Shown here one piece after another: positions 1 to 64,000 of a stretch of DNA of 64,000 bases. Each line of letters opens with the position of its first letter. Position 1 is the stretch's first letter. Source of the stretch: Phoronis australis (taxonomy: Eukaryota > Animalia > Phoronida). The notes beneath the pieces are model-generated. The model did not search any database and was not told the DNA's origin. It was given only the letters and a program-made list of their open reading frames with translations. Both the position numbers and the translations under genes were made by a program. The stretch lies in the NCBI GenBank assembly GCA_002633005.1, contig NMRA01000022.1, forward strand, positions 1,714,502-1,778,501. The letters are read 5' to 3'.

Positions 1-1229
1 ACTATCGTGTGTTTTTGTGATGACTTGTCGTGCCCAATAGGCTCTAAACATTCTTTGCTTGCGTCGCTATCTCAGTCCTTTCCCTACTAAGTCAGTGTCT
101 TTTATCTGGGAGTATTCATTATAGTCATAGCTTTTATATACCAGCCAACATTTAACTACAAAGAAGATTCGTTCCCTTTCCAACAGATCGTACGTACCTC
201 ACACTATTCTTAATGCACACAGTTGTACGGTACGCTGCTCTTTTGGATGCAAAAACTCTTCACAACACGTAACGCAAATTTTCATTAGTCACTCTTGACA
301 ATTTGAAAAATTAGCAATGAATAGGCCCATCTCCTCAAACCCGCGACGTCTAATTTATGATCAATAGAATGCTGCCTTATAGAAATACTCTTTGTCTAAA
401 AACGGAAAAGGCGTTGTGATTTTAGCCTCGTTTTAGAAACGTTGATTTGATTCTGGGGATCATATCGGAAAATGTGCATCTACGAAGAGGCTCCTTCTTG
501 CCGTCCGAGGTGGTCCCACAGCACAGCAGCAAAACTGGCGCTGGTGTTCAAAAGTTGGATACAGTTAATGCAGAGAAAGACTTGGAAAAACAAGGCACCA
601 ACAACTGAGACGAGAACCTTCAATGGCGCGAAAGCGAGGTTAAAGAACTGCCTAGCGGATGTTGCGCAGTTCTTCGTAAAATACACGATGCAAGTGCATG
701 TCGCTGTTTAATCTGGGACCGTATATAAGCCCACCCGATGAAACGGCCATGGGCGTTTATTCGGAAAATTTTGCAGAATAAACGCCCATGTGCGTTTATT
801 TGGTGTTACAACTTCTGGTGTCAAGTGTACAGATAGTGGGGAATTCATTTTATTCACAAAATTTCCTCTTAAAAGCCCACTCAACGTCAATTTTTGTATG
901 CGTGCACCGGGGGCATGCATGCGCCAAACGCCGTTTTTTCTTAGTGAAAGGTCCAAATTCTCAAAGTTTGAGCAACCCTATATTTTAGTCTGGGTGCGCG
1001 CAAGTTTTATCACAAATTCAGTTTTGAGGAATATTTATCATTTACATAAACAAACAAGGTGTTGACGAACTATGCATTTATTAACATAAAATTTAAAAAC
1101 ACAGTGGATGTCAAAGTCAGGAAAACTATGACTTTCCGTTTACCCCCCCCCCCCCCTTTTCCGAATAAACGCTCGGGCGTTTATTTGGTGTTTCGCGAAT
1201 ACACGTTCAACTGAAATTTGTATTTTCAG

Positions 1230-1259
1230 TGTCAATATCAAGTACCGGAAGTACCACAG
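1230..1259 (+). CDS. Putative 30-nt phase-1 micro-exon (xSISSTGSTT), Ser/Thr-rich linker of the multi-Ig gene
   Basis: tattttcAG acceptor and ACAG|gtacgt donor; 30 nt, open in the same 1-1 phase as all downstream exons. Confidence 0.55.
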
Positions 1260-1298
1260 GTACGTTTCTGTCAATTTGACGAGTTCTAGCTAAGCTGA

Positions 1299-2116
1299 AT
1301 TACAACGGGGATAATACATTTTTATTAATAGGCCCAGCCTGAGTTGAACGCTCCTCTTTCGTGGACGAAAAAAAGTCATTACATGATTGTCCTCTTTTTC
1401 AAAATGTCAGGTACTCCTGAATTGATTTGCAGAGAGACACAACAATCAAGCATTTGGATCTGCCAGACTCCTGCAAGTGACTGTTAACCGATAGCTGTCT
1501 TTTTTGCAATTTGTGGTTGTCACAGTTTGAACTCAAAATACAAAAATACAGATTTGCCTGCATTGCAATGGTGAATTACATCACAATTACGTCGTGAGCT
1601 GGTCTGAGTCGGTGACAAATACATCTGCATGTCAAGAAGCAGAACAAGTGCTTGGCACATAACGCTGCATCGCTGATAAATACATGTACTATAATACCGG
1701 TAACAGTNTTACAACGGGGATAATACATTTTTATTAATAGGCCCAGCCTGAGTTGAACGCTCCTCTTTCGTGGACGAAAAAAAGTCATTACATGATTGTC
1801 CTCTTTTTCAAAATGTCAGGTACTCCTGAATTGATTTGCAGAGAAACACAACAATCAAGCATTTGGATCTGCCAGACTCCTGCAAGTGACTGTTAACCGA
1901 TAGCTGTCTTTTTTGCAATTTGTGGTTGTCACAGTTTGAACTCAAAATACAAAAATACAGATTTGCCTGCATTGCAATGGTGAATTACATCACAATTACG
2001 TCGTGAGCTGGTCTGAGTCGGTGACAAATACATCTGCATGTCAAGAAGCAGAACAAGTGCTTGGCACATAACGCTGCATCGCTGATAAATACATGTACTA
2101 TAATACCGGTAACAGT
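1299..2116. repeat. ~408-bp direct duplication around a single N (1708); likely assembly overlap artefact
   Basis: 1299-1707 is near-identical to 1709-2116 and the junction is an N. Confidence 0.7.
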
Positions 2117-3469
2117 CTGTGCTATTTCAGTGCGTTGAACCTATTACAGGATCTGTCGACATGGTTTAATTGAGAACTGCTTTTAATCTGTGCACGTACC
2201 GGTACTTACAACAAAGACGGCGCCACGAAATTCCATTGCGTTCAATTTGAATTGTTAAATATGTAATAATTGAATGGACAGTCAAGGGGTGGATCCAGGA
2301 TTTTGAGTTGGGAGAGGAGAGCAGGACAGACTATTAACCAAGAACTTACCCGTCTGACATTCGCACCCCCGGCGAACTGCCAAACGGAAATCTAGGGGTC
2401 ATGCCCTCCTCCCTAAATTCGTCACTGCAATCAAACAGAAAGCGCAGGCTTGACTTGCCCACATTTACAAAGTGGGACACGTCCTTGAAATAGTACCATA
2501 TTTTATGAGAGTTCATTAATACTCCTGAACACAACACCTTGAGAAATGTAATCTCTTTGTTTCATGTCTTAGTGCAAATGAGGATACCCACTCGAAGCTC
2601 AGCCGCAACATCATCTGTAAAAGCAGTTGCAGCTGCCTAGTTATTTTCAAGAAATAACTAAACACGTCTTAATTAAAAAGCATCGTTTTCCTTATCCCAA
2701 GATCAAGGCCACGAAACAGGCAGAGGCATGCAAACACCAGAGGGTGGTAATGGAATACATACGGCATTGTTTAGGAACTCTTACCACGCTGCGGAACCTT
2801 TGCCTCTGGGAAGAAATCCTTACCACTCAACACGCGTCGCTAAAGCTCGTACCGTGCTCAAAGAGTTCCGGCCGACAGTGCGTAGCGATTGTGACTAGTT
2901 GAAGTTGCATTTCATCCCTGTTAAACAGTCAATACGAAATTTTTTAACCGATGCGCTTTGTGATTCCCTTAACACGTTCACCCGATTCTGAATCTAATGG
3001 GCTGGATACAGCAACTCAACTAAAGTCATGTGCAATACGTACACTGCGCCATTTTCGAATCCAGTTGTGGAGCATTTCTCATCGCTCATGATTTCAATGT
3101 TCGTCTTGGGAACGGACTTAGAATTATATCATGATAAAAATGACGTGGCACACAATTTTATGAGAACAAAAGATTAAGCTTCTGAGGGTTATTTGTGCGT
3201 GGTAAGTCTTCTTGCGATGCGTGGTAAGTGTTTTGCAGAGTGGTTAGTGTTCAGCTAAGGGTCTCGCTTCGTGGTAATGGTTCTGCGACCCACGGCAAGG
3301 GTTACATTACTACTCTTGTACAACAACATATGAATGTCTTCGAAAGTCGTCTGAATGTATAGTCGTCAATTATTTCACATTGTACCTTATGGTGTTTTTG
3401 TGCTAAAGCACTTACAGGCATGTACCACACCCTACCGTCAAATAAATGTTCAATTAAATTACATTTCAG

Positions 3470-3511
3470 CCTCCTTACCAACAACAACTACGATCCTGGG
3501 AAGAAGTACAG
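3470..3511 (+). CDS. Putative 42-nt phase-1 micro-exon (xSLPTTTTILGRST), mucin-like linker
   Basis: acatttcAG acceptor, ACAG|gtaggc donor, 14 codons, Thr-rich. Confidence 0.65.
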
Positions 3512-5098
3512 GTAGGCATGCGCAGGCGTCTTTGTCACGTGGGCTATCAAGATCTGTTTAAGTCAAAAGTTAATCAGCCCCTTGAAAAAACGTCAAACTT
3601 GCGAAAGACGCCATGTTCAACACGAGGCTTTTTGCGACTCTTACTAAAACAGTCTCTCACTTCCAAAATTGTTCCATAGTAAGTTGAAAAGCTTATTTTT
3701 ATACGTGTTCTGAAAGCAACTAAAAATAAGCTAAGTTAATAGCATGTTCTATGCTTTGCTCCTAATTTTCGAGAAATCAGGAAAAGGAGTATTAATGACA
3801 AATGGATGTGTTCAGAGTGATCAATTGATATATCTCAAAGATTTTTGCCCTACGGTGAGACAAAATGGATCACAGATAGGTGAATTGCTGTTTTCGAAAG
3901 ACTGTTTTAGTTTGAAATGTTGCATTTCATTTCTTTTTAAAAACCAAGATGTTGTAATTACGGAATAGGCCTAAATCCTACAATTGTTTCTAAGTGTCAT
4001 GCTGCTTGTGAAGGCTGCTTAGTGCTTTTTCCACAACAACCACTTTCCCTCGTTCTTCATCGCACGTGCCCCAAGCTCGCCGTAAAGCAACCTAATGCTT
4101 TTACGTACGAAACCAATATTTTGGGCAAAGATGGCAGATTATCGCTGTGCAAACATGTTCCGCGCCTGTATTACGTAGAATTATCAGTTAAATTGATTTG
4201 ATGGACCTAAATATTTTTCCTTTCGTCAAAAAAATGGAATGGTAAACTGCCATTGACTTGGAAAGGCCCAATTATGAATAGGTTGGCCAATGCATCTAAT
4301 CCAAAAATCATTTTGTGTCATGGTCTACGCCCCCATTATCTTTCAACGGCCCATAAACTCAGGATAATAATCGCACGTCCGCACCATTTGTTTGCTAAAG
4401 CTCTTAATTTTTTCAAATTCACGTATCCTAGTTTCTGACGTAGTGATTTGGGAAGTGAGTTGTAATCATTGTCTTGAATGACCACGAATCAGTGACGAAC
4501 AAAAATTTTCTTCTGCTCATGTAATTGCGTCACCTCCTGATCAACACAGACCCCAGTTCGAGTGGCTGATTTTAACGTTATCACTGGTCTGAGTAAACGA
4601 ATAACCCTTTTATGCACCCAGGTTTCAATGCACCTGACAAAATAAGTGACTGAAAGTACACTTTTGGGCTTTCTCAAATACGGAAAAATTTAACAATGCC
4701 ATGCCCACCGGAAAAAATAGGATGTTAAAGATCAATAAAAAGTGCGACTTTGGCCCATTTCAATTAAAATAAATTCACTACTGACCCGGTGCAAGAGAAG
4801 AGACCATGTTCTTTCAATCTAGATTCCAGAAATTCAAGTTAAAATATTTCATTACCAACCAGACTTTTGACAATTGAAGGGTACGTGGATTCGCGCCAAG
4901 AATTTAACACTCAACACTCAATATGATCCCTAACAGGTATAAAAGGGCTAAAATCAAAGGCCAGCAGTAACATACAATCTACAGTAATAAACAAATAATG
5001 ATACAAGACAGATGAAACGTGCTGGTGAACAAAAACATTAAACACTCGTAACACTCTGGCCTGACCGTTACTTTACGACAACTTATTTTACATTTCAG

Positions 5099-5140
5099 CA
5101 CCAGTAACAACTACGCCTACAGTTGTGTACAACCCTCCAG
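5099..5140 (+). CDS. Putative 42-nt phase-1 micro-exon (xPVTTTPTVVYNPP), mucin-like linker
   Basis: ttttacatttcAG acceptor, CCAG|gtacaa donor; joins in frame to the first Ig exon (G+TT = Val, giving VGPWSV). Confidence 0.65.
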
Positions 5141-5980
5141 GTACAAGTTATGGAGTCTGATATGTTCCTCGTTTAGTTGACGGTTCTTAAAAGCTAACAC
5201 CGTCAGTGTGCGGTTGTTGTACTAATGCCGATATAAACCATGACCTGCTGTTTAAAAACATCACCGACCCCTCCAATTGAAGGTCTGTACGACCGATCTT
5301 GGTAAGTTGGTCGTAACAAAGTTCATTAACGTGACTGGTAAAGACTGTAGTTAAGTGTAAACAAGAAAAACTATCAACTTGACGCCAGTTGGAAAGTTTC
5401 ACTCATATAAAAAACGCGGCGCCGCGTTGACAATAGCGTGCAGTAACAGATCTTTGCGAGAAATATGAATTCAAACGGCAAGACTCTGTCAGCTGATTTC
5501 CTGCAGGTGGTTAATCAAAAACCTCATAGTCAAACAAAGTGCATAGAAGAGTACATGCTGGGTACAGGCGACCCTAGGTGTGAGACACCTGGCGGAAAAA
5601 AGCACTAAGGTGATCGTAAATAATGAGCTGAGCTTCATTTGAAAGGTTTTTGGGGATTCCTAGACTATTGTTTACTTAAATATGGATTTGTCGCACTGAA
5701 AAGTCGCAAAATATGACGAAGTACTTTTATTTGACGTTGCAGCGACGCTAAGATGACCCATTTGCAACAATCGTGTAATTTATTTATTATTTATTTATTT
5801 ATTTTATTATTATTATTAATGTAATATTTACAATGAGGGTAGCCCCATCACTTCACACTGCTTTCCATGGTCGGGGGCCCTCAGTAACTGTAATGAAGTA
5901 CGCTTCACGATAACCTTAGTTGCGGCACGCCATAAATTAAAGCGGCTTCAGCTTAGTAACCCTTAGCTTGTTGCTTCCAG

Positions 5981-6310
5981 TTGGTCCGTGGTCAGTGAAC
6001 ATAACTGACTTGAGCAACAACTTGACTATACAACGTGGCACAGACCTTTTGCTCGTCTACAACATTCCACGCAGCCTGGATTGCTTTACCAGTGGCGTTT
6101 ACCCGAACGCCACCGTCGATTGGGGGACTTTGAAAGAGCAGGGCGTTAAACGCGAAATTGATTCAGGACCAAATCAGCATAGGAAGTTCGCAAAGAAGTT
6201 GACCGTTACTCCAACGACAGCGCTGCACAATAAGACAGCCACCTGTACTGCAAACAACACTCTCAACAAAACGCTTTCGGCAAGCAGCTGGCTCATTTTT
6301 AAAGTTGCAT
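5981..6310 (+). CDS. Ig-like domain exon 1 (C2-type) of multi-Ig transmembrane protein
   Basis: ttccAG..T|gtgagt, 330 nt; GPWSV..LDCFTSGVYPNATVDW..ATCTANN (B-strand Cys, Trp, F-strand Cys). Confidence 0.85.
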
Positions 6311-7729
6311 GTGAGTAAGATCGTAATTGGTCGCAGACTGAACCTGGACCTACCGTATGTTTGTACAGCGAGCCATGGGTTATGATCAAGAGTGTTTAGA
6401 ATATAAAAAACGACTCTATAAATCACTCAATTATATTACAAAACAAATATAAAATATATTGGATAAAACAAAATTTCAAGCAGTTTTAAAATCCCTAGGA
6501 AATATCAAATCGAAATGAAGCTCAGGATTTGACAACATTTCCACCAAACTTATGGCCGGAATGAACTGGACTACTCCGGTAATTATAAACCCACTCGCTA
6601 CCATCATAAATCAATGTTCTGCAAAAGGTTGTTTTACAAGTGGATTTGAAAATTGCCACGGCTGTGCATTTATACATAGCAATTGAAATAGATGAACATA
6701 ATTTAACTACTACAAGCCTAATCTCTCTAATTCTTGCTTCTCAACATTGTTTGAAAAAATGCCTATGATCTACCTTACTGCCAGCAATCTCTCTCTAATA
6801 TTGAGTTAACGATGTGTTCATATGATAGAAAGATTCCAGGGAAAACGAAAACAAGTTGTTTGATCCTAAGAGAGTTTCGTGGGCGGTGCACCATAGGAGG
6901 CTGGGGGGCTATAGCCCCCACTTTTTTCAGTGCTGCGCCACACATGGTTCTGCGTGTGCATGCATACGACCGTTGAGAACGAACAATGCTTTGAGTCGCC
7001 GCACGCCTTTGTAGCTTAGTGTTCACGAACACAGCAAATTGTGGAAGGGGAAAATCGTCGTTCAAATTCTTTGATTTGATAGGTACCTCCGTCGACATTT
7101 CGCTGTTTCGATATCCATTTCTTACTAACGGCTTCATATCAGTCTCTCGGCGCGTGGTGTGTATAATAATGTCGACCTACTTTTAAGTAGGTGAACCCGC
7201 GAGAGTATCCGGTTGATATGGCGAACCCTCGAGGCGTGTAAATTGTTCTCTCCGCTGTGTGACTGCGCTTCATGGCTGACAGTTGACCTATCATAAGCTC
7301 TGCCACTTGCGTAATGTCGACAAACAAACAATAAGTTTTACCCGCCATCGTCTTGTTTGCCGGGTAAAATGCTGCGTTCTGATTGGTCACTTAAGCAGTC
7401 ACTCGAAATCGATAGGTCAAATTAGAACTGCAAGTAAATACGGGCAAGAGAAAACAGCTCAGAAGTACTACAAACGTTACAAATGCTGCTAGTGGCGTAA
7501 CTGGGGGCAGCGGGTCCAGTTCCAAAAAACGAAGTTGATCGGCAACCGAAATGGGTCAAATCCCTGAGAGAAGACATATCGACCATGCGGTATTAATATT
7601 TCCGCCAACTTGGATGACATGATCAAACTTAATACGATATGAAAATACAAGAAGCCAATTAACTTATCGAGATGTGATCTAGAAGGCAACTTACTGTCCT
7701 TGGTCGTATAACAGTAGTAAAATCATTCA

Positions 7730-7806
7730 TTTTATGCATACATATGCATATGCATACATGCATGCATGCATGTACATACAAGCATGCATGTATGTATATA
7801 TATATA
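7730..7806. repeat. Compound (CATA/CATG/TA)n microsatellite
   Basis: atgcatacatatgcatatgcatacatgcatgcatgc...tatatatata just upstream of Ig exon 2. Confidence 0.8.
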
Positions 7807-7889
7807 TTCCACTGTGCTTTTTCTTTATTATATTTCATCAATTTGTTATATACGTTATTAAACACTACCTCTCCTTCTCCATATTTCAG

Positions 7890-8207
7890 CCGGACCTAGG
7901 GTGGTAACTCTGTACTTCGAAGATTCCGTACAACAAAATAGAAGCGTCCTGTGGAAGATTGCTGGGATAAACGTTACCATTGACTGTCGAACAGATGAGG
8001 TGTACCCAAACGCCACTATGGGCTGGTCCGTATCACAGGTGCAGAGCAATATAAGAGTGAATGGAACAGAGCCCAACCAAGTGTTCTCAATGGCTCTTAC
8101 GTTCGTCACGACTCCACAGCCACGTCAGCGGAGGTACACGTGCTCTGCCAACAACACGCGCGCCCCGTCTCTTTCGACTTGGGCTTTCTTCACACTGAAG
8201 ATACTGT
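7890..8207 (+). CDS. Ig-like domain exon 2
   Basis: atatttcAG..T|gtgagt, 318 nt; GPRVVT..IDCRTDEVYPNATMGW..YTCSANN. Confidence 0.85.
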
Positions 8208-8415
8208 GTGAGTTGACGTAGGTTTAAACATTGTTACTCTTGAATGAATCAGCAAGTACGCCAGAGGTATTCTCACCCTTATAGCTAAGGTTATGTGAAA
8301 ACCCAGAAAAATGTTCCATATCAGCATGTCTTAGAGATTCAAACACAAACCTTTCAGAGACTGTACGTTGTCCATTGCTATCTAGAATCGTTTTAGATTA
8401 TTGTTTTAAAATGTT

Positions 8416-8509
8416 NNNNNNNNNNNNNNNNNNNNNNNNNNNNNNNNNNNNNNNNNNNNNNNNNNNNNNNNNNNNNNNNNNNNNNNNNNNNNNNNNNNNN
8501 NNNNNNNNN
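8416..8509. other. Assembly gap (N run)
   Basis: Run of N. Confidence 0.95.
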
Positions 8510-9655
8510 AGGGGGGGGGGGGCTATCAAAATTGGTACTTCCATGTACGGATTTGATTAAAGACCAAAATTTTGTCCAAGTTAAGACCAAAATCGGGCTA
8601 AGTAAAAACTGAAGAGGAAAATTCAGGAAAGACCATTTCACTAACTTAAGTCCGATTTTGGTCTTCAGTCTTAACTTAGACAGAAATGAAGACGGGATTT
8701 CACATAGGTGAGCATACAAGCTACGCTTTCACCACCTTTTGCAAATCCACATAACTAAGCGAGGCAGTGTGTGAAATACGGTTTCAAGAATCATCTTGGC
8801 CGTGAAACTCTAAACTGGGGTTTATTTACAACAATTTGGACACAATTGAAATCTCGTTTACGTGCAACGATCCTGTTGTGGGTGGAAAATATTTCACATG
8901 TGCGAGTAAGTCGCAATATATTGTCACTTCAAATCTACGCCACTTTGCCAGGTCTCAAATGGCAAGTAGACTATCTTCAATTTGACATTATTTAGGGATA
9001 TTAGATTGTGAAAATATCAACGGATGCTTTTCCTCAACAGTTAGAAATGATAATCATAAACTTTGGTCACTTAGACAAAAAATCTTCTAAGTCTTAGCTT
9101 AGACCGATTTCTGTCTTAATTTTGGTCTTAAGATGCTTGATGAAACGACCTCAGACATTTTGATCTTGAGTTAACCCGATTTCGGTTTTAGTTACGACAG
9201 AAAAGGTTTCCTGAACTTGGCCGTGTGACCCAATTTATTGGCAGGCTGGCGTTAGTCAAAAAATTCTTCAGATTTATGGTTTCAAGAAATTCTGACAATA
9301 TTTAAACTCCATAATTTCTATGTCATTTGCCCAGCTGCGCTGACTTGTTGATACAGTGCTTGGCGCTTAGCTTGACGCCATAAGTTGCATTTGGGACTGT
9401 TATTGTCTTATTATAAGTCAGAAATAAAATGACACACTGAGGCAAGAATATGTTACGAAAGGTCATGAGTCACTCAGATGCAAGTTAACAACAGTGATGA
9501 AATATTCGCAAACTAGGAAAACAGAACCAGAATACGGCGCATCCCCGTGGGCTGCTCATTCAACGCAGGTGGCGAAGGGTTATAACCCACCCAGTTCAAT
9601 CATTCAGTTTTAGGGTCAGCTATTTGAGAGTCTTCTCACCACCTTCATATTTCAG

Positions 9656-9973
9656 CTGGCCCTACGATACTAACTATTTCCTCCGAAAATTCCTTGATAC
9701 CCAATAACAGCATCCTGTGGAAGATTGCAGGCCTAAATGTCACCGTAGACTGTGAAACGGACAATGTGACCGGAAACGCCAGCATCGCTTGGTCCACAGC
9801 GCAGGGGCAGGGCAATGTAAGAGAAATCGGAACACAACCCAATAAAAGATTTTCAGTAGCTCTTACTTTCGTTACGACTCCACATCCACATCTTCGAAGG
9901 TACACGTGCTCTGCCAACAACACGCGCGCCCCGTCTCTTTCTACTTGGGCTTTCTTCACACTGAAGATACTGT
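9656..9973 (+). CDS. Ig-like domain exon 3
   Basis: atatttcAG..T|gtgagt, 318 nt; GPTILT..VDCETDNVTGNASIAW..YTCSANN. Confidence 0.85.
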
Positions 9974-11259
9974 GTGAGTTGACGTAGGTTTTAACATTAA
10001 TACTTACGAATGAATCAAAAAGTACGCCAGAGGTATTTTCACCCTTATAGCTAAGGTAATGTGAAAACTCAGAAAAATGTTCCATAACATCAGGTCTTAG
10101 AGATTCAAACAAACCTTTCAGATAAGATTCTTCGTCCATTGTTCTCTAGAATCGTTTTAGATTATTGTTTTAAAACGCTCCACTATGGCAGGGGGGTATC
10201 AAATTTGGAACTTCCATGCACGGTTTTGATTAAAGAGCAGAAGTTTTGTCAAAGTTAAGACCGAAATTGGCCTAAGTTAAGACTGAAGACGAAAATTCAA
10301 AAAGACCGTTTCACTAACGTAAAGTCCGTTTTTGGTCTTCAGTCTTAGACAGAAATGAAGACGGGATTTCATATAGGTGAGCATATAAACTACGCTTTCA
10401 CCACCTTTTGTAAATCCACATAACTAAGCGAGGCAGTGTTTGAAATACGGTTTCAAGAATCATCTTGGCCGTGAAACTCTAAATTGGGGTTTATTTACAA
10501 CAATTTGGACCCAATTGAAATCTCGTTTAAGTGCGGAGACCCTGTCGTGGGTGAAAAATATCATTTCACATGTGCAAGTTAGTCACCATATATTGTCTGT
10601 TCGAATCTACGCCACTTTGCCAGGTCTCAAATGGCAAGTAGACTATCTTCAATTTGGCATTATTTAGGGATATTAGATTGTGAAAATATCAACGGACGTT
10701 TTTCCTCAACAGTTAGAAAGGATAATCGTAAACTTTGGTCACTTAGACAAAATATTAAAAGTCCTAGCTCAGACCGATTTCTGTCTTTATTTTGGTCTAA
10801 GAAGTTTGATAAAAAGGCTTTAGACATTTTGGTCTTGAGTTATCCTGATTTCGGTTTAAGTTACGACAGAAAAGGTTTCATGAAACGGGCCGTGTGACCC
10901 AATTAATTGACAGGCTGATGTTAGTCAAATTAAATTCTACAGATTTATGGTTTCAAGAAATTCTGACAATATTTAAGCTTAATAATTTCTAGCCATTTAC
11001 CCAAATGCACTAACTTGTTGATGCAGTTCTTGACGCTTAGTTTGACGCCATAAGTTGCATTTGGGACTGTTATTATCTTATTAGAAGTCAGAAATAGAAT
11101 GACACACTGTGGCAAGAATATGTTACGAAGGGTCATGAGACACTCAGATGCAAGTTAACAGCAATGATGAAATATTCCTAAACCCACTCAGCTATAAGTT
11201 CAATAATTCGATTTTAGGGTCAGTTATTCGAGAGTATTCTTACCACCTTCATATTTCAG

Positions 11260-11577
11260 CTGGCCCTACGATACTGACTATTACCTCTGAAAATTCCTTG
11301 ATACCCAATAACAGCATCATGTGGAAGATGCCAGGCCTTAATGTCACCGTAGACTGTGAAACAGACGACATGTTCGGAAACGCCAGCATCGGCTGGTCCA
11401 GAGCACAAGAGCAGGGCAATGTAAGAGAAATCGGAACAGAACCACATAAAAGATTTTTAGCATCTCTTACGTTCGTCACGACTCCACATCCACATCTTCG
11501 AAGGTACACGTGCTCTGCCAACAACACGCGCGCCCCGTCTCTTTCGACTTGGGCATTCTTCACACTGAAGATACTGT
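11260..11577 (+). CDS. Ig-like domain exon 4
   Basis: atatttcAG..T|gtgagt, 318 nt; close paralog of exon 3. Confidence 0.85.
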
Positions 11578-12054
11578 GTGAGTTGACGTAGGTTTTAACA
11601 TTGTTACTCATGAATGAATCAGTGAGTACGGATTAATGCTACGTGAGAACCCAAAATATGTTCCGATTTGGCTAACGTCGGAACATCATATCTTAGAGGT
11701 TCTTAAGCGAAACTTCCAGATATTGCAATGTTCACGATTTATAATTTCAGCGATATTCGCTTGAGCTCTATGCATCTTCTACCGTCTCTCGCAGCGCAAC
11801 AGTAAGAGAAAAAAGAAAACTGATTAAAATGACTGGTACTTATCGTGACTGTTCTTGTCTTAATTATCATAAGTCAGAAATAACACGACTCACTGTAAGA
11901 ATATGTTGCAAAAGGGCACGACCCTCAGATGCAACCCAATAGCAGTGCTGAAATATACACACAAATGTTCTTGGAAAGCAGAGGGAGAGTGCGGAACACC
12001 GCTGTGAGCTGCTTATTCAACACAGGTGGCGAAGGGTCATGACTCATTCAGGTA

Positions 12055-12430
12055 TGACTTACTTGACTTATGCCTATGGACACCTTAAGGGGCATAGGGG
12101 CTCCGTGTCTGCTCGCCATCTGATCCGGTTGGTAGCCTTTGTTAGGATCTTGTTCCATGACATGGAAATAGAGAGGTGTACCGATGATACAGTTCTTCTC
12201 AATTTTTTGCACAGGTCTGCCTCGCTTCTGTCTCCCTTGTGTGTTCCAGTTTAGGTGCATGCTTGGTGATATTTGTATTCGGCTTTCGCAGAGTGTGAGC
12301 AATCCAACTCCACTTCCTTCCCTTAATGTGGATCTCTATGGCTTCTTGCCTGACTCAGTTCCACACACTTTCATTTGTTACTCCGTCAGACCACTTGATT
12401 TGCAGGATGTGATGCAAACATACGTTTGTT
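12055..12430 (-). mobile_element. RTE-clade LINE 3' fragment
   Basis: Minus-strand HLNWNTQGRQKRGRP resembles the RTE C-terminal WNPQGKRKRGRP motif; short AAGT-type tail near 12055-12070. Confidence 0.6.
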
Positions 12431-12602
12431 AACACTTAATGCTTGGTTAGAGTTTCATTTTCATGGCCCTCTTCACCACATCCAACAGAACGAACTTGCC
12501 AGATGGCCATTTTTAGGGATACCCATGGATCACTGTTGTATCGATTACCTTTTCATGCCCAAAAAATCGCTGGAATCCTGGTCTGTTACCTTCATATTTT
12601 AG

Positions 12603-12685
12603 CCGGCCCTACGGTGCTCACTATGCGCTTTGAAAATTCCGAGCTACCAAACAACTTTGAGAAATTGGAAAGTCTGACTAAGTAA
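12603..12685 (+). pseudogene. Truncated Ig exon copy (xGPTVLTMRFENSELPNN, then unrelated sequence and stop)
   Basis: Intact acceptor ttcatattttAG; first ~18 codons match exons 2-4; homology is lost near 12655; TAA at 12683-12685. Confidence 0.75.
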
Positions 12686-12699
12686 CTTGGAGCTTAAGC

Positions 12700-13320
12700 A
12701 AATGACTCTAAGCAAGAGTCAACGACTTAATGTCCAAGCCATCCGATGAAGTAACAACACGACCGCTTTCGTTACGATAGGGTATAGGTTCCACAACTGG
12801 TGTACAAGTATCCGAAGCAACTTTAGGATCATCTTGTCCGGGTCAGAGACAACGTGACAGCTCAAACTCACACAAACAGATTTCACGTGTGTTGGCTTTG
12901 TCGGTCTACTTTCGTACATGAACACGACTACGACAGATCAGATGATTGTCCTTAATTTCTAACACATGCGATCGGGTGCGCAACTGTTTTTACACTTTAG
13001 CCTTCTTTCACGCATTTCGTAAGTGATGCAGTTTTTGTACATGCACTGGCGTTCCCTCTCGGATTTCAGCACTCGGGGTTTTCACATGTTTGTCGTAGTA
13101 GCTTTGCGTGATTTGACGTTTGCGAATTTTCTCGGAAAGTTCCACCCTCGACTGTTTTGGGGTACACTTAGCAGCAGGTAAGAAGGACCGGATTTTGCGT
13201 AGTATCGGCCGTTCGATTGGACTTGTCCTCAGTAACTGAGTTTCTGTACTCCAACAGCGCGAGTTGTAGGTCGGGAGACCTTTTAAGTAACAATTTCAGA
13301 ACCTATGGAACCAAAAATAA
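12700..13320 (-). mobile_element. Gypsy LTR-retrotransposon integrase C-terminal remnant
   Basis: Minus-strand LLKRSPDLQLALLEYRNS and RKRQITQSYYDKH resemble Gypsy integrase ALLxYRxTP..KQKxYYD motifs; degenerate. Confidence 0.55.
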
Positions 13321-13439
13321 ATTCTACATGACCTGTTACAGAATTGGGTGAAACTTAACCAGCGGATTCATATCCACCTCAAACGACACGAACCACCGTA
13401 ATACACTCATTGACCTCTCCATCTATTTTGATACCCCCT

Positions 13440-16400
13440 GAATTTTTTACTTGAAACATACAAAAAATTCAGCTTAAAATGACCTCTTTTGGTAATGGAA
13501 CTATTCGTTGTAGACTGAGGACTGATATTTGCTACTGTGCAGGCAGGTATGATGTTCATTCCCCAGTCCATGAATATAATTTTCAAAGAAATAAAACTAC
13601 CCCTTTCGCTGGGGTACTCGTTTTGTCGTACCACCTTTTAAGTACCCAAACTCAAACTAAGTTATTGGTAAATATATAGCAAGCTGTAACAAAGTGACTC
13701 TTTTAATCTGTAGACCATGAATAAAAGTTACAACAATAAAGGCCAGATGTCTTAGTCTTTTTCGACTTGATGGTCAGAAATTTAACTGGAAGTGTGCATT
13801 TTTGGTTGTCAGGTGTCAAGTACCTGTTGTAATTGCTCATTAATATAAAATACCAACAGTGACTGAAACTTTTAAATGGGCAGTAGAAACATTATTTCAC
13901 TTGCAGAATTATTGTTATTACATATTTCATTACATATGGCCCAAAATACATGTATGAAGTTACAAATAACATTATACAGTGTCGCCCTTCTCTTCAATGA
14001 TAAATAGGCAAGTGTAAACTAAGCAAGTTGATGAACCTATGGAGAGTGGAGAAATTCCAAGAATGACCACCGGTCTGATTAAGCCTCACACTCCATTAAA
14101 AGGAAATTCGTCTTCAATGGCAATGGCATTGCATCATTTACAAATTCTTTCACTGTATTCAATGAACACATGATATTGACGACTCCATAATACAATTCGG
14201 TTACTGGTCCGATCATTAAATGGTGACGGCTTTTTTAAAAGTGCTGTTTCCAGAAGGAGGAAATCATTTTGGAAGTTTAATAACTCTCTCTTAAAAACTG
14301 AGTATATTGCTGCGGTCAAGGATACTATTAAATTAGTTAAACAGCAGGATATGAGTGACGACATACAGACAGTCGATAGGACAAGTGATTCAGATTTGAC
14401 AAATATCTATAAATAATCAACATTTTCTTGAAACGGTGTTGTTGGAGATTCGCGGCAAAACAATTTCATTTCCTACTTACTTAAAAAGAAAGAGTGAAAG
14501 AGCTGAACAGCAACTTATCAAAGAAATAAGCTTGTTGAAAAAAGTCTAAGCCTTGATAGGGGACTACTGGAACAAAAAACAATCAACTTGCCGACCTAAG
14601 GCAGAATAAGTTTAGGGGTCTTGTAACTAGGTCGAGAGTAAGATGGATTGAAGAGGGTAAAAAGCTTTCCAACTATTTTCTTCACTTGGAATATAGGCAT
14701 TACACAAGTAAGTTAATGTCCTTTTTGTGGACAACGCTAACTCGATTTTGAAGAAGCATTTGATTCATTGTCGTGCAATTTTAGTCAAAAAAAACTTTTA
14801 ATTATCTTTTCTTAATTTTGGTTGGTCGATCAGAAGGTGGGTATAAGTATTTTATAGTAATATTATGTCGTGTGTTGTCGTAAATGGTCACCAATCTTCC
14901 TGGTTCATTATTTCGCGTGGCTGCAGTCAAGGTAATCCTTCGTCTCCCTACATTTTCATATTCTGCGCGAAGATTTGGGCGTATTTAATCAAGAATAATA
15001 AAAATATTGCAGGTATAGTTGCAGTAAACAAAAAATGTTTGATTTTAAAATATGCGGACGACACATCAATTACTTTGGTAGGGTCAAATTTGTCGTTGAC
15101 TACCACATTGAATGTACCACATTTGTTTGCTAGCGTCTCCGGTCTCCAAGTAAATGTGGATGAAACAAAAACCATATGGTTTGGATGTAAAACCGGTAGT
15201 GACGATGTGATTCCTACAAAAGAAAGTCTGTCTTGGACAAAAATCTTTTATAATGTTGGGGTTGGATTTTGACACTCAATTGGATAGAATGACGTATAAA
15301 ATCTTCACTGTAAGAATGACTGAACTTAAGTCTTTATTAAAAAGTTGGAGTCAACGAAATTTAGCGCCGTTTGGTAGAGTAACTATAATGAAACGTTAGC
15401 TGTTTCTAAACTTAGTTTTTGTTGTCAATTTTACCAAATCCACCAGTAAGCCTTGGATGAATTGAATACGATAATCTTTAGATTTGTATGGCGCGCTTTA
15501 AATGGTAAAATTTAACGAACTACGTCCTATTTAGTACTAGATCAACGGGGACCTCAAATGGTGAATATACATACTTTCAGCAAAGCTTTATAAAAATTGC
15601 CATGGCCCATAGATATCTTGAAAGCCCTGCGTCTAAATGTGGTCAATCACTATACTCACACTACCCGTTCTGAAAGAATTTTTCTTCATTTGGAGATAAC
15701 TTTATTAAGTCGAAGTTAACTCTAACTGATAATTCCTACTGGCGCAAAGTACTTGGAAGTATGACATCTCTATAAGAAAATAATTCTTGCGAGTAAGAAG
15801 ACTTTTAGAATCAACCTTTAGTAGTAACTTGGGGATCGGAGGCTCAAGTGTTTTTTATACATGTAAGTCTTGGTTTGTAAAAGGCATAAGATTCGTCAAA
15901 GATATGTATACGTCTGATGGCAATTTCGTTAGTTTAGAGCATATGATAAATGTGTTTGATGTAAAAATCAGCTTAATGTTTGTAGAATATAATGGTGTTG
16001 TTTCTGTTCAAAGAAGGTTCCAAAAAGTCTATTTCAAAGTAAATTTAATAGGTTTAATGTCTGTTCTCCTTGCATGCCTTTAGCAATGACTTTACTTACG
16101 GAAAGATGTGAAGGGTTGTAGTCATATTTGCTCTATCTTTAACAACATTAAGAAACCTTATAAGTATAAAGGGAAAATAGTGTTTGGAGCTAGTTTGGAC
16201 TGGAAGAAAATATACGTAATGCCTTATGAAATTACAAAGGATCCTAACATTAGATGGTTCCAATTTAGAATAAGACACAGGCTTATTGCAAAAATGCTTT
16301 TTAGTCAAAATCCAATTCGGTATTCTAAATTATATTCCTTTTGTAATAAAGCTCCAAAGACGCTGTCACATCTTTTTGCGTATGTCGCCCTGTATATGAT

Positions 16401-16790
16401 TTTTGTAAGAAATTCAGAAAACCACTTCAAATGTGTCTCATTCAGCTTCCCAGCTGCATCTCTTACAAACGTGTTATTCTCGGACTTTATGAGACACATG
16501 ATTTTCTATTTTAAATTTTGTTATTACCAGCCAAACAGTACATTTACAAGGAGTGATGTTACAAAAACATACCTAACATTTACAAGTTTGTACTTATGAG
16601 TACTATAATGTTGAAAATTTTGTATATGACAGTTTCTCTGGGAAATGGGAAAATTTATTGTTGAGTTAATTCCACGTAGCAGTTGAAACGATATACGAGA
16701 ATGGTCTCTCCTGAGGTGTGCATGCGTGAATGAATGGATGTACTTATTTGCTTGTTTGTTTTGTATATATGATAATAAATATCTGAAAAA
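13440..16790 (+). mobile_element. Degenerate L1-clade (Tx1-like) LINE ORF2: endonuclease, RT, C-terminal zinc region
   Basis: YWSDH, FWKFNNSLLK, RSRVRWIEEG, SRGCSQGNPSSPYIF, KYADDT and FQFRIRHR..SFCNKAPKTLSHLF, spread across frameshifts. Confidence 0.85.
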
Positions 16791-16859
16791 GCTAGTCAGA
16801 ATATGTGAATGAATCCTTGGAATCGGGGCCTAAAACAGCATAACACGGTGGAGGCATAT

Positions 16860-17733
16860 AGTCGGAGCAATGAGGGATAACCCTAGACCGAACCTTGAAT
16901 GAACCGCGGTTGACGGCTTACAGTCCGAAGCAAGTGCAGCGATGCGATATCCTTGTTGTTTCCAAGTACATCAGCAGGGACCTCGATGTCGAAGCTGACT
17001 CCTGGCCATGCCACAGCGGCTGAAGGAGGGGATCGCAGAAAGTGTGTCCTATGGACAAGTGGCTGTCGTGACAAAGCGATCATAGCGATAGACACCGACT
17101 TCTCCTACACCAGCCTCTTTCTTGTCTGAGTGCTCACGGACGTTGTTTCTCACCATAAATGGGGTAGAAGCAAGGACATCAACGTCTAGTGTCTTAATGG
17201 CAAGGCCCTCGGAGACCAATTTGTGGCAACCAAGCATGATATTGGTCTTGGTTTCGCCGACATCAAGTGTGGAGAGAACATCATCTTGTAAAGCATGCTG
17301 GGTGTTGGGGACGATAGGTGCACCGAGTGATTGGGCACAAGTTTCGCGTATCATATTTCCTGTAGTACCTACCACAATCGAGAGTAAACCATACCGGTTG
17401 ATTGTTACACACAGCCTCGATGAAAGGTGACTGGATAATGTGCACTCGGGTCGCTATGGACTCTTCGGGTTCGAAAATCTCGTCGGGATACTCTGAGAGA
17501 CTGGGATCATCAACCTTGGAGAAGCAGGCCTTCGTGAAATAGCGTCTGTCTTCTGCGAATAAGTAGGGACGCTGAGACAAGTAGTGGTGAAACTGAGCGA
17601 TGAGCTTGCTTACACAGTGGACAAGACTTTGCTGGGCTTCAGCGAGGGACCAAGGTTGCCTTGCGAGGTAGTGCCAGCATCGCTTTGACATCTTGAAGTG
17701 TTTGTAACTCATCAACCAATGGTTGAAGTGCCT
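16860..17733 (-). mobile_element. Gypsy gag C-terminus and protease (piece 3 of a split element)
   Basis: LQPLVDELQTLQDVK, HHYLSQRPYL, FTLDCG/TTGNMIR aspartic-protease-like motif. Confidence 0.7.
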
Positions 17734-20647
17734 TGATGCGCCGTGAAATGTAACAATTTTGTGAAATGTAACAAGTTGTTACATTTTATGTCACTGTTAC
17801 ATTTTACGTCGAATGCTCAAGCGATAAATGTACTATTGTTACATTTTACGAAAGCGACGTCATATTTCATGAGTTTGCTTGGTATTTGTCACAGGGAGGA
17901 AAACGGTTTACGCACTTAACGGATTTTTTTTTCTCAAATGGCTTGAATGAAATTCTGTCAAATGAACAGCTCAAATGTGTCCCTATGGGCTCTACATAGT
18001 CTTTTGTTTTTCTGTTTTGTCTTATTTTTTTGAACACGAATAGTTTCTTAGTATCGTCAAAAAATGAACCCCTTGCAGTTTCAACTCAAATTTTTCTCCC
18101 ACCCCATCAGCCCCCCTACACGACTGTTGGCATCTCCAATTTCAAACACTACCATTCAACCCCCGCTACCCTTCACATTCCTTCCTCTACCTCTCCTTAT
18201 TGTCCCGTTGCCCACCTCCGGACCTATCTGGCCTTATCCGTCCATTTTTACGGCCCCCTGTTCCGTCTCGCCGACTCCTCACCAGTCACACGTTCCTTCT
18301 TCACTCAAATACTCAATGCCGTCATAATATCTGCCTCCCTTGACTCGCACTCTACAATTCTCACAGCTTTGGCATCGGCAGCGCCACCTCTGCTGCTGCT
18401 CTCGGCATCCCGGGGACTATCATCCAACGCATGGGCCGCTGGAAGACTGACGCCGTCAAGGGGTAAATCCGCGTGTCAGTTTTCCCCCACCTCGTCCCTA
18501 ATTTCCCCCTCCAATTCTCCATCTCTTGTCTCCCCCATCCCCTTCCTTCCCCACACCACCCTTTACCTCCCCTCAGGTGTCAGTATTGTCTGCACCTCCC
18601 ACCCTGGTGTCCGTACTGCCTACGCCTCTTCCCTGCCCTGGTTCTCCTTCACCCCCCACTCACATCCGCGGGGTCAGTATTACCTGCACCTTCCCTATTA
18701 ACACCATCCGCTTCGTGTCCGTACATTGTTAGTCTCATCAGTAGTTTAATTCTTCGGTTACCTTACTAGTCCTTATCTACGCCATTTTGTTAGGCATTCA
18801 TTTACCTTTGCCTTGTTACTCTACCTCGTTTAGTTAAACTATTGTTAGCTATATTTCCATTATGTCAGCTATTTTGTTATTCCCTGTTAGCCGTTTTGAT
18901 TCTATTGGTCATTGTCTTTTATTTTTTAGTTTCTCTTCCGTTTCATTTGCGTTTCCGTATCCCTCCTTCCATGTTTCCTCTGTTTCTCAGTTTTCATTAT
19001 TTTTCAAGTTCTAGCTTACCTTTTAGGTTTTTGTATCATATTTTCGTTCTTTATCACTTTTTTGCGTTATTAATATCCATTTCTTCCCGCCACGACACGG
19101 GGTGAGACAACACCGGCACCTGTTCCAGCCCTGGGCAACCGTACCCCCCTCCGGTTTGGCACCCGGAGTTAGGGTTGGGTATCCGGCACATCTTTTCTTT
19201 CATTTATTTCCTTTCGTGCGTCCTTGCGGATGGGCATGAGCTCTCTTACAACGTCTCTTGTGGCGCATTCTTATTGCCCCTCTTACCAAAAATTACCATT
19301 TTTACGTAACTTATCTGTATTCATTAGTCAATAAATGACCTTATATCGCCTACCTCGGTCTCCTTTTATCTCTGGTAACGAGCTGCGACGCACGTATTAT
19401 TCAGGACATAAGTCGATCACAAAGCAGTTTCCAGGATCAAGTAACAAGTGTGTTATTGTTAAAGTGTCCTTGCAATAAACCAATCCGGCATTGCAGTAAA
19501 CATGCTGTCCTTGGTAAGCACAGCAGAATAAATAACATCATATTTTGGCTAATATTTATCGTATTTTTCACAAAGAATTCAGTTACGGAAGCCAATTTTG
19601 ATAGAAAAATCAACCGTTTTAGTCTAATTAGTTATATCACAAACAATACGGTGCTTGCACACAGTACAGAATTAATCCATTTTTGAAGATGACGGAAATC
19701 TAAAAAAAATTTCAAATATCAGCCTCCTCGTTTCCAAAACGTAGGCCTACTCTACATCCGCAGCGGCCACAACATCGTGGAGGCTAAACCTAGGAACCTC
19801 TTTAAATCCTTTTGAAACAGCACTCGCTGTCCATTATGGGAAGCCCGGTGGAAACATTGAACCATAAATGAAATGATTTTAAAATCTATGAGGACCATGA
19901 TGTACATGTATTAGAAACTTTGCAAAGCATGTATTGTGTATATTGCACTCTGTCCTTGTTAAATAAATTCAATAGTAATAACAACAACAGCAACAATAGT
20001 AATAATAATAACAACACTAATAATGGTTAGCCCAATTCATGCCATGTCAGCCCGGGAGTATTCCTATAGAAGAGGTATACGAACAGTGCCGGCTAAAAGG
20101 GTTATTTTTCACAGCAAAAAAGGTTCTCCAAAATGGAGACATTTTCGACAAAGTACTTATATTTCTGAATTTCTGGAAAAGAATTGTGCAAAAATGTGAA
20201 TTTTTACACAAAAAAACTCTTTAAATGTGTATGGTATCCAAATTTTCGGGCGGCACCCCTCGTCCAAAAAATACTCGAGAACCCCCGGCCGTGTCATACA
20301 ACACTTGTTCGTGATTTTGGTCGCTTACTTTGTGATATGATCTAGGTTTCGTAAAATGTAGAAATGGTACATTTTTGCATGTGCCTTCGACGAAAAATGC
20401 AACAATTACGTAAATTACTAGTTACATTTTAGGAGAGGCTTAGCAACGTAAAATGTAACAATGACGTAAAATGTAANCAATATTAGGGTCCCTGGTTCGA
20501 CCCCGTCCTCGGTTTCCCGCCAAATCGTTATCTCACTAGTGAGATAACTTTATGGGTTATTACACGGTTGTATCTGCCATTCGACGTTAATATTGTGGTA
20601 TAACAGTTGTTACACTTTACAAAATTGTTACATTGTACGGCGTATTA
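17734..20647. mobile_element. Non-autonomous DNA transposon with TIRs and 6-bp TSD (GTGCCT), inserted in Gypsy gag
   Basis: Ends tgatgcgccgtgaaatgtaacaatttt.. and ..aaaattgttacattgtacggcgtatta; GTGCCT at 17728-17733 and 20648-20653; many subterminal aaatgtaac repeats. Confidence 0.8.
18100..19380 (+). mobile_element. DIRS/Ngaro-type tyrosine-recombinase retroelement 3' fragment (nested)
   Basis: YCPVAHLRTYL..GPLFRLADSSPVTRSFF, then after a frameshift HSFGIGSATSAAALG..IQRMGRWKTDAVK (HSFRIGAAT/GRW recombinase motifs). Confidence 0.8.
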
Positions 20648-20919
20648 GTGCCTGCGAAATCTCGGATTTGATGGATGCAAGTGACTTACTTCGGAGTTCG
20701 GGACCAAATCGCTGTTGGACGAGATGCGGTAAATCAGGCTTAATAAAGCGTAACCGAGTGAGGACTGCTAAATTTTCTAAGGTCGGGACCATCTCATCCT
20801 CGTCTGTGACAAGCACGCCATGGTGTAGAATGGTGTTGTCCGGGCCGAGCAAATTGTCTTCGATTAGTGACATTATTTGCTTATATGGATCTTCATTGCG
20901 CTCGTCGGGTTAGAGGTGA
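20648..20919 (-). mobile_element. Gypsy gag middle (piece 2 of split element)
   Basis: PDERNEDPYKQIMSLIEDNLL..VPTLENLAVLTRL..VQQRFGPELRSKSLASIKSEISQAL; continues in frame into piece 3 once the insertion is removed. Confidence 0.75.
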
Positions 20920-23783
20920 TAATCCGGGAGCCAGGGGGGTTGAGCCTGGTTTTGCCGGATAAAGTTTTTTTCTTTGCTGTTTCATGTAACCTAGGGTTAA
21001 GTTACCATGATTTAGGGGGGGGGGGTGACCGTTCGCAACCCTTGAGCATTTTTAAATATGCAAATTTAGGTCGCCATACCAAGTAGTGCAGCCAGATAAT
21101 TTTGACGCTTTTACCCATGTTTTCATGGTCAATGAATTTAATAGTGCAAGTCTTTTGGTGAATACACTGTCAATTTTCATAATTTATGCAAATTAAGGCC
21201 GTCATTATGCAAAATTCTATTTTTGCCTATAATTTCCTTACCAATCACTGCAGGCAGGTTATTTTGATGCTTTCACCCATGTTTCCATGGTCAACGAATT
21301 TAATAGTGGAAGTGTTTTGGTGAATACATTGTCAATCTGCATAATTTATGCAAATTAAGGCCGCCATTATTCAAAATTCTTGTGCTTATAACTACTGTAC
21401 CAGGCACCACAGATGAACTATCATGATTTTTGGACCTATAATCTTTTGGTCAATTAGTTTAATAAAATCGGTTTGCACATTGTTGCATGATAAATTTGCA
21501 TAACTAATGCAAATTAAGGGCGCCATTATTCAAAATTCTAATTGTGCTTATAGCTGCGGTACCAAGCATCACAGTTAAACTCTGATGATATTTGAACCTA
21601 ATTCCTATGGTCAGTTAGATTAATGAAATCAGTTTGCAAGTTGCATGATAAATTAGCATAATTTATGAAAATAAAAGCGGCAATTATTAAACATTCTATT
21701 TCAGCTCGTAACTTTCTTACAGGTAGATTATTTTGGTATTTTGCTGATTAATTTTAGGTAATCTGTCATTACATAAAAATGACCGGTAATTTATTTCACA
21801 ACAATACAAATTCTAGGTTTGTCTGATAACCACGGTATGTGTAGTAGATAAACAAATTGTTTAATTGCATAAACCCAGGACACAACCTATCTAATGGACA
21901 CCAGTCACAAGAAGTTTCAAATTCTAATTCAACACTTGGAACGTGAGCACACTACAATATAGCGTGCCCAAAATATTGTGCCGGGTAGAAAGACACTGCA
22001 ATTCATGGAATCTGACCTTTGCAGTCACACCTAATCATCACCAGTATGCAATATAGGAGCGAGTTGAACACCATGCAGAATTATAGATGGTGAGAGTGAT
22101 TTCTTCATGACATCTTTCTTCCATCCATAGTCCTCTGGATCTAGTGCTGGTGATATTCCACCACGTGACTGACTGGTATTGGGCTCTGTTTACGTTTACA
22201 TTCTCTCTGAATGTCTCTGTTGTCGGTGACAGTTTGGGGGCGGACATATATTTCTCATTTCTCTTCCCCATACCAGTAGTCTGGTTTCTGACATCTTCCT
22301 GATTCTCTTCATTCCATAACAGGCACACATACATTTAGTTGCCTGTTTCATGACATCAGAAAAATGTGCATTAAAAGTGCCGATGGCAGACAGGTCATGT
22401 CCAGCCTTCAATATTTTAACGATGGATGCCTTTCCAACTCCATAGTAGCATGCCATCGCGTTACAACCCTACAGCACATGGGCAGGGAGGAGACCTTCAC
22501 AATATCGCTACATGTTTCCACTGTTAACTTTATGTCTATGACTGTTCTACGCTTACTAGGTGATTTCATGATTGTGGTATTTGAAACTGTTTCAGTTAGT
22601 AATGCAGGCGAAGGACAAAATACATTTTTGTCATCCGAAACAACCTAAAATTTGTTAAGTTCATATCCATATTTCATGTCTTGTTGCACAATAATGGAGC
22701 TAGCTTCTTCGTGAGATATCTCCAATGTCCTTGTACTGTATTAAGGGAAAAGAATCTTCATCAGTGATTACTTACTTGTGTTCCGTACCTACTACGTGCC
22801 TTTCTCGAAGGCTGATAACATTGCCTGCCCAATGCTTGTTTCATGTAGGCTTACGTTAACTGTTGGAGTAGCAATCCTGTCACCGCGAATGTTCACTACT
22901 GCGTCTTTGGGATGGACCTTGGGATCCAATAGATCGATGCTGGTATCTACTTTTGACATATTCGTGCAATATCCTGAGCATGTGCATCAAGAAGTGCCTT
23001 ACTTTCTTCCGTGTGATAGGTTTTAGTCCAAGAACTAATGTTACCGCCCTCCATCTCGCCAAGATCTGTTTTAATCTTGTAGGATAAATGGCAACTTGTG
23101 CCCAAAGCCTAAGAGTCTCGTCTTTGAGGGCAATTCCCTACTATTCCCTCACTACTGTTTTCGTACCTCATGAATGTGGTCCCTATAAACTGATCGCTCC
23201 GAGCCCCATTCCAGCATTCACCCAAGTCACTAAACTAATCTGCGTTTTTTTCTATGGTCTGTGGGAGCGCAGGAAATAGGCAATATCTTTTTTTTGAATT
23301 TAAAGTCTCAAACTTCAGAACACACACTACACAAAATATTCTCTTACTTCATCTTCAAAAAGGAGATTTTACAATTTATCATGCTACAACCTGCAAACAG
23401 ATTTCTTTAAATTCATTGACCACTGAAACATGGGTGCAAATATTTATTAATCTCTGGTGTCTGATGCAGCACTTATAAGCATATTAAATATTTGAACATG
23501 GCAGTTGTGTAAATTATCAATTATGCAAATTCATGAAAATATGAGATAAATTTGAAAATAATCTACATGTAATACGAAAAGCAGAAACAGTATTTGGAAT
23601 ACTGGTGTCCTTTATTTGCATAAAATTTGTCCGCTACTCCGGAAGTGACGTTTTAGGAGGCAAGCATTTCGCTCCAATTTCTTTCTATACAGTCTGACTG
23701 TGAGAGCTGCCGACTCAGTCATTGTTCTACCTCGGTTGTGTTAAGTTCCGTCGTCGTTTGCTTTCATTTACTAGTCAGTCAAC

Positions 23784-24600
23784 ATGCCACACTGTTGCTG
23801 CGTACCGGCTAGGACCAATATATATATTACTCCCAGGTACCGGGATGTACTAATTATCGTCTCACGCGCGCTTTTGGAGTACCTTCGCATAGCTTTCCGA
23901 TGGATGACAGACTTCGCCGTACTTGGCTCGTTCGTGTGAAGAGCGCAGCGTTACCCGTCCACGCAACGTACAAAGCAGTCGAGAATTACCGTGTGTGTGG
24001 CAAACACTTTCTGCCGTCCGATTACGAAAAGGATTTGTACGCTGAACTGATGAAGGTCCCTGCGAAACAACGCCTGAAGCAGGATGCCATTCCGTCCGTG
24101 TTGATTCCTGACGGTGCCCCGTCGCCATCCCCGAGATGTGTGTTTTCGCGAGCTGTGGCCAGTACAGTGACTGGAGCCAGTGGAGGCACTTCATCTACTG
24201 TCACCCGTGCCTCCGAACGTACCCCAGAGCGTGCCATTCCTGGAACCAGTAGTGATTCGCCCTGTGCTGTTTTCTCCAGCCCAGAGCCTCTAAGCAGCCC
24301 TGCAGCGATATTGAGTAGTGGGAGTGATTACAGGCCCAGTTCGACACCCAGTGAAGAGGACAGTTCGTCGTCCAGTGAACAGATCGGTGAGCCAAACTTT
24401 GATAAGTTTATTGTGGACTTGTCTAAAGTGTTGGAGCTATTTAGAAGGTGCCAGGTGTGTGGCGAGGGAGTCACACGACACGATGTAAGCAGTTTGGGTG
24501 CTCAGGTCACCATCCAGTGGGAGTGTGTCGCGGGACACTCTGGCAAGTGGGACAGTTGTTCCTCTGTCCGTGGTATGCCGGAGGTCCACTTAACCATGTC
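23784..24600 (+). pseudogene. THAP-domain transposase 5' part (truncated before the catalytic domain)
   Basis: MPHCCCVP.., MDDRLRRTWLVRV..YRVCGKHFLPSDY..RLKQDAIPSV (THAP/AVPTIF-like box), then FIVDLSKVLELFRRCQVCG..WECVAGHSGKW. Confidence 0.75.
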
Positions 24601-24897
24601 CAGTAGTGGCTTGGCCTCGTCGAACTCTGAACAGCACAAGCATTCCATTGAGGTAGGCATAACAACGCACACAGTGCATTTGCACCAAGATGTGTCACCA
24701 CGTCTGTCCTCAGTAGACGCCTCGTTTCTCTCAACAGCTGTCTGTGCCTGTGCGTACTCTGCCTCGTTATACTCGGGCTCAAACATGTACCCACCCACTG
24801 AATGTCCGTGAAAAAATTCCTCGTCACCACTGCTGTGAACAAGGTCTCCGTCACTCACACTACTGTTACTGTGATACGGGTCACCGAGTCCAGCCAT
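24595..24897 (-). pseudogene. P2X7 C-terminal/nanor-like Cys-rich ORF 5' part (Kolobok accessory gene)
   Basis: GYMFEPEY..RRGDTSWCKCTVCVVMPTSMECLCCSE. Confidence 0.7.
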
Positions 24898-25571
24898 TTT
24901 CAGTTTACAACACTCTAAACAATCCCTAAATCCAACGTAGTTGAGTTCTCTACTAACCTACGTTGCCGCAGAATACTCGCCGATGGAAAGTGGTGGCGAC
25001 AATTGTTGAAAAACAGCAAAAAACAAAAGTAGAGCAGAACAGATTCGCACGGTAAACTCAACGCAAAACCAAGTGGCGGGAAATGCTTGCCTCCTAAAAC
25101 GTCACTTCCGGAGTAGCTATTAGAACAAGTAAACTTTTGAATAATGGCGGCCTTAATTTATATTAATTATGCAAACTGACGATGTATCCACCCAAAAAAT
25201 TCGCTATTAAATTCGTTGACCATGGAAACATGGGTGAAAGCATCAAAATAACCTGCCTGCAATGATTGGTAAGGAAATTACAAGAAAAAATAGAATTTTG
25301 CATAATGACGGCCTTTTAGCACTACTAAATTCATTAACCATGAAAACATGGGTAAAAACGTCAAAATTATCTGGCTGCATTGCTTGGTAAGGAAAATAAA
25401 AGCAAAAATTGAATTTTGCATAATGGCGACGGCATATTTTAAAAAATGCTCAAAGGTTGCGAACGGTCACCTCCCTAAATCATGATCAACTATGCCTAGG
25501 CTACATGAAACAGCAAAGAAAAATCTTTATCCGACAAATCCAGGTTAAGTAAAAAACAGCATTTGGCTCCC

Positions 25572-25980
25572 AAAAAACCAATCAAATATCCTCCAGATGT
25601 CTGAAAGCCGTAAGGTCTTCTCAAAACTTTGTCATATACCGGCAAGTGAGGTGGACTGTTTGACAGTAACACTACGAGCAATCACAAGACCTAACAAGGC
25701 CAATTGGCTTAACATGAGGTTTAAGTGGGTTAGTTTCTGACTGACTGTGCGTCGCCGGAGCACAGGTACAGCATCTATATCGCCATTTAAGCCCCTCAAT
25801 GGGACTTTGGGTTTTTGCAACACAAAATCAGCTTGCAGGAAGGTCGCAAAATTTGGGTCGAGTGACAGGACATAAGTAATGTTATTTTTCCAGTTATCAA
25901 AACATTTTATGGTTTGGCATTTAGATAAACACCACTGATTCGGTGCTTTTTGTATGATTCGAGTAAGACTGCCACCACGC
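25572..25980 (-). mobile_element. Gypsy gag N-terminus and PBS-like site (piece 1 of split element)
   Basis: KAPNQWCLSK..WKNNITYVLSLDPNFATFL..RRTVSQKLTHLNLMLSQLA..YGFQTSGG; minus-strand TGGTGGCAG near 25969-25977. Confidence 0.7.
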
Positions 25981-27959
25981 CAGTAACAATAAAGTTTGAC
26001 TACATGAAAAACTGTATGTTTACCGAACAATAACTGCAGAAGAAGTGCAACAGAGCATGTACGATCTACCTGTAATGTGAGAGAAAGTTTTGAATATGAA
26101 CTCACCCTGGCCAGAGTAGGCGGGTTTGGTGTACTGCGCGGTGTGCGTTTGCGCAATACATTTTATTCCCGTGTGATCTGGTGAGTGAGGTACCGGTAAG
26201 CTGCATTTGATGACACTGTCCCAAATGCATTTGAATCTTCGGCACTTCCATCGGCTTCTTATGTAGAAAGCTGGCCACGGTTATTTTCTAATGAAATAGA
26301 GCCTTGGTGGACGATACAAACGGAGCTCCAGATTTGCTTATGATGTGAAAGTGTTCTTGACGAAAGTTTGCATCTGGACAAAGTACTGGTGTCAAGTGTA
26401 CTTGCAGGGCCTACCCCTGCAGTCGTGAGGTAAGGTTAGCGAAGAATCGGCAGAAAAATGAGGTGACTGGCTAATCGAGGCCCAGATCACTAGCTTCTTT
26501 TCTCCCATGGCTGCCTCCTTTAAAGCTGACTGGGGGATTGAGACGCGCAAACGGTAGGTGGAGAACTCCTAGGATCCGAACAGTTAAATGAAGTTCTGTA
26601 AGATCTAGGTTAATGCGCAGTCCGTTCTACGGGGAAGTTCTGTCAACACCTTTTCTGTTAGATGGTTGCCAAGACTAAAAAATTCAAAAGTCATTTTTGA
26701 TGTTTTATGTTCATACATTTTGATTTGGTCAGTACTTTATATCGGCACATGAGTCTATTCAGCTATGGAAATCATTGACAATTATTTGACATACATCACA
26801 ATGCACAGTTTCTAAAATGGCATATATACTCATTTTAGAAAGACCAAGGTAATTGGGTTCAATAATGACGTCCTGCAGCATTTTTACATATTACAAGCTC
26901 TCACTATAACATATGTAGCACAACTTTTGAAGCAGGGATTCTTGTGCTGTAAACAATGTCCTATTTGCAAATTGAATGCAGGCAGAAGTGTCGTTGCGTC
27001 GATGCTCATGCTCAAATAAATGGAAGTAGGACGTTTTATACAATGGGCATTTTTTGATTTTCTCGCCAGTTATGTGAAAATTATCTAACAAAGGCATCTT
27101 CTTGGGCATATCATAATGGCAAAATATTGGTTTCTTTTTTCCGTGTGGCCACTCGAGCAGACATTGTCAACAGTTCGTTAGGTTAAATTTCTTTTTCGAT
27201 GAACTAACGAGCAACACAACTTTAAAAAAATCACAAGAGTCCATTTCATAACCCGTGCCCTAGCCTGTAAGCTAGCCATCTTTATTAGCACTCTCTCATG
27301 CGGCCCATTACTACGATCAGCGCCACTATTGACATGCATCATCTTGGAACTTAAGATGGGATTCTAGGTAAGATTAACGACGCATAGTCTCATTAAATTG
27401 TGAATATGCAAATGAACTACCAATGTACAATCAACCCCGTGTCCTCCAGTGTGCTGAAACTATCTGAGAACCAGTTACCATTACAATCTCGCGTAAGTCT
27501 CGTTTTGCTAGACTATTTTTATGTGAATAAGTATCATAAATGGTAATTTCATTTTGCCGTCACCTTGGACAATGTTCAACATCACGTCACTTTGCGTGTC
27601 TAGTAGTGCAAGTTCTAGGTATTTGCATACATTCCTCGTCCAGGACAACACGGGAATCCCTAGGAAACCCCCGCAGCATTGTCGTTACCCGGGTGATTTT
27701 CTTTAGCGTAGCTGTTAATTTGCAATGAAGGCAGGGAATAAGCAGAGCTTATAATTCCAAACAACGCAACACGTCTGTTGGAAACGATGTATCAAACACG
27801 CACACGGCATACATACCACCACGGTCACTTGAGCCCCATTTGAACCATTTTCACAGCAGGTGTAAAAATATCGTCCAGAAAATCAGAATATTGTGTGTAT
27901 TTAGTATTTGTTAACCGTCTGGAATGTACTTGAAAAATGAAATATTCATTTCATTTTAG

Positions 27960-28298
27960 CCGGCCCCAGACTTGTGACAGTACATCGTTCGTCAGATAGC
28001 GGCAGCGAACAGGTTTTGCACGGCCAAACGGTAGTAGTACAGGAAGGTATTCCGCAAGAATTCACTTGTTTAACAGGCGAAGTCTGGGGAGGAGCACGCG
28101 TGAGTTGGTCGACGACGGGAACGTGGAATATGAATACGATGAAGAGCCAAGAAGTTATTGGACATGGAATGAAATATAGGAATACGGTGACTTTTACTCC
28201 TCGAGTAGTAAAACTTGGCGTCACAGTTGAATGCAGAGCGGTGAATAACCGCGCAACAAGTCTGGCGGCGGTTTTATCATTCACAGTTCACGTTGTGA
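27960..28298 (+). CDS. Ig-like domain exon 5
   Basis: tttcattttAG..A|gtaagt, 339 nt; GPRLVTV..FTCLTGEVWGGARVSW..VECRAVN. Confidence 0.85.
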
Positions 28299-29276
28299 GT
28301 AAGTGAGTTATATTTGAATTAGGCAACTCACTTGGCTTAGTTTGGCGTGCGCAGGCCGCTCAGGTGGGCCTATTGTTTTTATCACCTAGAAGCATTTTTA
28401 TGCGCCAACATATACATATATGGGTGGATATTGTCGTCATCTCTGCCAGAGCGTCCGGTTTTCCGTGTCTGCGCCGGTTTCTACTAAACCCCTTAGAGGA
28501 TCATAATTGGATTTGGCAGATGTCTTCCTATGAGTTGACGACAGACGACTACAAGTTTCGGACCTTTTTGCCCCCAAGTGGCAATTTTATATTTTGCAGT
28601 TGCCATTGTATCTTTGCAGTCCTTGATGGATTTTCATGAAACTTGGCAAATGTGTCTCTATTAAAGGTAGGTCCTGTAATACTAATGAATACCCCTAAAA
28701 GCACACCGTTTGCTTTGCTCTGCCTTGTTCGTGTTATACTTTTTTAGTATATAGTTAAAACCGAACCGAGAAGCTAGAGAGCTGACACAAGTGCCTAGCC
28801 GTCTGACTCAGTGGGATTCGAACTGACGACGTTGAATAAAGGACGTGGTTCACTAGCGTGCAGAAGGGGGCGGGGCGGCGGGGCGACGGCTCGGGGTATC
28901 CACATCGGGGGCATCCAATAACTATAAATTTTGAGATTGTGACTGATTTGTAGTTAAATTGAATAAATTTTCTAGGTTATGTATCATCTTTTTACTTTCT
29001 AGGATCATGCATTTGAGTAGAGAGAGATTCATCCAATAATAATTGCCCCGGACATCACCAAACCTCTGCACGCTAGGTTTAATTAAACCAGTAGACCACA
29101 CTGTCTCCTCCCATGCGTAGTGTTGTGTATATCGCATATTTCCAACTTTCAAAAGCTCGTGTACAGTACCGTGTTCATTACCGCCCATTTGCATTACCCA
29201 ACATTGAATTAAAATGTCTTAGTACTAGCGACGAATTTGGTATGCATTTAGCATGGAAGTTAAGCATTCTAAGCCA

Positions 29277-29999
29277 GCCTCCCGTTCATTAACGCTAGGA
29301 CCTTGCTATAAGCTAAGACTTCGCGAGATTATGTGAGATATTGCCGTGTATTTCGAATCAAAACACGTGACTTTGTCTAGCTTTTAGCTAGGTCCTAGCG
29401 CTCGCTGGTTCCCTGCGTGCCGCTAGATGGGGCGGTAGCCGCGCCAGCACGCAGGTATCACTTAAATTTCCTCTGTAAATTTTTTTACACCGGCGTTTCT
29501 GATTGGCTAGTCGAATTCTCAACAGGCAGCGCTTTGCGCAAACAAACTGGCATGACTGATGGACTGAAGTGTAAATGTGGTCTGTTGTACAGACAAATCG
29601 GTGCTTAAAATTATGTTCAGGAAATGTGAAGCCTAGAAATTGTAATATTGAGCCTTTTCGGAATACATCTTTCTACTGTCGATGACTTTTGTTTACGATA
29701 GTGTCCTTATACAGTATGAATAACACACCGGTTAAATCGGCCACATAATATGTGTTTATTGTGCATGTATGTGCTTCAAGCACGCGGCTATTAAACATCA
29801 CTTCAGAAACGAAGGCTAAAAATCGTTCACAGTCCGCCATTTTTTCACGGTGTTGTAAAGCTAACCAATGACTGCCAAGATTACATCGACCAATGCTAAA
29901 GCACGTGCCACTAGGTGATACCTGCGTGCTGGCTGGGCTAAGCACGCAGGGAACCAGCGAGGGTCCTAGCGTAGGTCCTAGCGTTACTGAACGGGAGGC
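29277..29999. mobile_element. MITE with TIRs (gcctcccgttca..tgaacgggaggc); related pieces at ~50190-50715 and ~55078-55207
   Basis: ~26-bp terminal inverted repeats; the internal region recurs at 50.2-50.7 kb. Confidence 0.7.
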
Positions 30000-30057
30000 A
30001 GGATCGCAGTTTGGACACATTCCCCGGCGTCGTTGCATCTACATGTACCTTAGTATA

Positions 30058-32560
30058 TGATTCAAGATTCAAGAAGCTTTATTTATCGTCGTTCAGAGAA
30101 CAGATTAACTTAAGCCAGGGGGGCTATTACGACGACAGAAAACATGAAGAAAATGGAACTTAAGCTAGAGGTGGAGAATAACACAGAGATATAATTGTAC
30201 AGAAATGTTGTCGTAATCGCTAAACTATATACTAGTTAGGGTCAAGTGAGCATAAACAATAATGGCTACACGTGTAAATGCTATAATCTAGATAAATCAT
30301 AAGAGAAACACTAATTATAGCATAACTTGGAGTGTGTACAAAGAGAACAGCTGCATTTAGGGCCTGTCCTGGTACGAATCAGTCCACGGAAAATGGTGAA
30401 AGACTCTGTTGTGCGCAACAGATTTGGTACACTGTTCCAGACCCGTGCAGCCACGAAGCGAAAAGATTGTTTTCCATATTTAACAGATTTGACTTGAGGA
30501 AAAGCTAGAACTGCGAAAGGATCTTTTCCTGCTTCTTTACAAGTGAAGAAAGTTTCTTGGTTGATTCACCATGAAGGATTTTAAGTACTTGTATTGCAAT
30601 AAGTCGAAGTCTGTTTAGGTGAAGGGGTGGTTTGTTAGCTAGATAGAGTAGTTGGTCGTGCGTCATAACGGCTAAATCGTCGTGAGAGACCGTCCGGAGT
30701 TGGTATATGGTGCAACTCCGGGCGGTCTGGGGTCAACAGAAAACCACAGTTCAATTGTGAGTCTACACCAATGTGATAAATGAGAGTAGTTCGACTGTGA
30801 CTGGGCAAAGCGTTTTCAAAATAATGTGGATAAATCACTGAAGTGTGAGACCCCTGAGGTCCCTGTCAACTCCTCACAACAATTCTACGTTATGTGCTAA
30901 TGTCGTCATTGCAAACAAATCGTAGGGCTCTGAGCTGAAGTTTTTCTAGTTTGAGTTTATTTTCTTTCGAGCACAAATGCCATGAGAGTGGGCAGTAGTT
31001 GAAATTTGAAAGGACAAAGAAGTGAAAGACGGCAAGTCTACCCTTTATCGTAAGATGGTGTCCAATTCTTCTTAGATAGTTTATTTGTTGTGAGGCTCTT
31101 TTGCAAATGTTCGAAATATGGGAGTCAAAAGTTAGGTTGGTATCAATGGCTATTTCTAGAAGTTTAACTTTCGGTTCACAAGGTATTTCGCAATTTCCAA
31201 TAGAGAGGGTTTTACAGAATGTGTTCATTTTTCCCCTATGCAGATTGCTTGGAATTTGTCAGGATTTGCTTGCATGCCATTTACAGCGAACCAACTGATG
31301 AGTGATTCACTATCTTGTCTTAGGGTTTCAGTAACGGAGAGTGGGTTGTTGTCGGACAAGGAGATGGTGTTGTCATCTGCGTAGTTGACCAGTGTAGATT
31401 TTTCCACAAAGAAGAAGATGTAATTGATGAAAGTATTAAAGAAATAGGGGTCCCAAGATGGATCCTTGAGGTACTCCCTTGTATACATGGCTCCATTCAC
31501 TTGAGTGTTGGCCTAGTTTCACTTGTTGTTTTCTGTTGGAGAGATAATTCCCAAGAAGGGCTAAGGCATTGTCATCAAATTTGTAAGCTTTAAGTTTGGA
31601 GATCAAAAGGGAGTGAGGGAGGCAGTCGAAAGCTTTAGAAAGATCCATGGGTACTGCTGCAGTGTATTTTTGTTCATCTTTGGCTTTACGCCAGTCTTCA
31701 AGTAGGCGAAGTAAGGCAGTGCTGCAACTAAAGCCAGCACGGAAGGCACCAAGGTAGTCATTAAAAAGATTATTGGATTCAAAGTGGTTGGACATTTGGT
31801 TAAAAATTTCATAAAGTTTTGAAATTATTGGTAATATACTGACGTGTCTATAGTTTGAGATGGAGAGGGTGTCATTTTTCTTGTGAATGGGGGTAACGCG
31901 AGCTTGTTTGAGACTGTCGGGTATTTGTGAGCAAGAGAAACTTGCGTTTATGAGATTGGCGATAGGTAGACAGAGGACGGATTTGCTGCACATTTAAGAA
32001 GTCTGGCTGGTATGTTATCGATACTAGTAGCTTTCCGAGAACTCAAGGAGTTAATGTAGTCCAATATACATTTTGCAGACACCTTTTTAAAATGAAAATC
32101 GTCAGCGTCTTTTGCTATGTTAGAAATAACGTGGAGGCTGGGGTGTTTCTCTTTAGTGGGGTCGGTCATATTTCCAAAATCTTTGGCTACGTTGATGAAA
32201 AAGTTATTGAAGACTGAGCATATTTTTGTTTGGTCTGAAAAAGTTTGATTTTCATGGGAGATTATGGTCGTGGTGTCGGTTGTATAGTCTTTTTTGAGAG
32301 GAAAGGTTTGATTGTGGGCCATAAATTTTTGTAGTTGGGGCCTTCGCTACATCTGTCTGAGAAATATGATCGTAGGCTGGCTCGTTTCATTTTCGTAGCT
32401 AAATTCCGCTGTTTACGGTAGGCTTCCCAGTTTCTTGTACTCCTGTCATGCGTATATTTGTTGAAGAGCATACGTTTTATGTAACTTGTCTTACGTAGTT
32501 TGCCGTTGAGGAAAGGTGGAGAAGATTTCGGATACTTGAGCCTAAGTGGGGCATATGAGT
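30058..32560 (-). mobile_element. L2/CR1-group LINE, 5'-truncated and frameshifted
   Basis: KQARVTPIHKK..NYRHVSILP, MDLSKAFDCLPH, GVPQGSILGP, NYADDNT; 3' tail aataaa..(ttgaatc)2 on the minus strand; ~250-bp interruption near 30640-30890. Confidence 0.9.
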
Positions 32561-34080
32561 GGGTTTCGTACAGAGTCTGGAAATACGTTTTTCTACTTAC
32601 TCGTCCGAATCTTCTATGAACGCCCATTTTGACAACTTCACTCTGAGTCCGATTGTTCGAATCTTTCCAACACACGTTTCAAGTTACGATAGTCTTCCTC
32701 GTCATCGCTTCCCGTAACTAAGACATCATCCAACATGACACTGACACGGAAAACTCCCACAAGAACAGTTTTCAAGCGTTGAGAAATCGCCGGTCTAGCT
32801 GGAATGCCGAAGGGCAATCTCTTGTAGCGAAACAGACTCTTGTGCGTGGCTATCGTACACAATTCCTGTGCTTTCATAGCGAGGAGTAGGTTACCTGTTG
32901 ATATGCCCTCGGCATGTCGATATCTGACCATTTCTGACCACCTGCTAAATCCTTACACAAGTCATTAGTTGTAGGTAACGAGTACTGGTCAGCGTAGATT
33001 CTCTTGTTGACAGTGATGCGGTAATCCCCGTACAAACGCACATTATCGGCTATCTTCGAAACGCAAACCAATGGCGTAGCCCTTTCACTATAACTAACGG
33101 GCCAAATGATTCCCTCCGCCTCCATGCGTTCTAACTCCTTCTCGACCGCGGGTCGCAACACAAACAGCACATGTGCGTTGCAAAATACGGGCTAAGAATC
33201 CGACTTGATATTAAGTTGAGCGCTCATACTCGTAACTATTTCTAACCCTTCTTTAAACACGTCCGGTAACGCTTGATGAGGTCGTAAATGGACTTCACGT
33301 TTGACATCAGCCTTGTTAATGATTGACATGTATAATCCCGTGCCCAATGCCATGTCGAAATCATGATAATTCAGTTTTCATTAGTTTGAAAGGGGATGCT
33401 TCGTGAATGTGGAGTACTGACCCGCATTAATTCACTTCATCCTCCGAGTCCGAATTTCCATTCCGATCACCCGACTCAGAATCCGAGACAATTCATTTTC
33501 TCGAATGTTTTTAACGTGCGTTTCTGGTTCCCGAAATAAAAGTAGGCCTACTGTGTCCCAGGTACATTTGTTTTTGCGTTCTACTTTTTTGGTTTTATGG
33601 CTCTTATCAGAATCCGTTTGTTGACACATAGATTTGAAATGACCTCCTCCAGCATTTATTGTCGTTAAATCTCCAAACATCAGCACTATGATTCCGGAAT
33701 CCAGAACGAAAACATTTTCCGGCTTTACTTCTCTGTGTGCTAACCTTTGCAACGGATTCTGCAGAATCCTTCGAGCTCAACTTCATGGACAGTATTTGTA
33801 ATTTTGCCACTTCTTTTGCACGCGCATAATTTAACAATTGTGTCAATATCAAACGGTGAATCAGCGCTTTTTGGCCAACCTGATTATTCGTACGAAACAA
33901 AAATATTTGTGAGCGTATTCCCTGATCTGGGTCAGCAAGCTCACACCTATTAGTAATGTCTCTTAACCTGATATAAAAATTATCTAAAATCTCCTCCTCA
34001 GTTTGCACCGTCTTCCTAAAAAGGAATTCATCGTTATCCGTATTCGACCGTGGTTTAACTTGAAAATTTTGTCAGCGCAT
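32560..34080 (-). mobile_element. Gypsy LTR-retrotransposon gag and RT remnant
   Basis: FYIRLRDITNRCEL (gag); VEKELERMEAEGIIWPV..ATPLVCV..VRLYGDYRITVN; FRYKRLPFGI..MLDDVLVTG (RT). Confidence 0.85.
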
Positions 34081-34921
34081 TTGTCCTATGCATGTACGTC
34101 CAAGCGATTTTGTTGGTCGTATTATTTGTTTGCTCGACATGAAATTTGTGTGCGCATAAGCGAACGCAAGGTGATGCTGTAGCGGCCATTTTTTAAATAA
34201 TCGTTTGCGGAACTTCAGCTACATGTATGTTGTCCTTCGAGGCAATCATCTGAAATTTAGCACGCCGGTACATCTCACCAGTAAAGGGATATCTGAAGTG
34301 TCATCTGTTCATCGCTGTACCTTACTGCTCTGAATTTTGGCATATTCGAGATTTTCCGAAGAGTACTGTTTCATTATTTAACTCCTCGTTTCTTTTTTCC
34401 GGCGTCCCTTGATAAACCTTTAGTTTCACAAACAATAAACTGATTTGGTGGTAGTTTCATATAAGCAACGTTGTCAATGGTGGCTTTGTGAGTGTTGTTG
34501 GTGCCTTATTATTGGCACCAGTGTTGGTGACGACGTTGTCGTTTTCGTTGGTGCTGTTGTTGGTGGTAACAGTGGTGGTGGCGATATTATGGTCACTGAG
34601 GTCATGTTTTGTGTCATCAGTAGTGACGAGATTGTTGTCGTCTCAGAAAACGTTGCTTCTGCCGTCGCTCGTGTACTCTCTGTTACAGTAAGCAGTAGGT
34701 TTGACCTCCATCTTGATGGGGAAAACCAGTTAAGGGACAACCGTCACGAGCTCGGTTGATAAAACACCGGAAGCTGATAAGTAGCTATCCATATTGAGAA
34801 CTAGTTGAAATGCACTTGGCAAGCGACGTAAAACATTGTTAGTGTTGTTATTATTATTACTATAATTATTGTTGCTTTGTTATAATATTTTTGAAAAATG
34901 TCATTGTGTATGCACTCTCAG

Positions 34922-35266
34922 GTGGACCCTCTTCCTTGACGTTGGTTGACATGACTACAAGGACGCGCCTGCCCTGGAATCAACCAATAGTTATCAGCGA
35001 AAAGCGAAATCCCCGCCTCTACCTCAAGTGCATTACGGACCTCTCTTTCCCAAACGTCAATATGAACTGGACGAATGAGGATGTCAGTATGACACATAGT
35101 TATCTGGCCCGACTCCAAACTCGTCAACCAGGCAAGAACACGTTCAGTACTGTAATTCAATTGGAGCCCACACGTGCATTGCACATGTCTAGCCTGATAT
35201 GCAACGCCAGTAACTCGTTGGCTCCTTGGATTAAGAAGATTGATCGCGTGCTGCTAAATATTCGAT
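34922..35266 (+). CDS. Ig-like domain exon 6
   Basis: ctctcAG..T|gtaagt, 345 nt; GPSSLTL..LKCITDLSFPNVNMNW..LICNASN. Confidence 0.85.
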
Positions 35267-36707
35267 GTAAGTACTTAAATTAATACAAAGAGAAGGACTG
35301 TGACAAGCAAGATTATTCTCCTTTCCAACCTCCATTACCATTAGACTGTATTGCAGCAATACCACATTGCACCAGGATAGATGACTTCTCCGGCCCCCTG
35401 TGTACATCTAGGGGCACTTTCAGTTGGCTACAACGTGTGTGAGGGATAAACAACACCGCTGCTTTGTGCCACTACTTTGCGGTAAAATGACAAACTTGAA
35501 TTTGTTTAAGTCACGTTTCACCTTAGTTGTTTTACATCAAATTTAACTTTTTAGCAACATAAATGAAATGCATTAGGGAACCGTTGCCGCTTTTTTGAGA
35601 ACGTGAAATGGCACATTATATGTGCGGCTGCTGGAGCTAAAAATAAGTTGGTGACACTAGTTTTATTCCATAACCAACACAAGGTTCATCAAAAAAATAA
35701 CGTTAAACATTCAAAGACCTAAATTTTCATTTCAAAAAAATTAAAATACTTAAGTTGCCCAAAAGACCAAATCCATTTTTTGTGTTGGCATTAACCACGC
35801 GCTTGCTTTGCAAATGACTTTAATTTAAATGCTTGACAAAGAAACAATTATGAGTTTCTGAGTGATTCATTAAGGCTTCAATTAAAATTTACATCTCACC
35901 AACAGCTTCTACTTCTCCATCGACACTCAGCTGCCGTTTTCTTTGAAAAAAAATAGTTAATTTTCTTCGTTCTTTTGCACAATGGCGCAAGCTTCCGAAA
36001 CGAAGTGATAGCGCGCAGCGCCACTGCCGACCGCCTGGGATATTACTTGTATATCGACCGGGAGTTACCGTTACGATTGCGCTGGTTGTCTGAATCGGAC
36101 ACTTGAAATCGGGTCTGACCCACCCCCACATGCACACACAAATTAAAGCTAAACACATTGTCAAATCTTGTTTCGTCTGTATAATGTTAATTACCGCGGT
36201 TAATATAGTTATTTAACCTAATATCTCCTCACGCTTTCGCTGTTTTGTTTTTGCTCCCCCAACATCCGCCTATGGTTTCACAGAAGTTTCCTATGTAGCC
36301 TTGATTGTGTTTGATACTTGCTGATACTGCTCAGTTTTAAAGTTTCCAAGCAAAATTACGTAAAAAGTCCTACAAACTACATTCAAAACACCGAATTTAG
36401 GCTCATGCGGCTGTGTCCCATATTGGCAAACTCCAAAGAGGGTGTACCATTGGGAATTATTCGTGAAATTTCACATTATTACTCAGGTTCCAAATGTTTT
36501 TCCATATGTGGTAAGACTTGTACTTTATTGTTGGCTTTCCTGCTCCAAGTCCTAATATTAAGGTGGTTAATAAGTTAACAAAGTTTATAAATATTATATA
36601 TTATAAGGAGCTGTGTCTTTGTTGTGCTATTTCTGTATTCGAAAGACTGGCGTCAATGTTTGTCGCGGACTTGTAATGGTTGTTGTCAATTCTTACATGT
36701 ATTTCAG

Positions 36708-37022
36708 TTGGGCCTGACACCGTCACCGTAGCTGATCTTAAACAAGTCATCTCTGATGGACATAAAGTAAACGTAGTAGCAGGCGATCAGCAGTCGTTTA
36801 AATGCACAAGCAGCGAAACTTGGGAAATTGCTTCTGTGTCATGGTCCATTTCTGGGTTAGAAACCAAGTCTGAAGAAAATGGAGTAATAGCGAAAAAGTA
36901 CACAAACATCATATCATTCACACCAAACGCCGAACAGCATAACACTAACGTGAAGTGCAGTGCACATAATCAATATCACCCCACATTTACAGCATCCTTA
37001 AGCTTCACCATGATGGTTGTCC
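36708..37022 (+). CDS. Ig-like domain exon 7
   Basis: gtatttcAG..C|gtgagt, 315 nt; GPDTVTV..FKCTSSETWEIASVSW..VKCSAHN. Confidence 0.85.
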
Positions 37023-38889
37023 GTGAGTGTTTCCTTAAAATTGTGCGTTACGTACTATATTAGATAGAAATCGAACGACGACTGCTTGTTACATTTTTGA
37101 AACGTAAGAAGTTGAGGAGATTGATCATGAATAAAAAGTTAGTAACTGTATGTCGAGGAAAAGTTATTCATAAATGTCCATTCAGTATGGTGATTGACGT
37201 CCAGTGACGATGGGTGCATGTTTGGTGTCGTACTTTTTAATCTAAAGAATGTCGTTGAAGCAGTAGCCACGGGTGTAGGCGCGAACTTAAAGCGTAAATA
37301 GTCAGAAGTTAGTCGAACATAAGTTGACAGGTCTAAAGATCTCTCCACTCACTCTGTCTGTGACTCTTAAGTTGTCTGTGTACAAACTCAGGGCTACAGT
37401 GGTTGTCAGAATACAGAATACAAGTAACGTTTACATTTTATCAGACAAACCTTATAATAAACCAACTTTTCGGTCAATTTAACCCATGTGTGTCTCGTAG
37501 GATGTACTGATAAACGAAGCTCGAAGGTCTCAGTGATTTTCTTGAACGGGATTGGGCGTTATTCGCCTAGGTGTGAAGAATAACAATTTCAGCTATAGCG
37601 ACCGTAAATTTCCCAGATGTAGAAACCGATGAACTTCGTCGTGTTTACGGTGTTATTTGGGAATTCCATCACACAAAAAGAATTTTAAGTTGAAACTCTC
37701 ACCGGTCAAAATAGGGCAACTCGACCGGTGCGCTTATCGAGAAATCCGCGGCAATATTCAAAGATACATGTACCATGCAGTTGTAGGCAATTACATCGCC
37801 TGTGGATGCCGCAAGGTGCTGATGTTATCGTTCCTTAGATAACCAGACCCATTATAAACACACTGGACATGGTGTGGACATTAATAATATTTTTTAATTT
37901 TACTTTTGACTGTTTTTAAAGCGTCCCTACAATTGTTCTTGCACTTTTTGAGATTTTAGACCGTGTATAATAATTTTATAACTCAAAATCTAACCAAACA
38001 ATCAGTAATTTTGGGAAATAATTGAGGAAATTTCGAAATAAAGAATAATTACGTTTTTTGGTTTTTCGCCACATGATGTCATCAATGGAAGACGCTGATC
38101 AGTTGACAGTATATATGCAATAGCGGATGGTAGTGATTTTGAAAGTTACTAAGACATAAAGAGCGACCTCGACGAGAATTATGAAGACACTTATGGAGGT
38201 GTGGGGGGGCGGCAGGGGGGGGGGGGGAANGGGGTAAAAAGACACTCAGGCCACACATTAGGTGAATCAGGTAATGAATTAGACTCCGCCATATCGACTG
38301 ACTGCGTGTGTGAGGCCGCACGAACACAACCCTCCCGCACCGGCGTCTTCAGTGGCTTACATAAGTCGAGTTGGACCTTACTCAGTCTGCGTACAGTCGT
38401 TTTACTGAATCACAATTTAATCTTACCTGTTCGATGTCGTGTAATACGTGTCCCGTACGGTAAATCTAACCGAAGTTTTTACCCTGACTGAGCCCAGTAA
38501 CAAATAGCGGACATTGATTTCCTTTCATCAAATGCCGAGTGCGTTTGACAGGAAAGGTCATATCTAATTGTAGAGATGCTAACTGGATTTTATTTCTATT
38601 AAACAATACTGGTTTCTATCGTGCCTGTTCCAAAACCATGAAACCTTTGTGTCGTTGTGATTCGTCGATTATTTCTTTCGGGGGTCCGACTCCAGCCTCT
38701 GTGCCAGCTGCGGTCGTGACCTAAAAGTATTTGCGTGGCATCTACGTCCCCTTTTCTAGTATTTGGTATTGACGTATATGTGGAAAACATGTATACCCAC
38801 AAAAGCTTGAACAAGAATAGACTGATGAAATCACATTCATTATCTCGGTCACAATTTGATGTTGAGGATCCTACTCAAAATTGGCCTGA

Positions 38890-39480
38890 CAACTACGTTT
38901 CCAGCAATGTTACAGCATAACACACTTTCTCTCCCTCAAATACAATAGAGAAACCTGCATCAAATCTCCATTTCTGAGACGGATCGAAGCACGATTCTTC
39001 AAAATGAGCTGCGCACAGTGTTGCTCCTGAACTGATCGCTTGCTCCATCGTGCACTGCCATACCCGTGTCCGACCCACGAATATGTGCTATTTCTGCGAT
39101 CTTTGGGTTTTTTGGAAAAGCAAAAAACTGAAATAATGTCAGACCGATTGCTATTACTACGTCCTCTCCATATGCAACTTTTCATAATACGTCTAATTCA
39201 TGCTAACATGAAGCTCGCTCCAAAACGAGACTTACTTCGATAGCCCCGTTAAAAGGCTAATCGGCATAGTTGTGTTCTACGTTGTTCGAACGGTGATAGA
39301 AAAAAATACGGGCATTCAACTGTCTTTTTTACCATCTCTAATGACGTTGAGATTCGGAAGCGTTGGGTCGTTGCCATACGCCGCGACAAAGGAAAATATT
39401 TCAGGGTAAAATTTATAAATGTTTTCAAAAGTTTTATCACATTTTGTCGCATCTCGATTGCAGAGCATAGCAACGACCGG
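38890..39480. mobile_element. Two divergent THAP-domain remnants (DNA transposon relics)
   Basis: Minus: GATLCAAHFEESCF. Plus: HSCVLRCSN..FFTISNDVEIRKRWVVAIRRDKGKYFR followed by a gtaaaa donor-like site. Confidence 0.55.
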
Positions 39481-41745
39481 TGAATCTTCGTCCAGCCAGG
39501 GTGTATTTTCCTGTCTACGGGTAAAAACATGATGCATTTGTTTCCAAACAATTACAGGACCTTCAATCCCTTGATTTTGGGGTCGAATATCGGCCCTATT
39601 CCCCTCTCAAAAATATTGAAAATCACGCGAAATTCCCCTCACGAGGCCTAAAAATTCTCCCAAAGGGATTGAAAATTTTCCCTCGAAGTTCAAATCACTT
39701 GTAACCACACAGGTGATAATTTGAAAGAGCACAAAATGTTACTTGAGGCAGAGCCTATGAGAGCTTGTAACAGGGCGGGGGTGATATTGATGGTGATTGG
39801 GAGGTAGATATTCTTCTTCACTCGGCGGTTGAAAATATTCCCCTCTCAGAAGGCACAGACACCTTCCCCTCGGATGAACGAGGCCCCTGAAGGAACATGA
39901 TAACGATGCTTGTTCTGCTCAGTAAACTGAAATTAAGCTTTAAAACGAGGTGCTATTTCAGATTATGCTTTGAACGAACGAACTAGGTGTTTTGATTTTA
40001 AATTATAACTTGGTCCAGAGTGATATTTGAAACCTAACACATGAAATAGATGTAAGAATTAATCATTAATCATTCTTGCAGGTTAATGACAAATCAACTG
40101 TTAGTCCCAGTAGTCCCTAACTCACTACCAGGATCTAGGCTATGCTTGATATTAATATTCTTGATCAACAAATTAAACCAGATTTGACTTCATGCACATA
40201 ACAGCAAAGTGCGATGAGCCACCACTGTCAAATATATCTTCAACTCGTCAAAAATACGAGCAGATGACCTGGTTCGTGTAGAAAGCATTTTTATCAACAA
40301 TTTACAAGAAGAAACGTAACCCTGCGTTCAGCATATGCCTTATCCTGTAACAAGATCGCCGCAATTTGGTCGTATTTACTTTTCATGTTTCTAACGTAGT
40401 TTTCCGAAAAAAATATACCCTTTCGTCAGACAACTCTTTGGTGCATTGACTTGTTCTCTAATGTATTTTTCTATGTCTCTGTATTTAATTATTGACACTT
40501 TATTAAGATTTAATATCCAGGTTGGACTCGAAAGACCAGCCATTTGACTCACGCAATGTCAACTTTCGCTTTTTTACCAGTGAGCCTCGCTTTGAATTTT
40601 AATGTCTGTTAAGTTAGGGTCTGATGACGATGATTCTTAGTCAATCAAGAGAAAAACAACACCATAGATAGCCGGAGCTGTATATTGGAACGAACAGACA
40701 GCCGCCGAATCCCACGCCGTGGTCGGCAATAATGATAACTACTCTACACTACTCAACATCCTCACTCTTTTAAGTAACTTATCTGCCGAATATAACGTAA
40801 AACTTATAATCTAACTTAAAGTAATACACATCACGATAGTCCCTAAGTAGCCACACTATACTGTCACTTGGTATCGTAGTCCTTTAAATGCGTAGGAGCT
40901 CGACGAATTCGTTCGCTTCTCCTGATCGACCGTCGCTGGATCGGCCTGCACTCGGAACGTCCGTTTGAGTTGGTATACACGGAACGCTCAGAATATCGGA
41001 AAATTCTTGAGGTACGTTTGGCATTACATCTGGGAGCTCAACATCTGCATGGTAACGGTTGAAAAGGCACTCAAGTTGGGCGTATTTGGACTCGGTTTCT
41101 CCGATATACTCCTCCATGGAAGATTCCACCACGTAGCCTACAAGCCAAAGCGAAGGATTGAAAACTTTAATGTGAACATCGGAGAAAATGCACGTTAATT
41201 ACCGAAAATACGTAGCATTTTAGCGCAACGCCGTGGCACTACAGAAACGGCAAGCACGTAATGGGTACTAAATGCGCAGTGCCCACACTGGTTGGAAATG
41301 TACAGTGTACGTAGCATATGACTTAGATTGGCAACAGTCCGCAGTCGGCAAGTGGGCTTCGTTTAGTCTGTCTTCGGAGGTCATAATCACGGTCACCACT
41401 CAAGTACTGACCGGGTTAGGCTGGTGTTGCTTCATCAAAATCACTACCTTTAAAATGTTAACTTGAATGGTTAGTGGGACTCCGAATTTCGACTTGTTAC
41501 GTGTGTCTGTCACGGCGCCGGCTCAACCATCGGCGATCACTGGACTCGAAATTCTCGGGCTAAACTTACAGTTACAGCTCAGTAGGTTTCTTGATCCGCT
41601 AAATATTTTAGTAAACGTTCATTTTGCTTTGAGGGAAGAATTTTTATTCATTAAGGATTTCAGCTATTATTTTTAATCGCATTCGTGCAGTTTTTGTCGA
41701 CGCTGATGTCAACTCGATCTATGAGGCTCGTAGGTGGGATGTGCG

Positions 41746-42677
41746 TAGGCAATGACCATCGCCTCTGTTGGCCGAACCAGAGGCGATGTAGAGGCTATAG
41801 GCGCTCTGTACGCCGGAAGCTTTTCGGCGAATTATGCCTCGCACCGACTGAAACCATCAAAGCCACGTTGTTATAACTACCTTTTGCGCATAGACGAACA
41901 CCTTAGGAGGTTGTCGATGTGTTTAAGTTCTTCCAACTCGAACAAATACTCCCGTTATGAAACTTTTTCTTCGAGCAGTCCCTATTTCAGTTCCCAAAAT
42001 CGTGAAATCAAAATTTTCATTTTTTTTAACCAGGCCGAAGGTCAGAAGTTGCGATCCTACCGGCGAACTTTGAAAGCTGAAGTTCCCGCCCTTTGCGTAC
42101 GTGCTGCCGGGAACCAGCCGTGCATTTGCCGTGTTGTTAAACATTAAAATGTCAAATATGTGCACAAAGACTTTTAAATGTCATATCAACAGCATTTATT
42201 TTTATCAAATACAAACAATAATTCATTGAAATACAAACAGTTTCAAGTAACGCCAATTAAAGACAAGTATAAGTGGTGGCATTTTGGAAACGAACATTTG
42301 ACTGACAAGACCGCAATGGCTCACCTTTGGCCTATTTAAAAATTATTGAGGTTATGAAGTCACATCACCTAGCGAGCGCGGTAAAAGTTGGAGCGTGCGC
42401 AGTACAAAAATTTTGATTTCACGATTTTGGGAACTGAAATAGGGACTGCTCGAAGAAAAAGTTTCATAACGGGAGTATTTGTTCGAGTTGGAAGAACTTA
42501 AACACATCGACAACCTCCTAAGGTGTTCGTCTATGCGCAAAAGGTAGTTATAACAACGTGACTTTGATGGTTTAGTCGGTGCGAGGCATAATTCGCCGAA
42601 AAGCTTCCGGCGTACAGAGCGCCTATAGCCTCTACATCGCCTCTGGTTCGGCCAACAGAGGCAATGGTCATTGCCTA
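41746..42677. mobile_element. Non-autonomous DNA transposon, ~275-bp TIRs, 9-bp TSD GGATGTGCG (AcademH- or MULE-like)
   Basis: taggcaatgaccat.. and ..atggtcattgccta termini; GGATGTGCG at 41737-41745 and 42678-42686. Confidence 0.85.
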
Positions 42678-43924
42678 GGATGTGCGTTGACTTCTGAAAC
42701 ATCCGCGGGCGGTTTACGTCACGTGTTCTCGACATAAATCTTCACCCCGTTCCCGTAGGAACTTTTTCTGAAGGCTGTTGCCTTTTGTCTTTGTCATGGC
42801 GAGATTCATAGGGAAGATAATGTTCACCAAGTCTGCGTGAATATCAGTTAGCACACCGGTCTTGCTTGACGAAGCCATTCTCTGATGTCGGTCTTCCGCA
42901 TCACGTGACATCATAGGCGGAGCCATCTTCTGCTGGCGTAAGGTCAATAGCAACGCCACCTGGTAATCCCTGGGATGCTTGTCCAGCTGGCCATTAACGC
43001 TATAATTCTGTCACTTTTGCTTAAACAACTTCCAGCTTTCCTTAGAGGCTGGGCCAGAAAAGTCCGGGGCAGACGGAAGGTGAATTCCTGGCACAGGTTT
43101 CGGTTTTGGGGGCATGTTGCAAAGTCAGCACGCAGCGAAGTTACAGGGACAGAGGCCTGCGAGAGGTCAGATCGGTGGCGTGTAAGATTGCCAGTAAAAC
43201 TGGAAGTCCGGCACAACCGGTTCAAAAAGGCACTACGACTGTTCGCTAAACGCTTCACACGATGATTCTCAAGAGAAAAACAACACCATACATGTAGATA
43301 GCCGGAGCAGCATATTGGAACGAACAGACAGACGCCGAATCCCACGCCGTGATTGGGAACAATACTAACTACTCTACACTACTCAACAATGTTCGCCCGA
43401 GAATTACAAATAAATTATACTCAGTCGAACTCAATCGAGTTTTTGAGACCACTACAGCTCGCGGCTGATGTAGAACAACACAAAGACCGGAACCGCTGAT
43501 TACGTCACACAAAAGTTTAATTTTTGCTTTTATTTCTTTATTAAAAGCATACAATTTGAAGAAGAAATACTTAAAACATCATACCAAAATTTTTGGTAAC
43601 TGAATTCATGGACTTATGACCATGGTGTGAGGGGTTAAACAACGGAATTGGTTAGTCAGTGAAAAGTACACGTGGTTAAGATTTTGAATTTTGAAAATCA
43701 GGCAAGAAATATGACTTCCATAAGCTAAAACAATGTTTGTAGTGTCCTGTTTCTCGTTAATTCCAGTGGGTGTGCAACATAATTGCACCAGTTACCAAAC
43801 TAGCAGGCAGCACTTGAAATTGAGGTAAGTCAAGTGTCCAATTCCTGGCATGATAGTAAAGATGAGAAAGGTTTTATCATATTGCTAACAAGAGACTTGA
43901 AGTTTCTTGTACATGTTTTTACAG

Positions 43925-44227
43925 ATGGCCCCACTTCGCTTTCCCTCAGGCCTGGAAATATTGTCGATGTTATTCACGGCAAAAACGTGACTATTGACTG
44001 TTTCACGCCTCTACTTTATCCCGACGCCACCATTCAATGGAACAGGTCCCAGGGTCAAGGCGTTAAACGTGTTACAGCAGGCACCGGCGGCAGGAAGTCG
44101 CTGTTGATTAATTTAACGATAACAGGCACGCCCGCTCTAAACTTTGCCAGCTACAAATGTTCAGCCAAAAACACCCAACCAGGAGTATCTATTGCTGCAA
44201 AGACAAGTGTACACATTCGAGTCATTT
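43925..44227 (+). CDS. Ig-like domain exon 8
   Basis: tttttacAG..T|gtaagt, 303 nt; GPTSLSL..IDCFTPLLYPDATIQW..YKCSAKN. Confidence 0.85.
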
Positions 44228-45399
44228 GTAAGTAAGTTTTGTCACTAAAAGACAGAAAGATATATATGTTTATTTAGAATGTAAAAACACTCGGCGACGC
44301 TTCCGACACTGGGTGTTCGGAAGGTTTTGTCAGATATTACTACATTTATCACAAAAACGTATTCTTTAATTCAAAATTTGACTATTTTGAGTTGTGGTTT
44401 TTACTGTTGACAGCACTTAACTGACTTCTCCAGTTCTGCGGAGTAAAACATCTGATATGTTCTCGGTGATAACTTCCGGCTTGCAAACCAACGAGACGAC
44501 ATAGCGGCGAAGTTAAATTTAAATGATGTTGGCGCAAACGCAAAAAGTACGTAATTTCCGTGTAACGTTATCGCGTATTTGTACAGCAGCTTTCAAGTTT
44601 GTGCAGGCGTTTTCCATCCAAATCTACGCTCGTGTATTCTGACGGGCGTTTATGCTCGAGTGTAGGAACATTTTTCTCGAACGTGAGACCATGCAGACGC
44701 TTTAAAGTGCTTACCGCTACTGTGCCAGTTGCCTGGACGCCGCGGTATTTAAGCCACCATTGGGCAAAATTTAATTTTTTTGAACAACAATAAACGTCTT
44801 GGCTACTTTTGATTGTCTGATATTTGTAACATCACTTGTATGTAGCAAACACACCTCAAAACTAGTCAAGAATCATATCATCCTTACCTTGAATTCCAGA
44901 TGAAGGATTGACCATTTTCTCTGACATAATGTTTCCACATCTCCATCACAAATTATTAAGTTTTCCAGGCTCGTCACCCAAGTGAGAACACATTTGTGTC
45001 TTGAAGACACGTAGATGTTAATGTCCCTGGTGGGAATTTGTGACTTAATTAATATCGAATGACAAGGTTAGATTCGTAGAACAAGACTGATTTAATAAGA
45101 TAGTGTGTATGAAGGAACACTAGGAAGAGCCAAGTGGTTGACAATCACAGTGGTCGCTATTAATACTAACAAGATACAAGTCTCTACAATCGGACGTTTT
45201 GTACTACTCGTAATTTCAAGCGCACGCGATAACGCAAAAAATTCATACGTACAGTATTGGCGGTGTTGGATCAAATAGGTCGTGTTTTGAGATTGGAATA
45301 TTTAGATGGAAGTGTGTGAACTTGTAGTACAGGAATAAACAAGGAATTCCGAGTTTCTTCAATTGTCGTTCGAACTTTGCGTAGCTCCACATGGGTATG

Positions 45400-47370
45400 G
45401 TATATGTGTGACTAGCTTTGCATGTGGTTAGCTAAGATGGCCACTGACAAGTAAACGCGACCCTCTCTTTCAATACATTTTCACACTCACTACGTGTGTG
45501 AGCCTGTCCGACAGAGAGAAATGTGTTTTTGGGATCAGCCCTACTGCAAATTCAAATGTGAAACCTTCGCACTGAGTCACTGTCAAATAGTCTACACGTG
45601 GAGGTCAATCCCACTCACTAAATGACAGAGTATTTTAAGCACGTTTAAATGGTAAAGTTACCGGCCTTGATTTCGGTAAATGTGCAGTCAAACGGCAACG
45701 ACCACGAATGACGACTTTGTTGTTGTCAAAAATACGTAACTTCAAAAAATCTATCTCATCCCACAACAGTCCCCGTGTTTGGGCGTCAAAGCGACAATTT
45801 CCCTTTATTCTGGAAAATTTACAGATATGTCCCTATCATGGATCGGATGGCACGAGCAATTGTTGGAACATATCCCACAACCACTGTGCCCCCTATTGAC
45901 AATTTGCGTTTTTCACAAAGCAATTTCATCAGGTTTAAACAATGACATACAGTAGACATTTGTTCAAAAATCCAGGATATTAACCATTAAACTGCAGAAG
46001 TTTTCGAAAGTTGATGTTGACTGCTTCCTTCTTCAGTGTGACTCTGTGACGTACATGTAGTGGGGATCAAGATGACGTCATATACGCGGGAAAGTTTAAA
46101 TGCACCATCGTCTCTATTCAAGACATTTAATGGAGATGGATTCCCTTATTCTTCTTGTTCTAGTGTCCCTTTCACTATCGATTATTTTTGCATTATCCCA
46201 GTCAATCACATAATTGTTTTTTTTTTCTTGCGTGATCAATGATAGCTGATTTGTTAAATTCACTGACAATCCGACCTGGTGAAAGCTCTATATACTGATG
46301 ATGTTTAGTCACACTATAATCAAAATTTCTACCAGTTGCAGCAATATAAATTTTCTTCCACGAAGCACAAGGAATGTTGTATAAACAATAGCACGCGAAT
46401 CTATCGGATGTACCAATAACGTACGTAGAGTAAAAATAGCTTTGAGCACAGACCTGATATCCTAGGAAAGTAGTAGCATGGACTCGTGACTAATGTTCAC
46501 AGAAGGTCCCGAGTCTACTATGAATTCTACCGATGTACCAAGGAGTGAAAGGTTAACTTTGGGGTTGTTGTTCTTGACAGTTTCAGCGGTGAATAAATAT
46601 TCAGTCAGAATTCGCTGTCGTGTTCAACAAAGTCTTCTTGAAAGGGCGAATATAATTTGCACTGGTGTAATGCGAGTGAGTTGACACCATTTTATCACTG
46701 GCACGCTGTTTGGGGACTTCAAGTGCGTGGGCTTCGTCTAGTGCCAGCGTCATGTTGTCGCGGAGGCCACGACAGCGAAGTTGAGTGGACAAGCATCCAT
46801 GAAACTGTGTTAGGATCTCACGATCTGTATCATGGAAGTTGCATGCGGCTGCTACTGTTCTCAAGCTAGTATGAAATGAGTCGATTGTTTCCCGATGGTT
46901 CTTGCACTGCCTGTCTAAATGTGTAAGTTTCGTATGTAGCGTCTTGCTTAGGAATGAAGCAAGTAGTGAAGTTTTGTTTCACAGGAACATATGCATCTTA
47001 TTCCACTTGCTGATCGACCGACATTCTATCGTAAGTGTTGAACCCATTATCGCTTATGTAATGCAGCAAGAGGGCTTTCTTTCTTTTGGGATCAGTAATT
47101 TCTAAGCGACAAAGCATGTTTTCAAATTTGGTCAACCATTTCAGCCACCTAGTACCAGTTTATTGTACATTTGCATGTACTGGAAATAGGCGGAAACTGG
47201 TAGGGATATCATATCGGCAATGGGACTGACCGCTGTCACACAGGGCCAAGGTCACGTACAGTGAAAAATGCACTTCAAATGGCAATTTTGACAGTTCATG
47301 CGGGGAGAACAAGAATTCCCGGATTTCTCGATTGTTGTTGGGGTCTTGTTGATCCTCGCCGCCAGTAGTG
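45400..47370 (-). mobile_element. Decayed Gypsy element (PBS and gag)
   Basis: Minus-strand TGGCGGCGAGGA PBS-like site near 47352-47364; RTVAAACNFHDTDREILTQFHGCLSTQLRCRGLRD gag motif; left boundary approximate. Confidence 0.6.
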
Positions 47371-47589
47371 TATCGCTATTTTTACTAATGAAAACAAAGA
47401 TTAATCAGGAGCCAACGTGTATTGTTTTTGTCACCCAATAACTGTACCGGGAGTGTGCCATACATTTATTCCAATAGGGCAACACTACAAAATCGTCTGG
47501 CATCTTGTACTCAGATTTTGACTTAGGGCATCATATTATAATTAGTAGTGACACAAATGGCAGATACTGAGAGAGACAGGCGTCAAAAA

Positions 47590-48350
47590 CATACGCGAAT
47601 TCTTAATGGCCACCAGGTGGCGCAGAAAATATCAAGTCTGTGCAAAAATGGGAAAGCCTTGTCGTCTCCTCAATAGAAACCGATTTTCCAAATTTCATGA
47701 AAATGTATGGATGAACTCTGAAGATACAGAGGAAAACGCAAAAAAAAAAATTCGCCACTAGGGGACACTGTGGTATGGTATTGGGATTAGTTTGACATTT
47801 GTCACCTTTTGTCGTCGGCTCCACGGGAACGCATCTTTCAAAGTTTACAAAGCTCATTCAGAGGGTAAAGGTGATTCGGCCGTAAATTAAAAAACAAAAT
47901 CGCCACTAGGGGGAGACACAGTTGTCGAATCCGTCAGAAAGTCAATCTCAGTCGGGGCCTTCTTCTCAGTAACACATCTGTAAATTTTCTTAATGAAGCG
48001 CGATATGGCAGCTAAAAAGGCAGACGCTAGAAAACGGACGCAAAAATAACAGAAATGGCCACAAGGTGGTGTCAGATCCGTCGAATCCGTCCGAAAATGG
48101 AATCGCATCGTCGTCTCCTTACTAAAAACTACTTGCTGAATTTCATGAAAATCCATCAAAAATCCCCAAATACAGAGGCAAACGTAACAATTAAAATTAT
48201 CACTAGGGGGCACCGCGGTATTCGTGTCGGCGCGAAACTCATCCTCCACTGTCTTCAGCCACGTTGGAACACACCTGCCAAATTTCAACAACATCCTGAA
48301 AGGAATTTAGAAGATTCAGCCGCGGACACCGGAAGCCCTAATAGAGATGA
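47590..48350. repeat. Degenerate tandem array of ~145-155-bp units each carrying a CCACxAGGxGG motif
   Basis: Motifs at 47610, 47755, 47903, 48059 and 48200; recurring aaatttcatgaaaat; a related reverse copy at ~28480-28660. Confidence 0.6.
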
Positions 48351-51169
48351 CGGCAATATACACCCGCATGATTCTGGGCGCATAAAAATGATTTGTCTTT
48401 ATCCAGTGGTAATATTTTAAATCAGTGACGTCATTTCCCAATTGGCTGAATGGATTAGTCTGTCAGCACGTAAAAGGTTTGATTACTACACTCTGTCATT
48501 TTTCATATTTTGGTTTTTAAGACTAAGCATATTTTTGTGACCTGTTAGATATGCGAAATAACAATTATCAAATTATTAACCCTTTTCTTGTAGTGTTATC
48601 AAACACCATCAAGATCTCGTCAAAGGCTTTCTATTGATATGACTTACGCAATTCGGTTGAAAAATGGCGGAGTTACGAACAGTTTTAGTGACAGTAAGTA
48701 TAGTAAACACACTTTGCCCATTAGGATAGTGCTTCGAAAATGTAAATGATCCTACGTACATGATCTTAGAACTCAGAAGGTGGTTGTTCATGCGAATGTA
48801 TCTTCAAGGATATTAAATTGTTGCAACATGCCTCTAGAGACGACTTCACATGTACGTTACGCCTTTCAACTAGGCAACGACTGGCATCCTGAAGTGAGAA
48901 TGCTTGGGGACATTAATTAGCCTGGAAGAAATATGAAAATATTGGGATACTTTCAGTGATAAAAGTTTTAAACACATTAACAAAAAATCCTCCCCGTAAT
49001 CCATAGCAAGAAACAACATAGGAACAAAGAAATGCAAACAACAACTCACTGAACTCAGTATGCATAAGATCGCGGTTGACATTCAAATCCTGGAATTCTA
49101 TGATATCGAGCCTTGATGAGCGTTCATAAAAGTTGTCAAAAAGGTTACTATGACGTAGACCAGCCCCGTTTCAGACGGATTTGACCCACCTTGCGTCTCC
49201 TAGTAGCGTTCACTGTAGATGTACTATGCGCGCACCCAGCCTAAAATATAGGGAGGTTCGAATTCTTCGATATGCGGACCTTTATCTGAAACAAATCAAC
49301 GATCGTATCTAGCCTGACTGGGCTGGGCTGATAAAAATGAAAGTTAAGTTATAACGTATTTGAGCTTAAACTAATAGCATTTCTGATTTCCTCGTCAAAT
49401 GTTGATCATGTTCCGTTTTTGAATCACCAAAATCGCCCAACTACAAGAGAATTTAAGACAATCTATTCTGTCCAAACGGATTACCAACGTACTGAGCAAA
49501 AGCCTGAGCTGGGCAGTTAACAAAAGAGCCAGATGTTATCGCACGTTCAGCACCCCTCACGTCTGGAAAAGTTACTGAACGACAGAACGCTGTAATGTGT
49601 AACAGCTAAAAGTGAATTATCGAAGCTCTTTAAACATTTTTGACATAAAGGATTAATTTTGGGTTGGTGAAATGATTTATTATATGGAGTTTATCGGGTG
49701 AACGTTGTACTGAGAAGAGCTGACCAAAAAGTTCGTTCAAAAACTGGTCGATTGAAGAGCAAAAATCGGTTTATTTGTCGCCTGGTCACCATGGTCACAT
49801 TCATTGAATCTATAATTTACCCCAGCGTTTAGGGTGAGCAACCACAACACTGAGCGTAGATTAACTGAACACTTTCATCTTAATTCTTATATGTTATAAA
49901 TATTTATTACAAAAGGGGTTTTAAACAAGGAGTTGATTCAACATCGGACACAAAGTTTTCTTTTCCACACGAATTCGCCACTCATCAGGACATACACTTT
50001 TCTGGTTCATGAATTCTCGTGACCTGTGGTTAATGTCAGCAGCAAAATGAGAATATAGGTCAAGGTGTTTGATCAAAATTCTCTGGGAGACAGTCTTATC
50101 TGAGTCCCTTAGCGATAAATTGACACGTGATTGGTGAGAAGCGCCATCTGTTTGTGGTAAAGGTATTGGATGAGCGGGTACCTTTTGCAGCCGCGCCAGC
50201 ACGCATAATTTTCCTCAGGAACTGTTTTTACACCGGCGTTTCTGATTGACTAGTCGAATTCTCAACAGGCAGCGTTTTACGCAAACAAACTGGCATGTGA
50301 CTGAAGTGTAAATGTGGTCTGTTTGTGTAGACAAATTGGTGCTTAAAATTTATATTCAGGAAATGTGAAGCCTAGAAATTGTGATTGCGCCTTTTCGGAA
50401 TGCATCTGTCTACTGTCGATGACTTTTGTTTACAATAGTGTCCTGTATTCATACAGTATGAATAACACACCGGTTAAATCGGCCAGGTGTGTTATGTGCT
50501 TCAAGCACGCGGCTATTAAACATCACTGCGGAAACGAAATAATTTCTGCGACGCCACTTGCTTGACAAGACTAAAAATCGCTCACAATCCGCCATTTTTT
50601 CACAGTGTTGTAAAGCTAACCAATGACTGCTGAGGTTACCGGTACATCAACCAATGCTAAAGCGCGTGCCACTGCGTGATACCTGGGTGCTGGCTAGGCA
50701 CGTGGGGGACCAACGAGAGTTTGTATGCTCAACTGTTTCAAAACTCGACTTAAATTTCTGTCTAACTTACGGCCGAAGACCAAAAACGGACTAAACGCTC
50801 ATGAAACTTCCTTTTGTCAAATATTGAACCTTGTACATTTCGTCTTATGTTTCATGAAAGTTACTGTTAACAAGATTTTCTGAATTTGAGGGAAAATCTC
50901 TTGAGGTGAAATCAAATACGGAACATAAACTTTTTTATTTTGTTTTAGTGAAAAGGAATTAGCTTTCTTGACGACCGTTCATTTGAATGAATAATGGTGC
51001 CACTGATAGTGTACCGGTAGTTATTTGTGTTATTGTTCTGGTGGAAACAAGCTAACATGTATTCAAAATTATAAAAACAACCGGGACATTCAAGGCTCGA
51101 CGTGATTTTAGGTGCAATCCTTCTCCGCTGGCGAGCGGTCCCACGGCCGAGCTGTCAACGTCAAAGCTA

Positions 51170-51430
51170 AGCGCCACTACATGCGCGCACCCAGCCTAAA
51201 AATGGGGGGAGAGCTCCAATTGTTGAGAATGTGGACCTTTTACAAAGAATTCAAGGGGTATATTCAGAGCAATGAATTGTGCATTCGCCGAATTTTTGTA
51301 GTTCCTGCCTTTTTGCTGCACTTTTGTCTCGTTTTCTATTTTTTTCGCAATTTTTGTTTCTCTAAGACGGACTTTTTGCTTACTTCGTTCTAGACCCTCG
51401 ACCCCCCGGGTGCGCGCATGTACTACTGTA
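51170..51430. mobile_element. Short MITE-like element
   Basis: tacatgcgcgcaccc and gggtgcgcgcatgta inverted ends; partial copy at ~49220-49290. Confidence 0.45.
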
Positions 51431-51622
51431 TCGCCTGTGTACGTGGAAACATAATCTATGGTGGAAATAAGTGAGCACATGTCAAGAAATTGGCAAAAAT
51501 AAAAACCTGTCGAAATGAATGAAAATCTCACAATTTGGAGCGTATATACTATATTGCATGTGACTACAGACCTGAAAAGCCGCAGTCTAGTGCAAAATAA
51601 TGGGCAATTTTGGCGTTTTTAG

Positions 51623-51952
51623 ACGGACCAACGCTCGTGTTTGTCACCCACAACATTAGCAATCAATACATTCGAAATGTGACGAACAAGACTGTGGAAG
51701 TATTGAGCGGCAAAACACAGCTATTGACTTGCACAACAGACATGTCTTGGAAAACAGTTGACATCCTGTGGACGTACGCAAGCGCACGCGTAGTGGAAAC
51801 CAAACAAATCTGGCAACTCGGCAGAACGTTCACGAAAAGCCTGGTGCTCAAACCTCAGTCTACATGGCATGGAGACGTCGTCACCTGCAGTGCTTTCAAC
51901 GTAGCTCACAATGCATTTATAGCCAACTCCTCCTACACTCTTAAGGTTGTAG
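51623..51952 (+). CDS. Ig-like domain exon 9
   Basis: gtttttAG..G|gtgagt, 330 nt; GPTLVFV..LTCTTDMSWKTVDILW..VTCSAFN. Confidence 0.85.
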
Positions 51953-52349
51953 GTGAGTGCAGCATCTGCGAAACCACCTTAATTGTTCACGTCAAATCAT
52001 CTCTGGTTTACTCTAGTCGGACGGTATTCACCGTGTGAGTTGTGATGTCTACATGTAAATGTCAGCCCGATCCGTCGACGATGCGAGCAGTAAATTTTTA
52101 AAGCACTGAAATTACCTTTGATTTGATTGAGGAAAATTTGAGACCATTTATAACAGTCTGTCGTATGAATCAATACTATGAAGTCGCTTTAGAGGAATTT
52201 TGAACCTGCGTTCATGGGTTTTTGGTAACGAACCCTCGGCTTTGCATCCCTGTTATTGTAACGAAGAGGTAGAAATCAAGTAACGATTGAGATTAAAGAG
52301 TTGGATCACTAGCGATATCGATTAACTTCATCTTGACCATTTTTTGCAG

Positions 52350-52670
52350 ATGGGCCGAGTCGGGTGCATATAACTATATCGGACGGGCAGGATGTGGTGA
52401 AGGAAGTGAAGATGTACTCCGGTCAACCAGATTTGACACTCTCCTGTACAACGGACTATGTCTACCCTTGGGCGGATTTAGTATGGCAGCCTGCCGGTGA
52501 AGTCTCCCAAAGTGTTAGACTTGGAAATACGTTCCAACGAAACACGATTATTAACGTTGATAATTTTACCGACGTCATAGTGAAGACTTGCGTGGCTACA
52601 CGCACAAACCATCCACTTAACTTTCACTTGACGCCTTCGGCCAATGCTTCCGTAACCATCAGGAATACTC
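52350..52670 (+). CDS. Ig-like domain exon 10
   Basis: ttttttgcAG..C|gtgagt, 321 nt; GPSRVHI..LSCTTDYVYPWADLVW..KTCVATR. Confidence 0.85.
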
Positions 52671-53600
52671 GTGAGTGAGGCTCCAACTATGATCGTTCCT
52701 TTTGTTGGTCAGAGCAGCCACTTGTGACATAGGGGGGATAATATATGTCGACTGAGACAACGTATGCAGTCACTTTGTGATGCTACGTATTGTGACTACC
52801 TAAAAGCGTCCATCTTCAACAAAAATGTTTTGCTGTATTCATGATGTAGGCCTACGCAATACTGCGTGTAACCATAGGTTAAGGTAACGGCAAATAAAAA
52901 CTTCGACGAAGAACTCTCCTGGTAGATATGGTGGATGTTTCAAGGATCTCAATGAAGATCCAAGGTCAAAGTTGGAGGATTACTGAGAAAAACAGGCATT
53001 TACAATTCCAAATGTTAAAGTTTACAAATCAACGTGACCGCAAACGAGGCTCGCGTCAGACATGGTTAGTATTATCTCCAACCATGCAATCCTGAACTTT
53101 CCGCGTTTAACTTCCTACTACCTCGTTTTGGTTTTTCACAATTTCCTGAATCCCCGCTAGACTCTGGATCCGCCTATGCCCCAAAAAGCCTAGTGTACAG
53201 ACTACCTTTCAACACACCGGGGGGAAAATGCATCGCCAGTGTTTATTGCACATAGTGTTGCATCCGACATGTATTGTCGCCCGGCTGACAATGTGTTAAA
53301 GGCATGCAGGCCTATCGTCGCGTTGGTCCTGTATTGTCGCTCCAACAGCGTTCTCTTTAACAGCATCCTTTTCCCCCTTTCTGCTGTTGTTTTTTCATCA
53401 GCTCGAATTCAGTTCTTAATAAGTAAATTCAACCGTTCCGCTAATTTTAATGAGTGAAATCGCCTGTTCGGCGGCCATTGATCGCTCTAACGTACGAGCG
53501 GCTGAAAAGAATGCCTGTCATACATGTACATGTATGTTTGCATGTACGTTTATAGTGAACGTCATTGGACTCCGTTCTCACCACGATTGGGGTATTTCAG

Positions 53601-53921
53601 ACGGACCGCGCGTTGTGCAAATATACATAAGAAATCGGCCAATCGGCTACGAGGACAAGCATATTGATGAGGGTATGACCTTGGACGCCAGATGTGTTGC
53701 CGAAGATTACTCACCAGGTGTTACAATTGATTGGATTATGCTGACAACTCCTGACGACGTGTATGAGCATTCGGAAGTCGGACAATTTAGGACGATAAAA
53801 TCTGAAAGTTCCCTTAGGTCCTTCGTAGATTTCCAGTTGCACGGATCCAAGGTTACATGCAAGGCGACGAATACGGGAAACTTGGCTCAAGTCAATGCAT
53901 CATTTAGGTTATTGGTTCATT
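53601..53921 (+). CDS. Ig-like domain exon 11
   Basis: gtatttcAG..T|gtaagt, 321 nt; GPRVVQI..ARCVAEDYSPGVTIDW..VTCKATN. Confidence 0.85.
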
Positions 53922-54849
53922 GTAAGTAAATCTGGGAATTCAAAACGCCCCTTCCTTAGATTTTTTTGGTGTACCAACTTGTCGCAGTCATGCATTTTCA
54001 AATAATACTTTCGGGACATAAAATGCTTCTTGACTGACTGAGATTGTTTAACTTGTACTATCTGGTGCACAAAATTTGAGTCATAATCACTCCTAATTTT
54101 CTCTTGAGTAATACCCATACCCGTATTCTACACAAGACAACTGCGTAAGGTTTGATAAGCGGGGGAAAAATGCGAGCTCGACCCCCTCCTTCAGTCGGCT
54201 TTAGTCTCACCGCGACTGCCACCACCCATTTTAGCCCGGAGGTCCGACACCATAATTTCCCCCCGTCATCTTCGGTCGACAACCTAGTACTTGTCCATGC
54301 ACCTCCATCGTCACTAATTGTACCACTTGACAACACCTTTACCTCCGCTCGTAGGAAAGTACACATTGTTGGGCAATGAAGCCGGCATCAGTCCATCGTC
54401 CATGGTCGTCGCCTATTTCGCATCTTGCTCCATCGCCATCATAGGCACGCAGAGTTTACTGCTAGGGGAGCAAATAGTGTACAGGCAGCCTCCAAAAACT
54501 TACCTTTCCACGCTTCAACAAAATTACGTAAAAAAGTTGTCCGCTTATTTTTGTACTTTTTCACTTCATTACAGAACCAAAAACATGGGCTGCCCGAATC
54601 ATTTTTTGAGCCATGTACAAAAGTAAGGTAAGATACCCCTACTGCGGGCTGTAAAATCTGGAGAAACGTGAGGAGGAGGATCATCACCTCAGAATCCGGC
54701 CCTTAGGAAAGTAAACATTATTGAAGGGGAGGGGGAGACCCAGCTGAGACTTTTGCGCCCCTTCCCCATTGGCACCATTGCCCCTTCCCTCCATTCTCCA
54801 GATGTCGCCCTATTCCACCCGCCATACGTCGCGCGGAAGCAAACATCAG

Positions 54850-56480
54850 TATTGATAGGGACCACAACACCCCACAAACGACACAACCGTACACCCTACA
54901 AACTTGACTGTTTACAAAACTGTATTCTCACAATCATCACAAACACCCCCACAAACTCTCCACAAGACACCTCCACAAATTCACAACTCTTCACAAGCCA
55001 CCAGAGAAGCCACAACACAACAGAGATAGGTGTCGCTTGTAACTAGTTACATACCAGGCGGGTGTTCAGTTGGCCCAAGGACCTATGCTAGGACCTAGCT
55101 AAAATCTAGTCAAAGTCACGTGTTCATTTAAAGTACACGGCAATATCTCACGTAATCCCGCGAAGTCTTGCTTTTTAACGAGGTCCTAGCGTTGCTGAAC
55201 GGGAGGCAGCATTAGTAAACACTAGCCGGTCAAGTTCAATACAGGAACACAGGGGCATTACTGGAATAATTTTTCCCAAACAAAGGCGCCGACTCTCTAG
55301 GTGAAGGCTGCGTGCAGAATAAATTGATTGGCACCAGGCCCGACTGTGCCGCCGATAACAAGCCTACAATTGGAAAGATAAGTTACCCTGAAGTACTGGG
55401 CGTGTATTCGGTGGTCGGTGCCAAAATCTGTTGAAACTGTGGAAACACAGGACATGTGTTGGCAGTGAGCAGTATGAGAGAACCACTGTACCTACAAGCA
55501 TTTCTCAGTTAAAAACTGGACTCGGCAAAGTAAATGCTGATATCCAGTGCACAGAGCACCAAAAAGGTGACAAACCATAATGACACCGAGCAACGCAGTT
55601 CCCATGTGACATTCATCCTACTTATAGAGTGAAGTCGGGGAAAACCATGAGAACTATTCTCGCCAGTCTATGTACATGTACTAGTCACCATCGGTATGAG
55701 CGACATCATAAATGTGCTATTCGACATACAACCTCCGAGGAACCCTAACCGTTCATGTACCATCAGTAAATACGACCACATACAGACTTCATAGTTTCAA
55801 ACATGTCTCCTCTTAGTGACGGAACCCTCCAGACGGTGCCATTAAAAGTTTATATGAGCTTTATGAGCTTATCATCCTTCAAGTGTCTTAACAGAATATT
55901 AAAACCGGATTCTCTGCTGCAAGTATGTGTATACGTTCCTTAGTTAGTCTTTGTAAACTTCATGTAATGAATGTCCCTGCTCTCAATCCTTTTTTCGTGT
56001 ATAGTTATCACATAATACTACTTTGTGATGCTGACCTAATTGTATCACAACTTCTTCTAAATACTGTAAATATTTTAATGCAACTCTTGCTTTAGATCGA
56101 CTACCTACGGGCTAGTGTTCACCGTTCGTGTTGCTTTGAGTATAAATAAACAGACTATGTATGTATGATGTACCAACATGTATGTAAAACCTAACTTGCT
56201 AATGCCTAAGTCACGCCCACATACGTATCTCTCACATGATTCTCGTAATCATACCTACTGAGATAGCGACACCTGTTTCTGGTGTGTTGTGGAATTTGTA
56301 GTGTTATGTATTGTGTAGGGGTGGTGTTGTCAGAATATGGGGAAAGTGTGTGAATTGTGGGATGTTGTTTCGATTGTGGGGGATGTTGTAGATGGTTTTA
56401 GAGTGTTGTAGTCATTGTTTGTGTGCGGAGGGGTGGGGGGGGGGTTGTGGTGTGTGTGGGGTGTTGTTGGACCTATACGC
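54850..56480. mobile_element. Unclassified element with CA-rich/GT-rich imperfect inverted ends
   Basis: atagggaccacaacaccccacaaac..aggtgtcgct (54854-55037) is mirrored by agcgacacct..ggggtgttgttggacctat (56265-56477). Confidence 0.45.
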
Positions 56481-56782
56481 TTCCATACATCATAACCCGA
56501 GTAACCATGTTACAACTAAGTTTGTAGTCATGGAAAGCGAGAATGAGAGCTAAAGGCTGAGATTTCATGTCTGTATTTCTCAAGTGAACTATGGCTGTAA
56601 GCTACATGTAGCAGCTGAACGTGTGAAAATATGAATTGGATAGACCAGGGTAGCCGCTGCTTAGCTATGATTTACTTGAGCCAGGAAGCTCAGCTCTTTC
56701 CTATCTATCGGTACTGGCCATAAGGTAACAACAACCATTCGGTAACAGCAGTGCTACGGTGACTGTTCCGATTCATTTCTAG

Positions 56783-57076
56783 TTGGCCCTAAAAGAGCAG
56801 ATGCCTTAGTCGACGACAAGCAAGTAAGTCTCGTCCGCGTAAACGAAAGCGACTCAATCACATTGTCGTGTAGAACCGATGACGTATTCCCCTCGGCCGT
56901 AGTGGAGTGGTCGCACGGGACTGATAAGGCCTCGTATCGCCAGGGTATGCGATATTATTCACGCACGACGCTATCCGAGGTATCCAAGGGAATGAACCGC
57001 CGCAATGTTACCTGCACTGCAAAGCGTCCTGATTCAGTCAGTTCAGTTAAGGCAGAGGTTACACTATACGTTACAC
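56783..57076 (+). CDS. Ig-like domain exon 12
   Basis: ttcatttctAG..C|gtacgt, 294 nt; GPKRADA..LSCRTDDVFPSAVVEW..VTCTAKR. Confidence 0.85.
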
Positions 57077-58905
57077 GTACGTAATGCGGTGTGCGCTAAT
57101 CTGAAAAAGTTTCGAATGTTCGCTGTATTTCCGTATCGTGTGCATAGTTTAGACATAGCTGCTCAAATATTTTCACGCTCATCAAAATTCTAGAAATGCC
57201 CAACTTTTCTGGATTTTCTTCTTTTGAAAATTGTGTGCACTTTGCTAAAAATGTGAATTGCTCTTCTTTCGTTGTGGTACGAATCTCATGACTCCAATGC
57301 GTCGACACATCTGAAGTAACGTGTTAGCCCGCAGATGAGTCACTTACCCAGAAGCAGATAGAAAAGCTCTTGCTATTTCACATTGCATCATTAGGTGAAT
57401 GAGGACTTGATCTTTGTAGGACTTCTCAAAAAGTTTTAGCATCACTATAATATAATCTTTTCTTACGCCACCATTTTCACATTGATAAAAGGTGTTCAAA
57501 ATTTGAGGATATTGCCGAAAATTGAAAATAAGTCTCCAAACAAGATGTACATGTTTAATAAGAGAAGTTAATTGCGTGTCTCATCATAAATCTTGCGAAT
57601 CAAATAGCAAGTTCAATTAAGAAAAAAACATAACGAAATTAAATTATAAAAATTAAAGTTGTGTGCCACCTAGTGGAAGAATTAAGTAGTGGCCTTTTAC
57701 ATTGTACAACAGACACTGCATCTCTTTGTTTTTTTAATGACATAGTTGGGAATATTATTTAGGAATTCATTCAGGATATTAAATGTGGAGTACTGGTGTG
57801 CCACAAATTCACATAATTAATATACAAGGACACAAGAGCTAACTTTGTGTAAAAAAAACAAGGAAACAAGATTTTCAGATTTATTGAATAAAAAACATTT
57901 CATCTCAAGAAATCAATTCAACGTTTGCAGATCATCCTCCAGGGCTCTGGATCCCTAGAAATTGGGGCCGAATATCGACCCCATTCTCTTCACAAAAATA
58001 TTCAAAACTCACACGAAATTACCCTCATCAGGTCGAAAAATTCGCCTGCGAACAATCAAACATTCCCCTCATGCTTTGAGACAACCTCAAAAATATCGTG
58101 ATGACTTTAGTCACGAGGCCGCCCGACACCAGAAACGTCATAAACTGGTTTCCTTATAAAACAAGTGTCACTTACAGGAGTGTTAGAACCATTTTTGTGA
58201 TATTACACTCTCGCGTATTGACACGCAAAACCAAAAACCTCCATGTGTCCTTGGCTGAAAGTGGCACCCAAACAAGTTCTACAAGAGGAGAAATATGAAA
58301 AACCATGCAGTAGAGCACAGAAACATACAGAAAAGTGTCTTTTCAATGGTGCACTTTTCTTAGAAACAGTCCCAAGTCAGACCGCACTTGAAATCATCTC
58401 GGAAGTATTTGTGTTCTTCTGACGGTGACTAGAGGTTGGTACTTCATAATGACTTAATGTTATATACAGTGTACATACTGATTAGTGAATTCATAAAAGA
58501 GTTTAGAATCCCCTCTGAGTAAAAAACGCCGCGAAAACTTACCTTTTAGGCGGTACAGGCAGCGTTCCATCGGGTGAGTGAGGGCACTGTTGCTCGTGCA
58601 ACTTGTGTCTTAAAGAATTTTAGCAAGAGCACAGGGTAGTGCCATCCACTGTATGCTGATCCTACAATGCTCCACGTTCCATCTAAATCCCTTTAGGGAC
58701 GGCGCATACATGAACTGACTACTATAGGAGAATAAAGCCTAATTAGATTTTTGTTCATTAACGTTAACTAAAAGGATACTAGGCCCTGTTTTGATGACTT
58801 CAATCGATGATCGTTCTGTCACCTGCTGATGCATGGTCGGCGCACTATAGGAGGCTGGGGAGCTACACCCCCACTTTTTTCACTGCTGCGCCGCCCATGT
58901 GATGC

Positions 58906-59788
58906 AACATTGGCGCCAATCGTGGAAATCAAAGACATGAATCAACTAAAACTCATCCTCCCCATGTCACAGATTGGACCTAATGGTCCTTGGTGGGTGG
59001 CATTTTCCCACAGTTTCCGCGAAATTCGCTAAAAGCATAGGACACGCTTTCCGGTTTAGCAAACTTTGAAAGGTTGCTGAGGATCGGTTACAGAACATTA
59101 TTTTGTGTCGGAGAACTGGATGTGAAAGCCGCTTTTAGAATCTGTTAATAAGCCAAAACCATGGGCTGCGCAGCACTGAAAAATGTGGAGGCTAAATCCC
59201 CCACCCTCTGTGGTGCACCAGCGATAGACCATGGGCGGTGCAGTACCGAAAAAAATGGTGCTATATCCCCCAGTCAACTATGGTGCGCTGCCCAGGAAAA
59301 CCAGGTTTGGTATCCTTTCAAGCAGAAGTGCGCGTTGAATAAGTCANAACATTGGCGCCAATCGTGGAAACCAAAGACATGAATCAACTAAAACTCATCC
59401 TCCCCATGTCACAGATTGGACCTAATGGTCCTTGGTGGGTGGCATTTTCCCACAGTTTCCGCGAAATTCGCTAAAAGCATAGGACACGCTTTCCGGTTTG
59501 GCAAACTTTGAAAGGTTGCTGAGGATCGGTTACAGAACATTATTTTGTGTCGGAGAACTGGATGTGAAAGCCGCTTTTAGAATCTGTTAATAAGCCAAAA
59601 CCATGGGCTGCGCAGCACTGAAAAATGTGGAGGCTAAATCCCCCACCCTCTGTGGTGCACCAGCGATAGACCATGGGCGGTGCAGTACCGAAAAAAATGG
59701 TGCTATATCCCCCAGTCAACTATGGTGCGCTGCCCAGGAAAACCAGGTTTGGTATCCTTTCAAGCAGAAGTGCGCGTTGAATAAGTCA
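58906..59788. repeat. ~440-bp direct duplication around a single N (59347); likely assembly/haplotype artefact
   Basis: Two copies differing at very few bases, joined at an N. Confidence 0.7.
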
Positions 59789-59989
59789 AAGCAGAATGAA
59801 GTTCATTAACGAACTAATTCAGCGCGTTGATTAATCACATGTCAACAAGCAGAAAGGCACTCGTTTAAGAACCCATTGGCTCTTTATATGGTAGACCTCA
59901 CAGTCAGTTGAATATATGCACAGTAATATGCGACACGATAAACAAGCTCCGCCTATTACGAAATAAAGCCCACACTCATAACGTTTCGA

Positions 59990-60463
59990 CAATATTTTCT
60001 TTCAGATTAGAACATGCTGTTATAAGTGCCTTTTGCACTTAGAGGGACACCTTAGGAGGCCGTTGATATCTTTAATTCCTTCCAACCCGAATAAATACTT
60101 CCGTAATCAAACTTCGTTCAGTTCCTCAAATCGGCAAATGCACATTTTTACACTGTGCTCCCTCCTATTTTACCGCGCCCGGCATGAGCGGGCGCAGTGT
60201 TAAAATGGCCAGTTGCCAATTTGGGCAACTGAACGAAGGTCAGCCAAAATGTTTGAGTATTCATTAGGGTTGGAAGGAATCAAAGACATGGACGGCCTCC
60301 TAAGGTGTCTTCCTGTGCGCAAATGCTACTTATGAAAACGCGACTTTGATATTTTAATCAGATTGAGCCATAATTCGTCGAAAAGCTTCCAGCGTATGAA
60401 GCTCATGCTATAAGATCTTCATCGTCTCTACTGGGGCCAGCGAGAGACAACGGTCACTATCTA
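59990..60463. mobile_element. Diverged palindromic relative of the 41746-42677 element
   Basis: acaccttaggaggccg..ttccttccaacc mirrored by ggttggaaggaa..cggcctcctaaggtgt; shares ataattcg.cgaaaagcttcc with the 42.6-kb TIR. Confidence 0.55.
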
Positions 60464-60559
60464 CTATACGACTGTCAGAACTATCCATTATTCGCTTGCT
60501 TAATTATTCCTTTTACAAGTAAATGGATTCCTTCTTTGATGCAGTATTGTCCGTTGCAG

Positions 60560-60889
60560 ATGGCCCCAAGTCAGTGATAGTAACTGATGACAAGCAACGG
60601 AAATTCAGCGAAAACGCTGACATGGATGTCATCACGGGAGTAACGTACACTCTGAATTGCCTCACTGATGACGTGTGGCCTGGAGTGCACATTGAATGGC
60701 ACGGGGCGTCTGGTCTGGGCGAGCAGATGGATGTGAGATCGCAACAGTCGAAGACCGGAATACGAGTATCAACGCAACTGAGCATGGAGCCAAACATTTC
60801 AAGTGACGAGCAGGTGTTGTGGTGCATCGCCGTAAACTCTGACAATGCTGGCATATCAGCAAAAGCAAAACTTACGCTGAAAATAATAC
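60560..60889 (+). CDS. Ig-like domain exon 13 (membrane-proximal)
   Basis: ccgttgcAG..C|gtgagt, 330 nt; GPKSVIV..LNCLTDDVWPGVHIEW..LWCIAVN. Confidence 0.85.
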
Positions 60890-62299
60890 GTGAGTGAAAT
60901 AATATTTCAGTAAGAAAACAATGAGAAATTGGTCAAGCGTATTTTAAAAAGCCAAGGCCAAATGTGTTGTCCTTGCGGACTTTACTGGCGAATGAATGCA
61001 TGCGGCAAAGTACAACGATGTTAAAACTATCCAACGCATGACGATACTATGTGCTAAAAGGGACACCGAGAAATGTATACGGATGTTTGATTAGGCCACG
61101 GGTTCACAGATATCGAGGTACATAGCCACAAATCGACCAGCTCGTTTTAGGTCGTAGGTGTGGGCTCGATAATGACTTCCTTTCTAGCACACAGCATCAT
61201 CTGATGTTAGATTGTTTTGTATTGTTGTATTCTGTTCCTTGCTACGTCCTCAACGAAACTTTCATTGCCAGTTCTAGAACTGAATGTCAGATATATGCTA
61301 ACCTATTTTTAAACTGGTAGAAAAGTTTTCATAAAGAGAATGAAAATTTCGATTTTCAGGAAACGCATCGTCAGTCAACGAGTTAGATATTAAACATGCT
61401 GGACAATAAATAACTGGATGTCTTTGTTCTACTGAGAACGTAAACCACTTGGCTGGAATAATTTCTTGTACCATAACGATACCTGTAACAAAAAAGAAAG
61501 TGAAACTTAAAGGTCGTTGCAATAAGGCTGCAATAACATCAGCAACTACTTACGTAGGTAACTAAGCACCAGAAATTACTTACTGGTATGTAAACAAGGC
61601 AAAAAAACGCTTTCCTTGAAATGGTAGAGTTCTTTCCATGAAAATGTTTGTTTCAGTGCCTACAACGTGAAAATACGTACACCTTGCGAATGCTTTTATC
61701 TTACTCAATAACTCGAGTTAAAAGGATAATAAACCCTGTTTTGACGATTTCAACCATTACCGTCATTCTGTCACCTGATGCATCGTTGACGTCAATCTTG
61801 AAAGCTAGAGGCAAGAAACAACTAAAAACACACACCCCGTATCTCACGTGATATTGTTAGATATCGTGTTCCTTGTTGGGTGGTCTTTTCCCACAGTTGC
61901 CCTGCATTTCGCTAAAACCCCATTTAGCAGACTTTGAAATTAGTTTTCAAATTTTTGGCCAAATATTTGAGGGTCACAGTATTGTTTTGTTTCTGGGAAC
62001 TGGATGAGAAAGTAGCTTTTAGTATCTGTTTTAAAATTTAAAATGGGCCAAAAGAGCGGATTTGGTATTTTAAGCAACAGGTACCAAAATGTCCAAAAGA
62101 AGTTATTAATGATGCAAAATGTTGTTATTATGAAATTATCTTTTATTCAATCGTGACATCACTGGCAGATTTGATTTTAAAGGAAATTATTACCTTTTCA
62201 AGGTATAATGGACAATTAGAAAAAATGAGCAACTAAAAATACTGCAGACCAGAATCAACTATGCTTTTGACCTATATTCCTTTTCTCCACATGGCCATC

Positions 62300-62460
62300 G
62301 CTACCTGCCTACGCCCCTGCCTCCCTCCCTCACTCCCTCCGTCCTTCCTTCCCTCCGATTTTGTCTGTCGCACTCTCCGTGCCTCCCTCCCTCCTTCAAG
62401 CTGCCTGCCTCTCCCACGCCTCATCCACTCTTCTATCATACTTTCATCCCTCTCTACTAT
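62300..62460. repeat. (CCCT/CCTT)-rich low-complexity tract
   Basis: ctccctccctcactccctccgtccttccttccctcc. Confidence 0.7.
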
Positions 62461-62610
62461 AGGAAAAAAATTCTGATAATCTCTCGTCCTAACAGACTAA
62501 CCTCAAGAGTGTAATGTATGGACGAACTCCAGATAAGCTCTTCTCTTCAAGCTTCTCTGGTGGCTCTGGGAATATCTCAGTTTTATAAAGCATATTTCCA
62601 TATGTTGCAG

Positions 62611-64000
62611 AGTCAGAAGATGTGCTCATGCACGCTGATCTTCAAAACTGGGCCGTCCCTTTGTCCGTGTTCCCGGCCGTTGCGCTGCTTTTGGGGGTGC
62701 TCGTAGCTGTGTACAAGCGCATGAAAGTGAAGAACATACTGCGGCGGCATGGTCAACTCGAACATGAGTTACAGCAATGTTTGAAAGAAGGAGATGATGA
62801 GACTGCAGACGTTGCAATGAATAAGTACAAGGCGTTATTGAGTAAAAACAAGACACTGGTTAGACCCAATGAAGAACTGGTCAAAAAGGTTGAGGACAAA
62901 CTGGAGACGTCAAACACTGAAGTAAACGACCTCTTGACCAAGGTTAAGAAGGACATCGGTGTAGCAGTGGCTAGCGGTGACGCCACACAGATGGAAGCAG
63001 TGCTGAGAGGTCTGAAGCAGTTCTGCACCGACCAAGGAAGTCACTTGAGTATGCAGAAAGTAAAAAAGGAAATGTACAAGCTTCAAGACGAGATCGAGAA
63101 AGTGAAACCGACGGCAATCAAATTCAACGAAGTGGATTTCCCCCAGCCTGAAAAGAAAACGGTGTTCACGCCAGACGTTGGAGCTGTAAAGAGACCGTCA
63201 TCAACATCGGGTCGGGAGCCGGGTCAACTTGACTTAAAAACACAGTGTGATGCTCTAGTGAAGGGATTGTACGCAGCTATCAAGGGCGGTGACCAGACTG
63301 CAATAAAGGAATCATTAGCTAACTACCTGGAGTTTGTTCAGGAAAATAAAGGAGCGGTGAGGAGGGATGAATATTTGATAGCGCGTGCAAAGGCGTGTTC
63401 GAGCCAACAGTTACAGGATTTACACCAAGAACTCGTGTGCCGCCTGAGGGAATCCATGGCCGCAGCGCAACCTGCGGGGTCAGATATTGCCTCTGGACTC
63501 CAGTCTTACAAGGATTTCGTTCGCAAAAACGAGCGCTATATCCCAGCGAACACAGGTCTTATTGCTGAGGCTGAAAGCATGCTTACTCGTTGCAGGAGTG
63601 ACGCAAAGAGGCAAGCGATGTCTTCCAGATCGAAAACAGAAGGAACGTCTGGCGGTTCTTTGTTAGAGCCAGAGCGCGAATTAAGGAAACATGTACTAAA
63701 CATAGACACAGTGACGTTTTCATCTATGAAAGATTACAAGAAACCACCCCAAATTGTGCACAGGGTCGTCAAAGCTACTTTACTTATACTGGGAGACTCC
63801 GAACAGGATATCGAGAACTGGGAAACGTGCCAAGATCGGCTTGCCGTAGTTCCTTCGCCCAACAATCGCGGTGGTTTGTTCAACCGCATAACACAGTTCA
63901 AGGTACAGTCAGTTAGTCCCGAAATTGCTGCCAGAGCAAGATGGTACTTAAAAGGTCTTTCAAAAGAGTTCGTTGAAATGGTCAACTCCGGAGCAACAAT
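62611..64000 (+). CDS. Large phase-1 exon: transmembrane helix, cytoplasmic helical repeats and dynein-MTBD-like domain (open past the window end)
   Basis: tatgttgcAG acceptor; ~463 stop-free codons; TM WAVPLSVFPAVALLLGVLVAVY (62649-62714) followed by KRMKVK; C-terminal ..SMKDYKKPPQIVHRVVKATLLILG..NWETCQ.. Absent from the ORF track because there is no stop in the window. Confidence 0.85.

Follow-up and report, generated by a model that had tools for sequence, protein, structure and literature searches.

A phoronid immunoglobulin-domain receptor with a dynein MTBD-fold domain predicted in its cytoplasmic tail

Can a cell-surface receptor carry the microtubule-binding domain (MTBD) of dynein in its own tail and, if so, would that domain still grip microtubules? 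The question is raised by a stretch of 64,000 nt from Phoronis australis (hereafter the window), in which three micro-exons, 13 Ig exons and a large exon at 62611 had been proposed to splice into one stop-free frame. The reconstructed exon chain agrees with this proposal. It consists of 17 exons, all on the + strand, with AG at 17/17 acceptors and GT at 16/16 donors, and the length of each of the 16 complete exons is a multiple of three, with phase 1 junctions. The spliced chain of 5,686 nt translates into 1,894 aa with no stop, in the order S/T linker, 13 Ig domains, one transmembrane segment (TM), helical repeats and finally a domain at the C-terminus, which the window end truncates. The micro-exons encode linkers rich in Ser and Thr (1230..1259, 30 nt, phase 1, and 3470..3511, 42 nt, both placed by AG/GT ends and frame) or in Pro and Thr (5099..5140, 42 nt, placed by exon-chain reconstruction), and the gene extends upstream of the window. 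Ig exons 1 to 3 (5981..6310, 7890..8207 and 9656..9973) rest on Pfam, frame and Ig profile; exons 2 to 4 form a tandem duplicate group, Ig 3 having 86% identity to Ig 4 (11260..11577). They are followed by Ig exons 5 (27960..28298), 6 (34922..35266), 7 (36708..37022), 8 (43925..44227), 9 (51623..51952), 10 (52350..52670), 11 (53601..53921), 12 (56783..57076) and 13 (60560..60889), and by a large single exon (62611..64000), supported by frame and reads and open at the window end, which encodes the TM and the whole visible cytoplasmic tail.

Two Cys and one Trp are invariant in all 13 Ig domains, and each Ig exon, including exon 5, was recovered by a profile of the remaining ones with E values of 2.8e-8 to 5.5e-21. 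Pfam gave an Ig-type match at E≤0.1 for 11 of the 13 (for exon 6 C2-set_2, E 4.4e-6), a single one of them above the Pfam cut-off. The 13-exon profile detected no 14th Ig exon among the 1,268 six-frame ORFs of the window, the next best having an E value of 0.72. At E≤0.001 the profile matched 718 PDB sequences, of which the best 60 were all Ig proteins, with SYG-2 as the top solved relative (E 2e-19), followed by titin and neural adhesion molecules. Ig 13 is spliced directly to the TM exon, in which 14 residues separate the exon start from a predicted transmembrane helix (62655..62711). This is the one hydrophobic segment, with a mean hydropathy of 2.53 vs 1.43 for the runner-up, and basic residues come after it. 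There are 35 N-glycosylation sequons N-terminal to the TM and one C-terminal. We infer a type I topology, for which the signal peptide would be encoded upstream of the window. Neither a kinase nor a phosphatase domain was matched by Pfam in the large exons, and a search for ITIM, ITSM, ITAM and NPxY motifs gave no match.

Tandem C2-type Ig domains and a single TM are shared with SYG-2/nephrin and other C2-set Ig adhesion molecules. Nephrin has 8-9 Ig domains plus a fibronectin type III domain and a tail with tyrosine motifs, and the position of the fibronectin domain between Ig chain and TM is a feature of the nephrin/SYG-2 family. In contrast, the phoronid gene lacks a fibronectin domain before the TM and has at least 13 Ig domains and a folded tail of at least 428 residues. 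Judged from its sequence, the product is likely to be a cell-adhesion or recognition receptor.

The RNA data consisted of short stranded reads (raw runs X1, X2 and X3) and of contigs totalling 32 million letters (X4); the latter had no depth over the tail and are uninformative. Of the 16 junctions, the read analysis covered the ten between 11577 and 62611, and nine of these ten were supported by stranded reads. Six were exact GT..AG joints, including the one from Ig 13 to the tail exon, 60889^62611, with 16 reads (11 starts) in one run and 19 reads (16 starts) in another. This junction, which had been predicted from the sequence, is thus real, with 35 reads in total. The other exact joints were 28298^34922 (14 + 6 reads), 35266^36708 (22 + 24), 37022^43925 (10 + 11), 52670^53601 (13 + 13) and 53921^56783 (11 + 7). 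The joint between Ig 9 and Ig 10 was displaced by a base difference and is given as 51950/52349, a single letter lying between the two (14 + 5 reads). Two further junctions appeared as loose ends of 17 X1 reads each: the end before 27960 equals the last 30 nt of Ig exon 4, a stretch that is one base away from those at the ends of Ig exons 2 and 3, and the one behind 44227 corresponds to the opening 30 nt of exon 51623 (agreement 0.75). The joint 57076^60560 was absent among the best 15 of the 58 joints listed; Ig exon 12 had stranded depth in X1 and X2 and zero depth in X3. From Ig 8 through the tail exon, strand and on/off pattern (X1 and X2 vs X3) were common to all, and the tail exon was expressed up to the window end. 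Expression of the gene is sample-dependent.

The C-terminal domain of the tail (63657..63998), which the window edge truncates where helix H6 ends, had been described as MTBD-like, and two lines of evidence uphold this. A family profile of the domain matched dyneins with E values from 1.6e-14 (DNAH6) up to 4e-12, and an alignment-based model, with blocks of 70-98 pLDDT over the MTBD-fold domain, matched a dynein MTBD with Z 13.3 and an rmsd of 1.9 Å over 104 residues. In the VIA structure search of 48,161 chains the best five rows were dynein MTBDs (Z 13.3-8.9); with Foldseek the best nine were dynein or axoneme entries, none of them at E≤0.001. The core of the fold is kept, with three invariant columns. 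A single-sequence model (pLDDT 64.6, strand-rich) conflicted with the alignment-based one and was set aside. On profile and model evidence, this terminal domain is genuinely homologous to the dynein MTBD and has a predicted MTBD fold. The link emerges only via relatives: when the tail itself served as the query, neither Pfam nor PDB sequence searches yielded a dynein, and Pfam PF12777 did not match the domain of the window at E≤10 and matched 10 of 31 aligned relatives at E≤0.1. The first Atlas match (0.96) belongs to a cluster with PF12777 in 49%, which is of low recognition value.

The six-helix MTBD fold is common to the phoronid protein and dynein heavy chains (PF12777 MT; PDB 5ayh, 3err, 6kjn, 6rzb; DNAH6). 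Unlike these, the phoronid protein has no AAA+ motor and bears the domain on the tail of a membrane protein. No long stalk is apparent before the domain in the visible sequence, where a Gly/Ser linker of low confidence (model residues 144-149) interrupts the preceding helix; CC2 would fall past the window end. The C-terminus past the window edge may carry other motifs. Partial or weak matches to the model domain were also found in non-motor chains, namely 7jrj_I (radial spoke head, Z 8.3), 9fqr_Xl (sperm axoneme, Z 7.7) and 9ya2_L (Toxoplasma intraconoidal microtubule, Z 7.2). Their Z scores are middling and, unlike the receptor, they are soluble or axonemal proteins. Between TM and MTBD-fold domain lie two pairs of putative helical hairpin-like repeats (62745..63614; ~62745-63095 and ~63252-63614) with a Pro-rich linker between them. 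Against a profile of the upstream repeats of the relatives they scored 13.8 bits, the best of 500 block shuffles reaching 7.3, although helical sequences score by composition; the predicted model has helices in this region. The four helical repeats of the original prediction are tentatively retained on this basis.

A derivation of the tail straight from dynein did not hold. By sequence, its closest relatives are members of a wider motor-less invertebrate family rather than dyneins. A search with the tail exon gave 69 matches, all with their best stretch within tail residues 291-462. The domain scored E 1.5e-27 against a profile built from 31 relatives, its own row excluded; these relatives had themselves been found with the window sequence. 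No close relative of the tail was present among 1.84 billion representatives. Family members are fused to peptidase-like, VWA, LRR, CLCA and CD20-like proteins. Database entries for KY (kyphoscoliosis peptidase)-like proteins of molluscs, annelids and amphioxus share the terminal domain, with a best E value of 1.2e-12 and up to 40% identity over 102 columns, and may have similar helical repeats before it. These proteins carry Ig-like_KY (21 of 46 relatives scanned), sometimes a transglutaminase-like domain, and no TM, and they keep the glutamate of helix H1; neither of the two domains was matched by Pfam on the 14 large exons of the window.

Membrane proteins of Branchiostoma, CLCA-like (XP_019614282.1, XP_078700756.1; single-pass) and CD20-like (XP_066272931.1; multipass), also end in helical repeats plus an MTBD-like domain. 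In place of an Ig ectodomain they have CLCA/VWA or a multipass bundle, and their MTBD-like domains are near the family consensus. Since the same module ends both kinds of amphioxus protein, its grafting onto membrane proteins has sequence precedent. No relatives with Ig domains were found. Word-indexed searches gave no longer relatives, which is weak evidence; with the amphioxus tail they returned three proteins, none with Ig domains. In a quick version of the domain tree, 35 of 63 inner branches were open and the domain of the window was not placed among the subfamilies, so that no donor subfamily is named.

Six tubulin-contacting positions of yeast dynein on H1, H3 and H6 (K3117, E3122, R3124, R3152, R3159 and R3201) were mapped by hand via the profile alignment, at ~18% identity. 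One of these six salt-bridge positions is kept in the phoronid domain vs two to five in 63 related domains, the fewest among the 64 compared. The codon aligned with E3122 (63723..63725) encodes Ser, the sole exception among 73 domains, as Glu is found in 72/72 related ones, followed by Arg or Lys in 61 of the 72. In addition, Glu replaces an H3 Arg and Met replaces the H6 Arg. The charge of the binding face is -3, the most acidic value, compared with -1 to +4 in the relatives. Dyneins themselves shift H3 contacts, according to PMC7042235. The net charge of the domain is +2, and the Lys equivalent to R3124 is kept, with two further Lys directly behind it, so the domain may retain a degree of microtubule affinity. 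With five of the six positions lost, the direct microtubule tether of the original prediction is weakened. Because most residues with which dynein grips microtubules are missing, the foot-like domain is likely to dock another partner or to bind microtubules weakly.

The best explanation, to which we give an even chance, is that the Ig exons are joined in RNA to the exon for anchor, repeats and MTBD-fold domain, and that the tail of the resulting receptor docks a cytoplasmic partner instead of gripping microtubules as dynein does. The long, glycosylated Ig rod would serve adhesion or recognition. Shuffling or retroposition may have brought in the exon for TM and tail, captured from a gene that was KY-like or related. 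The helical repeats would form a spacer of ~290 residues, and the MTBD-fold domain would be a docking module that is passive and needs no ATP; clustered at sites of contact, the tails could link these to a cytoskeletal or trafficking scaffold.

As a rule, adhesion receptors connect to the cytoskeleton by way of adaptors. A receptor with transcript support whose own tail contains a dynein-derived domain is a new combination of domains, and it is expressed. As originally claimed, no precedent emerged: no paper describing an Ig + TM + MTBD-fold architecture was found, nor any describing the KY-MTBD or the Branchiostoma CLCA-like or CD20-like fusions, in a literature search that covers subscription papers poorly. 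The 'MTBD-like' element in PMC12366701 is an unrelated TTLL motif. The gene also exposes a broad, apparently unstudied family of motor-less MTBDs in invertebrates, which offers a direct test: members with an intact H1 motif should bind microtubules, and the copy in the window either binds by another mode or shows repurposing of the fold.

Less probable, though a serious contender, is that the MTBD-fold tails, each binding the lattice weakly and without ATP, gain avidity when clustered, anchoring cell contacts or the ciliary membrane to microtubules. The fit of the model to the dynein fold speaks for this, as does the retention in the family of the H1 Glu and the basic residue next to it, as expected of tubulin binders. 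Moreover, PMC7042235 reports that the isolated, motor-free yeast MTBD binds microtubules with a Kd of 6.7 uM, and 9ya2_L, judged by size and numbering, is probably ICMAP2, a protein that decorates microtubules at 8 nm (PMC12819142). Yet the phoronid copy has the fewest contacts of all, has lost the H1 Glu and carries Glu and Met for the Arg residues of H3 and H6, while in yeast mutation of each positively charged contact costs more than twofold affinity (PMC7042235). A broader version, to which we give the same probability, holds that marine invertebrates repeatedly grafted a motor-less dynein foot onto membrane-protein tails (Ig receptor, amphioxus CLCA-like and CD20-like proteins), fastening the cell surface directly to microtubules with neither adaptors nor ATP. 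If true, this gene would be the first adhesion-type member of such a receptor class.

It is improbable that the MTBD-fold domain is a decaying passenger of the captured exon in a receptor that needs only the TM and first helices. Loss of the family-invariant Glu, an end branch of 0.93 vs a median of 0.45 and the lack of a close relative would fit decay, but the reading frame runs without a stop through all 1,390 nt up to the window edge, the residues of the core are conserved, the model has high confidence and expression of the exon likewise extends to that edge. Finally, it is very improbable that the exons stem from two or more genes, or that the tail exon represents a gene of its own or a dynein remnant: short reads span no full-length transcript, read support covers 11577-62611 with 57076^60560 missing from the best joints, and Ig exons 2-4 are recent duplicates of possible alternative use, but no AAA or other dynein domain was matched by Pfam in the tail exon, Ig 8 to tail share strand and on/off pattern, and the GT..AG joint between Ig 13 and the tail exon was seen in reads of two runs.

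Six-frame translation of the window yielded 13 Ig-like frames as well as a frame of 470 codons running to the window end, all on the plus strand. Splice sites in the sequence defined 17 exons. Three are S/T/P-rich micro-exons, 13 encode Ig domains and measure 294-345 nt, and the last starts at 62611. Acceptors are AG in all 17 exons, donors are GT throughout and each of the 16 complete exons is phase-1 symmetric. As the original prediction had proposed, the micro-exons, the Ig exons and the 62611 exon join into one stop-free frame, here of 1,894 aa, and the gene continues past both window ends. At 1290-2116, about 410 bases are by eye present twice, head to tail, on either side of one N (position 1708); a scaffold join between contigs with overlapping ends is the likely cause.

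Each of the 13 Ig exons was recognised, at E 2.8e-8 or better, by a profile built without it, three near-duplicate exons being left out together, and a profile search found no further Ig exon among the 1,268 ORFs of the window. Taken singly, 11 of the 13 matched a Pfam Ig family at E<=0.1 and one lay above cut-off, which is weak support per exon. The 13-exon profile had its best PDB match in SYG-2 (E 2e-19). The expected membrane passage behind the Ig chain was recovered as a sole TM segment at 62655-62711; 35 sequons precede this segment and one follows. Ig exons 2-4 (7870-11630) are recent tandem duplicates, flanking introns included: the regions of exons 3 and 4 share 89-91% DNA identity, either shares 80-82% with that of exon 2, and the encoded proteins are 62-86% identical. 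Either the ectodomain is still lengthening or exons 2-4 may be used alternatively.

The C-terminal domain (63657-63998) could be connected to the dynein microtubule-binding domain (MTBD) through its relatives. The tail sequence alone matched neither PF12777, the Pfam MTBD family, nor any dynein in Pfam and PDB sequence searches. A HMMER scan of 1.84 billion representatives with the tail exon (62611-64000) gave 69 matches at E<=0.001 (best 1.2e-12), all with their best stretch inside exon residues 291-462. None covered the TM or the first repeats, hence there is no close relative among these representatives. The profile of a family alignment, made from the window's last 263 residues and 31 of the shorter matches, found dynein MTBDs, with E 1.6e-14 for DNAH6 and E 3e-12 for the isolated yeast MTBD, and 10 of the 31 aligned relatives matched PF12777 at E<=0.1. 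The alignment-based model of the domain (mean pLDDT 77.6) superimposed on a dynein stalk tip over 104 residues (Z 13.3, rmsd 1.9 A), and dynein MTBDs were the best five among 48,161 chains compared with it; the model depends on the family alignment, and a single-sequence model lacked the MTBD fold. Foldseek ranked dyneins top, without significance. The top Atlas match, at 0.96, was to an MT-domain cluster, and its recognition value lay under the threshold of the tool. The postulated MTBD-like tail is thus borne out by the relatives' profile and the model.

A Pfam scan took in 46 of the 69 relatives and detected Ig-like_KY in 21, six of which also contain Transglut_core; CLCA plus VWA, VWA, LRR and PF12777 occurred in one each. 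The named members of 20 relative clusters looked up came from molluscs, annelids, a flatworm, a tunicate and amphioxus. The window's Ig profile had no match at E<=1 in the 88 proteins compared with it. Five of the 69 relatives were flagged in a hydropathy scan. Three, from amphioxus, are credible membrane proteins by sequence: one CLCA-like and single-pass, two with N-terminal hydrophobic segments, one of these weakly CD20-like. The remaining two were rejected, one as a simple repeat and one for its borderline score. The window tail, with its proposed helical repeats, matched the relatives' upstream helical repeats weakly, albeit above 500 shuffles. Repeats and MTBD may therefore travel as one module, and the location of TM and tail within one exon is consistent with a one-step capture; the domain tree names no donor subfamily. 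A pearl-oyster KY-like protein has the MTBD-like domain three times and a snail protein consists almost wholly of two tandem copies.

Yeast dynein forms six salt bridges via K3117, E3122, R3124, R3152, R3159 and R3201, according to PMC7042235, and PMC6629372 discusses mouse K3299 and R3337 as contacts. Mapped by hand via the profile alignment, the six yeast positions are Thr, Ser, Lys, Glu, Ala and Met in the window, so that one contact is kept. In the 63 related domains with all contact positions (gapped ones excluded), the number of contacts kept is two in 20 domains, three in 26, four in 15 and five in two. At relaxed positions the window keeps two, equalled by one relative and surpassed by 62. 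The net charge of the H1/H3/H6 face is -3 in the window and -1 to +4 in the relatives, gapped domains excluded. All 72 related domains have Glu at the position of E3122, although the query that found them lacks this Glu. The family therefore resembles tubulin binders, with the window copy as an outlier; against the outlier reading count the +2 net charge of its whole domain and the differing places of contact residues among dyneins. The amphioxus CLCA-like and CD20-like membrane proteins (P0021, P0087, P0060, P0068) share the terminal repeats-plus-MTBD module and, unlike the window's domain, have an intact H1 motif, which would make them the better candidates for direct microtubule binding.

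The direct tether to microtubules originally envisaged is disfavored by these contact residues, the face charge and the Ser in place of the H1 Glu. In the mechanism that we consider most likely, with confidence evenly balanced, the long glycosylated Ig rod would engage a ligand or an adjacent cell, the MTBD-fold domain would be spaced off the membrane by the helical repeats, and clustered MTBD-fold domains would dock a cytoplasmic partner. An ATP cycle would not be involved because the motor and apparently also the stalk are absent. Pfam and motif scans of the visible tail found no kinase, phosphatase, ITIM, ITSM, ITAM or NPxY. The chief rival, low-affinity direct tethering, is possible at distinctly lower probability; it draws on the tubulin-binder character of the family and on a possible non-motor precedent. 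The non-motor chains 7jrj_I, 9fqr_Xl and 9ya2_L matched the MTBD fold of the model at a middling Z of 7.2-8.3, and non-motor precedents for the fold may exist. To judge by residue range and size, 9ya2_L probably corresponds to ICMAP2 of Toxoplasma, a protein that binds microtubules with 8-nm spacing (PMC12819142); the text of PMC12819142 names dynein solely in its reference list, so the likeness of ICMAP2 to the MTBD may be unreported. That the domain is a decaying passenger is improbable. In line with the claim of novelty, neither an Ig receptor with a dynein-MTBD-like tail nor a KY-MTBD fusion was found described in the literature searched, largely open-access papers without their supplements; the component domains are known and their combination appears new.

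Transcripts were sought in three raw-read RNA runs (X1, X2, X3) and one small contig run, picked by species label, with some 20% of the reads in every raw run used; 44001-64000 was compared with all three raw runs and 27750-47700 with X1 and X2 only. The predicted GT..AG joint of Ig exon 13 to the tail exon, 60889^62611, was crossed by 16 X1 reads and 19 X2 reads, all oriented as plus-strand RNA, as at the three joints named next. Reads of X1 and X2, respectively, also spanned 52670^53601 (13, 13), 53921^56783 (11, 7), 51952^52350 (14, 5; position shifted through a base difference), 28298^34922 (14, 6), 35266^36708 (22, 24) and 37022^43925 (10, 11). Before 27960, 17 X1 reads had loose ends that matched the final bases of Ig exon 4 (agreement 1), and behind 44227 the loose ends of 17 X1 reads matched the start of Ig exon 9 (agreement 0.75). 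RNA support covers 9 of the 10 junctions in the regions compared, out of 16 in the window; the tenth, 57076^60560, was not among the 15 joints listed of 58. An origin of the exons from separate genes is very unlikely; short reads support single junctions and fall short of proving one full-length molecule. X3 depth was zero in bins 52005-52671, 53339-54005, 56674-57340, 60676-61342 and 62677-64000, all covered in X1 and X2 of the same study, indicating tissue- or stage-specific expression. Intronic repeats (~49300-50700, 55100-55200, 58800-59300) were covered in all three runs on both strands.

The introns also hold mobile-element remnants. Within 23813-24957, in a 16-kb intron, a plus-strand THAP domain (E 3.4e-11) faces a minus-strand P2RX7_C-like frame (E 4.8e-5); the pair is likely a DNA transposon remnant, which we take to be Kolobok-like. 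Reverse transcriptase fragments lie at 14847-15269 (plus strand, E 7.5e-8) and 31439-31993 (minus strand, E 2.7e-16), and further frames that resemble broken retroelements, near 32600-34100 and 46600-47000, had no Pfam match at E<=0.001. A minor GT..AG joint, 28298^31324, in three reads of X2, leads from Ig exon 5 into a retroelement remnant, in which 31324 is a cryptic acceptor.

Follow-up and report, generated by a model that had tools for sequence, protein, structure and literature searches.

The frame that closes the 64 000 bases analysed here (the window) ends in a domain homologous to the microtubule-binding domain (MTBD) of dynein, and it terminates a spliced multi-Ig membrane protein, the transmembrane helix and Ig ectodomain of which were overlooked in the first-pass annotation of this DNA. 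An adhesion-type receptor is the most likely identity of the protein, with a glycosylated Ig chain outside the cell, one helix crossing the membrane, and a spacer of helices that leads to the MTBD-fold module at the end. The reading that we favour, with close to even confidence, is that this motor-less homologue at the end of the predicted tail is a static docking module and does not make a dynein-type grip. The protein is neither a dynein nor a hillarin; it has the MTBD fold and lacks most of the tubulin-contact residues.

Table 1. Coordinates of the exons, predicted segments and key codon in the window
Feature	Position	Strand	Observations
Ig-like exons, first four of eight	5981–6310, 7890–8207, 9656–9973, 11260–11577	+	Phase 1-1
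Ig-like exons, other four of eight	27960–28298, 34922–35266, 36708–37022, 43925–44227	+	Phase 1-1
Ig exon	51623–51952	+	RNA-joined to next exon
Ig-like exon	52350–52670	+	RNA splicing at both ends; without Pfam match
Ig exon	53601–53921	+	RNA splicing at both ends
Ig exon	56783–57076	+	RNA splicing at both ends
Membrane-proximal Ig exon	60560–60889	+	C2-set_2, E 5e-4; RNA joints
Last long coding exon seen	62611–64000	+	Acceptor TTGCAG directly before 62611; linker, TM-like helix, helical tail, MTBD-fold domain
Predicted single transmembrane helix	62649–62714	+	19-residue hydropathy 2.53, sole such window in frame; then basic KRMKVK
Predicted cytoplasmic rod	62715–63638	+	Four helix-turn-helix units in two pairs, disordered Pro-rich linker between
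Gly/Ser linker	63639–63659	+	Breaks helix entering domain; pLDDT < 50 at tail residues 309–314
MTBD-fold domain	63660–64000	+	Short CC1-like helix and H1–H6; window end truncates before CC2-like helix
Ser codon TCT	63723–63725	+	Yeast E3122 position; no RNA variant listed

Gene structure and predicted topology

The splice sites, together with the taxa in which the relatives occur, suggest an intron-rich animal gene region. Thirteen Ig exons of 294–345 bases each, all on the forward strand, all of phase 1-1 and each with the Ig C-W-C core, precede the last exon, and 11 of the 13 match an Ig-family Pfam model at E ≤ 0.05 (two above the curated cut-offs). Expression was judged from raw RNA reads aligned to positions 50001–64000. 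In two runs, reads joined 51952 to 52350 (14 and 5 reads; listed as 51950 to 52349, with one allelic letter between), 52670 to 53601 (13 and 13), 53921 to 56783 (11 and 7) and 57076 to 60560 (4 and 5), and the joint from the Ig chain into the membrane and tail exon, 60889 to 62611, was spanned by 16 and 19 reads. All joint-spanning reads came from one strand, and RNA coverage of the last exon was likewise on one strand only. Five Ig exons are spliced onto the membrane and tail exon, and the gene is expressed; the eight Ig-like exons further upstream (5981 to 44227) appear from their sequence to belong to the same gene. The third run of one study (X7) contained no exon reads and the other two reached a last-exon depth of 14–26, a contrast which indicates that expression is probably tissue- or stage-specific. 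Three of the Ig exons in 7890–11577 have identical C-terminal 26 residues, the product of recent tandem exon duplication.

Joined together, the 14 exons read through without a stop for 1856 residues. Of the N-glycosylation sequons in this frame, 35 lie on the N-terminal side of the membrane helix and one lies beyond it, an asymmetry expected for a type I protein, which would place the domain inside the cell. Type I topology is thus predicted, and the protein has the tandem C-W-C Ig domains and the single predicted transmembrane helix, spliced in frame, of an Ig-superfamily type I protein. No convincing signal-peptide exon was found in the window (one weak candidate lies at 3355–3421), and the 5' end of the gene may precede it. 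In layout, though not by demonstrated orthology, the protein resembles type I adhesion receptors with several C2-type Ig domains, such as those of the nephrin/Kirre, Siglec and CEACAM-like kinds: each phase 1-1 exon encodes one Ig domain, the predicted glycosylation is heavy and there is a single membrane helix. To our knowledge, known multi-Ig receptors reach the cytoskeleton via adaptors and short motifs and not by a folded MTBD-type domain.

Between KRMKVK and the domain the tail runs for about 310 residues, mostly helical, and its AlphaFold model (pLDDT 80.9, pTM 0.35) shows disorder at tail residues 133–169. The rod units matched generic helical bundles only; against the family's helical-repeat profile the rod scored no better than shuffles, the likeness being one seen by eye and in the predicted helices. 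The Gly/Ser linker belongs to an insertion of about 24–30 residues that is missing from the aligned relatives (alignment A2).

Homology of the terminal domain to the dynein MTBD

The forward-strand frame open at 62589–63998 (470 residues) contains the peptide singled out in the first-pass annotation, from 63681 to the window end. The domain is not a chance product, because a full HMMER scan of 1.84 billion proteins yielded 111 relatives at E ≤ 1e-3 (best 1.7e-15). Against a domain profile built without it the query scored 101.7 bits, compared with −1.1 bits for the reversed query and at most 5.7 for shuffles (862 of 1000 scored), a test that is partly circular in that the family behind the profile had been gathered with the query. 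RNA reads of two runs cover positions 63642–64000 fully with no listed difference from the window, and RNA and contigs extend beyond 64000, in 13 and 23 reads and, for one contig, over 359 bases.

Comparison of profile A1 with 6kjo, 6kjn and 6kio (E 7e-12) bears out the earlier proposal of homology to the dynein MTBD, and by this sequence evidence the domain is a motor-less homologue. As modelled, it is predicted to have the six-helix MTBD fold (PF12777 core), for which the closest known fold is the dynein heavy-chain MTBD (core PF12777 MT; PDB 5AYH, 3ERR, 6RZB, 6KIO, 8I3J). Foldseek against solved structures gave E-values of 0.03 or worse. Single-sequence searches with the domain matched neither dynein nor any other domain model in Pfam, and no dynein in the PDB; the cytochrome b562 rows that they returned were rejected as noise. 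For the 470-residue frame, in which the domain is truncated before its last helix, PF12777 gave no row at E ≤ 10, and the domain has no dedicated Pfam model. Word-index protein searches gave no match, blanks that carry no weight because HMMER shows that relatives of those lengths exist, and metagenome scans found neither a copy of the locus nor a close relative.

That no AAA ring precedes the domain, as had also been claimed, was confirmed: the 470-residue frame has no Pfam AAA match of weight (best AAA_13, E 1.7, in a coiled region), and no Walker A motif was found in the 13 Ig exons or the last exon. Just two Walker-A-like strings occur in the six frames, near 1152 and 3186, outside all 14 exons. 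Nor was a long antiparallel CC1/CC2 stalk found within the window: the match to stalk structures spans tail residues 315–428 only, and the lead-in helix is about 12 residues long and preceded by the disordered linker, the CC2 side lying beyond the window. Unlike dynein, the phoronid domain is without an AAA ring and without a long coiled-coil stalk on the CC1 side, has an insertion between H3 and H4, sits after a transmembrane helix and keeps one of six yeast contact residues.

Tubulin-contact residues

The yeast MTBD forms six salt bridges via K3117, E3122, R3124, R3152, R3159 and R3201, and neutralising any basic contact residue lowers its affinity more than twofold (PMC7042235). The H1 glutamate and H6 arginine are described as the pair locking dynein onto its site (PMC4298687), and PMC6629372 agrees on the MTBD–tubulin interface. 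These positions were mapped onto the domain through the A1 structure match, the mapping in H3 being unsure, and were compared in 89 family rows (the rows, out of 119, in which the domain is covered; they represent 86 proteins). The yeast E3122 position (Dictyostelium E3390 by the papers' description) holds glutamate in 86 of the 89 and is the most conserved letter of the MTBD pattern that the first-pass annotation had reported. The peptide is present and the homology stands, but the first letter of the pattern, the E of ELKS, is serine in the phoronid copy; its codon is not a sequence error, because RNA of two other samples matches the window there. Lysine or arginine stands at the R3124 position in 72 of the 89 rows, and at K3117, R3152, R3159 and R3201 in just 25, 44, 1 and 22 % of them. 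At the six positions, from K3117 to R3201 as listed above, the phoronid copy reads T, S, K, E, N and M, so that one contact of six is kept, and only 6 of the 89 rows are as low; when shifts are allowed two are kept, with 2 of the 89 as low. As a counterpoint, some basic residues remain and the interface charge is as low in 16 of the 89 rows; the hydrophobic core and W are also retained. Tight microtubule binding as the default reading is not borne out by a sequence in which five of the six yeast contacts appear to be gone, at the low end of the family.

The motor-less family and other proteins with the fold

Thirty-five of the relatives have at least 600 residues: 26 contain Ig-like_KY, one has CLCA and VWA, another VWA and a third five PF12777-like repeats; the other six gave no Pfam match, and none of the 35 has an AAA domain. 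Among the 54 shorter relatives, nine match PF12777 at E ≤ 1e-3, four above its cut-off. Source names include hillarin-like and kyphoscoliosis peptidase (molluscs, annelids, a brachiopod, a flatworm), which together with the Ig-like_KY matches substantiates a link to hillarin/KY-type proteins that had been proposed earlier. P0015 and P0087 were set aside as probably spurious repeat matches. Tandem copies of the domain occur in P0035 (five, behind a Hemingway/CFAP97-like start), P0030 (two, a snail) and P0003 (three, KY-like). The domain is usually the C terminus, the protein ending no more than 30 residues past the last W in 49 of the 89 rows and no more than 60 past it in 68. F/L-x-x-W, which the first-pass annotation had predicted just past the window, stands at the start of CC2 in 77 rows; from the family alignment its place in the phoronid domain would be 64002–64004 (F) and 64011–64013 (W), beyond the window.

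The closest sequence relatives are the C-terminal domains of hillarin-like/kyphoscoliosis-peptidase-like proteins (PF01841 and PF23265), which share with the phoronid protein the position of the module, at the C terminus after helical units. In those proteins the H1 glutamate is kept, and transglutaminase-like and KY-type Ig-like domains are present; the phoronid protein instead combines serine at that position with a membrane helix and Ig exons of the conventional kind, and neither PF01841 nor PF23265 matched in its last exon or 13 Ig exons. It does carry the C-terminal MTBD-like module common to hillarin/KY/LTD-1-like proteins. Hillarin has been reported at the leech axon hillock (PMC3081291). 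Pfam scans of 89 of the 111 relatives, the other 22 being mostly short fragments, revealed no orthologue in which Ig domains are combined with such a tail. In a quick tree 47 of 86 inner branches are open, and the query is placed nowhere firmly, with an end branch of 1.05 and no supported sister; an independent fusion is not proven by this tree.

The same terminal domain is found in four amphioxus proteins, XP_078700756.1 (CLCA and VWA), XP_066263927.1 (mucin-like), XP_066272931.1 (CD20-like) and CAH1240778.1 (unnamed), whose names are automatic only. Like the phoronid protein they have one or more hydrophobic helices, behind which a cytoplasmic tail carries the motor-less MTBD fold at its end, but their ectodomains differ and the glutamate is kept; the hydropathy scan did not flag the mucin-like protein, which is judged by eye to be membrane-bound. 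In the quick tree the CLCA and mucin-like proteins are separated from the phoronid copy. From their sequences, the CLCA-like, mucin-like and CD20-like amphioxus membrane proteins (P0038, P0099, P0065 and P0069) would be better candidates for direct microtubule anchors than the phoronid gene. Non-dynein chains with the fold, at middling Z, are 7jrj_I (radial spoke head), 9fqr_Xl (sperm axoneme), 9ya2_L (Toxoplasma intraconoidal microtubule) and 9e5c_2e (trypanosome doublet), which are ciliary or apical-complex proteins, unlike the phoronid receptor. We infer the identities RSP2, EFCAB5 and ICMAP2 for such chains, and the available text of their structure papers does not name the MTBD likeness. 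The literature searched, outside which lay subscription papers and supplements, gave no description of the motor-less family; in the text available, its matches for MTBD-like and dynein concerned TTLL11 and not this family.

Proposed function

The MTBD is usually regarded as a part of dynein, in which the motor sets its grip through the stalk. In the static docking that we favour, the Ig chain would bind other cells or matrix, and the rod, a predicted spacer of about 300 residues, would keep the domain away from the membrane. The source of the terminal module would be the motor-less family of hillarin/KY type, with no new derivation from dynein itself, and the module, having no stalk, would lack an affinity switch. 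With most contacts gone, docking of another protein is likelier than microtubule tethering; the partner may be a cortical or cytoskeletal protein, and any microtubule binding would be weak.

Alternatively, the tail may be a direct membrane-to-microtubule tether, binding weakly as in the diffusive state of dynein and gaining avidity from receptor clustering at a contact. We regard this as quite possible, though less probable than docking, given the single contact kept, the reversal of charge at R3152, the neutral residues at E3122, K3117 and R3201, the cost of each neutralisation in yeast (PMC7042235) and the flexible linker that breaks the lead-in helix. It is unlikely, to our mind, that the domain came along with the last exon as a passenger and is now decaying under relaxed selection, the function residing in the Ig chain and rod: loss of a residue that 97 % of rows retain, the long end branch without a supported sister and the insertion in the lead-in helix would fit such decay, but the frame is open and expressed up to the window end, hydrophobic core and W are kept, identity to relatives falls inside the family's own range, and the six RNA variants listed for this exon all lie outside the domain, a number too small to test. 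That the Ig exons and the MTBD-like exon are separate genes, or the domain a chance helical likeness, is very improbable, since the former is contradicted for the last five Ig exons, even though the blank single-sequence searches and the Foldseek values could be read that way.

A wider speculation, which we hold only tentatively, is that in invertebrates unrelated surface proteins (Ig chains in the phoronid; CLCA, mucin and CD20-like proteins in amphioxus) have repeatedly acquired the motor-less MTBD by fusion to their tails, giving unrecognised receptors that hold microtubules without adaptor or motor. If so, the phoronid Ig receptor would be a weak-binding, avidity-tuned member of this class, and hillarin/KY-like proteins, too, would bind microtubules, through their unnamed C-terminal domain. 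The wide motor-less family offers natural test cases for the MTBD fold without the stalk switch, the H1 glutamate, kept in the family and lost in the phoronid copy, provides a ready comparison pair, and a testable function is suggested for the C terminus of hillarin-like proteins. For the phoronid gene the claim is smaller, that of an unusual receptor tail with a doubtful microtubule grip.

Other features of the window

A THAP-domain frame (23813–24811, forward strand, E 3e-11) lies inside a 16-kb intron and is overlapped by an opposite-strand frame (24502–24957) with a P2RX7_C match (E 5e-5); the two are probably a DNA-transposon remnant. Near-exact direct repeats of about 400–440 bases at about 58909–59790 and 1306–2116, with one N separating the two copies in each case (59347 and 1708), are likely both scaffolding artefacts. 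Broken frames at 14847–16599 and 18000–18701 (forward strand) and at 30890–32678 and 32638–34071 (reverse strand) are, from their motifs, presumably pieces of LINE reverse transcriptase, LTR-retrotransposon and tyrosine recombinase.
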